Part shown: one piece after another, positions 1 to 29,488 of the stretch | Numbering within the stretch: the stretch's first letter is position 1 | Layout: every line of letters begins with the position of its first letter | Virus record (IMG/VR): IMGVR_UViG_3300028914_000001 | Coordinates: 1 to 29,488 of that record | Reading direction: 5' to 3' (one strand) | DNA length: 29,488 nucleotides | Source: a virus | Taxonomy: Duplodnaviria > Heunggongvirae > Uroviricota > Caudoviricetes | The notes under the pieces: model-generated | What the model was told of the DNA's origin: nothing | Database searches by the model: none | Seen by the model: the letters and a program-made list of their open reading frames with translations, nothing else | Position numbers and translations under genes: made by a program

Positions 1-6
1 TCCGTT

Positions 7-185
7 GATGGCAGACCTTGGGTCTGCCATCTTTTTTGCCTCGCCCCGTGGTTTCAACATAGGTTATCACCCTCCGCCAGCGGCTGCCAGTCCCCTGCTG
101 CCTCGTTCCGCTGGTTGCTGGTAAGCAAAAGGTTACAATATTTTTTGCAATAAGCCTTGACAAAACAGTTTTAATTATCTATATT
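7..185 (+). repeat. Junction 1: terminator + site A + promoter
   Basis: Hairpin 7-31; site A 53-72 (core CATAGG); TTGACA 157, TATATT 180. Confidence 0.9.
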
Positions 186-214
186 CTATATGAACCTAAC
201 AACGAGGTATTGAA

Positions 215-397
215 ATGGGTTTAGATGAATTTGTGGCTGAGTGCCAAAAGGTTGATAGCCGTATCAAAGTGCAAAAGGTTTATGGGCATAAGGCGGTTGT
301 CATCGGTAATGATTATGTTGTGGTTGAGGGATATAACTTCCCGTATCAAGCCCACCTTATTACTACCCTGATGAAAGATAGCGGTTCGTTTGAATAG
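215..397 (+). CDS. Hypothetical protein, 60 aa
   Basis: AACGAGG SD before ATG, directly after promoter. Confidence 0.8.
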   Translation: MGLDEFVAECQKVDSRIKVQKVYGHKAVVIGNDYVVVEGYNFPYQAHLITTLMKDSGSFE

Positions 398-405
398 GGG
401 GTTAT

Positions 406-600
406 ATGGTGGATTGTGTTGTGCCAAAGGTGGTTACGGAGCCGTCATTTGAACGGAGCAAGGACTTTGACCAAAAGGCTTGGGATAAGAAGCACCGCTG
501 TAAGAAGTGCGGTAAGAAGACCTTTTACAAAGAGATAGCGGGCGGGTGGATTTGCTCAACTTGCTATCCTAAGCTGAAAGAGGAAGAGAAGACTCTTTAA
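406..600 (+). CDS. Small Zn-ribbon protein, 64 aa
   Basis: CKKC...CSTC; GGGGG SD; followed by terminator. Confidence 0.8.
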   Translation: MVDCVVPKVVTEPSFERSKDFDQKAWDKKHRCKKCGKKTFYKEIAGGWICSTCYPKLKEEEKTL

Positions 601-622
601 AAATTTGTTGTGCCGACTCCTA

Positions 623-795
623 GCCCCCTCGCAAGAGGGGGTTTCTCTTTGCCATGCCCGGAGTTCCAACATAGGTTATCACCCTATGCGAGCGGGAACA
701 GGGGCGGCTGCTACCACCCTATATTAAAAGGTGCGACGAGGGTTGCAAAAATTTTTATTGCTCCCCTTGACAAACTGAATTTAATTAACTATATT
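623..795 (+). repeat. Junction 2: terminator + site A + promoter
   Basis: GCAA-loop hairpin 623-642; site A 665-684 (CATAGG); TTGACA 767, TATATT 790. Confidence 0.9.
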
Positions 796-826
796 ATATA
801 TAGAAACAACAAAAGGAGTTGAAAAT

Positions 827-1189
827 ATGGCACAGAAACTTATCACAGCAGAAGTCAAGAAGTTCTTGAAGAAGCACCCTAGCGGTTCGCAAGACGGGCT
901 GAACGGCGAAGCAAAGGTCGCCTGCCGTCTGTTCTGCCCTTTCAGTCATGCATTGACATGGTATATCCTTGAAGGCTACGAGGATAACGAAAACATTGCT
1001 TACGGCTATGTTGTGAACAACTTGCACCCCGAGGATAGCGAATATGGCGATATCGACCTTGCTGAACTTGCCAAGCTGAGACAGTTCGGTTGCCCTGCCG
1101 TTGAACGAGACATTAGCATTAGCGTGGGAATGCCATTGGCCAAAGCCCTAGAAGTATCAAAAGACCCTAAACCTAGTTGGTGGGATTAA
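827..1189 (+). CDS. DUF2958-like protein
   Basis: LF.P....TWY..E.....AYG......E.G.I.L.EL......G.PAVERD pattern recognised from memory; AGGAG SD. Confidence 0.75.
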   Translation: MAQKLITAEVKKFLKKHPSGSQDGLNGEAKVACRLFCPFSHALTWYILEGYEDNENIAYGYVVNNLHPEDSEYGDIDLAELAKLRQFGCPAVERDISISVGMPLAKALEVSKDPKPSWWD

Positions 1190-1218
1190 AGAATTTGCTT
1201 AACTCCCTGATGAAGACC

Positions 1219-1389
1219 GCCCCCTTTACGGGGGCATTTTTTATTTCTTTCCGCTGGGCTTTCAACATGGGTTATCACCCTTGGATGTCTGGAGCTTCGA
1301 GGGCTGTCGCTCCGATGTCCGTGCTGTGGAAACAATGTTAAGATTTTTTATATTATTTTATTGACAAACTAGATTTAATTATGTATATT
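1219..1389 (+). repeat. Junction 3: terminator + site A + promoter
   Basis: Hairpin 1219-1235; site A 1261-1280 (CATGGG); TTGACA 1361, TATATT 1384. Confidence 0.9.
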
Positions 1390-1421
1390 GTTTATACAAC
1401 CCAAACAACGGAGTATAAAAA

Positions 1422-1793
1422 ATGCGTGTAAAGAAAATGGACAACGAAACACGGAAAAAATTTGAAACTTTCCGCAACCATATCAAAGAGGTTCTTTGCT
1501 ACCTCGTCTATGAATTTGGCTATGGCAATCGCCTTAAACAGAAGAGCGATATCATTCCAAAGGTAACGGAAAGCGTGTTCCGACCCAACAACTCTCACAA
1601 GACTGGAACGAAGTGGTCTCACGGTGACGCTACCTTGACTTACGGCTTGGACAACCACGGTGAGGAATACGCCACGCTTACAACAAGAGGGGTGGCGATA
1701 GATATACCTGTCCTCCCGGCTCGCAAGATGGCTAAGGCGATAGATGTATTCCTCGTGAAGTTCAATGAAGATAAGAGCAAGAAAAAGAACTAA
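1422..1793 (+). CDS. Hypothetical protein, 123 aa
   Basis: AACAACGGAG leader before ATG. Confidence 0.8.
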   Translation: MRVKKMDNETRKKFETFRNHIKEVLCYLVYEFGYGNRLKQKSDIIPKVTESVFRPNNSHKTGTKWSHGDATLTYGLDNHGEEYATLTTRGVAIDIPVLPARKMAKAIDVFLVKFNEDKSKKKN

Positions 1794-1796
1794 GTT

Positions 1797-2033
1797 ATGA
1801 TAGCATTAATAATCTTTTTTATCGCACTAGGCGTATGCGGTCTTGCCGCTATCATAGGTGCAATAATCATTTCAATAAAGAAGATGGCATATCAATGCAA
1901 GCACCAATGGAAAACGGTAAAGGACTTTACTATAACAAGAGGTGACCGAGTAGTAGGTCACCAATACATTCAGCAATGCGTTCACTGCGGAGCTGTTCAA
2001 GATGTAAAGTGCTACATTAACGACAATGATTAA
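1797..2033 (+). CDS. Membrane-anchored small Cys/His protein, 78 aa
   Basis: Hydrophobic N-terminus (aa 1-26); CKH...CVHC. Confidence 0.75.
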   Translation: MIALIIFFIALGVCGLAAIIGAIIISIKKMAYQCKHQWKTVKDFTITRGDRVVGHQYIQQCVHCGAVQDVKCYINDND

Positions 2034-2038
2034 CCATA

Positions 2039-2194
2039 GCCCCCTCGCAAGAGGGGGATTTCATTTGTGTTCCCCGGAGGTTCAACATAGGTTATCACCC
2101 TCAACCGTGGAACCCGGCGTCCCTGACCTCCTCCGCCCTCGTTCAAAAAAGTTGTTCATAACCCCTTGACAAACTAGATTTAATTATGTATATT
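2039..2194 (+). repeat. Junction 4: terminator + site A + promoter
   Basis: GCAA-loop hairpin 2039-2057; site A 2081-2100 (CATAGG); TTGACA 2166, TATATT 2189. Confidence 0.9.
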
Positions 2195-2225
2195 GTATAA
2201 GGAAACAACGAAAGGAGTTAAACCT

Positions 2226-2840
2226 ATGGCACATATCACTAAATACTCTCGCCAAAGAGAATCCTACATTAAGTCTCACTACTCTATGGAACACGCAAAG
2301 GCAATGAAAACGCCCCGTTCCTATGAGCAAAAGAACGGCAATGAACTGATTGAAACGGACTTTACCGACAAAGAACTTGCTGGGATTGACAAAATGGTTC
2401 GTGACACTTTGGGCAAAGATTACGAAGTAGTCTATTACAAGCAAGAAAGTCTGTGGCATGATGACTGCACAAAGAGCTATATTGTCTATGCAGTTATCCA
2501 TAAGGAATTGTTCAAGCGGTCTAAGGCTAAATACAATAAGAAGTTGCAAACATTCTGCTCTACTGATTCTAACCGCATTGTTATTCGCAATACTGCAAGC
2601 GGTTGCCGTTATTCTACCTGTGGATATATTTGGTTCACTTTTGAAAAGCATAGCAATAGCGACACTATTATGTATTCTGCTGATGATGTTGAAACATTCG
2701 GTCGCAAAGCAAAGTATAAAAAGCGTTGGGACACAATGGGTCATTTCTATTTGGTCTCTGAAATCTTGTTTAAGAATTATTTGAGTAGTGCAAAGGGCGG
2801 CATTGAAAAAGTCAAGGCGTTCTTTGAAAAATTCCTTTAA
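2226..2840 (+). CDS. Hypothetical basic protein, 204 aa
   Basis: Start moved to ATG 2226 after AAGGAG; the ORF-track start 2193 lies in the -10 box. Confidence 0.8.
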   Translation: MAHITKYSRQRESYIKSHYSMEHAKAMKTPRSYEQKNGNELIETDFTDKELAGIDKMVRDTLGKDYEVVYYKQESLWHDDCTKSYIVYAVIHKELFKRSKAKYNKKLQTFCSTDSNRIVIRNTASGCRYSTCGYIWFTFEKHSNSDTIMYSADDVETFGRKAKYKKRWDTMGHFYLVSEILFKNYLSSAKGGIEKVKAFFEKFL

Positions 2841-2901
2841 AAGAGTGGGGAGGTTTTCACTGAAACCCATCAAACCTTAAACACCCTAACCAAACTACTC
2901 T

Positions 2902-3077
2902 CACCGCCGAATGGCGGTGTTCTTTTTTTATTTCCCCCCGATATCCAACATAGGTTATCACCCTTTACCCTTCGCACGCCGTCCCATTCGGGTTGGGTTA
3001 ATCCATAGTCTGTAACCGAAGCTTTACACAAATACTGATTAAGCCCTATTGACAAAATGGATTTAATTATGTATATT
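2902..3077 (+). repeat. Junction 5: terminator + site A + site B + promoter
   Basis: Hairpin 2902-2919; site A 2944-2963 (CATAGG); site B 3011-3028; TTGACA 3049, TATATT 3072. Confidence 0.9.
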
Positions 3078-3104
3078 ATGAATACATAAACGAGAGGTAG
3101 CACA

Positions 3105-3419
3105 ATGGCTAAAATCAAAGTTAGTAGCAAGTCGCTTGCAAAGTTCAAATCAAAGAACATCGTCAAGATAGCAACGGATTTCGTCAAGGGGTCTATTGAA
3201 ATGGGCAAGGTCAGGAACGCAATTCAGGCTACCCTAGACCAGCACCCTGAACTCACAGACTACAACGAGGTCATAGCCGCAAGGATATTGGCACAGAGTC
3301 TGCTCTACACTATCTTCGGTAACAAGAACCTCATCTTGTGGAAAGATAGCGTAAGCCGTTCTGAAATGGCTAAGATGCGTAAGTGTTCTGTTGATATGTT
3401 CTACAACTATCGCAAGTAA
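3105..3419 (+). CDS. Hypothetical basic protein, 104 aa
   Basis: GAGG SD after promoter. Confidence 0.8.
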   Translation: MAKIKVSSKSLAKFKSKNIVKIATDFVKGSIEMGKVRNAIQATLDQHPELTDYNEVIAARILAQSLLYTIFGNKNLILWKDSVSRSEMAKMRKCSVDMFYNYRK

Positions 3420-3478
3420 AAGCGTGGTAATGCGGTTTAACAACAATGCCTTAAACACCCAAACTCTACCGCATTACA

Positions 3479-3648
3479 GCCCTCGTCGAACGACGAGGGT
3501 TTTTCTTTTTTCGTCGCCATGGGTTTCAACATAGGTTATCACCCTTCTGCTGTGGAGTCGAGCGTCGGTCATCGAGTGGTTTGTAACCAAATGTTTACAC
3601 AAATAGTGGTTAAAACCTATTGACAAATTGAATTTAATTAGCTATATT
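3479..3648 (+). repeat. Junction 6: terminator + site A + site B + promoter
   Basis: Hairpin 3479-3500; site A 3525-3544 (CATAGG); site B 3582-3599; TTGACA 3620, TATATT 3643. Confidence 0.9.
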
Positions 3649-3674
3649 ATAAATACATTATAGGAGTAATTGTT

Positions 3675-3935
3675 ATGGCAGAAATCTTTTTAGAAGTCAA
3701 GAAAGACATGCAGTTTACTGCAAATGACTTTGCGAACTACCTTTGCAAAGTGATTATGAACCACCTTGAAAAAAAGGTCTGCGGTTTGACCGGGAATTAT
3801 GAATGGGAAGATGGTTCTAACGCCCAGTTGGTCTTCAAGCTCAACATTAGCCGTGAAGAGGCTGATGAGCTGGTAAGCACTATCAACGATGAGTGCGAAG
3901 ACTACGGAACATGGTTCCTCGCTGATGAACAGTAG
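3675..3935 (+). CDS. Acidic hypothetical protein, 86 aa
   Basis: AGGAG SD; single-gene module. Confidence 0.8.
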   Translation: MAEIFLEVKKDMQFTANDFANYLCKVIMNHLEKKVCGLTGNYEWEDGSNAQLVFKLNISREEADELVSTINDECEDYGTWFLADEQ

Positions 3936-3952
3936 GGCATGACCCTAGTTGC

Positions 3953-4107
3953 AAGCCCCCTCGCAAGAGGGGGCTTTACTCGTGTTGCAAGCCAGTTTCA
4001 ACATAGGTTATCACCCTCTGCCGCTGGAACCCGGCGACGCACGAGCTTTCCAGAAATAATTTTTTGCTGAATTAGGGCTTGACAAATTGAATTTAATTAG
4101 GTATATT
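3953..4107 (+). repeat. Junction 7: terminator + site A + promoter
   Basis: GCAA-loop hairpin 3953-3976; site A 3997-4016 (CATAGG); TTGACA 4079, TATATT 4102. Confidence 0.9.
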
Positions 4108-4143
4108 TTGAATACAGCAAAAAAACATAAGGGAGAAGCAAAT

Positions 4144-4431
4144 ATGATAGATGCAACACAAGAAACTTACGACAAGCTTTCCGATGAAATCAAGGGAAAG
4201 ATTAAGCAAGTCGAAGAGCAGGGTTTAACCCGTGTTGAAGTTGAAGTCCAATTCAAGGGTGAAGATTCTACTGAAACACAAACCATTGCTATAATGGGCG
4301 ATTATGACCCTGATAATCCACCCAAAGACGATGACAACATTTTTTATTACTGTGATAGTATTCGAGACTTGATTGGGTTGTTCGACCCAGAGGGTTGCGG
4401 CGACTTTTACATAACGGATATTTACCTATAA
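4144..4431 (+). CDS. Acidic hypothetical protein, 95 aa
   Basis: Start moved to ATG 4144 after GGGAG; the ORF-track start lies inside the promoter. Confidence 0.8.
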   Translation: MIDATQETYDKLSDEIKGKIKQVEEQGLTRVEVEVQFKGEDSTETQTIAIMGDYDPDNPPKDDDNIFYYCDSIRDLIGLFDPEGCGDFYITDIYL

Positions 4432-4447
4432 GCCATACAACTTCGTA

Positions 4448-4615
4448 GCCCCCTCGCATGAGGGGGTTTCTCTTTGCCATGCCCGGAGTTCCAACATAGG
4501 TTATCACCCCATGCCCGTGGCGGCGTCGAGACCTCCGGGTGTTTACCGTGTTTACAAAACTTTACATAAAATTTTTGTTGTAACCCTTGACTAACTAGAT
4601 TTAATTAAGTATATT
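4448..4615 (+). repeat. Junction 8: terminator + site A + promoter
   Basis: Hairpin 4448-4467; site A 4490-4509 (CATAGG); TTGACT 4587, TATATT 4610. Confidence 0.9.
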
Positions 4616-4641
4616 TATAGCATAAAACGGAGGTTAAACCA

Positions 4642-5175
4642 ATGGCACAGAAAAAAGAAAAAGTCACTGAATGGGTCGCACTTGAAACCAACAGAGATGT
4701 ATCCTACGAAGAATACAAAGAGAACTGCGAAGCCAATGAAAGAGAACCGCAAGAAGAGGGTTCGGACGACTATTGGAACTATGTAAATGATACCCTGCAA
4801 CTTGAACACGACGACTTTAAGGGCAACATGAAGCATAGCAAGTTGTTCCCAATGGTGGCTTGGGGCTATGATGACCTTTGGAATGGGCAACGCTATGGCG
4901 GCAAGGTCTTGAAGAGCGTGAATGACCTGCTCGGTCTGTTCAGTTCGTGCGACAACATCAAGATATGGCAAGACAAAGATGGTATGCATATCAATGGCTA
5001 CCACCATGACGGAACCAACCATGCTGATATAAAAATTATCAATAAGCGTGGGCAAGAATGGCTTGCAAAACACGAAGAAGAATATCAATATGACCCCTCG
5101 GGCTTGGCTAAACAGTTGTTCCAACCCTGCTTTTCTCGCTCGTTCCCAATGGGGCATAAAAACTACCTTTTCTAA
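4642..5175 (+). CDS. Phage hypothetical protein with HHDGTN motif, 177 aa
   Basis: GGAGG SD; LWNG...HHDGTN pattern recalled from uncharacterised phage proteins. Confidence 0.8.
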   Translation: MAQKKEKVTEWVALETNRDVSYEEYKENCEANEREPQEEGSDDYWNYVNDTLQLEHDDFKGNMKHSKLFPMVAWGYDDLWNGQRYGGKVLKSVNDLLGLFSSCDNIKIWQDKDGMHINGYHHDGTNHADIKIINKRGQEWLAKHEEEYQYDPSGLAKQLFQPCFSRSFPMGHKNYLF

Positions 5176-5187
5176 CCCCTCGTTGTT

Positions 5188-5346
5188 ATCCCCCATCCGC
5201 AAGGGTGGGGGATTTATTTTTTGTTTTCCCCCGATATCCAACATAGGTTATCACCCTTCTGCCGCTGGAACCAGGGGAAGTCGGGGTTCACCAGGATTTA
5301 ATTTTTTATATTTTTTCTTGACAAACTGAATTTAATTAAGTATATT
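5188..5346 (+). repeat. Junction 9: terminator + site A + promoter
   Basis: GCAA-loop hairpin 5188-5213; site A 5237-5256 (CATAGG); TTGACA 5318, TATATT 5341. Confidence 0.9.
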
Positions 5347-5378
5347 TATTATAGCAACATAAAACAACGAGGTAATAA

Positions 5379-5777
5379 ATGTTTGCTAGTAACAAGAAAG
5401 TAGATATCAAGCTCCCAAGCGGTGTAGATTTTACCGTCTGTGCCGAGGATTGGGAAGATGCTTCTGCGGCAATTTGCTGTGAGCTTCTGACTGACGAAGA
5501 TATAGAGGATATTGCCAATAAGCTGAAAGTCCAAGCTGATGCTAACCCTTACTGGGATAAAGCTGATGACTTTGATACCAATAACGAGCTGAATGGCGAC
5601 CAAATGGACGAGCTTTGGCGTGATTACGAGAACATCACCATAGCTCATAAGGTGTTCTACTTCGAGGATATGACCGAAGCCGAATACGCTAAGTATAACG
5701 CCTTGTGCGAAGCCAATGACGAAACCGGGGTTAAAACCCTTTGTGAACAGGTTTACAACAGAATTAAGGGGAAATAA
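5379..5777 (+). CDS. Acidic hypothetical protein, 132 aa
   Basis: AACAACGAGG leader. Confidence 0.8.
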   Translation: MFASNKKVDIKLPSGVDFTVCAEDWEDASAAICCELLTDEDIEDIANKLKVQADANPYWDKADDFDTNNELNGDQMDELWRDYENITIAHKVFYFEDMTEAEYAKYNALCEANDETGVKTLCEQVYNRIKGK

Positions 5778-5778
5778 A

Positions 5779-6006
5779 ATGAAAAGTGGCGAATACTACT
5801 ATTACAAAGTAGATGTAATGTCTAGGTCTCACGGCTATTCCTTTATGGTGCGTTGCAAAGACGAGCTGTCCGATGAAGAGGTAATTAGCCGAGCAAGCAA
5901 GGCAGATTGCTTTGAAGATGAAGCCGACACTGATAACGCTTATGTTGATAGCTACCTTGTAGATAGCGATATTAGGGCGTTCAAGGACTGCACAACTACT
6001 GTGTAG
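5779..6006 (+). CDS. Acidic hypothetical protein, 75 aa
   Basis: ATG 5779 after AAGGGG, coupled to the upstream stop codon. Confidence 0.75.
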   Translation: MKSGEYYYYKVDVMSRSHGYSFMVRCKDELSDEEVISRASKADCFEDEADTDNAYVDSYLVDSDIRAFKDCTTTV

Positions 6007-6015
6007 GGGTTTACT

Positions 6016-6354
6016 ATGGCAGAAATAGAGTTGAAAGACACTGAAACCGAATTTAGCTATGGTGATTCGCAAGACTTGGGCAAAGGTAAGCATAGGCAAC
6101 CTATTATATATAGAGGCAAAGAAATAGGCTATTTGGTTTCTGTTGATAAAAACTGGCTTGCTCCCGTTGAAGAAACTTATATCTTGCCCGATGTAGAATA
6201 CGGAATGAAACCAAGTGAGGGTGGTGGCTTACTTGACGGCAAAAAGGGCTGGATAGAGTTTAAAGTATTCAAAACCTATGATGAAGCATTTAGATATGCT
6301 TCCCAAAACTTTGACGAGCTTGCATATTTGTTTGAATATGGAGATTATGATTAA
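6016..6354 (+). CDS. Hypothetical protein, 112 aa
   Basis: TAGGGG SD overlapping the upstream stop. Confidence 0.8.
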   Translation: MAEIELKDTETEFSYGDSQDLGKGKHRQPIIYRGKEIGYLVSVDKNWLAPVEETYILPDVEYGMKPSEGGGLLDGKKGWIEFKVFKTYDEAFRYASQNFDELAYLFEYGDYD

Positions 6355-6378
6355 ACCACAACATAAGGGGGAATAAAA

Positions 6379-6591
6379 ATGGACAAGTGCATTAGCGAAT
6401 TGGAAGTATGCGTTGCCGTTGAGAACGGCAGGGCTGACTATCCGTGGTCGTTCCTACATACTGACGGCTCGGTTGCAAACGATAACGAGGAAGTTCCTTT
6501 TATGCCGAGGGAAACTGCTGAAAAGGTTGTTGAAAAATACAATGAAAGCTGTGGTGATAACCTCGCTAAAATCTTTTACGAAATTCCTTAA
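6379..6591 (+). CDS. Acidic hypothetical protein, 70 aa
   Basis: AAGGGGG SD; ends before terminator. Confidence 0.75.
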   Translation: MDKCISELEVCVAVENGRADYPWSFLHTDGSVANDNEEVPFMPRETAEKVVEKYNESCGDNLAKIFYEIP

Positions 6592-6596
6592 TAACA

Positions 6597-6764
6597 GCCC
6601 CTCGCAAGAGGGGTTTTCATTTGGCTTCCCCTGAGTTTCAACATAGGTTATCACCCCTCAACCTTCTGCCCGCAGGCGGAGGCTGCTCCGCCAGCCTCGC
6701 TAACAAAAGTTTACACAAAAAGTTCTATATACCTATTGCCTAATTAGATTTAATTAGCTATATT
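6597..6764 (+). repeat. Junction 10: terminator + site A + promoter
   Basis: GCAA-loop hairpin 6597-6615; site A 6637-6656 (CATAGG); TTGCCT 6736, TATATT 6759. Confidence 0.9.
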
Positions 6765-6791
6765 TATATCATAACAACAACGAGGTATCTT

Positions 6792-7175
6792 ATGAGCAAA
6801 GAAGTTGAGTTTGTAGAGAAAGCGAAAGCTATCTTGTCTAACGCTTGCAAGGACTCTATTGCAAGAGTCAAAGAGGGAAATACCATTACCATAGATGACC
6901 GCTTCAAGTATGATTATGGCGATTTCCACAAGTGGCGTGCTGGTGATGAATTTAGAGTAGAGCATATCAAAAAGACTCCGTATATGACGGTTCTCTATTG
7001 CGTTGCGACCAAAGCTACACCTGATGAGGGCGGTTCTGCAAGGGGCGAAGTTGGGGCACAAGTCGAGTTCGACGACAAGATGAACCTGTTTAACTACTTG
7101 CGTTGCAAGGGCGACCTTACAGCCGTTCAAAATCTTCGTCAGTTGTGCCGGGATTATCTTAACGGTATTTTGTAG
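6792..7175 (+). CDS. Hypothetical protein, 127 aa
   Basis: AACAACGAGG leader. Confidence 0.8.
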   Translation: MSKEVEFVEKAKAILSNACKDSIARVKEGNTITIDDRFKYDYGDFHKWRAGDEFRVEHIKKTPYMTVLYCVATKATPDEGGSARGEVGAQVEFDDKMNLFNYLRCKGDLTAVQNLRQLCRDYLNGIL

Positions 7176-7183
7176 GGGGATAT

Positions 7184-7423
7184 ATGGAATTGAAAAAAGG
7201 AACTATCCTAGTAGCAAAGAACTATATCAAGTGTTATGTTCCCTCGTATCAGTTTGAGGTGGGAACAGAATTTGTTTATCTGTTTTCGTATCAGGGTTGC
7301 TATATGGTGCAGAGAAGTTGTAATGGAAAAGTCTATGATAGCGGTAATCTGTTGCCTGAACATAGCGGAGAGGCTGGCTGTCTGCTTGCAGTAAAACCCT
7401 GCGATGTGGAGAGAAAGAAATGA
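7184..7423 (+). CDS. Hypothetical protein, 79 aa
   Basis: TAGGGGG SD. Confidence 0.75.
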   Translation: MELKKGTILVAKNYIKCYVPSYQFEVGTEFVYLFSYQGCYMVQRSCNGKVYDSGNLLPEHSGEAGCLLAVKPCDVERKK

Positions 7424-7677
7424 AAATATTTTTTATTTTATTTGTCGCTCTGTTGGTTGCGTGTTCTGAAAACGGAACTTCTGCACCGAACGAAATCTGC
7501 TATGACAAAAAAATCGGTTATGAAGATTTTGGAAACCCGATGTATAAGCCATATAAAGACCAATGGCTTGACGGAGCCTGTGAACAATTTTTTGAAGGAA
7601 CTACTGATTGCATAAAGTATAATTATGACTTTCGGATTACGGTTCGTGATTGTATGGAAAATGTTGAATTTCACTAA
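7420..7677 (+). CDS. Putative lipoprotein, 85 aa
   Basis: MK + hydrophobic stretch + LVAC lipobox-like site; ATGA overlap with upstream stop. Confidence 0.75.
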   Translation: MKIFFILFVALLVACSENGTSAPNEICYDKKIGYEDFGNPMYKPYKDQWLDGACEQFFEGTTDCIKYNYDFRITVRDCMENVEFH

Positions 7678-7689
7678 AAGGAGATAACC

Positions 7690-7860
7690 GCCCCGAAAGG
7701 GGCATTTCTTTTTGGCAGAGCTGGATATCCAACTTGGGTTATCACCCTTTACCCTTCGCACGCCGTCCCATTCAGATTTCCGCCCGGTTTTGACGACAGA
7801 CTTTTTTTCAAAAAAAGTTGAAAAGCGGTTTACATTTTTATTTCTCAAAACGATATATAA
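7690..7860 (+). repeat. Junction 11: terminator + site A, consensus promoter absent
   Basis: GAAA-loop hairpin 7690-7703; site A 7728-7747 (CTTGGG); only a degenerate TTTACA 7829 / GATATA 7852. Confidence 0.85.
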
Positions 7861-7900
7861 GTATAGAGATGAATGTTTAACCCTCAACAAAGGAGTAGAT

Positions 7901-8179
7901 ATGGGTAACATTATCAAGGTGGACTTCAAGGCTATTAAGATTAACAATATCAAAAAGAGTCAGCTTAAACACCTTATGGAGTATCTTCCTGAACTCAAAG
8001 AGAGGCACAAGAAGCTCAAAGAGCTTCACGCACCGAAGTCTATCATTGATGGCGACGTGCGTCTTATCTACGCTTGCACGCACCGTCTTGACCGTCTCAA
8101 AGCGTGGTGGTATCAGCAGATGACTCCCGAAGAGAAGCTCTTGCGTGCCATCTTCTGCCCCGAGACCATTGGCATGTAG
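7901..8179 (+). CDS. Hypothetical basic protein, 92 aa
   Basis: ATG 7901 after AAGGAG; the ORF-track extension from 7712 runs through the junction. Confidence 0.8.
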   Translation: MGNIIKVDFKAIKINNIKKSQLKHLMEYLPELKERHKKLKELHAPKSIIDGDVRLIYACTHRLDRLKAWWYQQMTPEEKLLRAIFCPETIGM

Positions 8180-8186
8180 ATGACCT

Positions 8187-8364
8187 AGCCCCCTTTCGTC
8201 GAGGGGGCTTTAACACGCCACGGCTAGAAATTCAACTTAGGTTATCACCCTTCTGCCGCTGGAGGCGTGCGTCGGTCGAGCGTCAGTCATCGTGTAATGT
8301 AATCGAAAGTTTACACAAAAAGTGGCATATACCTATTGCCTAATTAGATTTAATTAACTATATT
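8187..8364 (+). repeat. Junction 12: terminator + site A + site B + promoter
   Basis: Hairpin 8187-8209; site A 8231-8250 (CTTAGG); site B 8298-8315; TTGCCT 8336, TATATT 8359. Confidence 0.9.
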
Positions 8365-8392
8365 TATATAGTAACCAAACAAGGGGTAACAC

Positions 8393-8740
8393 ATGACTAA
8401 CAAGAAAACCACAAACAAGACCGCAAAAACTCCCACATACACATTGAAAAGAACTGATGTTGATTTCAAGTGGGATAGTTCCGAAGTCCATACCGTAGGA
8501 CGTTACCACAACATTAAGCTGGCTGAAAACGCCAAAGTCACGGACATGATTTCCTGCATTGAAGTGGGCTTCACGCTTACCGAAGAGCTGAAAGAGAAAA
8601 CCATCGCTGTGTTCTGTGGCAAGACAGAGCCGAAAGACAAGTTCATCGTCAATGGCTTTGTGGTCTGCAAAGACGAACTCTACTTGGACGACCCCAACAC
8701 GCTCGCCCCGGCATACTCTTGGACTATTGAAAAGGGTTAA
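8393..8740 (+). CDS. Hypothetical protein, 115 aa
   Basis: AAGGGG SD after promoter. Confidence 0.8.
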   Translation: MTNKKTTNKTAKTPTYTLKRTDVDFKWDSSEVHTVGRYHNIKLAENAKVTDMISCIEVGFTLTEELKEKTIAVFCGKTEPKDKFIVNGFVVCKDELYLDDPNTLAPAYSWTIEKG

Positions 8741-8766
8741 AACAAAAGATAACTTCCATGGTTATC

Positions 8767-8920
8767 GCCCCTCCCCTCGGAGGGGCTTTCTCGTGCTGAT
8801 AACTGGGTTTCAACTTAGGTTATCACCCTGCACTGGGGAACCTCCTGTTCCACCCCGGTGTCCGCCAGTATAAAAAATTTTTAATTGCCTATTGACAAAC
8901 TGAATTTAATTAACTATATT
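8767..8920 (+). repeat. Junction 13: terminator + site A + promoter
   Basis: Hairpin 8767-8786; site A 8809-8828 (CTTAGG); TTGACA 8892, TATATT 8915. Confidence 0.9.
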
Positions 8921-8956
8921 TATAATAGAAACAACAATAAAATAGGAGTAAAGCTT

Positions 8957-9238
8957 ATGGCTCTCAATGTAGATAAACTGAAAGAAAAAATTGAAGACAA
9001 GTATGGCGACCTTGACGATGAAATGGGTTGCTATATTAACCATAATTGGCTCTCTGTCAAAGATGTAGTGGATATGATTGACGACTGCGGCGATGATGCC
9101 GATGCCCTCAAAACCTGCCTTGAAGAGACCTATGGCGACTTGCAAGACGAAACGGGTTGCTCTGTTGGCGACATGAACGAATGGCTCTCTGTCAAGTCCA
9201 TTGTGAACCTCATTGACGATTGCACCGACGAAGACTAG
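8957..9238 (+). CDS. Very acidic protein with internal tandem duplication, 93 aa
   Basis: ATG 8957 after AGGAG; two YGDLxDExGC...WLSVKxxVxxIDDC units. Confidence 0.85.
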   Translation: MALNVDKLKEKIEDKYGDLDDEMGCYINHNWLSVKDVVDMIDDCGDDADALKTCLEETYGDLQDETGCSVGDMNEWLSVKSIVNLIDDCTDED

Positions 9239-9249
9239 GGGGTATAACT

Positions 9250-9543
9250 ATGAGTAACGAACCGAGATTAGAACCTGTTGAGTTCCTTAACAGCCTTAAA
9301 AAGAAAATTCTTACCAAACTTCCCTTTGCCGATTTGGGCGATGTAGAAGTGGTTGTGACAGTGGGCGTAAGCAATATGTGTAGCGGTGATAGCCTTAAAC
9401 TCCGGGTTCCAAAATATCATTGGTCTGATTGCATTGGTTATGACCAACTGACCGAACATTACGCAGAGCATTATGCTGACGCACTTTGCCGGGTATGGGT
9501 ATCCGAGAGTATCCCTGCCGAATATGCGAATTGCCTGAAATAA
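9250..9543 (+). CDS. Hypothetical protein, 97 aa
   Basis: ATG 9250 after TAGGGGG SD. Confidence 0.75.
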   Translation: MSNEPRLEPVEFLNSLKKKILTKLPFADLGDVEVVVTVGVSNMCSGDSLKLRVPKYHWSDCIGYDQLTEHYAEHYADALCRVWVSESIPAEYANCLK

Positions 9544-9550
9544 CAAAACC

Positions 9551-9701
9551 GCCCCTCGCAAGAGGGGTTTTAATTTTTTTTCTTTTTTGATATCAACATG
9601 GGTTATCACCCTGTCCCCGTGAACCTCCTGTCCCACCCCGGTGTCCACAGTGAAAAATTTTTTATTTATCTATTGACAAACTGAATTTAATTAGGTATAT
9701 T
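9551..9701 (+). repeat. Junction 14: terminator + site A + promoter
   Basis: GCAA-loop hairpin 9551-9568; site A 9592-9611 (ATCAA-CATGGG variant); TTGACA 9673, TATATT 9696. Confidence 0.9.
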
Positions 9702-9734
9702 TATAGTATAGAAACATTAAACGGAGAAAGCATT

Positions 9735-10544
9735 ATGTCAAATTGGGCTTATTCCTTGAACACTCTTACCGCAAAGACTGATGCGGCAAAGCAACAACTT
9801 CACGATTTCATCAAGAACCATCTTAAAAAGGCAGATACTCCTAATTATAGGGGTTGCACTATCGAGGTAGATAGCAAAAGCATTATTCCTATCCCTGATG
9901 GAATTGCAAAGCTTGAAAAGATGGGTAAGTTTATCCAAAACGATGATGGCTCTTTCACCGAAAACGCCAACTATGACAAGAAAGCAGAAGATGCACAGCG
10001 TAAGGCGAACATTGAGCAATACGGCTACGAGGATTGGTATGCCTTTTGCGTTGCCGAATGGGGTTCTAAATGGGGCTTGTGCAACACCATTTTCTACAAT
10101 GATTTTGACGAGGATATCACCACCCTTGAAGAAATCACTGAAACTCTTGATGAAAAGGGTTTCATCAAGTTCAAGTCTGCTACGGCTTGGTCTCCTGCCC
10201 TCGGACTCTTGCAGAAGATTTGCGAACTCTATCCCGACATTGAACTGCGTTGTGAATGGGGCGAGGAACAGGTTACTGAATACTATGGTATCCTCACTTA
10301 CAACAAGACCGATGGCGGACGAGAATACAGTCGCAAAGATATTGAAGTCGGCGAAGCCTACAATATGCTTGACCGCCTTGGGCTTGTAAACAAAGATGAT
10401 GACGATGGGTATTATCCCAATTATGAAAGCGGTCTGGTGGAATACGATAGCCACCGGGATAAGAACAGCGATGAATATATCCCGGCTTACGAAGAACCGA
10501 TTGCCCTCGGTTGCGACCCGAAAGAAATTTCCTGCGAAAACTAG
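9735..10544 (+). CDS. DUF1281/YubB ferredoxin-like domain protein, 269 aa
   Basis: MSNW start; DWY....WGSKW; F..AWSP motifs. Confidence 0.7.
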   Translation: MSNWAYSLNTLTAKTDAAKQQLHDFIKNHLKKADTPNYRGCTIEVDSKSIIPIPDGIAKLEKMGKFIQNDDGSFTENANYDKKAEDAQRKANIEQYGYEDWYAFCVAEWGSKWGLCNTIFYNDFDEDITTLEEITETLDEKGFIKFKSATAWSPALGLLQKICELYPDIELRCEWGEEQVTEYYGILTYNKTDGGREYSRKDIEVGEAYNMLDRLGLVNKDDDDGYYPNYESGLVEYDSHRDKNSDEYIPAYEEPIALGCDPKEISCEN

Positions 10545-10554
10545 GCAAACTCCT

Positions 10555-10702
10555 GCCCCTCGAAAGAGGGGTTTTAAATTTTTTAATATTTGGTTTCAAC
10601 ATGGGTTATCACCCTTTTTCTGGGAACCCCGGCGGAGGCGATAAGCTGTCGTCGAAGATTTTTTTATTATCTATTGACAAACTGAATTTAATTAACTATA
10701 TT
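10555..10702 (+). repeat. Junction 15: terminator + site A + promoter
   Basis: GAAA-loop hairpin 10555-10572; site A 10595-10614 (CATGGG); TTGACA 10674, TATATT 10697. Confidence 0.9.
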
Positions 10703-10731
10703 TATAATAGAAACAACAAAAGGAGTATCTT

Positions 10732-11076
10732 ATGGCTATGCAATATAAAGTGGTTGAACCCGATTGCGGAATTAAGGTTACGAAAGTAACTCTCGCTTCT
10801 GTATGCAACACACTCTACACAAAGGCTATGGTAACTGTTGAGTTGAACCATAGCCTTACTCTCCGTGACTTGCGTGTGATGGAGGGTCAGTATGGCTTGT
10901 TCGTGGCTTATCCCCTTGACAAGAACGACAAGTGCGAAGAACCCCGTTCACTCATTGTTCTGAACGATGAGTTGCGTGCCTACATTGAAGTGGTGGTGCT
11001 GAACCAATACGCAGAGATGAGTGAAGCCATTGAAGACGCAAACACGCCTGTATGGGTCAAAGAGTTGAGGGCATAG
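10732..11076 (+). CDS. spoVG: SpoVG-family nucleic-acid-binding protein, 114 aa
   Basis: KAMVTVELNHSLTLRDLRVMEGQYGLFVAYP matches the SpoVG signature (A..SV.L...FVV..L.VI.G..GLFV.MP). Confidence 0.7.
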   Translation: MAMQYKVVEPDCGIKVTKVTLASVCNTLYTKAMVTVELNHSLTLRDLRVMEGQYGLFVAYPLDKNDKCEEPRSLIVLNDELRAYIEVVVLNQYAEMSEAIEDANTPVWVKELRA

Positions 11077-11077
11077 T

Positions 11078-11209
11078 ATGAGTATCTTCCGTTGCGGTGT
11101 TTGCCACCACCATTTTCCGCTAGATATTTCCTGCCGAACGTGGACGAGGGGCTGGTGCCCTGAATGTCGTCGAGTTCGACGGATTTATTTCATCAGGAAA
11201 GACGACTAA
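11078..11209 (+). CDS. Zn-ribbon microprotein, 43 aa (below ORF-track cutoff)
   Basis: MSIFRCGVCHHH...WCPECRR..; GAGGG SD; fills the gap between spoVG and the terminator. Confidence 0.6.
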   Translation: MSIFRCGVCHHHFPLDISCRTWTRGWCPECRRVRRIYFIRKDD

Positions 11210-11213
11210 TAAT

Positions 11214-11390
11214 CCCCCCGAAAGGGGGTTTTTCTTGGTTTTCAGCCCAGTTTCAACTTAGGTTATCACCCTATCCTGACTGGAGTCGAGCGTCGGTCGT
11301 CAGGGATAATCCGTCGCCCTGGTGTAACGGAATGTTTACAAAAAATTTTTTATTATATTGCTTGACAAAATGAATTTAATTAGGTATATT
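11214..11390 (+). repeat. Junction 16: terminator + site A + site B + promoter
   Basis: GAAA-loop hairpin 11214-11229; site A 11252-11271 (CTTAGG); site B 11323-11340; TTGACA 11362, TATATT 11385. Confidence 0.9.
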
Positions 11391-11423
11391 ATAGTTAAAC
11401 AATAAAACAACGGGGTTTATACA

Positions 11424-11804
11424 ATGCGTAAGCAAAAGCCTATATACATTATGGATATTGATACAGGTCATGGAATGTGTCCTGTCGGTGTTGTTGAGGA
11501 GTCTCTTGCAAAAGATACCTGCAAGTGGAATAGTGGTTGGACTGTCTGTTTCACCCTTAATGGATGCGAATGCTTGTGCACCGAGGACACTGCATCTACC
11601 CTAGATGTTCCCGAATATGACTTTATGGACTTAGCCGTTTCCGTTGCGGGGCAAAGTGGGATGTTCCTGCGTTGCTATCCTGCCAAGTATGACGATGACG
11701 ACATAAAGTGCCTTACCGACTTGTTCTTCAAGACCAAGCGAAATGCTATAAGGTTCGTAAAGAAGATTGCGGAATACAGAAAAGAAAATTTAAAAAGGGG
11801 GTAA
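11424..11804 (+). CDS. Cys-rich hypothetical protein, 126 aa
   Basis: AACAACGGGG leader. Confidence 0.8.
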   Translation: MRKQKPIYIMDIDTGHGMCPVGVVEESLAKDTCKWNSGWTVCFTLNGCECLCTEDTASTLDVPEYDFMDLAVSVAGQSGMFLRCYPAKYDDDDIKCLTDLFFKTKRNAIRFVKKIAEYRKENLKRG

Positions 11805-11806
11805 AA

Positions 11807-12235
11807 ATGATTTTCAGAAAACCTAACATCCTTGCTATAAAGGCGTTAATCAACGAATGGCAAAAACACGTTGATGAAAAGTGCGATATTAAGACACTTG
11901 GCGTTTGCTTTGATGTCGGATATATGGCTATGGGATATAGCGGCGGGTTCGCAAAGCCTATCCGTTGCGGATTCACAATAAGTATAACCCCCTGCATGAA
12001 CTCATTGGACTACATCCATTATGATACCCGTTTTTCCCAGTCCAAAGACGGCATCGTTTGGAAAATCGTCCGTGAACATAAGGGCAAAAAGAAAGTTCTG
12101 CATCAGGACACAATCCGAGATGTAAGCATCCTTACAGACGAACCTTGCCCTAGCCTTGTAAAAGAACGTATGTTCAAGGTGGCTTTGGCATCAGTTGACC
12201 TCGCATTGGTTGAACAAAGGTTGATGCACTTGTAA
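11807..12235 (+). CDS. Hypothetical protein, 142 aa
   Basis: ATG 11807 after AGGGGG, coupled to the upstream stop. Confidence 0.75.
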   Translation: MIFRKPNILAIKALINEWQKHVDEKCDIKTLGVCFDVGYMAMGYSGGFAKPIRCGFTISITPCMNSLDYIHYDTRFSQSKDGIVWKIVREHKGKKKVLHQDTIRDVSILTDEPCPSLVKERMFKVALASVDLALVEQRLMHL

Positions 12236-12257
12236 AACCGGGGGTCTCCCTGCCCCC

Positions 12258-12449
12258 TGCCGTGAGGAAAATAGGCACTCACACAGCCTAGCCACAACAC
12301 ACTTTCCTCACGGCATTTTTTATTTTTATTTTTGATTTCCAACTTGGGTTATCACCCTTTCCCCTTCGCCAGCAGGAAGAAGCTGGGGATAAAATTTTTA
12401 AAATTAATTTGATTTACCTATTGACAAACCAAATCCAATTAGCTATATT
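12258..12449 (+). repeat. Junction 17: long-loop terminator + site A + promoter
   Basis: 13-bp stem 12258-12270/12303-12315; site A 12338-12357 (CTTGGG); TTGACA 12421, TATATT 12444. Confidence 0.9.
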
Positions 12450-12490
12450 TAATTATGTAATTAACAAGAACACAAACAAAGGAGAGCCTT

Positions 12491-13414
12491 ATGGCAGATA
12501 TCATTCAACTCCCTCGCCTCGCCTCTTGGACGGGCATCGGAAGCACAATCAACGAAAAGACGGTTGATACCGCACTCACAAAGGCAAAGCTCAACTACAC
12601 CGTTCAAAAGGAAACGCTCTGGCTCGCTGACAAGACCAAAGTAGATGATATGGTTGCTAACACCTATCTTGACGAAAAGGGTCACAAGCATATCCTCGGG
12701 GTCGTCGGTGAGAAGTATGAGATAGTGCAGAACCGTGACGGCTTCGCATTCGTGGACTACATCAGCGAAGGCTTGAAGTTCGTCAAGGGTGGCATGACCC
12801 ACACCGGGATGGTTTACCTCATCGCTGAACTCCCCTCTGTAGATATCCTCGGAGACCAGTTCAATCCGTATGTTATTTTCCGTAATTCTTTCAACGGAAA
12901 GTATCAGCTTTCGGCGGCAATTACTCCGCTCCGTGTTGTCTGTCAAAATCAATTTAATTTTGCTTTTAACCACGTTGCGAACACCATCAACATTCGTCAT
13001 TCCGCAAGGGTGGGCGAACGCATGGAAGATGCAAAGGAAGTCTTGCGTGGAGTTGCCATCTATATGGGCAAACTCAACGAGGTTGCACAGCAGTTCAGCA
13101 AAATCAAGCTTACACAGAATGACAAGGAACTTGCTATCAATATGCTGTTCCCCACACCTGACAACGCTGATGAATTGAAAAAGGTGGTCCTCGCCCATCA
13201 GAAGAAAGCATTCGCAGATATGCTCAACGCTGACGACAACCAGAACCATAAGAACAATGCTTGGGGTCTTGTCAACGCTTACACTGACTTCCTCACTCAC
13301 ACGAGCATTCGTAAGGGCCGTTATCAGGACTCGCAGTTCATGAACACCTGTTTCAAGCCGATGAACAATGTTCTCAACATCATTGACCACATCAAGGCCG
13401 TAAAGGTGGCATAA
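12491..13414 (+). CDS. DUF932 / TIGR03299-like phage-plasmid protein, 307 aa
   Basis: LGVVG..Y..VQN...FAF.D; NSFNG......ITP.RVVC.NQ; I.H; NAWGL.NA.T.. motifs. Confidence 0.85.
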   Translation: MADIIQLPRLASWTGIGSTINEKTVDTALTKAKLNYTVQKETLWLADKTKVDDMVANTYLDEKGHKHILGVVGEKYEIVQNRDGFAFVDYISEGLKFVKGGMTHTGMVYLIAELPSVDILGDQFNPYVIFRNSFNGKYQLSAAITPLRVVCQNQFNFAFNHVANTINIRHSARVGERMEDAKEVLRGVAIYMGKLNEVAQQFSKIKLTQNDKELAINMLFPTPDNADELKKVVLAHQKKAFADMLNADDNQNHKNNAWGLVNAYTDFLTHTSIRKGRYQDSQFMNTCFKPMNNVLNIIDHIKAVKVA

Positions 13415-13434
13415 TCCTGGGTTTAAACCTGGGT

Positions 13435-13603
13435 TGCCCCCCATTTGGGGGGCATTCTTTTTTCGTCGCCCTGATGTTCAACTTAGGTTATCACCCTTTC
13501 CCAGAGGCTGCCAGTTTTCGGCGATACGACGGTCTGCGTTAAAGAAAGTTTACACAAATAATTGGCTCCACCTATTGACTAAACGGATTTAATTAGCTAT
13601 ATT
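13435..13603 (+). repeat. Junction 18: terminator + site A + promoter
   Basis: Hairpin 13435-13454; site A 13477-13496 (CTTAGG); TTGACT 13575, TATATT 13598. Confidence 0.9.
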
Positions 13604-13635
13604 ATAATCATAGAAACAATTATAGGAGACAGCTT

Positions 13636-14085
13636 ATGTCAATGGGAAATTCAGCCTGCTTTGCAGAAGTAATCGAACCTAAAAACATCCGCCGTATTCT
13701 CGGCAACTTATCCGACGGCAGGAAACTGACCTCGTTCATCAGGTTGTTCAAGAAGTTGGAAGAAGACGAAGGGGCATCTTGCCTCATCGAGTTCCTGACC
13801 GATGGGAACGACAACGCCGTTAGCGACCCTGATGGAAAGGACTTTGTGAAGCTGCGTAGCTTGTGGACTGAAATCACAGGCAAGGTCAAAGAGAAGACTG
13901 GGCTTGACCTTGATGTTGACTTCCACGACTCTGCCAATGAGGGTGATAACTACGACGAAGTGGATGGGCTTTATTTTGAGTTCATCCACGCACAACTCTA
14001 TAAGCCGACACCTAAATTTGAAGCCCTCAAAAAGCTCTATGGCAAGGATGTTGTAAAGCGGTGCTTCTATACCGTGTTTGGTTAG
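13636..14085 (+). CDS. Hypothetical protein, 149 aa
   Basis: AGGAG SD; single-gene module. Confidence 0.8.
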   Translation: MSMGNSACFAEVIEPKNIRRILGNLSDGRKLTSFIRLFKKLEEDEGASCLIEFLTDGNDNAVSDPDGKDFVKLRSLWTEITGKVKEKTGLDLDVDFHDSANEGDNYDEVDGLYFEFIHAQLYKPTPKFEALKKLYGKDVVKRCFYTVFG

Positions 14086-14104
14086 CATCTTGGTTGGTTG
14101 GAGT

Positions 14105-14280
14105 AGCCCCCGCCCGCAAGGGTGGGGGTTTTATCATGGTTCGACCCGAGTTTCAACATGGGTTATCACCCCTTGACTGGAAACCTCCTGTCCCATTCCT
14201 GCTCCGCCCGATGGGTAACGAAAACTTTACGAAAAATTTTTTCTTTTTCTATTGACTAATTGGATTTAATTAGGTATATT
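14105..14280 (+). repeat. Junction 19: terminator + site A + site B + promoter
   Basis: GCAA-loop hairpin 14105-14130; site A 14152-14171 (CATGGG); near-site B 14214-14231; TTGACT 14252, TATATT 14275. Confidence 0.9.
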
Positions 14281-14308
14281 TATACTAGAAACAACAACGG
14301 AGTAAATT

Positions 14309-14707
14309 ATGACAAAAGAAATCATCACCCTAGCAGACCTTAAAGAGGACATTGAGTTTCTCAATCGTGAGAAGTGCGGTTGTTGCCATCACCTTATCAA
14401 CACAACAGATGGTGGTCGCAAACTGTGTATCGTTGTGGGCTGGCTTGACGGATTCGACGAAGCACCCGACGGAACGCCCAACGCTGACAAGACGTGGCGT
14501 ATCTGTGGCAAGATAGCCTATCAGCCACCAAACTCCGCCATGCAATGCGACTTCGACATTGACTGGCTGTTCCCCTACTTTGAGAACGGAGAGGCTGACG
14601 CAACCGACATTGAGGTTAGCGGAGTTCAGTCCGACGTTGATTATCTTAACAAAGAAGCAAATCGTGTGTGGAATGAGTGGAAAGACACGCTCGATACCCT
14701 AGCATAA
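14309..14707 (+). CDS. Hypothetical protein, 132 aa
   Basis: AACAACGGAG leader; KIAYQ..NS.MQCD..IDW pattern. Confidence 0.8.
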   Translation: MTKEIITLADLKEDIEFLNREKCGCCHHLINTTDGGRKLCIVVGWLDGFDEAPDGTPNADKTWRICGKIAYQPPNSAMQCDFDIDWLFPYFENGEADATDIEVSGVQSDVDYLNKEANRVWNEWKDTLDTLA

Positions 14708-14720
14708 AGGAGATGATAAA

Positions 14721-15035
14721 ATGGCTACCGACATTACCCTGACCGAAGAAGAAATTACCGTCATAAGCTCAAAGCTGAAAGACTTGGCTGATTACCTTAA
14801 AGCTCATACAATCAATCTGTTGTGTACCCCTGATGGGAAACTTTTGGGGTTCAACCACCGTGAGCGTGTTCCCCTTATTGACAATGAGGATGAACCCGAG
14901 GGGGTTTCTGTGGAACAACACGCCGAAGAAATCAATGAGGATGATATGACTTTCTTTGACGAGCTTAACGAATGTGTAAGACCCTACAACAATAAAACTG
15001 AATTTGTCGAGCTTGTGGATTATACCGAAAAGTAA
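14721..15035 (+). CDS. Acidic hypothetical protein, 104 aa
   Basis: AAGGAG SD. Confidence 0.8.
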   Translation: MATDITLTEEEITVISSKLKDLADYLKAHTINLLCTPDGKLLGFNHRERVPLIDNEDEPEGVSVEQHAEEINEDDMTFFDELNECVRPYNNKTEFVELVDYTEK

Positions 15036-15039
15036 AAAC

Positions 15040-15200
15040 AGGGGGGTTAAACCCCCTTTTAATTTATTTTATTTTATTTTTCAACTTGGGTTATCACCCT
15101 TACGCCTTCACCCGGCAGTCCCATCAGACGACGAGGTTTACATTTTGTTTACACAAAATTTGATATAACCCATTGACAAATAGATTTAATTAACTATATT
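15040..15200 (+). repeat. Junction 20: terminator + site A + promoter
   Basis: Hairpin 15040-15057; site A 15080-15099 (CTTGGG); TTGACA 15173, TATATT 15195 (16-bp spacer). Confidence 0.9.
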
Positions 15201-15234
15201 TATAATATCGACACAACTATAAGGAGATTGGCTT

Positions 15235-15969
15235 ATGCCTAATTGGGTAAACAACGATTTGAGAATTACCTCGGAAAATCCTGAACGCATTAAGGCTATC
15301 CGTGCAAAGCTGTTCACGGTTTACCACGGCAAGGATTATGTTGGCTGTGATGGCAGGGAATACCTGTCCTATGCCGTTCTTATCCCAGTAGACCTCAATG
15401 ACCCGAACTACCGAGTCAAGCCTGAGAACGCCAACATCACTGCGATTGACAAGCGTGATGACGGCACTATCTTCGACTGGTATCACTACAACCTCGACAA
15501 GTGGGGCTGCAAGTGGGATGTCTCGCCAGAGGAGTGCCAGATAACGGAAGACACAGACCGCAACATCTGCGTGTCCTTTACTTCCCCTTGGGATTGCCCT
15601 TGTGAATGGTATCACAAACTTTGTGAGGAATTTCCCGATGTTTCCATTGAACTTGTCGCTATGGACGAGGCGATGGACTATTATTGGGAAAATGGCAAGT
15701 TGGGTAAGATTTCCGAGCAGTTCGATGAAGAGGAAGTGAAGCGTGCCGAAGTCAAGCGTGTGTTTGACGAAAACAACCTTTCCCTTGACGATTACAATAT
15801 TAAAAAAATTATTGAAAATTACGAGGATGGGTATTTTGAATATTTAGATATGTTCGACCCTGACACTTGGGAATTTACTATCGACGACGAAGAGGAATTT
15901 TTGGATTTGTGCAAGCAATACAAAAAGAAGAAACCTCGCAAGAAAAAAGCGAAAAAGCAGGAAGTTTAA
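15235..15969 (+). CDS. DUF1281/YubB ferredoxin-like domain protein, 244 aa
   Basis: MPNWVNN.L.I; DWY......WGCKWD; F.SPW..P motifs; basic C-terminal tail. Confidence 0.75.
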   Translation: MPNWVNNDLRITSENPERIKAIRAKLFTVYHGKDYVGCDGREYLSYAVLIPVDLNDPNYRVKPENANITAIDKRDDGTIFDWYHYNLDKWGCKWDVSPEECQITEDTDRNICVSFTSPWDCPCEWYHKLCEEFPDVSIELVAMDEAMDYYWENGKLGKISEQFDEEEVKRAEVKRVFDENNLSLDDYNIKKIIENYEDGYFEYLDMFDPDTWEFTIDDEEEFLDLCKQYKKKKPRKKKAKKQEV

Positions 15970-15974
15970 TCCTC

Positions 15975-16139
15975 GCCCCGAAAGGGGCATTTTTTATTTT
16001 TCTTTTTGGGTTTCAACATGGGTTATCACCCTAGCCTCGACTCCAGCTGTCCAACTCGGTTTCCGCCAAAGTCTGTATCTAATTCTTTACACAAAATTGT
16101 TGGAAACCTATTGACAAAACCAATTTAATTAGGTATATT
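15975..16139 (+). repeat. Junction 21: terminator + site A + site B + promoter
   Basis: GAAA-loop hairpin 15975-15988; site A 16012-16031 (CATGGG); near-site B 16074-16091; TTGACA 16111, TATATT 16134. Confidence 0.9.
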
Positions 16140-16164
16140 TATATCAGAAACAAAGGAGTTTAAA

Positions 16165-16503
16165 ATGGCAAGAAAACCGCAAGTCTATGTAGTCGTGAAG
16201 AGTTGGAAAGACCGCCACGGAGATGAGGGCGTTTATACAGAGGTGTTCGGCAAAAGGAAGTCTGCCAACGAGCATCTCACAGATGACATTAAAACCTACT
16301 TAGAAATTCACGATGGCATTACGGATGATGGGGCGATGAACACAGAGTCGCTTACGAGCTTCGAGGCATGGGATATCAACAGCGAGGAATGCACCCTTGC
16401 CGAGTTCCAGAAGGCAGCCGCTAAGGCTGGTCATGCCGAAGTCAATGTTGATGGCGATGGCACTTACGCAACTTGGTCTGTCTCAAAGCAGACCGTTCAT
16501 TAA
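16165..16503 (+). CDS. Hypothetical protein, 112 aa
   Basis: AGAAACAAAGGAG leader. Confidence 0.8.
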   Translation: MARKPQVYVVVKSWKDRHGDEGVYTEVFGKRKSANEHLTDDIKTYLEIHDGITDDGAMNTESLTSFEAWDINSEECTLAEFQKAAAKAGHAEVNVDGDGTYATWSVSKQTVH

Positions 16504-16512
16504 GGGGGTTAT

Positions 16513-16791
16513 ATGGATATTTGTGTTCTTACCATTAACACAATAGAAGATTGCGATGATGCCTATGTTCAGGTAGGTAAATGCGGAACTTTGAAAGAGT
16601 GCAAAGATGCGGCTCGTTCCAAGTGGAATGCTCTCGCAAAAGATTATGACATTGGGGAGTTCGACGAAAAGGAAAATTACAACTGGGAAGCTCGCATCGA
16701 AGATGCAGAGGATGTTCCTAACAAAACAATCAAATTAGAAATCCATCGTTCGAGGGTTAAAGTTCGAGGATTAAAAAGTCCTGCGAAATAA
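16513..16791 (+). CDS. Hypothetical protein, 92 aa
   Basis: TAAGGGGG SD. Confidence 0.8.
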   Translation: MDICVLTINTIEDCDDAYVQVGKCGTLKECKDAARSKWNALAKDYDIGEFDEKENYNWEARIEDAEDVPNKTIKLEIHRSRVKVRGLKSPAK

Positions 16792-16807
16792 TAGGTTAGT
16801 TTAGCCC

Positions 16808-16978
16808 GCCCCCGAAAGGGGGTTTTCCTTTGCCTCGAACCGGGTTTCAACTTAGGTTATCACCCCTCACCCTTCTGCCCGCAGGCGGAGGCTGGTTGGT
16901 ATCGAGGGGGTTGTATCAAAAAGTTTACAATTATTTTTGCCCTGACCTATTGACAAAAGAGATTTAATTAGGTATATT
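16808..16978 (+). repeat. Junction 22: terminator + site A + site B + promoter
   Basis: GAAA-loop hairpin 16808-16823; site A 16846-16865 (CTTAGG); near-site B 16912-16929; TTGACA 16950, TATATT 16973. Confidence 0.9.
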
Positions 16979-17013
16979 ATAGTTAAGTAAAACCCTTAAC
17001 AACGGAGACATTT

Positions 17014-17880
17014 ATGGGTGAAAGAAGCGACTTTTTTGTCCGAGTTCGGGCGAAAGAAAAAACAAGCGACAGGTTCTATAAACATCAGGCATTCTTTGGT
17101 CTCTACTATCAATGGTGCTATGGTGAACGCATGATTAGCCGTCTGCGTTCTGCTCTCGCCTTTGTGGAGAGCGAGATTAGCGGTAGGCATGGTAGCTATG
17201 CTGTAACCAAAGAACAAATGGATAGGTTCAAGCGGTATCTTGGTATCAACTTCGATATGAAAGACTTTGTAGATACAATAGACCTCATTCCCTCTACGGT
17301 CGATGATATTATACAGGGTCTTGACACGGCTAAATCTGACATTTTCGACCAAGCCGAAAACCACGGGTATATCTACCTTGACATTACCCTTGATGACCCC
17401 GACAAAAAGTTCGGTGATAATAATGCTAAAATCAAGTATGCCTTTGTTGATAGTGAGTATCACTCTAAGAAAAACCCCCTCCCGCCCGTTCGGAGTGTAG
17501 AAAGCTTTGCCGACCACGATATAGGCGACGATGAACGCAAGTGGTATGAACCTGACCCATATTGGGCTGATAAGTCTTGGGGGGCTGCACACAAAGAGCG
17601 TTTCTTGAACGATATTGTCCCGACCGCCAAAAAGAACATTGAGGCAATCAATTCCTCGGCAACCTTGATGACCGAAGATGACCGCAAAGAATTTGTAAAA
17701 TTCGGTCGTGCTTATGCAAGAAAGATTTTCCGTGAAGCTGAAAAGAAAAAAATGGAAATCAAGGAACAGAGAGAAACCCTGACCGCTGAAATCTGCTCAC
17801 AGGAATACTTACCTGCTGAACTCCATAACAAGTTATTGGAACTCGTAGATAAGGTCTACCCGAAACCAATAAGAGAATAA
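17014..17880 (+). CDS. Phage hypothetical protein, 288 aa
   Basis: AACAACGGAG leader; MG.RS...YYQW.YGERMISR pattern. Confidence 0.85.
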   Translation: MGERSDFFVRVRAKEKTSDRFYKHQAFFGLYYQWCYGERMISRLRSALAFVESEISGRHGSYAVTKEQMDRFKRYLGINFDMKDFVDTIDLIPSTVDDIIQGLDTAKSDIFDQAENHGYIYLDITLDDPDKKFGDNNAKIKYAFVDSEYHSKKNPLPPVRSVESFADHDIGDDERKWYEPDPYWADKSWGAAHKERFLNDIVPTAKKNIEAINSSATLMTEDDRKEFVKFGRAYARKIFREAEKKKMEIKEQRETLTAEICSQEYLPAELHNKLLELVDKVYPKPIRE

Positions 17881-17898
17881 CTCATTCGCCTGACTCCT

Positions 17899-18064
17899 GC
17901 CCCCTCGAAAGAGGGGGATTTTTATTTTTTTATTTTTGATTTTCAACTTGGGTTATCACCCCTGCCCCTTCACCCCGCCGCAGACTCGTGCGTGCATCTG
18001 TTTAGAAAACTTTACATAAAAATGATGAAACCCTATTGACAAAACCAATTTAATTAGGTATATT
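17899..18064 (+). repeat. Junction 23: terminator + site A + promoter
   Basis: GAAA-loop hairpin 17899-17917; site A 17942-17961 (CTTGGG); TTGACA 18036, TATATT 18059. Confidence 0.9.
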
Positions 18065-18098
18065 TATATCATAGAAACAAATCAACGGAGAATTAAAA

Positions 18099-18506
18099 AT
18101 GGGCTACACTAACTATTGGTCGCTTAATACACGCAAAAAGAAGTTCAGCGGCTATGTTCTCGAAAAGGTTGAGAAAATCTTTTCCGTCTACGCTGAAAGC
18201 ACGAATAAAAAGCTGGTCGAAACCGCAGGAAGCAAAAAGGGTGCTGTCGTGAACTCGACACGCATCCAATTCAACGGTGGCTCTGACGATGCCTACGAAG
18301 ACTTCTACATCAACCTCAGACACCGAATTGACTTCAACTTCTGCAAGACCAATCGGAACATATACGATAGGGCTGTCAAGGCTGTCCTTATGTTGCTCGA
18401 ACAGGAACACTACATCAAGGAGTGGCACTTCGACGGACACTTCATCGACTCGGAATATTCCAAAGCAAAAGAATTGCTTGATAAAGCAGGAATAGCACAC
18501 AACTAA
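18099..18506 (+). CDS. MGYTNYW-family phage protein, copy 1, 135 aa
   Basis: MGYTNYW...FNG...E.F...FCKT...YD..V; paralogue of 21799..22239. Confidence 0.8.
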   Translation: MGYTNYWSLNTRKKKFSGYVLEKVEKIFSVYAESTNKKLVETAGSKKGAVVNSTRIQFNGGSDDAYEDFYINLRHRIDFNFCKTNRNIYDRAVKAVLMLLEQEHYIKEWHFDGHFIDSEYSKAKELLDKAGIAHN

Positions 18507-18519
18507 AAAGGAGTTCACA

Positions 18520-18864
18520 ATGGGACTTGATATCAGCATCACAACAAAGAAACACGACAACGATTTCCGCAAGCACAACTATCTCTTCCGTTGGGTAGAG
18601 AACCGTGTAGGCACAATCGAAAACGAACAAACCTACTACCTTGAAAAGCAGGACATTCAGGACTTGCTCGACTCCATCAATGAAGTTCTCGATGACCACA
18701 GCAAGGCGGAAGACGTGTTGCCTACACAGTCGGGGTTCTTCTTTGGTAGCACGGAATATGACGAAGGCTACTTCGAAGACCTCGAATATGCGAAAGACAA
18801 ACTCTCGGCCATGATTGACGATTGGGAAGAGGGAGAGCAAGCCGAATTTTGGGCGTGGTGGTAA
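18520..18864 (+). CDS. MGLD-type acidic phage protein, 114 aa
   Basis: MGLD...RK.N....W...LPT.SGFFFGST.YD..Y pattern recalled from uncharacterised phage proteins. Confidence 0.8.
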   Translation: MGLDISITTKKHDNDFRKHNYLFRWVENRVGTIENEQTYYLEKQDIQDLLDSINEVLDDHSKAEDVLPTQSGFFFGSTEYDEGYFEDLEYAKDKLSAMIDDWEEGEQAEFWAWW

Positions 18865-18885
18865 TGGGGGTATAACATTCCCCGG

Positions 18886-19044
18886 ATGCCCTCGAAAGGG
18901 GGCATTTTTATTTTTTCTTTTTTGGGTTTCAACTTAGGTTATCACCCTTTTCCTGGAAACCTCCTGGGGATAATCCAAGTTTACAAAACTTTACATAAAA
19001 AACAACGGCTTACTCTTGACTAAACCAATTTAATTATGTATATT
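18886..19044 (+). repeat. Junction 24: terminator + site A + promoter
   Basis: GAAA-loop hairpin 18886-18905; site A 18928-18947 (CTTAGG); TTGACT 19016, TATATT 19039. Confidence 0.9.
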
Positions 19045-19073
19045 TTAACTAGCTATTAAACGGAGATATTTTT

Positions 19074-19784
19074 ATGGCTAAAAAGTTCAATCCTAATAAA
19101 TACACTTATCACTTCAACCTCGGGCATAACGTAAAGCTCGGCGAAGGCATCGCAACATGGTCTACCCTTAAAGGGTCTGAATTGCTCTACATCCCTGTCC
19201 TTGAAAAAAAGGTGCGTGGCACTTGCAAGGATAGTGAGTATTGCACCAAAGACTGTTATGTAAACAAGAGCTACAACCGCTTTCCAAAGACCGCCCTCTA
19301 CGGTCATGCTAGGAACACAATAGGGCTTCGTCGTTGCCCGTCCAAGGTGTTCGCTGACCTGCATCGCCAGCTTTCAGTCACCAACCGCTTCCGCATTGTA
19401 CGCATCAACCAGAGCGGCGACATTGAAAATATCCAAGAGCTTGAAATGTGGGTAAACCTTGCTTTGCTCCATCCAAATTTCACTTTTTACATCTACACTA
19501 AACAATTTAAGATAGCATCTGAATTTGTTTTGTCGAACGGCTTGCCCAAAAACTTCCATCTGAATTTCTCTATTTGGCATGAACACGGGGTAAACGAATA
19601 TTTCAAGGTCGCATCTAATCCAAATGCTCACGCTTTCGTCTATGATGACGGAGAAACCTATATCCCGGCTAATGACTATTGCAGGGCTTACATCAATGGT
19701 AAACTCAACCATAAGATAACCTGTGAAGTATGTAAGAAGTGTTATAAGCCAAAGACGAAAGTTATCTATTGCAAGTCTCATTAA
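19074..19784 (+). CDS. GP88-like phage protein, 236 aa
   Basis: GTC...C...CY; R....SGD; FY.YTK; N..FS; C-terminal TCxxCxxC. Confidence 0.65.
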   Translation: MAKKFNPNKYTYHFNLGHNVKLGEGIATWSTLKGSELLYIPVLEKKVRGTCKDSEYCTKDCYVNKSYNRFPKTALYGHARNTIGLRRCPSKVFADLHRQLSVTNRFRIVRINQSGDIENIQELEMWVNLALLHPNFTFYIYTKQFKIASEFVLSNGLPKNFHLNFSIWHEHGVNEYFKVASNPNAHAFVYDDGETYIPANDYCRAYINGKLNHKITCEVCKKCYKPKTKVIYCKSH

Positions 19785-19788
19785 ATCC

Positions 19789-19958
19789 GCCCCCGAAAGG
19801 GGGCATTTTTTATTTTTTATTTTTTGATTTTCAACATGGGTTATCACCCTAGCCTCGACTCCAGCTGTCCCACTCGGTTTCCGCCCTCGACTGTAACGAA
19901 ATCTTTACACAAAAAATGATGGAAACCTATTGACAGCCAATATTTAATTAGGTATATT
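19789..19958 (+). repeat. Junction 25: terminator + site A + site B + promoter
   Basis: GAAA-loop hairpin 19789-19804; site A 19830-19849 (CATGGG); site B 19892-19909; TTGACA 19930, TATATT 19953. Confidence 0.9.
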
Positions 19959-19982
19959 TATAGCAAACAACAGGAGACCTAT

Positions 19983-20393
19983 ATGGCAAAGAAAAAGACT
20001 ACATACTATCAGGCTGTTTGCTACACCACCGACCACTGCGATGATGACCTTATTGCACCCTCGTTTTGGAACCCGACGAAAGACCGCAAGGAAGCCGCTA
20101 GTGAAATCATGACTGAAATTGAACAGTCGTTCAGTTACACTACACGTAAAGGTTTCGGCCCTGAAAGCATCACGATTGAGTTCCGTCACAACACCGACGA
20201 TAACATCTCGTGGGAGAGCAAGGTCGTCAAGTGCATGGGGCGTAGCAAGAAGTTCCGCACCATGCTTGAACAGGGGCTTGCTGACGGCTCTATCATCACT
20301 GTCATGGTGACTGTTCCCGAATATGTTAATCTGTCCAATGTTCTCGTCAATGAACGCAAAGATGTTTTCCACATCAACGATTTCACCATCTAA
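19983..20393 (+). CDS. Hypothetical protein, 136 aa
   Basis: ACAGGAG SD. Confidence 0.8.
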   Translation: MAKKKTTYYQAVCYTTDHCDDDLIAPSFWNPTKDRKEAASEIMTEIEQSFSYTTRKGFGPESITIEFRHNTDDNISWESKVVKCMGRSKKFRTMLEQGLADGSIITVMVTVPEYVNLSNVLVNERKDVFHINDFTI

Positions 20394-20414
20394 TTCAATT
20401 TAAGAGACGTTAAT

Positions 20415-20555
20415 ATGGCTTGGGCATTTTCCCTTACAAGAAAAGAAATCAAAAAGAAGTTCAAGTGTTCCCTTGAAGAGTTGCAGAAGCGACCCGACAT
20501 AAGAACGACCCCTAGCATCGACCCGGACAAAACTATCGTGGTAGTCTTGCCGTAG
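20415..20555 (+). CDS. Microprotein, 46 aa (below ORF-track cutoff)
   Basis: MAWAFSLTRKEIKKKF...; AAGAG SD; fills the gap before the orphan promoter. Confidence 0.55.
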   Translation: MAWAFSLTRKEIKKKFKCSLEELQKRPDIRTTPSIDPDKTIVVVLP

Positions 20556-20583
20556 GGGTTTACAACACTTTACAAAAAATCTA

Positions 20584-20612
20584 TTGACAATATGGATTTA
20601 ATTATCTATATT
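20584..20612 (+). promoter_or_regulatory. Orphan module promoter (no terminator or site A upstream)
   Basis: TTGACA-17 bp (TTTAATTA)-TATATT. Confidence 0.85.
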
Positions 20613-20638
20613 ATCAATAGAAACCATGGAGGCATACA

Positions 20639-20872
20639 ATGTTCGATTTCATAGGAAAAATATTCAATGGCATCGTTCAGCTCATTACCGATATTATCCT
20701 AGCCATCATCATCGTTCTTGCCATCGCCTTGGTCTTGCTTACAGGTCATAGGAACGCTAACAACCCCTATATAGACCATTCTGACCAAATTCAGAAAGCA
20801 AAGATTGAAGCCGATAAGGAAGCCCAATATAGGGAAGCCCTCCAAAACCTCTATAACGAATACAGGAAATAA
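20639..20872 (+). CDS. Small membrane protein, 77 aa
   Basis: Hydrophobic stretch aa 12-35; GGAGG SD. Confidence 0.8.
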   Translation: MFDFIGKIFNGIVQLITDIILAIIIVLAIALVLLTGHRNANNPYIDHSDQIQKAKIEADKEAQYREALQNLYNEYRK

Positions 20873-20896
20873 GAAAACCTAATACCTCCGTTGTTC

Positions 20897-21069
20897 GCCC
20901 CCTCGCAAGAGGGGGCTTCTCTTTATCCCACCTTGGGTTTCAACATGGGTTATCACCCTTTCACTGGAAACCTCCTGTCCCATCCCGGTGTCCATCCCAG
21001 CCTGTAACGAAATCTTTACACAAAAAATGATGGAAACCTATTGACAAAACCATTTTAATTAGGTATATT
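20897..21069 (+). repeat. Junction 26: terminator + site A + site B + promoter
   Basis: GCAA-loop hairpin 20897-20916; site A 20939-20958 (CATGGG); site B 21003-21020; TTGACA 21041, TATATT 21064. Confidence 0.9.
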
Positions 21070-21096
21070 ATATATAGAAACAACGGAGATAAAACC

Positions 21097-21450
21097 ATGA
21101 AAGATTACTTTAAGGGTCAAACCATCAACATCAGCAATAAGGTTCGTAAGAACCTTGTTGTATCCATCAGCAACATCATCCTTGCAAAGCGTGATAAGCT
21201 TCCGCCTATCTGCATCGACAAGATTTTCCAACATGGCAAGCGTGGCAAGTATGTAGTGCGTGTTAGCCATGGCGACAAGGGCGACTATCAGGATATCGTC
21301 GGCTACTACGATACCATTACAAGCGACTCGCAGGTTCTCGAACACATCAATGATAGCCTCCCCCGTGTCCTCAAAGGCCGTTGGTTCATGGTTAAGGCAG
21401 GTCGTGATGGTAAGCGTTTCAACACTAATCAGTGGGTTAAACCGCAATAG
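21097..21450 (+). CDS. Basic hypothetical protein, 117 aa
   Basis: TAGAAACAACGGAG leader. Confidence 0.8.
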   Translation: MKDYFKGQTINISNKVRKNLVVSISNIILAKRDKLPPICIDKIFQHGKRGKYVVRVSHGDKGDYQDIVGYYDTITSDSQVLEHINDSLPRVLKGRWFMVKAGRDGKRFNTNQWVKPQ

Positions 21451-21461
21451 GGGATAATATC

Positions 21462-21773
21462 ATGGAAAAAATTAGCGTTAAATTCACGGATGAAGAAAAG
21501 TTCACCATCGGCTTGTTCGCAAACACGATGAACCAAAAATCGTGGATTGCTTTCAAAAAGAGCGATGACAACACCCTTTACATTTCTTCCACAGTTCCTA
21601 ACAAGCAAGTAAAGAAAGTGGAAATCAAAAAGAGTTCCGATACTGGCTTTGATGCGGAAATCAGCAGCAGCGTTTATGTCCTCGCTCATATCCATTGGCA
21701 GGGAACACTCATTCAGCTTCTCATGCGTATGCAGGCAGAACTGCTCAACACCGAACTGCTTATCGACGGCTAA
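21462..21773 (+). CDS. Hypothetical protein, 103 aa
   Basis: TAGGGG SD. Confidence 0.8.
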   Translation: MEKISVKFTDEEKFTIGLFANTMNQKSWIAFKKSDDNTLYISSTVPNKQVKKVEIKKSSDTGFDAEISSSVYVLAHIHWQGTLIQLLMRMQAELLNTELLIDG

Positions 21774-21798
21774 AATTTTTTGAAAAAGGAATTACATC

Positions 21799-22239
21799 AT
21801 GGGATACACAAACTATTGGAACCCCTCTAAAAAGCTCAAAACGCAAACGGATGCTTTTCCTCAGCTCATGCTTGACGAGATGACCAAGGTTGTCGAAGCT
21901 TACAACGCCAAGCAGAAAAAAGAGGAAATGAAAATCACCTACTACATCACACAAAAGCATATCGACCTCTATGGCGAACCCGCCACCTACGAGAGCTTCA
22001 ATGTCAGTCTCGAAAAGGAAGAGCGTATTGGGCGAGCTGGCGTTGATGCGTGGACTTTCTGCAAGACAGCCCGAGAGCCTTACGATGTTGTCGTTAAGAC
22101 TTTCCTTGTTCTCATGCAGAAGTATGGGCTTATCGACTCGTGGAGCCATGACGACAACAACAGTTGTTCTGAATACCGAAAGGCCAGAGCGTTCGCAAAG
22201 AAGTTGGGCATCAACTTCTCACAGTTCAACGCAAAGTAA
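21799..22239 (+). CDS. MGYTNYW-family phage protein, copy 2, 146 aa
   Basis: MGYTNYW...YESF...FCKTAREPYD.VV; paralogue of 18099..18506. Confidence 0.8.
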   Translation: MGYTNYWNPSKKLKTQTDAFPQLMLDEMTKVVEAYNAKQKKEEMKITYYITQKHIDLYGEPATYESFNVSLEKEERIGRAGVDAWTFCKTAREPYDVVVKTFLVLMQKYGLIDSWSHDDNNSCSEYRKARAFAKKLGINFSQFNAK

Positions 22240-22248
22240 TTTAATTTA

Positions 22249-22417
22249 GCTCCCTGCATAGGGGGCATTTTTATTTTTTATTTTTAATTTCCAACTTGGG
22301 TTATCACCCCTCAACCTTCTGCCGCCGTCCCCTCGGTTTCCGCCCTCGACTGTAACGAAATCTTTACACAAAAATGTTGGAAACCCTATTGACTAAAACA
22401 ATTTAATTAGGTATATT
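22249..22417 (+). repeat. Junction 27: terminator + site A + site B + promoter
   Basis: Hairpin 22249-22266; site A 22290-22309 (CTTGGG); site B 22351-22368; TTGACT 22389, TATATT 22412. Confidence 0.9.
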
Positions 22418-22444
22418 TATAGCATAGAAACAAAGGAGCATCTC

Positions 22445-22768
22445 ATGGAACCCACAGAGAACCAATTTGATGAACTCATATCCTACTTGACAAAGATGGG
22501 GGTTGACCACACAGCCAAAGACAAGTCTGGAACTATGGACTACCTAAGCGATAGAACGGCAACCTACACCAAGGAAGTAACCATCGGCCCAAACCATATT
22601 ACGACCGTTCGTTATATCCCTGAGTTTGACGGCTTTGTTGACCCCTCCGACGATACAAGCGGTGGGGCATACGACCTGTTCGTAATGGATGCGTGGGAAA
22701 CAGCACGCTGGCTCGGCTCTATGTACTTCGAGGAAGATGTAGGAGAGACCGAGAAACGCATGAATTAA
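22445..22768 (+). CDS. Acidic hypothetical protein, 107 aa
   Basis: AGAAACAAAGGAG leader. Confidence 0.8.
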   Translation: MEPTENQFDELISYLTKMGVDHTAKDKSGTMDYLSDRTATYTKEVTIGPNHITTVRYIPEFDGFVDPSDDTSGGAYDLFVMDAWETARWLGSMYFEEDVGETEKRMN

Positions 22769-22788
22769 CATAAACAAGAGTAAACATT

Positions 22789-23268
22789 ATGGTTCAACAC
22801 ATCGCTTACTACAATGACCCAATAGACATCAAGGAACTGATGGACAAGGATGCACATAGCATCGTGAAGCACTACAAGAAAGGCATGGGTGCTTACCTGT
22901 TGTCCAATGACCCTGCCTATGCTCCCATCAAGGGTTGCCGCCCTGTTATGGTTGGCAACGAAAAGTGGTATGTAAAGAAGTCCATCAACCGCAAGAAGCT
23001 CGATGGATGCGACAACTACATCGACCTCTTCATGGAACCGCAAGCGAAGACTAGACTCCCTCGCATAAAGCGAGTCCTGTATTGGGAATACTCCACGGAT
23101 AACGGCAAGTTGGAGATTACTGACGGCGATGTTACAAAGGTCTGCCGTCTGCAAAAGTCCGTAGAGAACGAAGTGACCTACATCTACATCACTTTCAGGC
23201 GAAAGCGCTATGAAATAAAAATCAAACGAGACCAATACAAGCCAAAATTTACTCTCAAACCGTGGTAA
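22789..23268 (+). CDS. Basic hypothetical protein, 159 aa
   Basis: AAGAG SD. Confidence 0.75.
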   Translation: MVQHIAYYNDPIDIKELMDKDAHSIVKHYKKGMGAYLLSNDPAYAPIKGCRPVMVGNEKWYVKKSINRKKLDGCDNYIDLFMEPQAKTRLPRIKRVLYWEYSTDNGKLEITDGDVTKVCRLQKSVENEVTYIYITFRRKRYEIKIKRDQYKPKFTLKPW

Positions 23269-23299
23269 GGTTAGTAACAAAAACTTTACAAAAAATTCC

Positions 23300-23328
23300 T
23301 TGGCAAATCTCTTTTAATTAGGTATATT
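23300..23328 (+). promoter_or_regulatory. Orphan module promoter (no terminator or site A upstream)
   Basis: TTGGCA-17 bp (TTTAATTA)-TATATT; site-B-like AGTAA-N8-TTACA at 23273-23290. Confidence 0.8.
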
Positions 23329-23353
23329 TATATCAGAAACAACAGGAGGCAAT

Positions 23354-23737
23354 ATGCCAGCAAAGATTAACATTACCAAAGAACTTCTAGCCGCATTTGA
23401 TGCGAACAAGCACGCCATCCGTGATATGGCTCTTTACGCACGCTCGGCTCTTGTCAAGGTCATTCCCCAAGGTTGCTCATTCGATGTCGAAACTGTCCGC
23501 ACCAATGCAGCTTTGAACAGCGATGGATACCTGCAAGTAGACCTCGTGTATATCTTGCACAACATCCCCGCCCACGGAACATGGTACTTCACATTCATGT
23601 TCAGAACCGACCGTGTGGGTAATGTCGTTGGTTCCGTCATGGTTACGAAGAACACCGATGACGGCATCTATACCAAGTCCTGCAAATTCAAGCAGGAAGA
23701 AATCGACAAAATCGTTGCCGAAATCGCAGAAGAATAA
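23354..23737 (+). CDS. Hypothetical protein, 127 aa
   Basis: AGAAACAACAGGAGG leader. Confidence 0.8.
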   Translation: MPAKINITKELLAAFDANKHAIRDMALYARSALVKVIPQGCSFDVETVRTNAALNSDGYLQVDLVYILHNIPAHGTWYFTFMFRTDRVGNVVGSVMVTKNTDDGIYTKSCKFKQEEIDKIVAEIAEE

Positions 23738-23748
23738 GGGGGATTAAA

Positions 23749-24264
23749 ATGATTAAGGTAGAAAATTGGAAAGGATATGGTGGCAGGGAAAACTCTATTT
23801 GGGTTTCCATCGACACTAAGACATTCAACAAATATAATTTTTATAATACTGACTCTCATGTATCCTTTGGGAACCGCATGAGCGAATACCTCCGTCATGG
23901 TGATTACCACGCCCATGACGAATACATCGTGCCTCATGTAAAGAGTTGCGGTGCTGACTGCGCTGGGTTCACCGTGCAGTTCGATGTTAAGCCCACAAAG
24001 AAGTTGATGGAGCAGGTTCGCCAAGTGTTCATTCAGGTCATTGGTCCCGATGACCCCGACTTCATAGCGCCTATCCCCCATGTAAGGGAGATTATCAAGT
24101 GGACTCCCAAAATGAAGTGCATCCGTGTTGGCGACAGGTGGTCTGACGATAAGGATTGCAAGGTGAACCCCAAAGGAATGATTAAGTTCCGTGGCAAGAA
24201 GTATATCGTCAAGAATGTAAACACCGATGCTGACCCATCCATCGCCCTCGTTCCTGTTAAATAA
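23749..24264 (+). CDS. Hypothetical protein, 171 aa
   Basis: TAAGGGGG SD. Confidence 0.8.
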   Translation: MIKVENWKGYGGRENSIWVSIDTKTFNKYNFYNTDSHVSFGNRMSEYLRHGDYHAHDEYIVPHVKSCGADCAGFTVQFDVKPTKKLMEQVRQVFIQVIGPDDPDFIAPIPHVREIIKWTPKMKCIRVGDRWSDDKDCKVNPKGMIKFRGKKYIVKNVNTDADPSIALVPVK

Positions 24265-24281
24265 TTTTTTCTTTTTTTCTC

Positions 24282-24310
24282 TTGACAATTTGGATTTAAT
24301 TATCTATATT
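24282..24310 (+). promoter_or_regulatory. Orphan module promoter (no terminator or site A upstream)
   Basis: TTGACA-17 bp (TTTAATTA)-TATATT, 17 nt after the upstream stop. Confidence 0.85.
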
Positions 24311-24336
24311 GTTAAGAGAAACAAAGGAGATACCAA

Positions 24337-24921
24337 ATGGCAGACCTAACCAAATTCGTAAATTTCTTCAAGTCGAAAGTCCCTGCATTCATGAAAACTT
24401 TTGGCTACAACTCCAAGCTCGAAGAGGGCGAAAAGACCCTTATCAATGGTTTCATCGACCATGTTGCCGACGATATTGTCTACTCGGAAATCGTCACTAA
24501 AAAGGAACTTGCTGAAACCCTCATTCTCAAAGGGATTGACAGAGAGTTCGTAAACAAGCATCTCGACACCCTAATCAAACTTGAAGACCTCTACTTCACG
24601 ATTGAAACCTATGTCAATTCCACCAAGTATGTCAACTACTGTGAGAACACAATTAGGACATGGTATCGTCAACACAAAGGCAAACTGAACCGTACTTACA
24701 CCGAAATCAAGCACGATTACTTTGATGACTATAACGGATGTTGGACTATTGATGCTTGGCGTAATCCTGACGATGACGAAGACGGGGTCGCTCCCATTGA
24801 AGTATATCTTGATGGCTCGCTCAAAATCCGAGATGAAAATGCGTTCTACGATGCTATGCTAGATTTCGGAATTATAGAAGCCATTGAAGAAACTTTAAAA
24901 GAAATCAAGTCTGCCAAATAA
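24337..24921 (+). CDS. Hypothetical protein, 194 aa
   Basis: AGAAACAAAGGAG leader; acidic C-terminal half. Confidence 0.8.
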   Translation: MADLTKFVNFFKSKVPAFMKTFGYNSKLEEGEKTLINGFIDHVADDIVYSEIVTKKELAETLILKGIDREFVNKHLDTLIKLEDLYFTIETYVNSTKYVNYCENTIRTWYRQHKGKLNRTYTEIKHDYFDDYNGCWTIDAWRNPDDDEDGVAPIEVYLDGSLKIRDENAFYDAMLDFGIIEAIEETLKEIKSAK

Positions 24922-24934
24922 CGGAGGTAAAGTT

Positions 24935-25429
24935 ATGCAAAGTGCAGAAGCCGCCAACAACCAAAAGACCAAAGTCCTTGACTACATCAGAAAGCACGGG
25001 AAAATCACTTCCCTCGATGCTTTCTCCAAGCTCCACATTACCCGTCTGTCAGCCTGTATCTTCAACCTGAGACAAGATGGGTATAACATCAAGACCCGTG
25101 AGCTTGAAGTGACCACCGAATACGGCAAGACCACCTTTGCCGAATACTACCTCTCCCGTGGCCGTCGCCCGAAGCCGAAGATTTCCTCCGTCACCTATCA
25201 GCCGACCGAAACCACAAAGGTTCGTGTGACTGTCCGTCGCACCTCTGTCGATGACCGGGATGCCATCAATGCTTCACTCAAAGGCACGACCCGTAAGGAA
25301 ATCGTAAACCGTTTGAAAACCCTTGCTGGCAAAGCCGCAAAGAAAACCCCAAAGAAGAAAGCTGTTAGGAAAGCCCCCATCAAAAGGAAGTCCGACCAGT
25401 TAGAACTCTTCCCAGAACTCTATAAGTAA
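24935..25429 (+). CDS. HTH_39-like DNA-binding protein with basic tail and C-terminal QLELF motif, 164 aa
   Basis: QKTKVLDYIRKHGKITSLDAF..LHITRLSACIFNLRQDGYNI helix-turn-helix pattern; K-rich tail. Confidence 0.75.
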   Translation: MQSAEAANNQKTKVLDYIRKHGKITSLDAFSKLHITRLSACIFNLRQDGYNIKTRELEVTTEYGKTTFAEYYLSRGRRPKPKISSVTYQPTETTKVRVTVRRTSVDDRDAINASLKGTTRKEIVNRLKTLAGKAAKKTPKKKAVRKAPIKRKSDQLELFPELYK

Positions 25430-25433
25430 TTTC

Positions 25434-25637
25434 CCCCCGACGGGCATGGTTTGTGGTCATAAGCAAAGCTCCGTTGTTTCTAGCCCGTCGGGGGCTTTTC
25501 TTTTATCCCCATATCAGTTTCAACTTAGGTTATCACCCCTACGCCTTCGACGCCAGTCCCCGTCGTAGCCTGTAACGAAATCTTTACACAAAAAGTGATG
25601 GAAACCCCTTGACTGAAACCATTTAATTAGGTATATT
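25434..25637 (+). repeat. Junction 28: long-loop terminator + site A + site B + promoter
   Basis: 12-bp stem 25434-25445/25483-25494; site A 25519-25538 (CTTAGG); site B 25571-25588; TTGACT 25609, TATATT 25632. Confidence 0.9.
25446..25482 (+). ncRNA. Candidate 3'UTR antisense RNA (loop complementary to module leader, SD and AUG)
   Basis: Loop reverse complement = TAGAAACAACGGAG-CTTTGCTT-ATGACCACAAACCAT; the first 14 nt equal 21075-21088 exactly. Confidence 0.45.
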
Positions 25638-25669
25638 TATAGCATAGAAACAACAACAGGAGATATACT

Positions 25670-26137
25670 ATGAGTTTCCATGGCGATGAAGATTGGCTCG
25701 ATATGAATGGGCTTCTCACAAACGAAAACACCGAACAGTACAAGGACGACATCAAGGAATTGCTGTCCAAGTATTACAAGTGGGATGAAGACTGCGAGGA
25801 GTTCGAAGATGACCACCCCGACACCTACCACAAGTACGAAATCCGTGCAGAGTTCGAAGATGAATGCTGTGATGACACCTTCAAGACCATCCTGCATATT
25901 GAGGTATGGCTCCCGACTGACGATGATGCAAAGGAACTTGCCGACATCATCGACGGCGAGGTTGTAGGTGGTCTCAACGAAGGTTGCCCCACTTTCCGCA
26001 TAACTTACAGAAACGAAATCTACATCAAGGCTGAAAACAAAGAGGAAGCCGAATCAATTTTCAGAAACATGAGCCGTTCCAAACTCGAAGAATGTTCTGA
26101 ATTTGTCGAAATCGTAAGCAACGAAAAGGAGGACTAA
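25670..26137 (+). CDS. Very acidic hypothetical protein, 155 aa
   Basis: TAGAAACAACAACAGGAG leader. Confidence 0.8.
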   Translation: MSFHGDEDWLDMNGLLTNENTEQYKDDIKELLSKYYKWDEDCEEFEDDHPDTYHKYEIRAEFEDECCDDTFKTILHIEVWLPTDDDAKELADIIDGEVVGGLNEGCPTFRITYRNEIYIKAENKEEAESIFRNMSRSKLEECSEFVEIVSNEKED

Positions 26138-26140
26138 CCC

Positions 26141-26437
26141 ATGTCTATGTTTGTCATCATCGAACACTCGACCGAAACCCCTATCCAAAAAGCAGGGCTT
26201 AACTATCCGTTCAAAACCTATGACGGAACCGTGGAAGCCCTTATCCGCACCCTCAAAGACAACAATGAACTCTATTGCGATGGAACCAATGGGGGTTACG
26301 AAATCCATGTTCCCGACAGCGATGAAAACCTCGAACACGAAACCGAAATCCGTGATGCGATGAAAAGCAGCCACTCACTCGTTGTAGACCATGGCGACTA
26401 CGATGTGCGTTATGACATCGTTGAACTCCTGCCATAA
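26141..26437 (+). CDS. Acidic hypothetical protein, 98 aa
   Basis: GGAGG SD inside the upstream gene end. Confidence 0.8.
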   Translation: MSMFVIIEHSTETPIQKAGLNYPFKTYDGTVEALIRTLKDNNELYCDGTNGGYEIHVPDSDENLEHETEIRDAMKSSHSLVVDHGDYDVRYDIVELLP

Positions 26438-26465
26438 AAAATTTTTAATTTTCCCGGAGGCATAA

Positions 26466-26801
26466 ATGAAGCTCAAACTCTATCTCGGTGTCTGCCCTAA
26501 CCGAATTGATGTTCTTCTCGACAAGAAGAAAGCCGACAAGGACAGGTACCTGCGTATCGAAGAAAAGACCATCGACATCCCCGATGCTCTCCTCACGAAA
26601 TCCGCCAAGCCGAAGAAAAGCGGAAAGGTAACTACCATCTGCTACGGCAAGCGTGATACATGGAACAGTGCCAAGGATGCTATCGACTATTTCAACGATG
26701 CCGCTAACAACTCCGATGGTTGCGAAAGGGAAAGATACCTTACCATCGTCAGCAAACTGCTTGACGGCGAAACCAAGGATGTAACAGACAGCTTCGGCTA
26801 G
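26466..26801 (+). CDS. Hypothetical protein, 111 aa
   Basis: GGAGG SD. Confidence 0.8.
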   Translation: MKLKLYLGVCPNRIDVLLDKKKADKDRYLRIEEKTIDIPDALLTKSAKPKKSGKVTTICYGKRDTWNSAKDAIDYFNDAANNSDGCERERYLTIVSKLLDGETKDVTDSFG

Positions 26802-26808
26802 AAATCCC

Positions 26809-26977
26809 ACCCCTCGAAAGAGGGGTTTTATTTTTTTATTTTTTGAGTTTCAACTTAGGTTATCACCCTCGGCTCGACTGCAGCTGTCCCACTCGGTTTC
26901 CGCCCTCGACTGTAACGAAATATTTACACAAAAAATGATGGGAACCCCTTGACTGAAACAATTTAATTAGGTATATT
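26809..26977 (+). repeat. Junction 29: terminator + site A + site B + promoter
   Basis: GAAA-loop hairpin 26809-26826; site A 26849-26868 (CTTAGG); site B 26911-26928; TTGACT 26949, TATATT 26972. Confidence 0.9.
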
Positions 26978-27005
26978 TATAACATAGAAACAACAGGAGA
27001 AACCT

Positions 27006-27767
27006 ATGGCAAAAATCATTTGCAAAGAATTTCCGAAGCCTATCCATAAGTGCATCCACAATCCCCATGTCGATGTCATCAAGACACGCAAGGATGGCAA
27101 GGACACCTACATCTACGAAGTAAGAGCAGATGGTGTTCCCACCTTTGTTATCAACCCGGATGAAACCTTACCCGCAGGCAATATCCCGAACCTCGAAGAC
27201 ACTTGGTACGGCGGTCAATGGCCCGGTAAGGATTGCAACGGGGGCGACTACGACCTGAACCTGTATGACCTTAGCGTGTACGGCGACGGCTGTGGCGTAG
27301 GGGCAAGCATCTACTCCTGCGTCCAGCAAGGCGACTACCCGACCACAAACTTTAATGACTGCGTAAAGGCTACCGTCAAATGCTGGTTCCAAGATGAAAA
27401 GGGCAAGCGAACCGAGTTCAATTACAATATCCCCGACAGCTATCTCGAAAAGTTCGGTGAATGGGATGGCAAGCCAATTCAACTCGTCAAGCGCCCGACC
27501 GATGAAGTATTAAAAGGCGCCAAAGAAATCGTTAAAAAGCTCAAAAAATTTTTGAAGAAAAACAAGCTTGAAATCCACTACGACATGGCAAGCGACAATG
27601 TTTACCTGCTCCCAAAGAAAGGATGGGATGATGCAACACGGGATGATGTCATCAAGGCGATGAAAGCATCCGGCAAAATCCTCAACCCTAGAACATGCGC
27701 TACAAAATGGGGATGGGTTCGTGGTTCTGAACTTGATGATAACTGGTTCTGCAAAGGAGGCAAGTAA
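27006..27767 (+). CDS. Hypothetical protein, 253 aa
   Basis: TAGAAACAACAGGAG leader. Confidence 0.85.
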   Translation: MAKIICKEFPKPIHKCIHNPHVDVIKTRKDGKDTYIYEVRADGVPTFVINPDETLPAGNIPNLEDTWYGGQWPGKDCNGGDYDLNLYDLSVYGDGCGVGASIYSCVQQGDYPTTNFNDCVKATVKCWFQDEKGKRTEFNYNIPDSYLEKFGEWDGKPIQLVKRPTDEVLKGAKEIVKKLKKFLKKNKLEIHYDMASDNVYLLPKKGWDDATRDDVIKAMKASGKILNPRTCATKWGWVRGSELDDNWFCKGGK

Positions 27768-28075
27768 TGGCTAAGAAAAAGAATACTCTCATGGGTAGGA
27801 TGCCGTCAAAGGAAGTGCTTGCCGAAGGCCGTCAAATCGTGTCCGAACTTATGGACTACCTCGGCAAAAACAAGTTGTACCTCATGTTTGACCCCGACGA
27901 CTATAAGCTTCGCCTCGGACCCGAGGGCCTGACCCATGTCGAAGACGGGGTTCAACCCAAGGGTAAAATCCCCTATACCAAAGAGGAAGATGAGGTTTGG
28001 GACGATAACTATTCCCTCGATATTGAGTGGAGCGAGTTCGACCCGGATAACTTCGACGATGATGAGGAGGACTAA
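27767..28075 (+). CDS. Acidic hypothetical protein, 102 aa
   Basis: TAATG stop/start overlap; AGGAGG SD. Confidence 0.8.
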   Translation: MAKKKNTLMGRMPSKEVLAEGRQIVSELMDYLGKNKLYLMFDPDDYKLRLGPEGLTHVEDGVQPKGKIPYTKEEDEVWDDNYSLDIEWSEFDPDNFDDDEED

Positions 28076-28078
28076 CAA

Positions 28079-28345
28079 ATGACCAATGAAAAGAAAAACG
28101 AATTTTCCAAAGTTCTCGAAGACAACGACCTTAATTATTGTTTCGGCTGGAATCTACAAGACGAATTTGAAGTCGAAGTCCACGAGGGCGACTGGAAGCA
28201 TGACCACATCCGTCTTAACTTGATTATGGAAAAGAATGGATATGAACTGGTTAGAGAAACCCATATCGGCCCGCCCACAGATGGCGACTGGTATAGCGCT
28301 ATCCATGTCTTCCGCAAAGCCGAACCCGAAACCCCTGCCGCCTAA
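28079..28345 (+). CDS. Hypothetical protein, 88 aa
   Basis: GAGGAGG SD in the upstream gene end. Confidence 0.8.
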   Translation: MTNEKKNEFSKVLEDNDLNYCFGWNLQDEFEVEVHEGDWKHDHIRLNLIMEKNGYELVRETHIGPPTDGDWYSAIHVFRKAEPETPAA

Positions 28346-28349
28346 TCAT

Positions 28350-28509
28350 ACCCCTCGAAAGAGGGGTTTTCATTTATCTCATCCCCAGTTTCAACTTGGG
28401 TTATCACCCCTTGACTGGAAACCTCCTGTCCCCATCATGGATTGTAAACCATTTTTTACACAAAAAATTGACTAAACCCATTGACGGCCAAGTTTTAATT
28501 AGGTATATT
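28350..28509 (+). repeat. Junction 30: terminator + site A + site B + promoter
   Basis: GAAA-loop hairpin 28350-28367; site A 28390-28409 (CTTGGG); site B 28443-28460; TTGACG 28481, TATATT 28504. Confidence 0.9.
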
Positions 28510-28544
28510 TAGAGCATAGAAACAACAAACCACAGGAGTTGGTT

Positions 28545-29123
28545 ATGGTAAAGAAATCCAATAACACAAAGTTCTACACAGTCGCAGGGTTCTCTCGCAT
28601 AGGCGGTTGCCTTGCTACAAGCAACTACACCGAAATCTTCTACAAGCGTTCCAAAGCATCCAAGTTCATCGCTGACGAAATCAATAATGTCATCGAGGAA
28701 GAAAACGCACAGAACCCTGATAACCAAATGGATAAGGTCACAGCCAAGGAATGCACCAAGGGTTACCGCCTCTCTTCCTACAATGACAAAGACGATATTG
28801 TCTGCCTCGATATCGTCGAACACACGATGGCTCCTATCAATGCCGTCGTCACTTTCGACCAGGATGACCGCACCCTTAATATCACTACCGTCGAAAGCAA
28901 GGATGCCGCAGAAAAGCGTGTCGCCGAATGTGCCAAGTCCTATGTCAAGCAGGAAAGCATTGAGTATCTCTATGCCAATCGTGAGGGCATGTGCGAAATC
29001 GACGATGACGGCATTGAAGAAAAGGAAGAATATGTCCACGCAGGAACCACGGGCGGAAACTTCACCGCATGGACTGCCGTTCAAATCCCTGTTCTCGGCA
29101 AGGCCGACATTGAGGTTCAATAA
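28545..29123 (+). CDS. Hypothetical protein, 192 aa
   Basis: ATG 28545 after CAGGAG. Confidence 0.8.
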   Translation: MVKKSNNTKFYTVAGFSRIGGCLATSNYTEIFYKRSKASKFIADEINNVIEEENAQNPDNQMDKVTAKECTKGYRLSSYNDKDDIVCLDIVEHTMAPINAVVTFDQDDRTLNITTVESKDAAEKRVAECAKSYVKQESIEYLYANREGMCEIDDDGIEEKEEYVHAGTTGGNFTAWTAVQIPVLGKADIEVQ

Positions 29124-29146
29124 TTTTTTGAAAAAGGAATTTTACA

Positions 29147-29488
29147 ATGAAAACGCAAAACAATCACCATGTATGGGATGACTTCACCGATGTCGCCAAG
29201 CGCCTCAACCCCTACCTCGAAATCAAGGGGCAGGGAACAACGATGGCATCACAGGTGGCCGCCTGTCTCTCGAACCTCGTCTACCATTTCTTCAACGATG
29301 GGGACATCTTCGATACAACCCACCACCTGAAAACCACCTGCAACGACTTCTCGGCCCGTGCCAACTGGCTCTACCTCAATCAGCCCGCAACTAGACCTGT
29401 CCTCGACCGAATCGAAAAGGTTCGCACCAAGGGGGACTATGCAGACCTCCTTTTCGACCTCTGCGAAATCTATGATGCGGACACCCTC
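29147..29488 (+). CDS. Partial phage hypothetical protein (runs off the window; not in the ORF track)
   Basis: AAGGA SD; open frame MKTQNNHHVWDDF...GQGTTMASQVAACLSNLVYHFFNDGD...NDFS..ANWL to the window end. Confidence 0.75.
   Translation, partial: MKTQNNHHVWDDFTDVAKRLNPYLEIKGQGTTMASQVAACLSNLVYHFFNDGDIFDTTHHLKTTCNDFSARANWLYLNQPATRPVLDRIEKVRTKGDYADLLFDLCEIYDADTL

Follow-up and report, generated by a model that had tools for sequence, protein, structure and literature searches.

A conserved 20-bp site tied to terminators in the one-directional cassette array of a T4-type rumen jumbo phage

Results

The window, that is the whole stretch of 29,488 nucleotides analysed here, belongs to a 41-kb array of about 46 self-contained early-gene units which all point in one direction. 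We propose, with moderate confidence, that this is an early array of the promoter-early stem-loop (PeSL) type in which a 20-bp sequence, site A, serves as a protein-bound insulator or roadblock that reinforces each terminator. The invariance of at least 15 of its positions, its approximately 480 copies and its constant distance from the terminator indicate that site A is selected as such.

Extent of the array

Site A was searched with the pattern TYCAACWTRGGTTATCACCC, with at most 2 mismatches allowed. The window holds 30 matches, on the + strand only, against 0 in 100 shuffles; from one site A to the next, spacing ranges from 472 to 3229 bp, with a majority at 0.5-1.4 kb. The virus record (G000) is a circular map of 422 kb with a 110-bp assembly overlap at its ends, which the array crosses. 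The scan of the genome and of its relatives that the initial annotation had proposed yielded 46 unique copies in G000, spanning 414,497 to 32,964, with none on the opposite strand and none outside this span in all 422 kb, and ~480 distinct copies across rumen and gut metagenomes. The array and its site A copies in the window are as follows.

1..29488, +, part of the cassette array in the window (whole array: 414,497 to 32,964 of G000)
53..72, +, site A
665..684, +, site A; class-2 element CCACCCTATATT at 714-725 plus a class-1 promoter in the same junction
1261..1280, +, site A
2081..2100, +, site A
2944..2963, +, site A
3525..3544, +, site A
3997..4016, +, site A
4490..4509, +, site A
5237..5256, +, site A
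6637..6656, +, site A
7728..7747, +, site A; junction promoter is a variant of TTTACA type
8231..8250, +, site A; hairpin 5' of the site has a weak T-tract
8809..8828, +, site A
9592..9611, +, site A, 1 mismatch (position 1)
10595..10614, +, site A
11252..11271, +, site A
12338..12357, +, site A; only a T-rich tract upstream, no clear hairpin
13477..13496, +, site A
14152..14171, +, site A
15080..15099, +, site A
16012..16031, +, site A
16846..16865, +, site A, part 2 of the example junction
17942..17961, +, site A
18928..18947, +, site A
19830..19849, +, site A
20939..20958, +, site A
22290..22309, +, site A
25519..25538, +, site A
26849..26868, +, site A
28390..28409, +, site A

Anatomy of the junctions

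The whole junction is a dispersed regulatory repeat of ~210 bp (200-240 bp), with copies 69-92% identical within one genome. In order, an intrinsic terminator is followed ~22 nt later by site A, then by a GC-rich spacer and a near-consensus sigma70 promoter, and lastly by SD and ATG. The remaining parts of an example junction, and promoters that stand alone, are as follows.

16808..16831, +, terminator (part 1): stem-loop GCCCCCGAAAGGGGGT with GAAA loop and T-tract, 22 nt 5' of site A
16866..16925, +, GC-rich spacer (part 3), without conserved sequence or fold
16950..16978, +, class-1 promoter TTGACA-17-TATATT with TTTAATTAGG spacer (part 4), followed by a leader, GGAG and the ATG of ORF 17014-17880
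20584..20612, +, stand-alone class-1 promoter within a cassette, without terminator, site A or GC-rich spacer
~23300-23328 and ~24282-24310, further stand-alone class-1 promoters

The junction order given in the initial annotation was borne out: a GC hairpin and T-run precede site A at 28 of the 30 window junctions (exceptions at 8231 and 12338), and the promoter TTGAC-N17-TATATT with a TTTAATTA spacer is present at 29 (exception at 7728). The direct orientation of the units at roughly 1-kb intervals stands as well (30/30 on the + strand), and the anatomy supports the view of cassettes as autonomous units, each with its own promoter and terminator. In 20 kb, 18 perfect TTGACA-17-TATATT promoters were counted on the + strand, and terminator-like sites were observed 53 times against 18 expected; 137 of 155 junctions have a terminator tail with 5 T or more.

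The GC-rich stretch (~65% GC) extends from +10 to +40 downstream of site A. It is not rut-like, C being about as frequent as G, it folds no better than shuffles (mean z -0.3), and a roadblock at site A leaves it unexplained. Ordinary spacers resemble 5' fragments of the units of a gene-less tandem run (4-5 units, kept in three sources) that holds 5 copies of site A. Four of these five copies have no terminator, nor has the array's first site A, an observation that speaks against a roadblock.

Class-2 junctions are concentrated at the array's 5' end, with an extra one in G000 at window position 665. In this class, a conserved CCACCCTATATTAAGGG element devoid of a -35 follows site A at a distance of 28-30 or 19-20 nt, the two distance classes being one helical turn apart; this element is confined to the array and is followed by a conserved leader hairpin and SD. 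Such phasing to a downstream promoter-like element is likewise at odds with a roadblock and points to an activator role at these junctions at least.

Cargo and lineage

With its flanks, the array region has 127 ORFs, which fall into ~120 families and are small and mostly unrelated, as had been annotated. Family searches left the majority of the array proteins without any family; the matches include a RadC-like JAB protein and an AAA+ protein in addition to those listed here.

12491..13414, +, DUF932 protein (E 1e-36)
9735-10544 and 15235-15969, DUF1281_C
19074-19784, GP88

RadC-like JAB, DUF932, DUF1281_C and AAA+ proteins are often found beside anti-restriction genes in early-entering DNA. 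The accessory nature of the cargo suggested initially is supported, and a few of its proteins have anti-restriction-type domains. The phage is a T4-type, 422-kb jumbo phage of the rumen, with Gp23 capsid protein (E 7e-64), family-B DNA polymerase, gp46/SMC-like protein and NrdD as markers.

Conservation and phasing of site A

Site A is asymmetric and bipartite, with two boxes, TYCAAC and GGTTATCAC, placed 11 bp apart, and forms no hairpin. Among 482 distinct copies, collected by anchoring on the 3' box alone, invariance reaches 98% or more at positions 3-6 and 8, and two states are restricted to positions 2, 7 and 9; R9-Y21 covariation was not found in the copies (p = 0.08). Over 50 orthologous junction pairs, identity reaches 93% in site A, 82% in the promoter, ~80% in the genes and 66% in the spacer (random pairs, 55%).

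At 124 of 137 junctions, 20-25 nt separate site A from the end of the stem, with a mode of 22, and this linker keeps its length but not its sequence. Stringent + strand terminators have a site A downstream in 23 of 24 cases within the array but in 0 of 43 in the rest of the genome. Relative to the promoter, on the other hand, site A is unphased (63-117 nt away in ~120 class-1 junctions), and stand-alone promoters have no site A. Because site A is thus tied to the terminator and not to the promoter, we infer a roadblock or insulator role.

Recombination at the junctions

Relatives differ in cassette content and order, and base-level crossovers were seen at site A and also at the promoter/leader. 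The idea of a modular, rearrangeable cargo therefore stands, whereas that of site A as its dedicated joint does not: besides site A, crossovers affect the promoter/leader and, to an equal degree, plain gene boundaries. An integron-like system, where a dedicated recombinase would excise and insert single cassettes at site A as recombination core, might explain why the break in some recombinant junctions is precisely at site A, identity dropping from ~100% on one side to none on the other, why 18 homology blocks terminate at its +18 to +22, and why this 20-bp asymmetric site is in direct orientation throughout. We nevertheless judge it highly improbable. With one flank shared at >=90% identity, ~108 junction pairs break at or near site A versus ~159 at the promoter/leader, and gene order is broken at 31 of 153 site A junctions (20%) versus 15 of 49 tight gene boundaries (31%) and 43% of promoter-only gaps. 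Identity of orthologs jumps no more across junctions than within cassettes, so that junction mosaicism is not in excess, and homology blocks are expected to end at the 3' side of site A anyway, since the adjoining spacer is unconstrained. Tyrosine (PF00589) and serine (PF00239) recombinases and Y1/HUH enzymes (PF01797) were not detected in the complete genome, and tight terminator phasing would be unexpected of a recombination site. Of what the initial annotation proposed to look for, breakpoints at site A were found for some of the crossovers and a tyrosine recombinase was not detected; by its own reasoning, in which indels away from the junctions would indicate a regulatory repeat, the motif acts mainly as one.

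Discussion

A proposed terminator reinforced by a bound protein

In the reading that we favour, the array would be an early hyperplastic region of host-takeover type, its ~46 autonomous units pointing one way, in which a junction of PeSL kind has gained two pieces, site A and the GC-rich spacer, between terminator and promoter. Gene turnover would proceed through homologous or short-homology recombination of the ordinary kind. T4-type machinery is present (a gp46/Rad50-like gene), and the observed crossovers lie in site A and the promoter/leader, which are the best-conserved blocks, no less than at plain gene boundaries. Most likely, a sequence-specific protein, phage- or host-encoded, recognises site A as double-stranded DNA; once bound, it may halt RNA polymerase when this reaches the U-tract, or protect the unit from read-through in some other way, making the junction a roadblock-reinforced terminator. 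In the work of Pavco and Steege from 1990, polymerase halted by a protein is said to leave the RNA 3' end ~14 bp before the site. Combined with the 22-nt linker, such a halt would place the 3' end ~8 nt past the stem, where a U-tract of 7-9 nt (PMC3993855) comes to its end. As for candidate binders of site A, searches for Rep_3, the DnaA C-terminal domain and MotA detected none, the MotA control search being likewise silent. The need for a roadblock is not obvious, because the terminators themselves look competent (at least 5 T in most tails).

Other readings of site A

The arrays that bracket the domain could point to a role in replication or domain organisation. At the right boundary (G000 33,000-33,430), TTATCAAC/GTTGATA boxes and GTTTCAAC units recur with an ~11-bp period, and the first unit pair, GTTTCAACATGGGTTTCATC, has 15 contiguous nt in common with site A, whose two-box layout is also spaced by 11 bp; a paralogous array with the same boxes, kept in all relatives, occupies the left boundary (414,100-414,400), and one relative (G002) has a degenerate site A within its right array. 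Site A might therefore be an iteron bound by the boundary-array protein; it could titrate an initiator, handcuff or loop the 41-kb domain, or help to coordinate early transcription with replication. We consider this unlikely, since site A is invariant whereas the boundary iterons vary among relatives (GTTCTGAAC, GTTGGAAAC, GTTTTCAAC), Rep_3 and DnaA-type proteins were not found in our searches, and the 22-nt terminator phasing is unexplained. Cumulative GC skew, moreover, has its maximum at ~20-45 kb and its minimum at ~210 kb, and in bacteria a maximum has the polarity of a terminus, not of an origin. It is also rather doubtful that site A is generally an upstream activator-binding site or promoter element of units with dual promoters. 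The phasing of the class-2 junctions, with their array-specific element, leader hairpin and SD, would fit, as would the PeSL variants with middle-mode promoters (PmSL) of phage nt-1 (PMC4122927); however, the ~120 class-1 junctions are unphased, stand-alone class-1 promoters do without site A, site A has no plausible -35/-10 geometry, and searches found neither a MotA homologue nor a T7-type RNA polymerase, control searches being likewise silent for both.

Two further readings have very little probability in our view. The array might enter the cell first, with site A and the boundary arrays as a ratchet or stop signal in staged entry. The domain is one-directional and makes up 9.7% of the genome, repeat and palindrome arrays with DnaA-box-like sites lie at its bounds, and the cargo includes the RadC-like JAB, DUF932, DUF1281_C and AAA+ proteins. 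Against this very improbable scheme, we know of no staged injection in T4-type phages, and the array and edge contigs have similar depths in the probable source run, with no clear 2x depth, which is weak and indirect evidence. In T5, the first-step-transfer region takes up 7.9% of the genome and the injection-stop region contains repeats, palindromes and 8 DnaA boxes (bioRxiv 10.1101/866236). Least probable of all, site A and its GC-rich tail would be a MITE- or REP-like repeat of ~115 nt, spread into terminator-promoter gaps and functionless for the phage. The gene-less tandem run, the ordinary spacers resembling fragments of its units, and the similar spacers between unrelated genes (20 pairs within genomes, 18 between genomes) could be so explained; but no transposase-like gene was found with PF00589, PF00239 and PF01797, there are no terminal inverted repeats or fold, all copies share one orientation and a single domain, and the invariant positions and fixed terminator distance indicate selection.

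Comparison with known systems

Integron arrays (attC and IntI) similarly consist of direct ~1-kb units of unrelated cargo with a recurrent site between them. Here, in contrast, no integrase was detected, each unit has its own promoter and terminator, site A is 20 bp of invariant sequence rather than a structured imperfect palindrome, and crossovers are not limited to the site. The T5 first-step-transfer region is comparable as an early domain of ~8-10% of the genome bounded by non-coding repeats, palindromes and DnaA-box-like sites, but T5, a siphovirus, has long terminal repeats at defined ends and lacks per-gene cassette junctions. The SPO1 host-takeover module, reportedly described by Stewart et al. 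in 1998, is said to lie inside the terminal redundancy and to group 24 genes into 12 operons that have strong early promoters. Mention of the module and of its location in the redundancy is made elsewhere (PMC6873191, PMC10531801). It resembles the present array as one block of many short early operons encoding small host-directed proteins, each operon under its own very strong host-type promoter; SPO1, however, belongs to the Herelleviridae, and no conserved post-terminator site is described for it.

In the eukaryotic Pol I terminator, a Reb1/TTF-I site comes after a T-rich element. No intrinsic terminator of bacteria or phages is known to us in which a protein site downstream is obligate. 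Among the proteins that act as roadblocks to transcription are EcoRI Q111, LacI and Tus (reviewed in PMC10310618). Site A, where binding is predicted, is similar in being a sequence-specific site at a short fixed distance past the expected polymerase stop, and its length (20 bp), asymmetry and position fit a polar block.

Finally, PeSL cassettes are known from the hyperplastic regions of T4-type phages (RB49/phi1, T4/PST and KVP40/nt-1), where they shuffle by homologous recombination with crossovers within the motif (PMC2839356, PMC4122927). The initial annotation had not recognised a described element; yet promoter-plus-terminator cassettes are published as PeSLs, and since the architecture matches, the modular-cargo idea has already been described. 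Both systems show, in a T4-type genome, a terminator stem-loop 5' of an early promoter that is strong and sigma70-like and precedes SD and ATG. Small ORFan genes, flanked by these elements in a hyperplastic region, undergo insertions, deletions, replacements and displacements between relatives, with crossovers in the motif including the -10 to ATG, and no dedicated recombinase is known. The present array differs in its invariant 20-bp site and 35-70-nt GC-rich spacer between stem-loop and promoter, in the phasing of site A to the stem-loop, in its much greater size (46 units, 41 kb) and its strictly uniform direction, in the two iteron-type arrays that bracket it, and in order breaks unenriched at junctions. 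As published PeSLs have no third element, membership is by architecture only: the units are of the known PeSL kind, and the novelty is site A itself.

Distribution of site A and identity of the phage

The 20-bp repeated site of the initial annotation (site A) was recovered as 30 matches in the window, on the + strand throughout, with none in 100 shuffles. The window is the beginning of a 422,150-bp record (G000) whose "terminal repeat" is an assembly overlap of 110 bp, so that the map is circular. Scanning the whole record located 46 unique copies on a single strand, only within 414,497 through 32,964, and none in the remaining 380 kb. Site A occurs in the same type of array in four related records (41, 38, 22 and 8 copies) and was also found in more than 115 metagenome stretches from rumen or gut; the sequencing runs that contain this DNA are bovine gut or rumen samples, and in runs X1-X5 the phage reaches about 70x. 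It is also present in two "bacterial" MAGs, evidently as mis-binned phage contigs.

Site A arrays are carried by 101-kb and 317-kb contigs of a sheep-reticulum 'Bacteroidaceae' MAG (JAFXNA010000009.1 and JAFXNA010000004.1; stretches L078, L082, L084, L087 and L092) and by a 10-kb contig of a human-gut 'Alistipes' MAG (CAAGBL010000026.1; L089 and L091), and both contig sets look like this phage type binned as bacteria. These bins are poor host evidence, because the phage TTGACA/TATATT promoters and GGAG ribosome sites are not Bacteroidota-like.

The largest ORFs include T4-type markers, namely the Gp23 major capsid protein (PF07068, E 7e-64) and a family-B DNA polymerase, as well as a gp46/Rad50-like SMC/AAA_23 protein and an anaerobic ribonucleotide reductase. 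The phage is a T4-type jumbo myovirus with no close sequenced relative: megablast against GenBank phages gave no match, and a promoter-motif search for remoter relatives returned the same lineage only, plus single chance matches.

Architecture and conservation of the junctions

The annotated order of terminator, site A, GC-rich segment, promoter and leader was borne out by inspection of every junction. A GC hairpin with a T-run is separated from site A by a short linker; site A is followed by a GC-rich and then an A/T-rich stretch (often with TTTACA), a TTGACAAA-N-TTTAATTANNTATATT promoter, a leader, GGAG and ATG. A clear terminator is present at 28 of the 30 window junctions and the standard near-consensus promoter at 29. 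The consensus scanner detected 18 perfect TTGACA-17-TATATT promoters on the + strand of the first 20 kb. It also called 53 terminator-like sites where 18 were expected, and the strongest of these are directly 5' of site A.

Considering the 155 junctions of five genomes, an intrinsic terminator (GC-rich hairpin with a coding-strand T-tract) is predicted at 137, and the 3' end of its stem lies 20-25 nt from site A in 124 of these (mode 22), while the bases of the linker carry little information. The promoter is found 63 to 117 nt from site A, and 100-140 bp separate it from the stem-loop, with site A and the spacer in between. Within the array, site A lies downstream of 23 of the 24 stringent + strand terminators, versus 0 of the 43 stringent terminators elsewhere in the genome, downstream of which nothing is conserved; per kb, the array has 0.59 terminators and the rest of the genome 0.05. 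Stand-alone promoters of the same class, located inside cassettes and also on the - strand at 39-53 kb, have neither terminator, site A nor GC spacer. Because of this coupling to the terminator, the floating promoter distance and the bare stand-alone promoters, we assign site A and the spacer to the terminator and not to the promoter. A spacing that is tight, yet independent of the linker sequence, points to a physical coupling between site A and terminator.

Conservation was compared in 50 orthologous junction pairs. Mean identity is 93% for site A, 82% for the promoter, about 80% for the flanking genes, 76% for the terminator region, 72% for the linker and 66% for the GC spacer, random spacer pairs giving 55%. 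Composition (~65% GC, with C and G about equally frequent) is retained in the spacer, but sequence and length are not. Using GGTTATCACC as sole anchor, 482 distinct copies of site A were collected, in which positions 3-6 and 8 show an invariance of at least 98% and positions 2, 7 and 9 are the sole variable ones, with two bases each; at least 15 positions are invariant across about 480 distinct copies. For junctions and gene-less units, Rfam gave no match at gathering score (52 kb scanned), ARAGORN found no tRNA, and a consensus fold was likewise not found. Site A, whose sequence is invariant and shows no covariation, behaves as a bipartite site that is read as sequence and resembles a protein site. 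The entire junction forms a dispersed repeat of 200-240 bp, 69-92% identical among copies.

Other readings of these elements were rejected. As a rut site serving as Rho backup, the spacer has a mean of 13.8 C versus 12.4 G and is richer in C than in G at only 63 of 123 junctions; as an RNA or DNA hairpin, it folds no better than shuffles (z = -0.3). Hairpin pairing of site A position 9 with the base after the site (R9-Y21) was not significant (p = 0.08).

The terminator hairpins are mostly CCCC(T)C/G(A)GGGG stems with GNRA-type tetraloops (GCAA or GAAA). In many junctions a recurrent element, TTTACACAAAA, lies 52-56 nt past site A and about 20 nt 5' of the -35, and could represent an UP-like element or else a weak second -35. 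Examples are:

Window 622-643, terminator loop
Window 2040-2057, terminator loop
Window 16808-16823, terminator loop
Window 17900-17917, terminator loop
Window 16926-16940, TTTACACAAAA

Class-2 junctions and the gene-less run

Class-2 junctions, which carry a promoter-like element without -35, lie mostly near the 5' end of the array; the fifth one of G000, at window 665, also has a class-1 (TTGACA-17-TATATT) promoter downstream. Their site A stands 28-30 or 19-20 nt before CCACCCTATATTAAGGG, distances that are one helical turn apart, and downstream of this element, which is devoid of a -35, come a conserved leader hairpin showing compensatory changes (e.g. CGAGGC-gatgtt-GCCTCG) and an SD. Within the genome, CCACCCTATATTAAGGG was found only in the array domain and not elsewhere. 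A second arrangement is a tandem run of five site A copies, the fifth being a class-2 junction. The positions are (L040, L162 and L163 are stretches of DNA):

L040:4545, class-2 element
L040:7105, class-2 element
L040:8410, class-2 element
L040:9605, class-2 element
Window 714-725, class-2 element
G000:416,629-417,075 (= L040:6629-7075), tandem run
L162:4256-4685, tandem run
L163:118-549, tandem run

Each of the first four copies of the run is followed by a GC-rich unit of ~75-95 nt, with no gene or promoter between copies and a terminator at the first copy only. Order and sequence are conserved in three sources (G000 and two metagenome contigs), and the spacers of ordinary junctions resemble 5' fragments of the units. 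GAGTTCGA (T-loop-like) and ACGAGTGCC motifs occur in the units, for which searches for a tRNA, an Rfam family and a consensus fold were all negative.

Iteron-type arrays bracketing the cassette domain

Two related repeat arrays flank the cassettes:

G000:414,100-414,400 (= L040:4100-4400), left array, 5' boundary of the cassette domain
G000:33,000-33,430 (= L039:3500-3930), right array

The right array, which is non-coding and adjoins the last site A, consists of TTATCAAC/GTTGATA boxes and GTTTCAAC units with a period of ~11 bp; its first unit pair has 15 contiguous bases in common with site A, and it is conserved in relatives. The left array is paralogous, uses the same vocabulary and lies directly 5' of the first site A in all relatives. 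It is composed of TGTTGATA boxes and 7-10 units of GTTCTGAAC, GTTGCAAC or GTTGGAAAC with a period of 11-13 bp, is conserved in the related phage records G001, G002 and G003, and has CCTGTTGATAACTTGTG in common with the right array. The two site A-related arrays, probably of a protein-binding type, bracket a domain of 41 kb (9.7% of the genome). Searches for Rep_3 and the DnaA C-terminal domain gave no match; the repeats at both boundaries resemble site A.

Cumulative GC skew has its maximum near 20-45 kb and its minimum near 210 kb, so that the right array lies at a skew switch; by bacterial standards its polarity would indicate a terminus, but it is ambiguous here. The right array is also a convergence point, reached by + strand cassettes from the left and by - strand early promoters (33.4-53 kb) from the right. 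Contig depths, an indirect measure, gave no clear 2x signal of a collapsed terminal repeat. A covariation between the boundary iterons and the bases preceding site A was suggestive in G000 and G002 and inconsistent in G001, and was discarded.

Rearrangement of the cassettes

The initial annotation proposed a modular, rearrangeable cargo system and, as a check, a comparison of relatives for breakpoints at site A. Modularity stands, since cassette content and order differ among relatives, although cassettes of this kind have already been published as promoter-early stem-loop (PeSL) cassettes. The arrays of relatives are broadly syntenic (identity 65-95%) and differ by insertions, deletions, replacements and translocations of whole cassettes. 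As for breakpoints, some crossovers lie exactly at site A: junction 30 of G001 and junction 28 of G002 (G001_30 and G002_28) are about 100% identical from the first base past site A and unrelated upstream, and G000_31 against G002_28 is the mirror image. Between G003_15 and G001_14, the break is in the promoter or leader. Over the 366 junctions of all sources, among pairs with one common flank at >=90% identity, about 108 break at or near site A but about 159 at the promoter or leader, these being pair counts and not independent events. When both flanks are common, the spacer alone differs in 22 of 88 pairs.

A dedicated rearrangement joint at site A is not upheld by three tests, which together argue against a mechanism specific to site A. 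Of the gene adjacencies, 31 of 153 are disrupted at site A junctions, 15 of 49 at tight gene-gene boundaries and 6 of 14 at promoter-only gaps, i.e. without enrichment at site A; the median jump in ortholog identity is 9.3 points across junctions versus 9.1 within cassettes; and the tyrosine recombinase family PF00589 had no match in the complete 422-kb genome while all control genomes matched, nor was any serine recombinase or Y1 transposase detected there. A repeat of 200-240 bp that is 69-92% identical offers enough homology for a T4-type recombination system. The plasticity is that of recombination through short homologies, located at gene boundaries and at conserved regulatory blocks.

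At window 11424-12235, two genes (families 54 and 55) are fused into one cassette here, whereas G001 and G002 have them in different cassettes and in a different order. The break separates stop from start exactly, and no junction motif lies there, so single genes also move without site A. Assembled contigs (Logan) break at the junction repeats, and many of the listed "joints" are other junctions of the same array (for example, the letters between the two sides are the spacers of junctions 5237 and 6637); joints at repeats are thus ambiguous in assembled contigs.

Proposed role of site A

Pavco and Steege (1990) reportedly observed that a polymerase halted by a bound protein leaves the RNA 3' end about 14 bp short of the site. 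The U-tract of intrinsic terminators measures 7-9 nt (PMC3993855). With a linker of 22 nt and a stop at about 14 bp, the RNA 3' end would fall about 8 nt past the stem, hence at the end of the U-tract. A putative protein docked at site A could thus hold the polymerase at the release point, and this hold would insulate the next transcription unit. Protein roadblocks to transcription are well documented (PMC10310618).

We infer from this geometry a roadblock or insulator role for site A, against which several observations speak: the array terminators already look competent, the gene-less tandem run has a terminator at its first copy only, and class-2 junctions suggest an activator role for site A. 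In its full form, the roadblock reading states that a dedicated protein at site A makes each early intrinsic terminator a roadblock and insulator, that the same protein family binds the bracketing iteron arrays, and that the 41-kb domain is an early compartment delimited by protein and under separate regulation, perhaps entering the cell ahead of all other DNA; we offer this whole tentatively and consider it rather unlikely. We know of no protein roadblock that is an obligate partner of intrinsic terminators and, as far as we know or could find, no description exists, for bacteria or phages, of an intrinsic terminator whose downstream protein site is obligate.

The RNA-run contigs listed for X6 cover gene bodies (17006-17891, 18087-18869 and 25657-26459) and none of them crosses site A, unlike DNA contigs, which do; this hints, weakly at most, at little transcription of site A and the spacer. 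Two candidate binders were set aside, the 432-aa AAA+ protein of the first cassette, a generic ATPase, and a conserved 291-aa protein beside the right array, with no family and no Atlas match (its single-sequence model, pLDDT 40, is unusable). Searches for T7-type RNA polymerase and MotA gave no match, the controls also being without match.

Cargo and significance

The majority of the 30 scanned array proteins could be assigned to neither a Pfam nor a PHROG family. Those with a family comprise a RadC-like JAB domain protein, DUF932, two DUF1281_C proteins, GP88 and an AAA+ ATPase. This cargo fits the accessory early functions proposed in the initial annotation, the anti-defence part of which is plausible.

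Site A adds a third component, under extreme selection, to the known swap cassettes of T4-type phages. Should it serve as a roadblock or insulator, the boundaries of transcription units would be enforced in a new manner, and synthetic biology would gain a ready-made part of about 210 bp that combines terminator, insulator and promoter. The array also catalogues the small, uncharacterised early proteins, more than 100 in number, of a giant rumen phage that is uncultured; they are candidates for roles in host takeover and anti-defence. The bracketing arrays bear on the organisation or delivery of early DNA in giant phages.

Comparison with known systems

In a literature search, the site A string occurred only in unrelated primer lists and the composite was not found. 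To our knowledge, no larger or more regular array of promoter and terminator cassettes has been met so far. Its bracketed early domain recalls the host-takeover module of SPO1 and the first-step-transfer region of T5 (9.7% of the genome versus 7.9% in T5), whose injection-stop region contains repeats and DnaA boxes (bioRxiv 10.1101/866236).

The difference from integrons noted in the initial annotation holds: integron cassettes are promoterless and share a common Pc, whereas 29 of the 30 window junctions have their own promoter. In addition, attC is a structured, imperfect and variable palindrome whereas site A is invariant without covariation, and no tyrosine recombinase was matched in the 422-kb genome.

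The closest likeness is to PeSLs, so that the statement that this is not a described element has to be withdrawn as regards the kind of cassette, already known in the same phage group. PeSLs are conserved composites that join a stem-loop terminator to a sigma70-like early promoter, flank ORFans in T4-type hyperplastic regions and serve their deletion, insertion and replacement, with crossovers between -10 and ATG and cassette mini-circles detected by inverse PCR (PMC2839356, PMC4122927). Here too, the genome is that of a T4-type myovirus, the sigma70-like early promoter, with its SD and start codon, is preceded by a stem-loop terminator, the array is a hyperplastic region rich in small ORFans, and close relatives show indels, replacements and displacements with crossovers inside the motif, although breaks at junctions are no commoner than at other gene boundaries. 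The invariant third element, its phasing and the GC spacer are features undescribed in those two papers. The array is therefore made of PeSL-type cassettes to which a strongly selected, terminator-coupled site and bracketing arrays are added.

Follow-up and report, generated by a model that had tools for sequence, protein, structure and literature searches.

An invariant, oriented site phased to intrinsic terminators in the early-gene array of a rumen megaphage

Site A and its copies

The window analysed here is a 29,488-nucleotide stretch of the 422-kb genome of a rumen megaphage, in the early-gene region of which copies of a short element, referred to as site A, are found. The consensus of this element is GATTTY-CAAC-WTRG-GTTATCACCC; it is contiguous over about 22-24 bp with a perfect 18-mer core, and it is asymmetric, with no dyad. 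A search of the window with the pattern CAACWTRGGTTATCACCC gave 30 matches, all on the + strand, against a chance expectation of 0.02. The whole genome carries 43 unique copies, again on the + strand only, and these make up a single array that starts at 414.5 kb and extends across position 0 to 33 kb (the 41-kb early array), in which every copy is co-oriented with the genes and lies upstream of them. The junctions in the window are listed below, with the gap measured from the G/C-ended terminator stem to CAAC; the stems of junctions 11 and 18 were set from an independent terminator scan.

7-73, + strand: junction 1; stem 7-31, gap 23 nt, site A core 55-72
624-685, + strand: junction 2; stem 624-641, gap 25 nt, site A core 667-684
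714-725, + strand: CCACCCTATATT element, of −10 type without a −35 box, 29 nt past the junction 2 site A and 5' of the TTGACA promoter (767-795)
1219-1281, + strand: junction 3; stem 1219-1235, gap 27 nt, site A core 1263-1280
2040-2101, + strand: junction 4; stem 2040-2057, gap 25 nt, site A core 2083-2100
2902-2964, + strand: junction 5; stem 2902-2919, gap 26 nt, site A core 2946-2963
3480-3545, + strand: junction 6; stem 3480-3499, gap 27 nt, site A core 3527-3544
3955-4017, + strand: junction 7; stem 3955-3974, gap 24 nt, site A core 3999-4016; weak T-tract
4449-4510, + strand: junction 8; stem 4449-4466, gap 25 nt, site A core 4492-4509
5189-5257, + strand: junction 9; stem 5189-5212, gap 26 nt, site A core 5239-5256
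6598-6657, + strand: junction 10; stem 6598-6613, gap 25 nt, site A core 6639-6656
7690-7748, + strand: junction 11; stem 7690-7703, gap 26 nt, site A core 7730-7747; then a non-TTGACA promoter
8188-8251, + strand: junction 12; stem 8188-8208, gap 24 nt, site A core 8233-8250; weak T-tract
8767-8829, + strand: junction 13; stem 8767-8786, gap 24 nt, site A core 8811-8828
9552-9612, + strand: junction 14; stem 9552-9567, gap 26 nt, site A core 9594-9611
10556-10615, + strand: junction 15; stem 10556-10571, gap 25 nt, site A core 10597-10614
11214-11272, + strand: junction 16; stem 11214-11228, gap 25 nt, site A core 11254-11271
12334-12358, + strand: junction 17; no hairpin, T-rich 25-nt spacer, site A core 12340-12357
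13436-13497, + strand: junction 18; stem 13436-13453, gap 25 nt, site A core 13479-13496
14107-14172, + strand: junction 19; stem 14107-14128, gap 25 nt, site A core 14154-14171
15042-15100, + strand: junction 20; stem 15042-15056, gap 25 nt, site A core 15082-15099
15975-16032, + strand: junction 21; stem 15975-15988, gap 25 nt, site A core 16014-16031
16809-16866, + strand: junction 22; stem 16809-16822, gap 25 nt, site A core 16848-16865
17900-17962, + strand: junction 23; stem 17900-17917, gap 26 nt, site A core 17944-17961
18887-18948, + strand: junction 24; stem 18887-18904, gap 25 nt, site A core 18930-18947
19789-19850, + strand: junction 25; stem 19789-19804, gap 27 nt, site A core 19832-19849
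20897-20959, + strand: junction 26; stem 20897-20916, gap 24 nt, site A core 20941-20958
22249-22310, + strand: junction 27; stem 22249-22266, gap 25 nt, site A core 22292-22309
25483-25539, + strand: junction 28; stem 25483-25495, gap 25 nt, site A core 25521-25538
26810-26869, + strand: junction 29; stem 26810-26825, gap 25 nt, site A core 26851-26868
28351-28410, + strand: junction 30; stem 28351-28366, gap 25 nt, site A core 28392-28409

Sixteen positions of site A are invariant, both in the 43 copies of this genome and in 128 distinct junctions from four phages, whereas the flanks have diverged. A distant relative (G001) has 12 forward and 0 reverse copies of its own version, which retains the 18-nt frame, CAAC and ATCACCC included, but differs in the middle, the pattern expected of a protein site with two contacts. 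Site A is also linked to the iterons of a nearby origin-like array, sharing 15 identical nucleotides (GTTTCAACATGGGTT) with the first iteron pair; the two boxes of site A lie 12 bp apart, which is like the iteron period of 11-12 bp, and the TTYCAAC box is retained in the G002 and G003 arrays.

Spacing relative to the terminator and the promoter

Within the window, the gap is 25 nt at 15 junctions, 24 nt at four, 26 nt at five, 27 nt at four and 23 nt at one. The first-pass annotation, in which the gap was counted to TTY, had given 20-25 nt for all 30 junctions with a mode of 22; counted in that way it is 20-24 nt with the same mode (equivalent to 23-27 nt to CAAC, mode 25), and it applies to 29 of the 30 because junction 17 (12340) has no hairpin. 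The observation is confirmed, with a spacing tighter than first stated. At junction 17 the T-rich 25-nt spacer is retained despite the absence of the hairpin, which is also missing at the orthologues of this junction in two relatives.

The spacing in homologous arrays proved to be constrained rather than free. For 136 sites compared across four related phages, a hairpin lies nearby in 123 cases, 112 of them with a gap of 24-27 nt (mean 25.3 nt, sd 1.1, over 118 junctions); the same 24-27 nt was found in 25 of 28 cases on sheep-reticulum contigs. This length is kept with spacer sequences that are mostly different from one another (101 of 108 distinct), with no length changes in slippage-prone T-rich spacers, and at some orthologous junctions where the hairpin has been swapped for an unrelated sequence. 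The distance from the site end to the −35 box ranges from 59 to 90 nt across the window, exactly as previously claimed, and from 50 to 116 nt (sd 11.9) across the four phages. Between orthologous junctions, the mean difference is 1.1 nt for the gap versus 10.6 nt for the downstream distance (p = 5e-8). The roughly 45 nt 3' of site A are GC-rich and hypervariable, with about 0.3 identity between orthologous junctions, and fall into families common to non-orthologous ones.

Site A was found with 32 of the 36 strictly called terminators inside the array, with none of the four internal promoters examined that lack a terminator, and with none of 97 terminator-like hairpins outside the array in the same genome. 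The tight gap, the drifting downstream distance in orthologues and the bare internal promoters bear out the earlier claim that site A goes with the terminator rather than with the TTGACA promoter. However, at least five copies stand apart from any terminator (414499, 416746, a variant near 416852, 416965 and 417058). The stems at array junctions are 5-11 bp long with variable hairpin sequence and loop, and the GNRA and UUCG-type loops together with the T-tracts mark these hairpins as RNA terminators. Most look canonical and strong, with 6-8 T in 9 nt and GNRA loops; at junctions 4, 7, 12 and 19, to which weak T-tracts had been attributed, the 9 nt directly past the stem contain 6, 5, 3 and 6 T, respectively.

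A second phasing is seen at a subset of junctions, five here and most of those in G001, where a CCACCsTATAT element without a −35 box lies 28-31 nt 3' of site A. Upstream of genes, CCACCCTATATT occurs only five times in this genome, each time 28-29 nt past site A.

A proposed docking site and the alternatives

Our leading explanation, held tentatively, is that site A is a polar boundary or docking site for a phage DNA-binding protein at the borders of gene units, which would insulate the cassettes in a stoperator-like manner. Both the binding of a protein and the effect of that binding are inferred from the arrangement described above. The two-part asymmetric site would dock a sequence-specific protein, probably encoded by the phage and probably identical to the one that would bind the GTTTCAAC and TTATCAAC iterons flanking both ends of the cassette array. 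The upstream edge of the site would meet the front of an RNA polymerase positioned on the terminator U-tract, and the occupied site could then act as a polar boundary holding or stopping any polymerase not yet released, thereby insulating each early cassette from its neighbour. Site and binder would together provide a fail-safe behind the intrinsic terminator, as proposed by analogy with mycobacteriophage stoperators. At the CCACCsTATAT junctions, the bound protein would occupy roughly −66 to −48, from where it could aid polymerase to start.

The roadblock arithmetic of the first-pass annotation fits the measured positions, a fit that was judged post hoc: the last stem position is −26 and the first site position falls from −6 to −3; given the 14-nt stand-off cited there and known polymerase footprints, a blocked polymerase would have its RNA 3' end within the U-tract, 6-9 nt beyond the stem. 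Roadblock-assisted termination, as originally put forward, is partly supported by the terminator phasing and this geometry, but against it stand the strength that most terminators appear to have unaided, the 97 terminator-like hairpins elsewhere in the genome that do without site A, the sites that lack a terminator, the missing hairpin of junction 17, and the fixed distance to the CCACCsTATAT element, for which a roadblock does not account. The early proteins scanned against Pfam revealed no DNA-binding domain, and no binder was identified. Blocking polymerase in the interval from a terminator to the next strong promoter would alter expression only if read-through matters; the array offers natural material for testing whether proteins assist termination.

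The second phasing is the starting point of another explanation, possible although rather unlikely, that the chief role of site A is that of an upstream promoter element, an activator site centred near −57 in an ancestral promoter lacking a −35 box (CGGA..CCACCsTATAT). The −10 element would have been lost in most junctions of this phage and a TTGACA promoter added further downstream, and the gap would reflect close packing of terminator, activator site and promoter with no functional coupling. This is consistent with the fixed position of CCACCCTATATT, and with G001, where the element lies at 29-31 nt in 7-8 of 13 junctions with unrelated intervening sequences, its TATAT being 6-7 nt before a shared leader, ATCAACAAGGAG, as is the −10 of the TTGACA promoters. 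Moreover, no other promoter precedes the gene at 414499, 417058 or 419558, and remnants such as CTGGAGTCG and CGGA persist in the variable regions. However, the site is invariant in about 120 junctions without such a −10 element; TAnnnT is wholly absent from the first 22 nt past the site and seldom found at the expected offset; and the spacing in one G003 junction is 20 nt, not 28-29. Packing also leaves unexplained why the gap is held to about 1 nt in both directions beside a 45-nt stretch that is hypervariable and uncompacted.

Still less likely, in our judgement, is that cassette shuffling, homologous (PeSL-like) or site-specific, uses site A as a recombination anchor, the spacing being inherited since terminator, spacer and site move as a single block. 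Gene-carrying homology blocks between phages often stop exactly at the 3' end of the site (+17 to +19), although BLAST ends at +17 arise partly as artefacts, the perfect 18-mer carrying the extension that far. Cassette order varies in places between phages, the 45 nt past the site are shared in the manner of families rather than by orthology, and PeSL cassettes offer a precedent (PMC2839356, PMC4122927). Nevertheless, inheritance alone cannot account for a gap kept across hairpin replacement or for the stable length of the T-rich spacers, and a 22-nt anchor with no further function should decay. The site lacks a dyad, and a search of the phage for tyrosine recombinase and Y1 HUH genes found none.

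The iteron link invites a replication role, which we consider improbable: site A would be a titration site for an iteron-binding initiator, or a polar barrier stopping forks from the origin-like array that run head-on into early transcription units. The shared boxes and 15-nt identity, the box clusters at both array ends, the orientation of all sites towards the origin-like array and a local minimum of cumulative GC skew near 34 kb agree with this. The global skew minimum, however, is at 211 kb, the origin call is itself putative, and neither barrier nor titration accounts for a terminator phasing within about 1 nt.

It is very improbable that an unrecognised T7-type phage RNA polymerase uses site A as its promoter, contiguous, directional and about 23 bp long. 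An invariant 22-24 bp block that is always upstream of, and co-oriented with, genes would suit such a promoter, three genes have no TTGACA promoter past the site, and nearly all of the eleven largest ORFs lack annotation. Among ORFs of at least 150 aa, though, there was no T7-like polymerase, RpoB-type match or DxDGD motif; the initially transcribed sequence is not conserved, the shared leader argues for TATAT as the true −10 element, and the consensus TTGACA-N17-TATATT promoters and sigma-factor genes of the phage indicate that the host polymerase is used. Finally, the suggestion in the first-pass annotation that hairpin and site form one single-stranded recognition unit for an HUH-type enzyme is scarcely credible: the set distance from hairpin to conserved sequence does resemble IS200/IS605 ends and REP/RAYT units, but the hairpins vary in sequence, stem length and loop, are replaced between orthologous junctions, have the loops and T-tracts of RNA terminators and are missing at some sites, and the phage has no Y1 HUH transposase gene that we could find.

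Comparison with known systems

Roadblock terminators are familiar from eukaryotic rDNA and Pol II units (TTF-I at the Sal box, Reb1/Nsi1, and Fob1 at the fork barrier). There, each unit of a tandem array has at its 3' end a T-rich release element with a protein bound a fixed distance beyond it, which works in one direction only and can double as a replication-fork barrier; these systems differ from site A in domain of life and polymerases, and site A is known from its sequence alone. In bacteria, DnaA on a DnaA box blocks transcription (asnC), and an extra-origin box can stop RNA polymerase in an orientation-dependent manner. Site A resembles DnaA-box and iteron-initiator systems in having boxes in common with origin-like iterons, although its second box matches TTATNCACA at just 6 of 9 positions and no DnaA gene was found when the phage was searched for one.

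PeSL (promoter-early stem-loop) cassettes of T4-type phages are likewise repeated composite modules of terminator and early promoter between small genes of unknown function, and such cassettes are gained, lost and reordered among relatives (PMC2839356, PMC4122927). They consist of stem-loop and promoter only, whereas the array described here adds a third, invariant element between the two, phased to the terminator and followed by the 45-nt GC-rich hypervariable spacer.

The stoperators of Cluster A mycobacteriophages, bound by the L5 gp71-type repressor, are asymmetric, lie in short intergenic spaces and stop elongation in an orientation-dependent manner (PMC9283540). They are 13-14 bp long, are distributed genome-wide without linkage to intrinsic terminators, and the same sequence is the operator inside the early promoter (PMC9283540). 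Site A, in contrast, is about 24 bp long, is confined to the 41-kb early array, where it is phased to terminators at a distance of about 25 nt, does not overlap the TTGACA promoter at any junction and has only a putative binder; a Pfam-level look at the phage found no lysogeny genes. What the two share is a many-copy, asymmetric sequence, strictly oriented with transcription in short intergenic spaces (PMC9283540), and, as proposed here for site A, a single protein that would read two sub-sites and halt elongating host RNA polymerase, as stoperators do (PMC9283540).

Spacing of site A to the terminator

The window is an array of small-gene cassettes on one strand. Its junctions begin with a GC-rich hairpin carrying a T-tract, followed by a pyrimidine-rich spacer, by site A (an invariant site of about 24 nt) and by about 45 nt of GC-rich sequence. 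An element of the TTTACACAAAAA type, rich in A/T, comes next, then the TTGACA-N17-TATATT promoter, and each junction closes with a Shine-Dalgarno sequence ahead of the start codon. At 29 of the 30 window junctions the hairpin has the features of an intrinsic terminator (a GC-rich stem-loop with a direct T-tract, on the coding strand, after the stop codon), and an independent scan returned 53 terminator-like sites against 18 expected. The sequence CAACWTRGGTTATCACCC occurs 30 times in the window, always on the + strand, where 0.02 occurrences are expected. The genome holds 43 unique copies of site A, all forward, none reverse and all intergenic; they are confined to one 41-kb array that starts at 414.5 kb, crosses position 0 and ends at 33 kb, with none outside it. 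When 128 distinct junctions from four phages were aligned, conservation reached position -6, giving GATTTY-CAAC-WTRG-GTTATCACCC, and the terminator signal was sharply phased, with G in positions -30 to -27, T in positions -25 to -23 and hardly any G from -25 to -18.

Counted from the G/C end of the terminator stem to the CAAC of site A, the gap was 23-27 nt in 29 of the 30 window junctions, with a mode of 25 nt, which equals the 22 nt to TTY counted in the first-pass annotation. That annotation had given a fixed spacing for all 30 junctions; this holds for 29, the exception being junction 17 (window 12300-12358), in which the T-rich 25-nt spacer and site A are kept while the hairpin has been lost, as it has in the G002 and G003 orthologues. 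It had also claimed that site A is phased to the terminator and not to the promoter, and had proposed homologous arrays as the place to check. The spacing proved tight there as well: in this phage and the related phages G002, G003 and G004 taken together, the gap was 24-27 nt in 112 of 123 hairpin-bearing junctions (mean 25.3, sd 1.1), and the sheep-reticulum contigs gave 24-27 nt in 25 of 28. Unconstrained spacing in homologues, which that annotation had named as refuting its idea, was not observed. Downstream of site A, by contrast, the distance to the -35 box was 59-90 nt in the window, exactly the range first reported, and 50-116 nt across the four phages (sd 11.9), site A never overlapping the promoter. 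Helical phasing of this downstream distance was weak (R = 0.19, p about 0.02), and we do not rely on that figure.

The spacer itself is not conserved, as 101 of 108 spacer sequences were distinct. We matched 31 orthologous junction pairs through homology of the upstream gene; within these pairs, which are not fully independent, the gap differed by 1.06 nt on average as compared to 10.6 nt for the distance from site A to the -35 box (Mann-Whitney p = 5e-8). Several pairs have unrelated hairpin sequences and have nevertheless kept the gap, as do GGCACCCAACGAGGTGCC (25 nt) and GGGAGCCGTAAGGCTCCC (24 nt). The distinct spacers, the stability of the gap between orthologues and its retention despite unrelated hairpins together argue that the length from hairpin to site is under selection and the downstream length is not.

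The association counts agree with this. Site A accompanies 32 of the 36 strictly called terminators in the array (two or three of the other four are false calls inside genes). Outside the array the genome has 97 terminator-like hairpins, and site A is found at none of them. Four internal TTGACA promoters come after a stop codon that has no hairpin, and these lack site A as well. Of 45 sites, variant sites counted, 13 conversely have no TTGACA-type promoter. Site A therefore goes with the terminator, as had been claimed. Five sites have no terminator, namely the first of the array, at 414499, and four in a tandem cluster at genome 416631-417075; they complicate a role confined to termination, as does the second spacing described below.

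This cluster lies outside the window (11630-12075 in L032, a sequence piece spanning the left edge of the array) and contains five copies of site A, 93-117 nt apart, one of them a variant with TTATCGCCC. The stretches between its sites are GC-rich and have neither ORFs nor terminators; two of them have TTCGAAAGGGGGG...GTGCCAC in common. The cluster is absent from G002 and G004.

Other identities for site A were considered. As a DnaA box it would match poorly, TTATCACCC agreeing with the 9-mer TTATNCACA at 6 of 9 positions, and a DnaA search of the phage returned weak AAA+ matches only, none above the cut-off. As a tyrosine-recombinase core site it was rejected too: inverted arms flanking a spacer of 6-8 bp would be expected, whereas its sole dyad (GGTnAT/nACC, read from the sequence) is imperfect, and PF00589 had no match. 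Single matches to site A in L016, a phage of 48 kb, and in various bacterial genomes were taken as chance, having no terminator or promoter context. Rfam returned no RNA family in the window or its flanks, and folding of site A with its downstream region gave no common structure involving the site.

The phage and the exchange of its cassettes

The full virus record is 422,150 bp, of which the window is the first 29.5 kb, and the assembly is circular, as the two record ends overlap by 110 bp. The phage derives from samples of bovine rumen or gut. It carries genes for a tail sheath and a baseplate and is therefore of the myovirus type; the GenBank phage collection, searched by megablast with positions 1-20000, contained no match. 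Sigma-70 region-2 matches were found at genome 138890-139036 and 289245-289427, in ORFs of 273 and 249 aa, and the phage probably redirects the host polymerase through its own sigma factors. Within its promoters, a conserved ATTTAATTA lies inside the 17-nt spacer of every TTGACA promoter in the window (for example 157-185), and in roughly one junction in three the A/T-rich TTTACACAAAAA element precedes the -35 box by about 26 nt; these sequences may represent an operator or a UP-type element.

Related arrays were binned in Bacteroidota MAGs, those of L068, L072, L077 and L082 (sheep-reticulum contigs) being labelled Bacteroidaceae and those of L079 and L081 (gut contigs) Alistipes. The TTGACA/TATATT promoters and strong GGAG ribosome-binding sites of the phage are atypical for Bacteroidota, and the host probably cannot be read reliably from this binning.

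Relatives differ in parts of their cassette order. In BLAST comparisons with them, gene-carrying homology blocks often start 49-100 nt after site A, in the promoter region, and often stop precisely at the 3' edge of the following site A, although such endpoints are biased by the perfect 18-mer. The approximately 45 nt after site A (for example window 73-117) are hypervariable, with about 59% GC, and TAnnnT is wholly absent from the first 22 nt (136 junctions). Identity in this stretch is only about 0.3 between orthologous junctions, yet families of it are common to non-orthologous junctions, so exchange between junctions happens, as in PeSL cassettes. No tyrosine recombinase (PF00589) or Y1 HUH (PF01797) gene was matched in the phage.

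Four bovine-gut RNA-library runs were compared with positions 1-20000, and 32 of 218 matching pieces were listed. Among those listed, contigs of run X7 covered gene bodies only (for example 203-615, 17006-17891 and 18087-18869) and ended short of the junctions. Contigs of run X20 cross whole junctions, although these are assembled contigs in which DNA carry-over is possible. Some X20 contigs join different cassettes (window 646, 3503, 3977 and 12324 to 7724, 17942 and 16011), with breaks between the terminator and site A or within the promoter, the matching sides being short (20-52 nt). Related strains whose cassettes are ordered differently are the probable source of these joined contigs.

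Probable promoters lacking a -35 box, and the origin-like array

A second spacing was found downstream of some sites. The element CCACCCTATATT occurs upstream of genes only five times in the genome, always 28-29 nt after site A:

Window 714-725, CCACCCTATATT element of junction 2
Genome 414545, CCACCCTATATT element
Genome 417105, CCACCCTATATT element
Genome 418410, CCACCCTATATT element
Genome 419605, CCACCCTATATT element

At three of these junctions there is no other promoter before the gene, and CCACCCTATATT looks like a second, activator-dependent promoter class that lacks a -35 box. The leaders that follow it hold hairpins whose sequences differ yet still pair. This promoter class is dominant in G001, a more distant relative of 277 kb, in which the site takes the form CAACCTGTTCCATCACCC; the 18-nt frame, CAAC and ATCACCC are kept, and the middle is changed. 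The G001 copies are likewise in one orientation (12 forward, 0 reverse), and ATCACCC stands 30-35 nt from the stem as compared to 36 nt in this phage. In most G001 cassettes CGGATAGGCCACCGTATAT follows the site at 29-31 nt, and a TTGACA promoter is missing. The TATAT in G001 lies 6-7 nt before a common leader, ATCAACAAGGAG; because the -10 of the G001 TTGACA promoters stands at the same distance from this leader, TATAT very probably represents a genuine -10 element. In one G003 junction the spacing from site to element is 20 nt. Taken together, the upstream and downstream spacings indicate that site A is phased on both sides, to the terminator and, where present, to the promoter without a -35 box.

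Just beyond the window end lies an origin-like array of iterons, where direct reading revealed GTTATCAACA and TTATCAACA boxes. It contains six direct GTTTCAAC(A) boxes with a period of 11-12 bp, then inverted copies. Site A can be written as GTTTCAACA-TRG-GTTATCACC, that is, two iteron-like boxes 12 bp apart; TTYCAAC and TTATCA boxes and the 11-12 bp period are common to both, and 15 nt (GTTTCAACATGGGTT) are identical between site A and the first iteron pair. G002 and G003 retain the TTYCAAC box in their corresponding arrays, and no iteron array was seen in the examined part of G001. From this identity we infer that a putative protein reading the iterons would also read site A, and the link points to a single such protein, which may tie the boundaries of replication to those of transcription.

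At its left edge the cassette array likewise has TGTTGATA and GTTTCA boxes. There, outside the window at genome 414000-414420 (L032 9000-9420), the TGTTGATA boxes stand together with a palindrome, GTTTCATTTTGAAAC, and with CCTGTTCTGAACC repeated in tandem, immediately before the first site; they may represent a second box cluster or a genome-end signal.

Possible roles of site A and known systems

The stem has its end at -26, and site A starts between -6 and -3. If a DNA-bound block stalls the polymerase at the stand-off of about 14 nt given in the first-pass annotation, the RNA 3' end would come to lie 6-9 nt past the stem, in the release zone. This geometry fits a putative polar boundary protein on site A, stoperator-like, behind the intrinsic terminator, and at promoters without a -35 box the same protein, spanning about -66 to -48, could help initiation. 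This is the reading we favour, though tentatively, because the binder is putative, the terminators look strong unaided, those of junctions 7 and 12 being weak, and the fit was assessed post hoc. Pfam searches of eight early or origin-flanking proteins for a candidate binder returned an AAA ATPase only. TTF-I, Reb1 and Fob1 are boundary factors of the rDNA. It is a distant possibility that the site A protein is their phage counterpart: polar and common to the iterons, it would be bound behind each terminator of the tandem early-gene array, complete termination by roadblock and block replication forks or post-termination sliding polymerase at unit boundaries, coupling replication control to insulation of the transcription units.

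Among the other explanations, an upstream activator site, with the terminator spacing reflecting close packing, ranks highest, though we consider it unlikely. A recombination anchor is somewhat less likely again. A replication barrier or initiator-titration site is improbable, and the promoter of an unrecognised phage polymerase slightly more so: searches of the phage gave no T7-like match, no RpoB-type match and no DxDGD motif in any ORF of 150 aa or more. PF00940 was also without a match, which is weak evidence as the positive control had none either, and Pfam and PHROGs searches of the 11 largest ORFs returned tail sheath and baseplate only, the ORFs being otherwise unannotated. The hairpin and site as one HUH-type ssDNA recognition unit (IS200/IS605, REP/RAYT), raised in the first-pass annotation, can practically be set aside, as the hairpins are variable and replaced between orthologous junctions and PF01797 had no match.

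If a bound protein does park RNA polymerase on the U-tract, site A would offer, in a bacterial virus, a natural example of intrinsic termination assisted by a roadblock, in which hairpin and spacer have varied and the distance has been kept at over 170 independent junctions of several megaphages. A first way into the organisation of early transcription in giant phages of rumen and gut would be opened as well. Should the roadblock idea fail, site A is still a well-defined bait with which to identify a regulator.

The present analysis has added the indel test on orthologous junctions, the comparison of terminator and promoter association, the G001 site variant, the second phasing and the iteron identity. 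The array resembles PeSL in its repeated terminator stem-loop and early sigma-70 promoter between small ORFs (PMC2839356, PMC4122927); of the 37 promoter motifs in the array, 32 stand no more than 200 nt from a junction with site A. Site A resembles stoperators in being asymmetric, present in many copies, placed in short intergenic spaces and in a single orientation relative to transcription (PMC9283540). Unlike stoperators, site A lies 50-116 nt upstream of the -35 box without overlapping the promoter, and it occupies a 41-kb array instead of being genome-wide. The array combines PeSL-type cassettes with a stoperator-like site.

Follow-up and report, generated by a model that had tools for sequence, protein, structure and literature searches.

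A terminator loop complementary to early-gene leaders in a giant rumen phage is a candidate antisense brake on early translation

Results

The hairpin closes a two-gene operon in an array of promoter-leader cassettes

The stretch of DNA analyzed here (the window; 29,488 nt) forms the leading 29.5 kb of the 422,150-bp record of an uncultured phage, a record that has terminal repeats; the DNA and RNA sequencing runs that contain it are bovine and sheep gut metagenomes. Small genes in a single orientation pack both ends of this genome (~417-422 kb and 1-32 kb). Each gene group is preceded by a near-identical sigma-70-type promoter (TTGACA, a spacer with TTTAATTA, then TATATT); the leader that follows usually begins TAGAAACAAC and terminates in GGAG, and hairpin terminators separate one group from the next. 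The genome ends hold ~37 such promoter-leader units with terminators between them, the genes being small orphans, and all promoters of the region point in the + direction. Genome-wide, the 10-mer TAGAAACAAC occurs in eight forward copies, every one of them in a cassette leader, and in a single reversed copy, which is the terminator loop described below; chance is excluded as the source of this distribution.

The layout resembles that of the PeSL cassettes of T4-type phages, which are small orphan genes with a strong sigma-70-like promoter, a Shine-Dalgarno (SD) site and a stem-loop terminator, arranged in arrays and shuffled by recombination at the conserved regulatory parts (PMC2839356, PMC4122927), and the window repeats the same combination of promoter and terminator. 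PeSLs have not been described with antisense to their own leaders, whereas four terminators carry such motifs here. Cassette order is shuffled among the relatives of this phage, and neighboring cassettes differ. Contigs from a related sheep-gut strain (run X15) join cassettes at leader ends (24329 to 25567, and 25656 to 24267); these joints, by which whole cassettes are replaced or reordered, fit recombination at the conserved promoter-leader parts.

One of these units is an operon of two genes on the + strand. Its sigma-70-type promoter, TTGACA-17-TATATT at 24282-24310, carries an 'ATC' spacer variant that precedes the operon in all relatives, and its own leader and SD, GAGAAACAAAGGAG, occupy 24316-24329. 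The product of the first gene (24337-24921), 194 aa in length, could be assigned to no known family or fold. Its structure model is confident (pLDDT 89.5) and comprises five helices followed by a four-stranded sheet and two helices; it found no informative match in the PDB or the AlphaFold clusters, and Pfam, PHROG and Atlas searches gave no lead. Distant relatives were seen for its C-terminal beta domain only, among many small proteins. The second gene (24935-25429) encodes a winged-helix HTH_39 protein with a Lys-rich tail (PF14090, E 2.7e-17), and orthologues are present in all relatives. The hairpin begins 4 nt past the TAA of this gene, directly after it as the first-pass annotation of the sequence had placed it. 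Between the end of the gene preceding the operon (24264) and the operon promoter, positions 24264-24282 contain neither a terminator nor a conserved post-terminator site, and transcripts from the promoter at 23300 probably end at the same hairpin. A distant blastn search of 24300-26200 against annotated phage records returned no match.

A hairpin of intrinsic-terminator type whose loop is antisense to a leader

The terminator stem consists of a 5' arm, CCCCCGACGGGC, at 25434-25445 and a 3' arm, GCCCGTCGGGGG, at 25483-25494 (+ strand). A repeat search recovered the two arms as 12-nt segments that are 100% complementary and 37 nt apart, which verifies the perfect 12-bp stem and 37-nt loop of the first-pass annotation. 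Eleven of the stem pairs are G-C. The U-tract CTTTTCTTTTAT (25495-25506) adjoins the stem directly and completes the anatomy of an intrinsic terminator; both stem and adjoining U-tract are retained in all 14 hairpin variants that we collected. The + strand RNA folds at -32.5 kcal/mol (z = -3.99), and none of 200 shuffled sequences did as well. Intrinsic terminator loops are usually 3-10 nt long. Those of other terminators in the window measure 3-8 nt, against 37 nt here and 23-45 nt in relatives, and a loop of this size is unusual enough for an intrinsic terminator that the efficiency of termination is uncertain. Another terminator with a large loop is found at 12258-12315. Its 13-bp stem (TGCCGTGAGGAAA / TTTCCTCACGGCA) pairs perfectly, the loop consists of 32 nt rich in C and A, and an extended run of T follows; no antisense to the leader is present in this loop.

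Read on the opposite strand, the loop (25446-25482) is TAGAAACAACGGAG-CTTTGCTT-ATGACCACAAACCAT, that is, a leader with its SD (14 nt), an 8-nt spacer, and ATG with four further codons, so the earlier reading of a complete translation initiation region is borne out by the sequence. On the + strand the loop has two parts. Its 5' part (25446-25468) is antisense to the spacer, the ATG and the A/C-rich codons and is not conserved in relatives; the conserved core is the 14-mer CTCCGTTGTTTCTA at 25469-25482, antisense to leader and SD, which we refer to as the anti-leader. The complement of the 14-mer, TAGAAACAACGGAG, recurs exactly at 21075-21088 (+), as reported in the first pass, and the partial leader matches given there at 1403, 14293, 16998 and 24316 are likewise correct. 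Within the window the loop is the sole opposite-strand copy of the 14-mer with two or fewer mismatches, the other opposite-strand match (44-57) having three. Allowing up to three mismatches, the window holds 15 matches where 2.8 are expected, and 0 of 100 shuffles reached 15.

The anti-leader is mostly unpaired in 13 of the 14 predicted folds (mean probability 0.62-0.89). A search of Rfam found no family match for the hairpin; the best hits (E 0.13 and 0.18) were to unrelated eukaryotic families and fell far below gathering scores. Assembled RNA contigs from run X6 cover 24335-25351 and resume at 25657, with none placed on 25388-25656; contigs cannot show RNA ends, and these speak neither for nor against an RNA of the hairpin.

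Selection maintains the stem and the anti-leader, on the + strand RNA

The HTH protein and the 194-aa protein served as queries to gather relatives, which came from many assemblies of rumen and gut origin and all form one narrow clade sharing one leader consensus. A hairpin of the same design stood behind the two-gene operon wherever downstream DNA was available, yielding 14 distinct versions. Pairing is kept in 168 of 168 stem cells, with compensatory changes in 5 of the 12 pairs, and exceeds that of all slid controls. Six of the stem cells are U-G wobbles on the + strand, which become A-C mismatches on the opposite strand; the wobbles fit + strand RNA only, and the selected structure is therefore the + strand RNA.

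The two parts of the loop have fared differently. The 5' part ranges from 9 to 31 nt, cannot be aligned between lineages and differs even where the HTH genes are nearly identical (L025 and L026, for example), and the ATG on the reverse complement is missing from four versions. The 14-mer shows just two deviations, a single-base change in L020/L021 and a change of its last base in L034. At third codon positions the neighboring gene has a tree length of 2.59 substitutions per site, which puts the probability that 14 neutral sites change once or not at all at ~6e-15. With a hypervariable 5' loop beside a nearly invariant 14-mer, selection acts on the generic anti-leader and not on a captured start of one cassette. 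In origin the loop was most probably an initiation region copied in inverted orientation, of which only the leader half is maintained. Across the hairpin versions, no conserved ORF was found in the loop on either strand.

A 17-mer scan of IMG/VR recovered the four known relatives and two chance matches within genes (L007 and L009). When deeper relatives were sought with a profile, the matches were a single full-length 50% cluster and some fragments, and none came from a phage whose leader consensus differs; of two genomic contexts retrieved for its matches, one (L054) was unrelated and the other (L055) belonged to the same clade.

The anti-leader is complementary to many cassette leaders

The first-pass annotation had interpreted the hairpin as a 3'UTR-derived antisense RNA apparently captured from a cassette 5' end, which could act on one cognate cassette elsewhere or in a competitor phage and, more weakly, on the common leader of many cassettes. 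Part of this stands: the hairpin is a real + strand structure of terminator type, and its antisense to leader and SD is under selection. The idea that the captured cassette start is the main functional part, in contrast, is not supported, its half of the loop being hypervariable and its ATG absent in four lineages. The observation that no gene begins MTTNH holds across the 422-kb genome, and a genome-wide search for the cognate target turned up neither a further copy of ATGACCACAAACCAT nor a match to the 37-mer at nine or fewer substitutions. The specific target should thus be dropped in favor of the common leader, which, since the conserved part is the 14-nt generic anti-leader, is the best-supported target.

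For three genomes (this one, G001 and G002), we matched the 14-mer against every one of the 37 cassette leaders. Stretches of at least 9 contiguous complementary bases were present in 16, 25 and 24 of the 37 leaders, respectively. The operon's own leader, which in this genome offers 8 + 4 complementary nucleotides around one internal mismatch, ranked 10th, 18th and 13th of 37 and was never the best match; the leader of the next cassette ranked 8th, 29th and 27th. The best predicted target is the leader and SD at 21075-21088 (+), in the cassette at 21041 with its gene start at 21097, which is complementary at 14 of 14 positions (~-17 kcal/mol when corrected for accessibility). Dimer folding cannot represent pairing by a closed hairpin loop and forced the stem open, so we discarded it and used an accessibility-plus-duplex calculation instead. 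Accessibility-corrected energies predicted in this way were at or below -8 kcal/mol for 19 of the 37 leaders, whereas shuffled anti-leaders reached that level for a mean of 0.4 leaders and a maximum of 3. The loop presents complementarity to ribosome-binding sites on transcripts of the same phage. In relatives, the contiguous leader form seen most often is TAGAAACAAAGGAG, in which one position would oppose G and A when paired with the constant anti-leader. Where one unchanging seed faces many targets that differ slightly, a regulator of multiple targets is indicated, and a freely co-evolving partner is argued against.

Related motifs precede other terminators

Three shorter anti-leader motifs lie at other + strand terminators. 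The motif CTCCGTTGTT (20886-20895) is directly 5' of the terminator at 20897-20916, and CCCCTCGTTGTTA (5176-5188) sits between a stop codon and the terminator at 5189-5212. The latter has a CCTC form that matches the GAGG-type leaders (AACAACGAGG) of nearby cassettes, and one relative retains it unaltered, although the gene there has only 74% identity and the adjoining hairpin has changed. The fourth element, CCTCCGTTGAT, is complete at 422038-422048, with its end part at positions 1-7 of the window, and it abuts and runs 1 nt into the terminator at 7-31. The terminal duplicate, only ~110 bp in length (window 1-110, genome 422041-422150), starts within this motif and takes in the same terminator.

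Across the three genomes, 9 of the 18 sense copies of the 8-mers CTCCGTTG or CCTCGTTG fall no more than ~30 nt before a terminator U-tract, a zone that makes up ~3% of the sequence. These 8-mers are found within genes as well, so that short copies alone are weak evidence. A generic test of the longest complement between 48 terminator regions and all leaders showed no separation of antisense from control orientations (means 8.6 and 8.2-8.5). The enrichment at terminators is limited to the specific anti-SD-plus-GTTG motifs.

Two independent samples (L032 and L033) have a promoter of consensus type, TTGACA-17-TATATT (L032 3597-3625), downstream of the HTH stop codon. It precedes the anti-leader hairpin by ~100 nt with no ORF between, which predicts a standalone transcript of ~160 nt that ends at this hairpin. 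The promoter is part of a 140-nt insertion (L032 3590-3790; also in L033), along with a small hairpin and a decayed repeat of the final ~30 nt or so of the HTH gene. The insertion looks like a collapsed duplicate of the operon that left a promoter-plus-hairpin unit.

Discussion

A candidate regulon-wide brake

We propose that the hairpin is an RNA brake or shut-off on early-gene translation, acting regulon-wide through pairing with the cassette leaders, and on the strength of the sequence comparisons we put this at slightly better than even odds (about 0.55). The hairpin would serve as the intrinsic terminator of a conserved two-gene early operon, its enlarged loop exposing the 14-mer beside the 3' arm. 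The carrier of the anti-leader could be the 3' end of the operon mRNA, a stable 3'-terminal fragment shielded by the 12-bp stem or, in one lineage, a short transcript from a promoter of its own. Such an RNA would pair with the leaders of many early mRNAs, that of its own operon included, and mask their ribosome-binding sites, lowering their translation; the duplex of anti-leader and leader may also be a substrate for a double-strand RNase. We infer that the RNA accumulates, that it pairs with leaders in vivo and that the effect on translation is negative. Against the proposal, a single transcription unit would have to titrate mRNAs from ~20 strong promoters, the most frequent leader form in relatives meets the anti-leader with a G-A mismatch, the large loop makes termination efficiency uncertain, and the relatives, being of one clade, all share one leader consensus.

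Several known systems share parts of this design. In the icaR mRNA of Staphylococcus aureus, an anti-SD motif in the 3'UTR pairs with the 5'UTR, blocking initiation and exposing the RNA to RNase III cleavage (PMC3868564). In both cases the mRNA for a transcriptional regulator carries near its 3' end a pyrimidine-rich motif complementary to an SD region. The icaR motif, however, lies in a long 3'UTR and acts on its own mRNA only, whereas the motif described here is in a terminator loop, reaches the very 5' end of the leader, and is matched by the leaders of about half of the ~37 cassettes as well as or better than by its own. The c4 RNA of phages P1 and P7 is an antisense RNA that pairs around a ribosome-binding site and blocks translation (Citron and Schuster 1990, as summarized in PMC12197685). 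Like the hairpin, it is phage-encoded, not transcribed opposite its target, and presents its complementary sequences in loops. It differs in being an RNA of 77 nt dedicated to a single target (ant) within the immunity circuit of a temperate phage, whereas here a terminator loop would be aimed at a leader common to many giant-phage early genes. In the Rfam search the hairpin resembled neither c4 nor any other curated RNA family.

CpxQ, SroC and DapZ exemplify cellular sRNAs that derive from 3'UTRs and share the terminator of their mRNA. Other sRNAs, such as RsaE, LhrC and the mycobacterial B11/6C, act on multiple targets through anti-SD loops (e.g. PMC2790875, PMC10470900). With both groups the hairpin has in common a conserved, single-stranded pyrimidine seed for the SD regions of many mRNAs: the 14-mer is conserved, accessible in predicted folds and contained within its own terminator. 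It lies within the last few tens of nucleotides before the U-tract, so a 3' fragment would retain the seed. Those sRNAs are cellular and bind short G-rich SD motifs, whereas the seed here is phage-encoded, has a length of 14 nt and corresponds to a leader specific to the phage, over a span that runs from about +1 to the SD inclusive. The role proposed, inactivation of many early phage mRNAs through the GGAG of their SD, is closest to that of RegB of T4, an S1-activated protein endoribonuclease that cuts GGAG in early mRNAs (PMC1702504, PMC3014915). RegB is a protein nuclease; the agent here would be a base-pairing RNA. In the literature searched we found no published description of such a phage element.

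Alternative explanations

The closest competitor is autoregulation in cis as in icaR, by which the 3' loop would pair mainly with the operon's own 5' leader and SD and so limit how much of the 194-aa protein and, through coupling, of the regulator is made. The operon leaders of L014 and of L020/L021 show 13 nt of perfect complementarity, and the sole internal substitution of the anti-leader, from G to T in L020, matches that lineage's own leader AGAAACAAAGGAG; the window, L013, L025 and L026, which have the same leader with an unchanged seed, look like the uncompensated intermediate. Because the L020 change fits pairing with the own leader, we retain autoregulation as the leading alternative. 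In several lineages, moreover, the variable loop half resembles the start of operon gene 1 (ATG, then ACA AC), and icaR, the precedent, is likewise a repressor gene (PMC3868564). L020 is nevertheless the single possible compensatory event. The own leader drifts freely, with insertions of 3-12 nt, against a constant anti-leader; it stands only 10th to 18th among the 37 leaders; and in L034, the most distant relative, it keeps ~6 complementary bases while the anti-leader is retained. We consider autoregulation unlikely as the main function. A second cis model, in which the anti-leader pairs with the leader of the next cassette ~170 nt downstream in read-through RNA, so that the gene is translated from its own promoter only, draws on the 10-nt exact matches that three of the four elements (5176, 20886 and 25469) have in the next-cassette leader of this genome. 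It is made quite improbable by G001 and G002, in which the next leader ranks 29 and 27 of 37 with a longest match of 5 nt and the anti-leader is unchanged, and by the shuffling of cassette order among relatives.

Strict conservation of a sequence, rather than of a pairing partner, could also mark a signal in the RNA for a protein or nuclease, affecting processing, stability or termination, with the leader complementarity being historical and unused for pairing. The 14-mer abuts the 3' arm of the terminator, and the operon encodes a nucleic-acid-binding protein with a basic tail. The three shorter motifs, however, share only the anti-SD/anti-ACAAC core and follow the local SD type (CTCC with GGAG, CCTC with GAGG), as is predicted by pairing and not by a protein site, and we regard this reading as quite unlikely. 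That the loop is a functionless relic, an inverted fragment of a cassette 5' end resembling the leader by chance or through gene conversion, would account for the full initiation-region layout of the reverse complement in most lineages, which suggests an inverted-copy origin. It is very unlikely given that the neutral expectation is rejected (~6e-15) and that the flanking loop bases decay freely; an inverted homology of 14 bp is, we infer, also too short for conversion by the ~37 direct leader copies. Hardly credible is a coding role for the loop, whether as the initiation region of a minus-strand mini-gene or as a small + strand ORF. Leader, SD, spacer and ATG are correctly ordered on the minus strand, and a 40-codon + strand ORF begins at 25446. 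Yet the minus strand has no promoter, its ATG is absent in four versions, its peptides (13 to 51 aa) are unrelated, and the U-G wobbles misfit a minus-strand RNA; on the + strand, most lineages lack the ATG, and the reading frame through the anti-leader varies.

A possible wider network

The regulon-wide brake may have a broader setting, which we offer tentatively and hold to be doubtful as it stands: giant rumen phages may carry a distributed antisense network in their mobile early cassettes, with seeds at 3' ends matched to the leader class, that shuts off early translation across the regulon. CTCC-type seeds would serve GGAG leaders and CCTC-type seeds GAGG leaders, from positions in a terminator loop or just 5' of the hairpin, with the hairpin that follows the regulator gene as a master copy directed at the consensus leader. 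As the leader is common across the clade, such a network would also block the early genes of superinfecting relatives. The molecular detail of early-gene switch-off in large lytic phages is known for few models only, RegB in T4 being one. A leader-directed RNA seed acting on dozens of promoter-leader cassettes would, if real, be a simple and evolvable regulon-wide switch, and would explain why leaders are uniform among otherwise unrelated, shuffled cassettes. Antisense and anti-SD regulation are known principles; the present data suggest their use as a regulon-wide RNA switch in giant phages.

The window holds further candidate regulatory sites. Two promoters are of the 'ATC' type, the regulator operon's among them, and both form imperfect palindromes (25 nt at 24271-24326 and 18 nt at 20580-20621) that are centered on TTTAATT and extend across the -35 box and the transcription start; a regulator that binds as a dimer, for instance the HTH_39 protein encoded next to the first of them, may use them as an operator. 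In the intergenic DNA after the hairpin, the block TTCAACTTAGGTTATCACCCC (25519-25539) is conserved in relatives, and a conserved inverted repeat, TGTAA..TTACA, followed by CAAAAAG, lies at 25572-25596 upstream of the next -35 box. Both blocks are candidate protein-binding sites.
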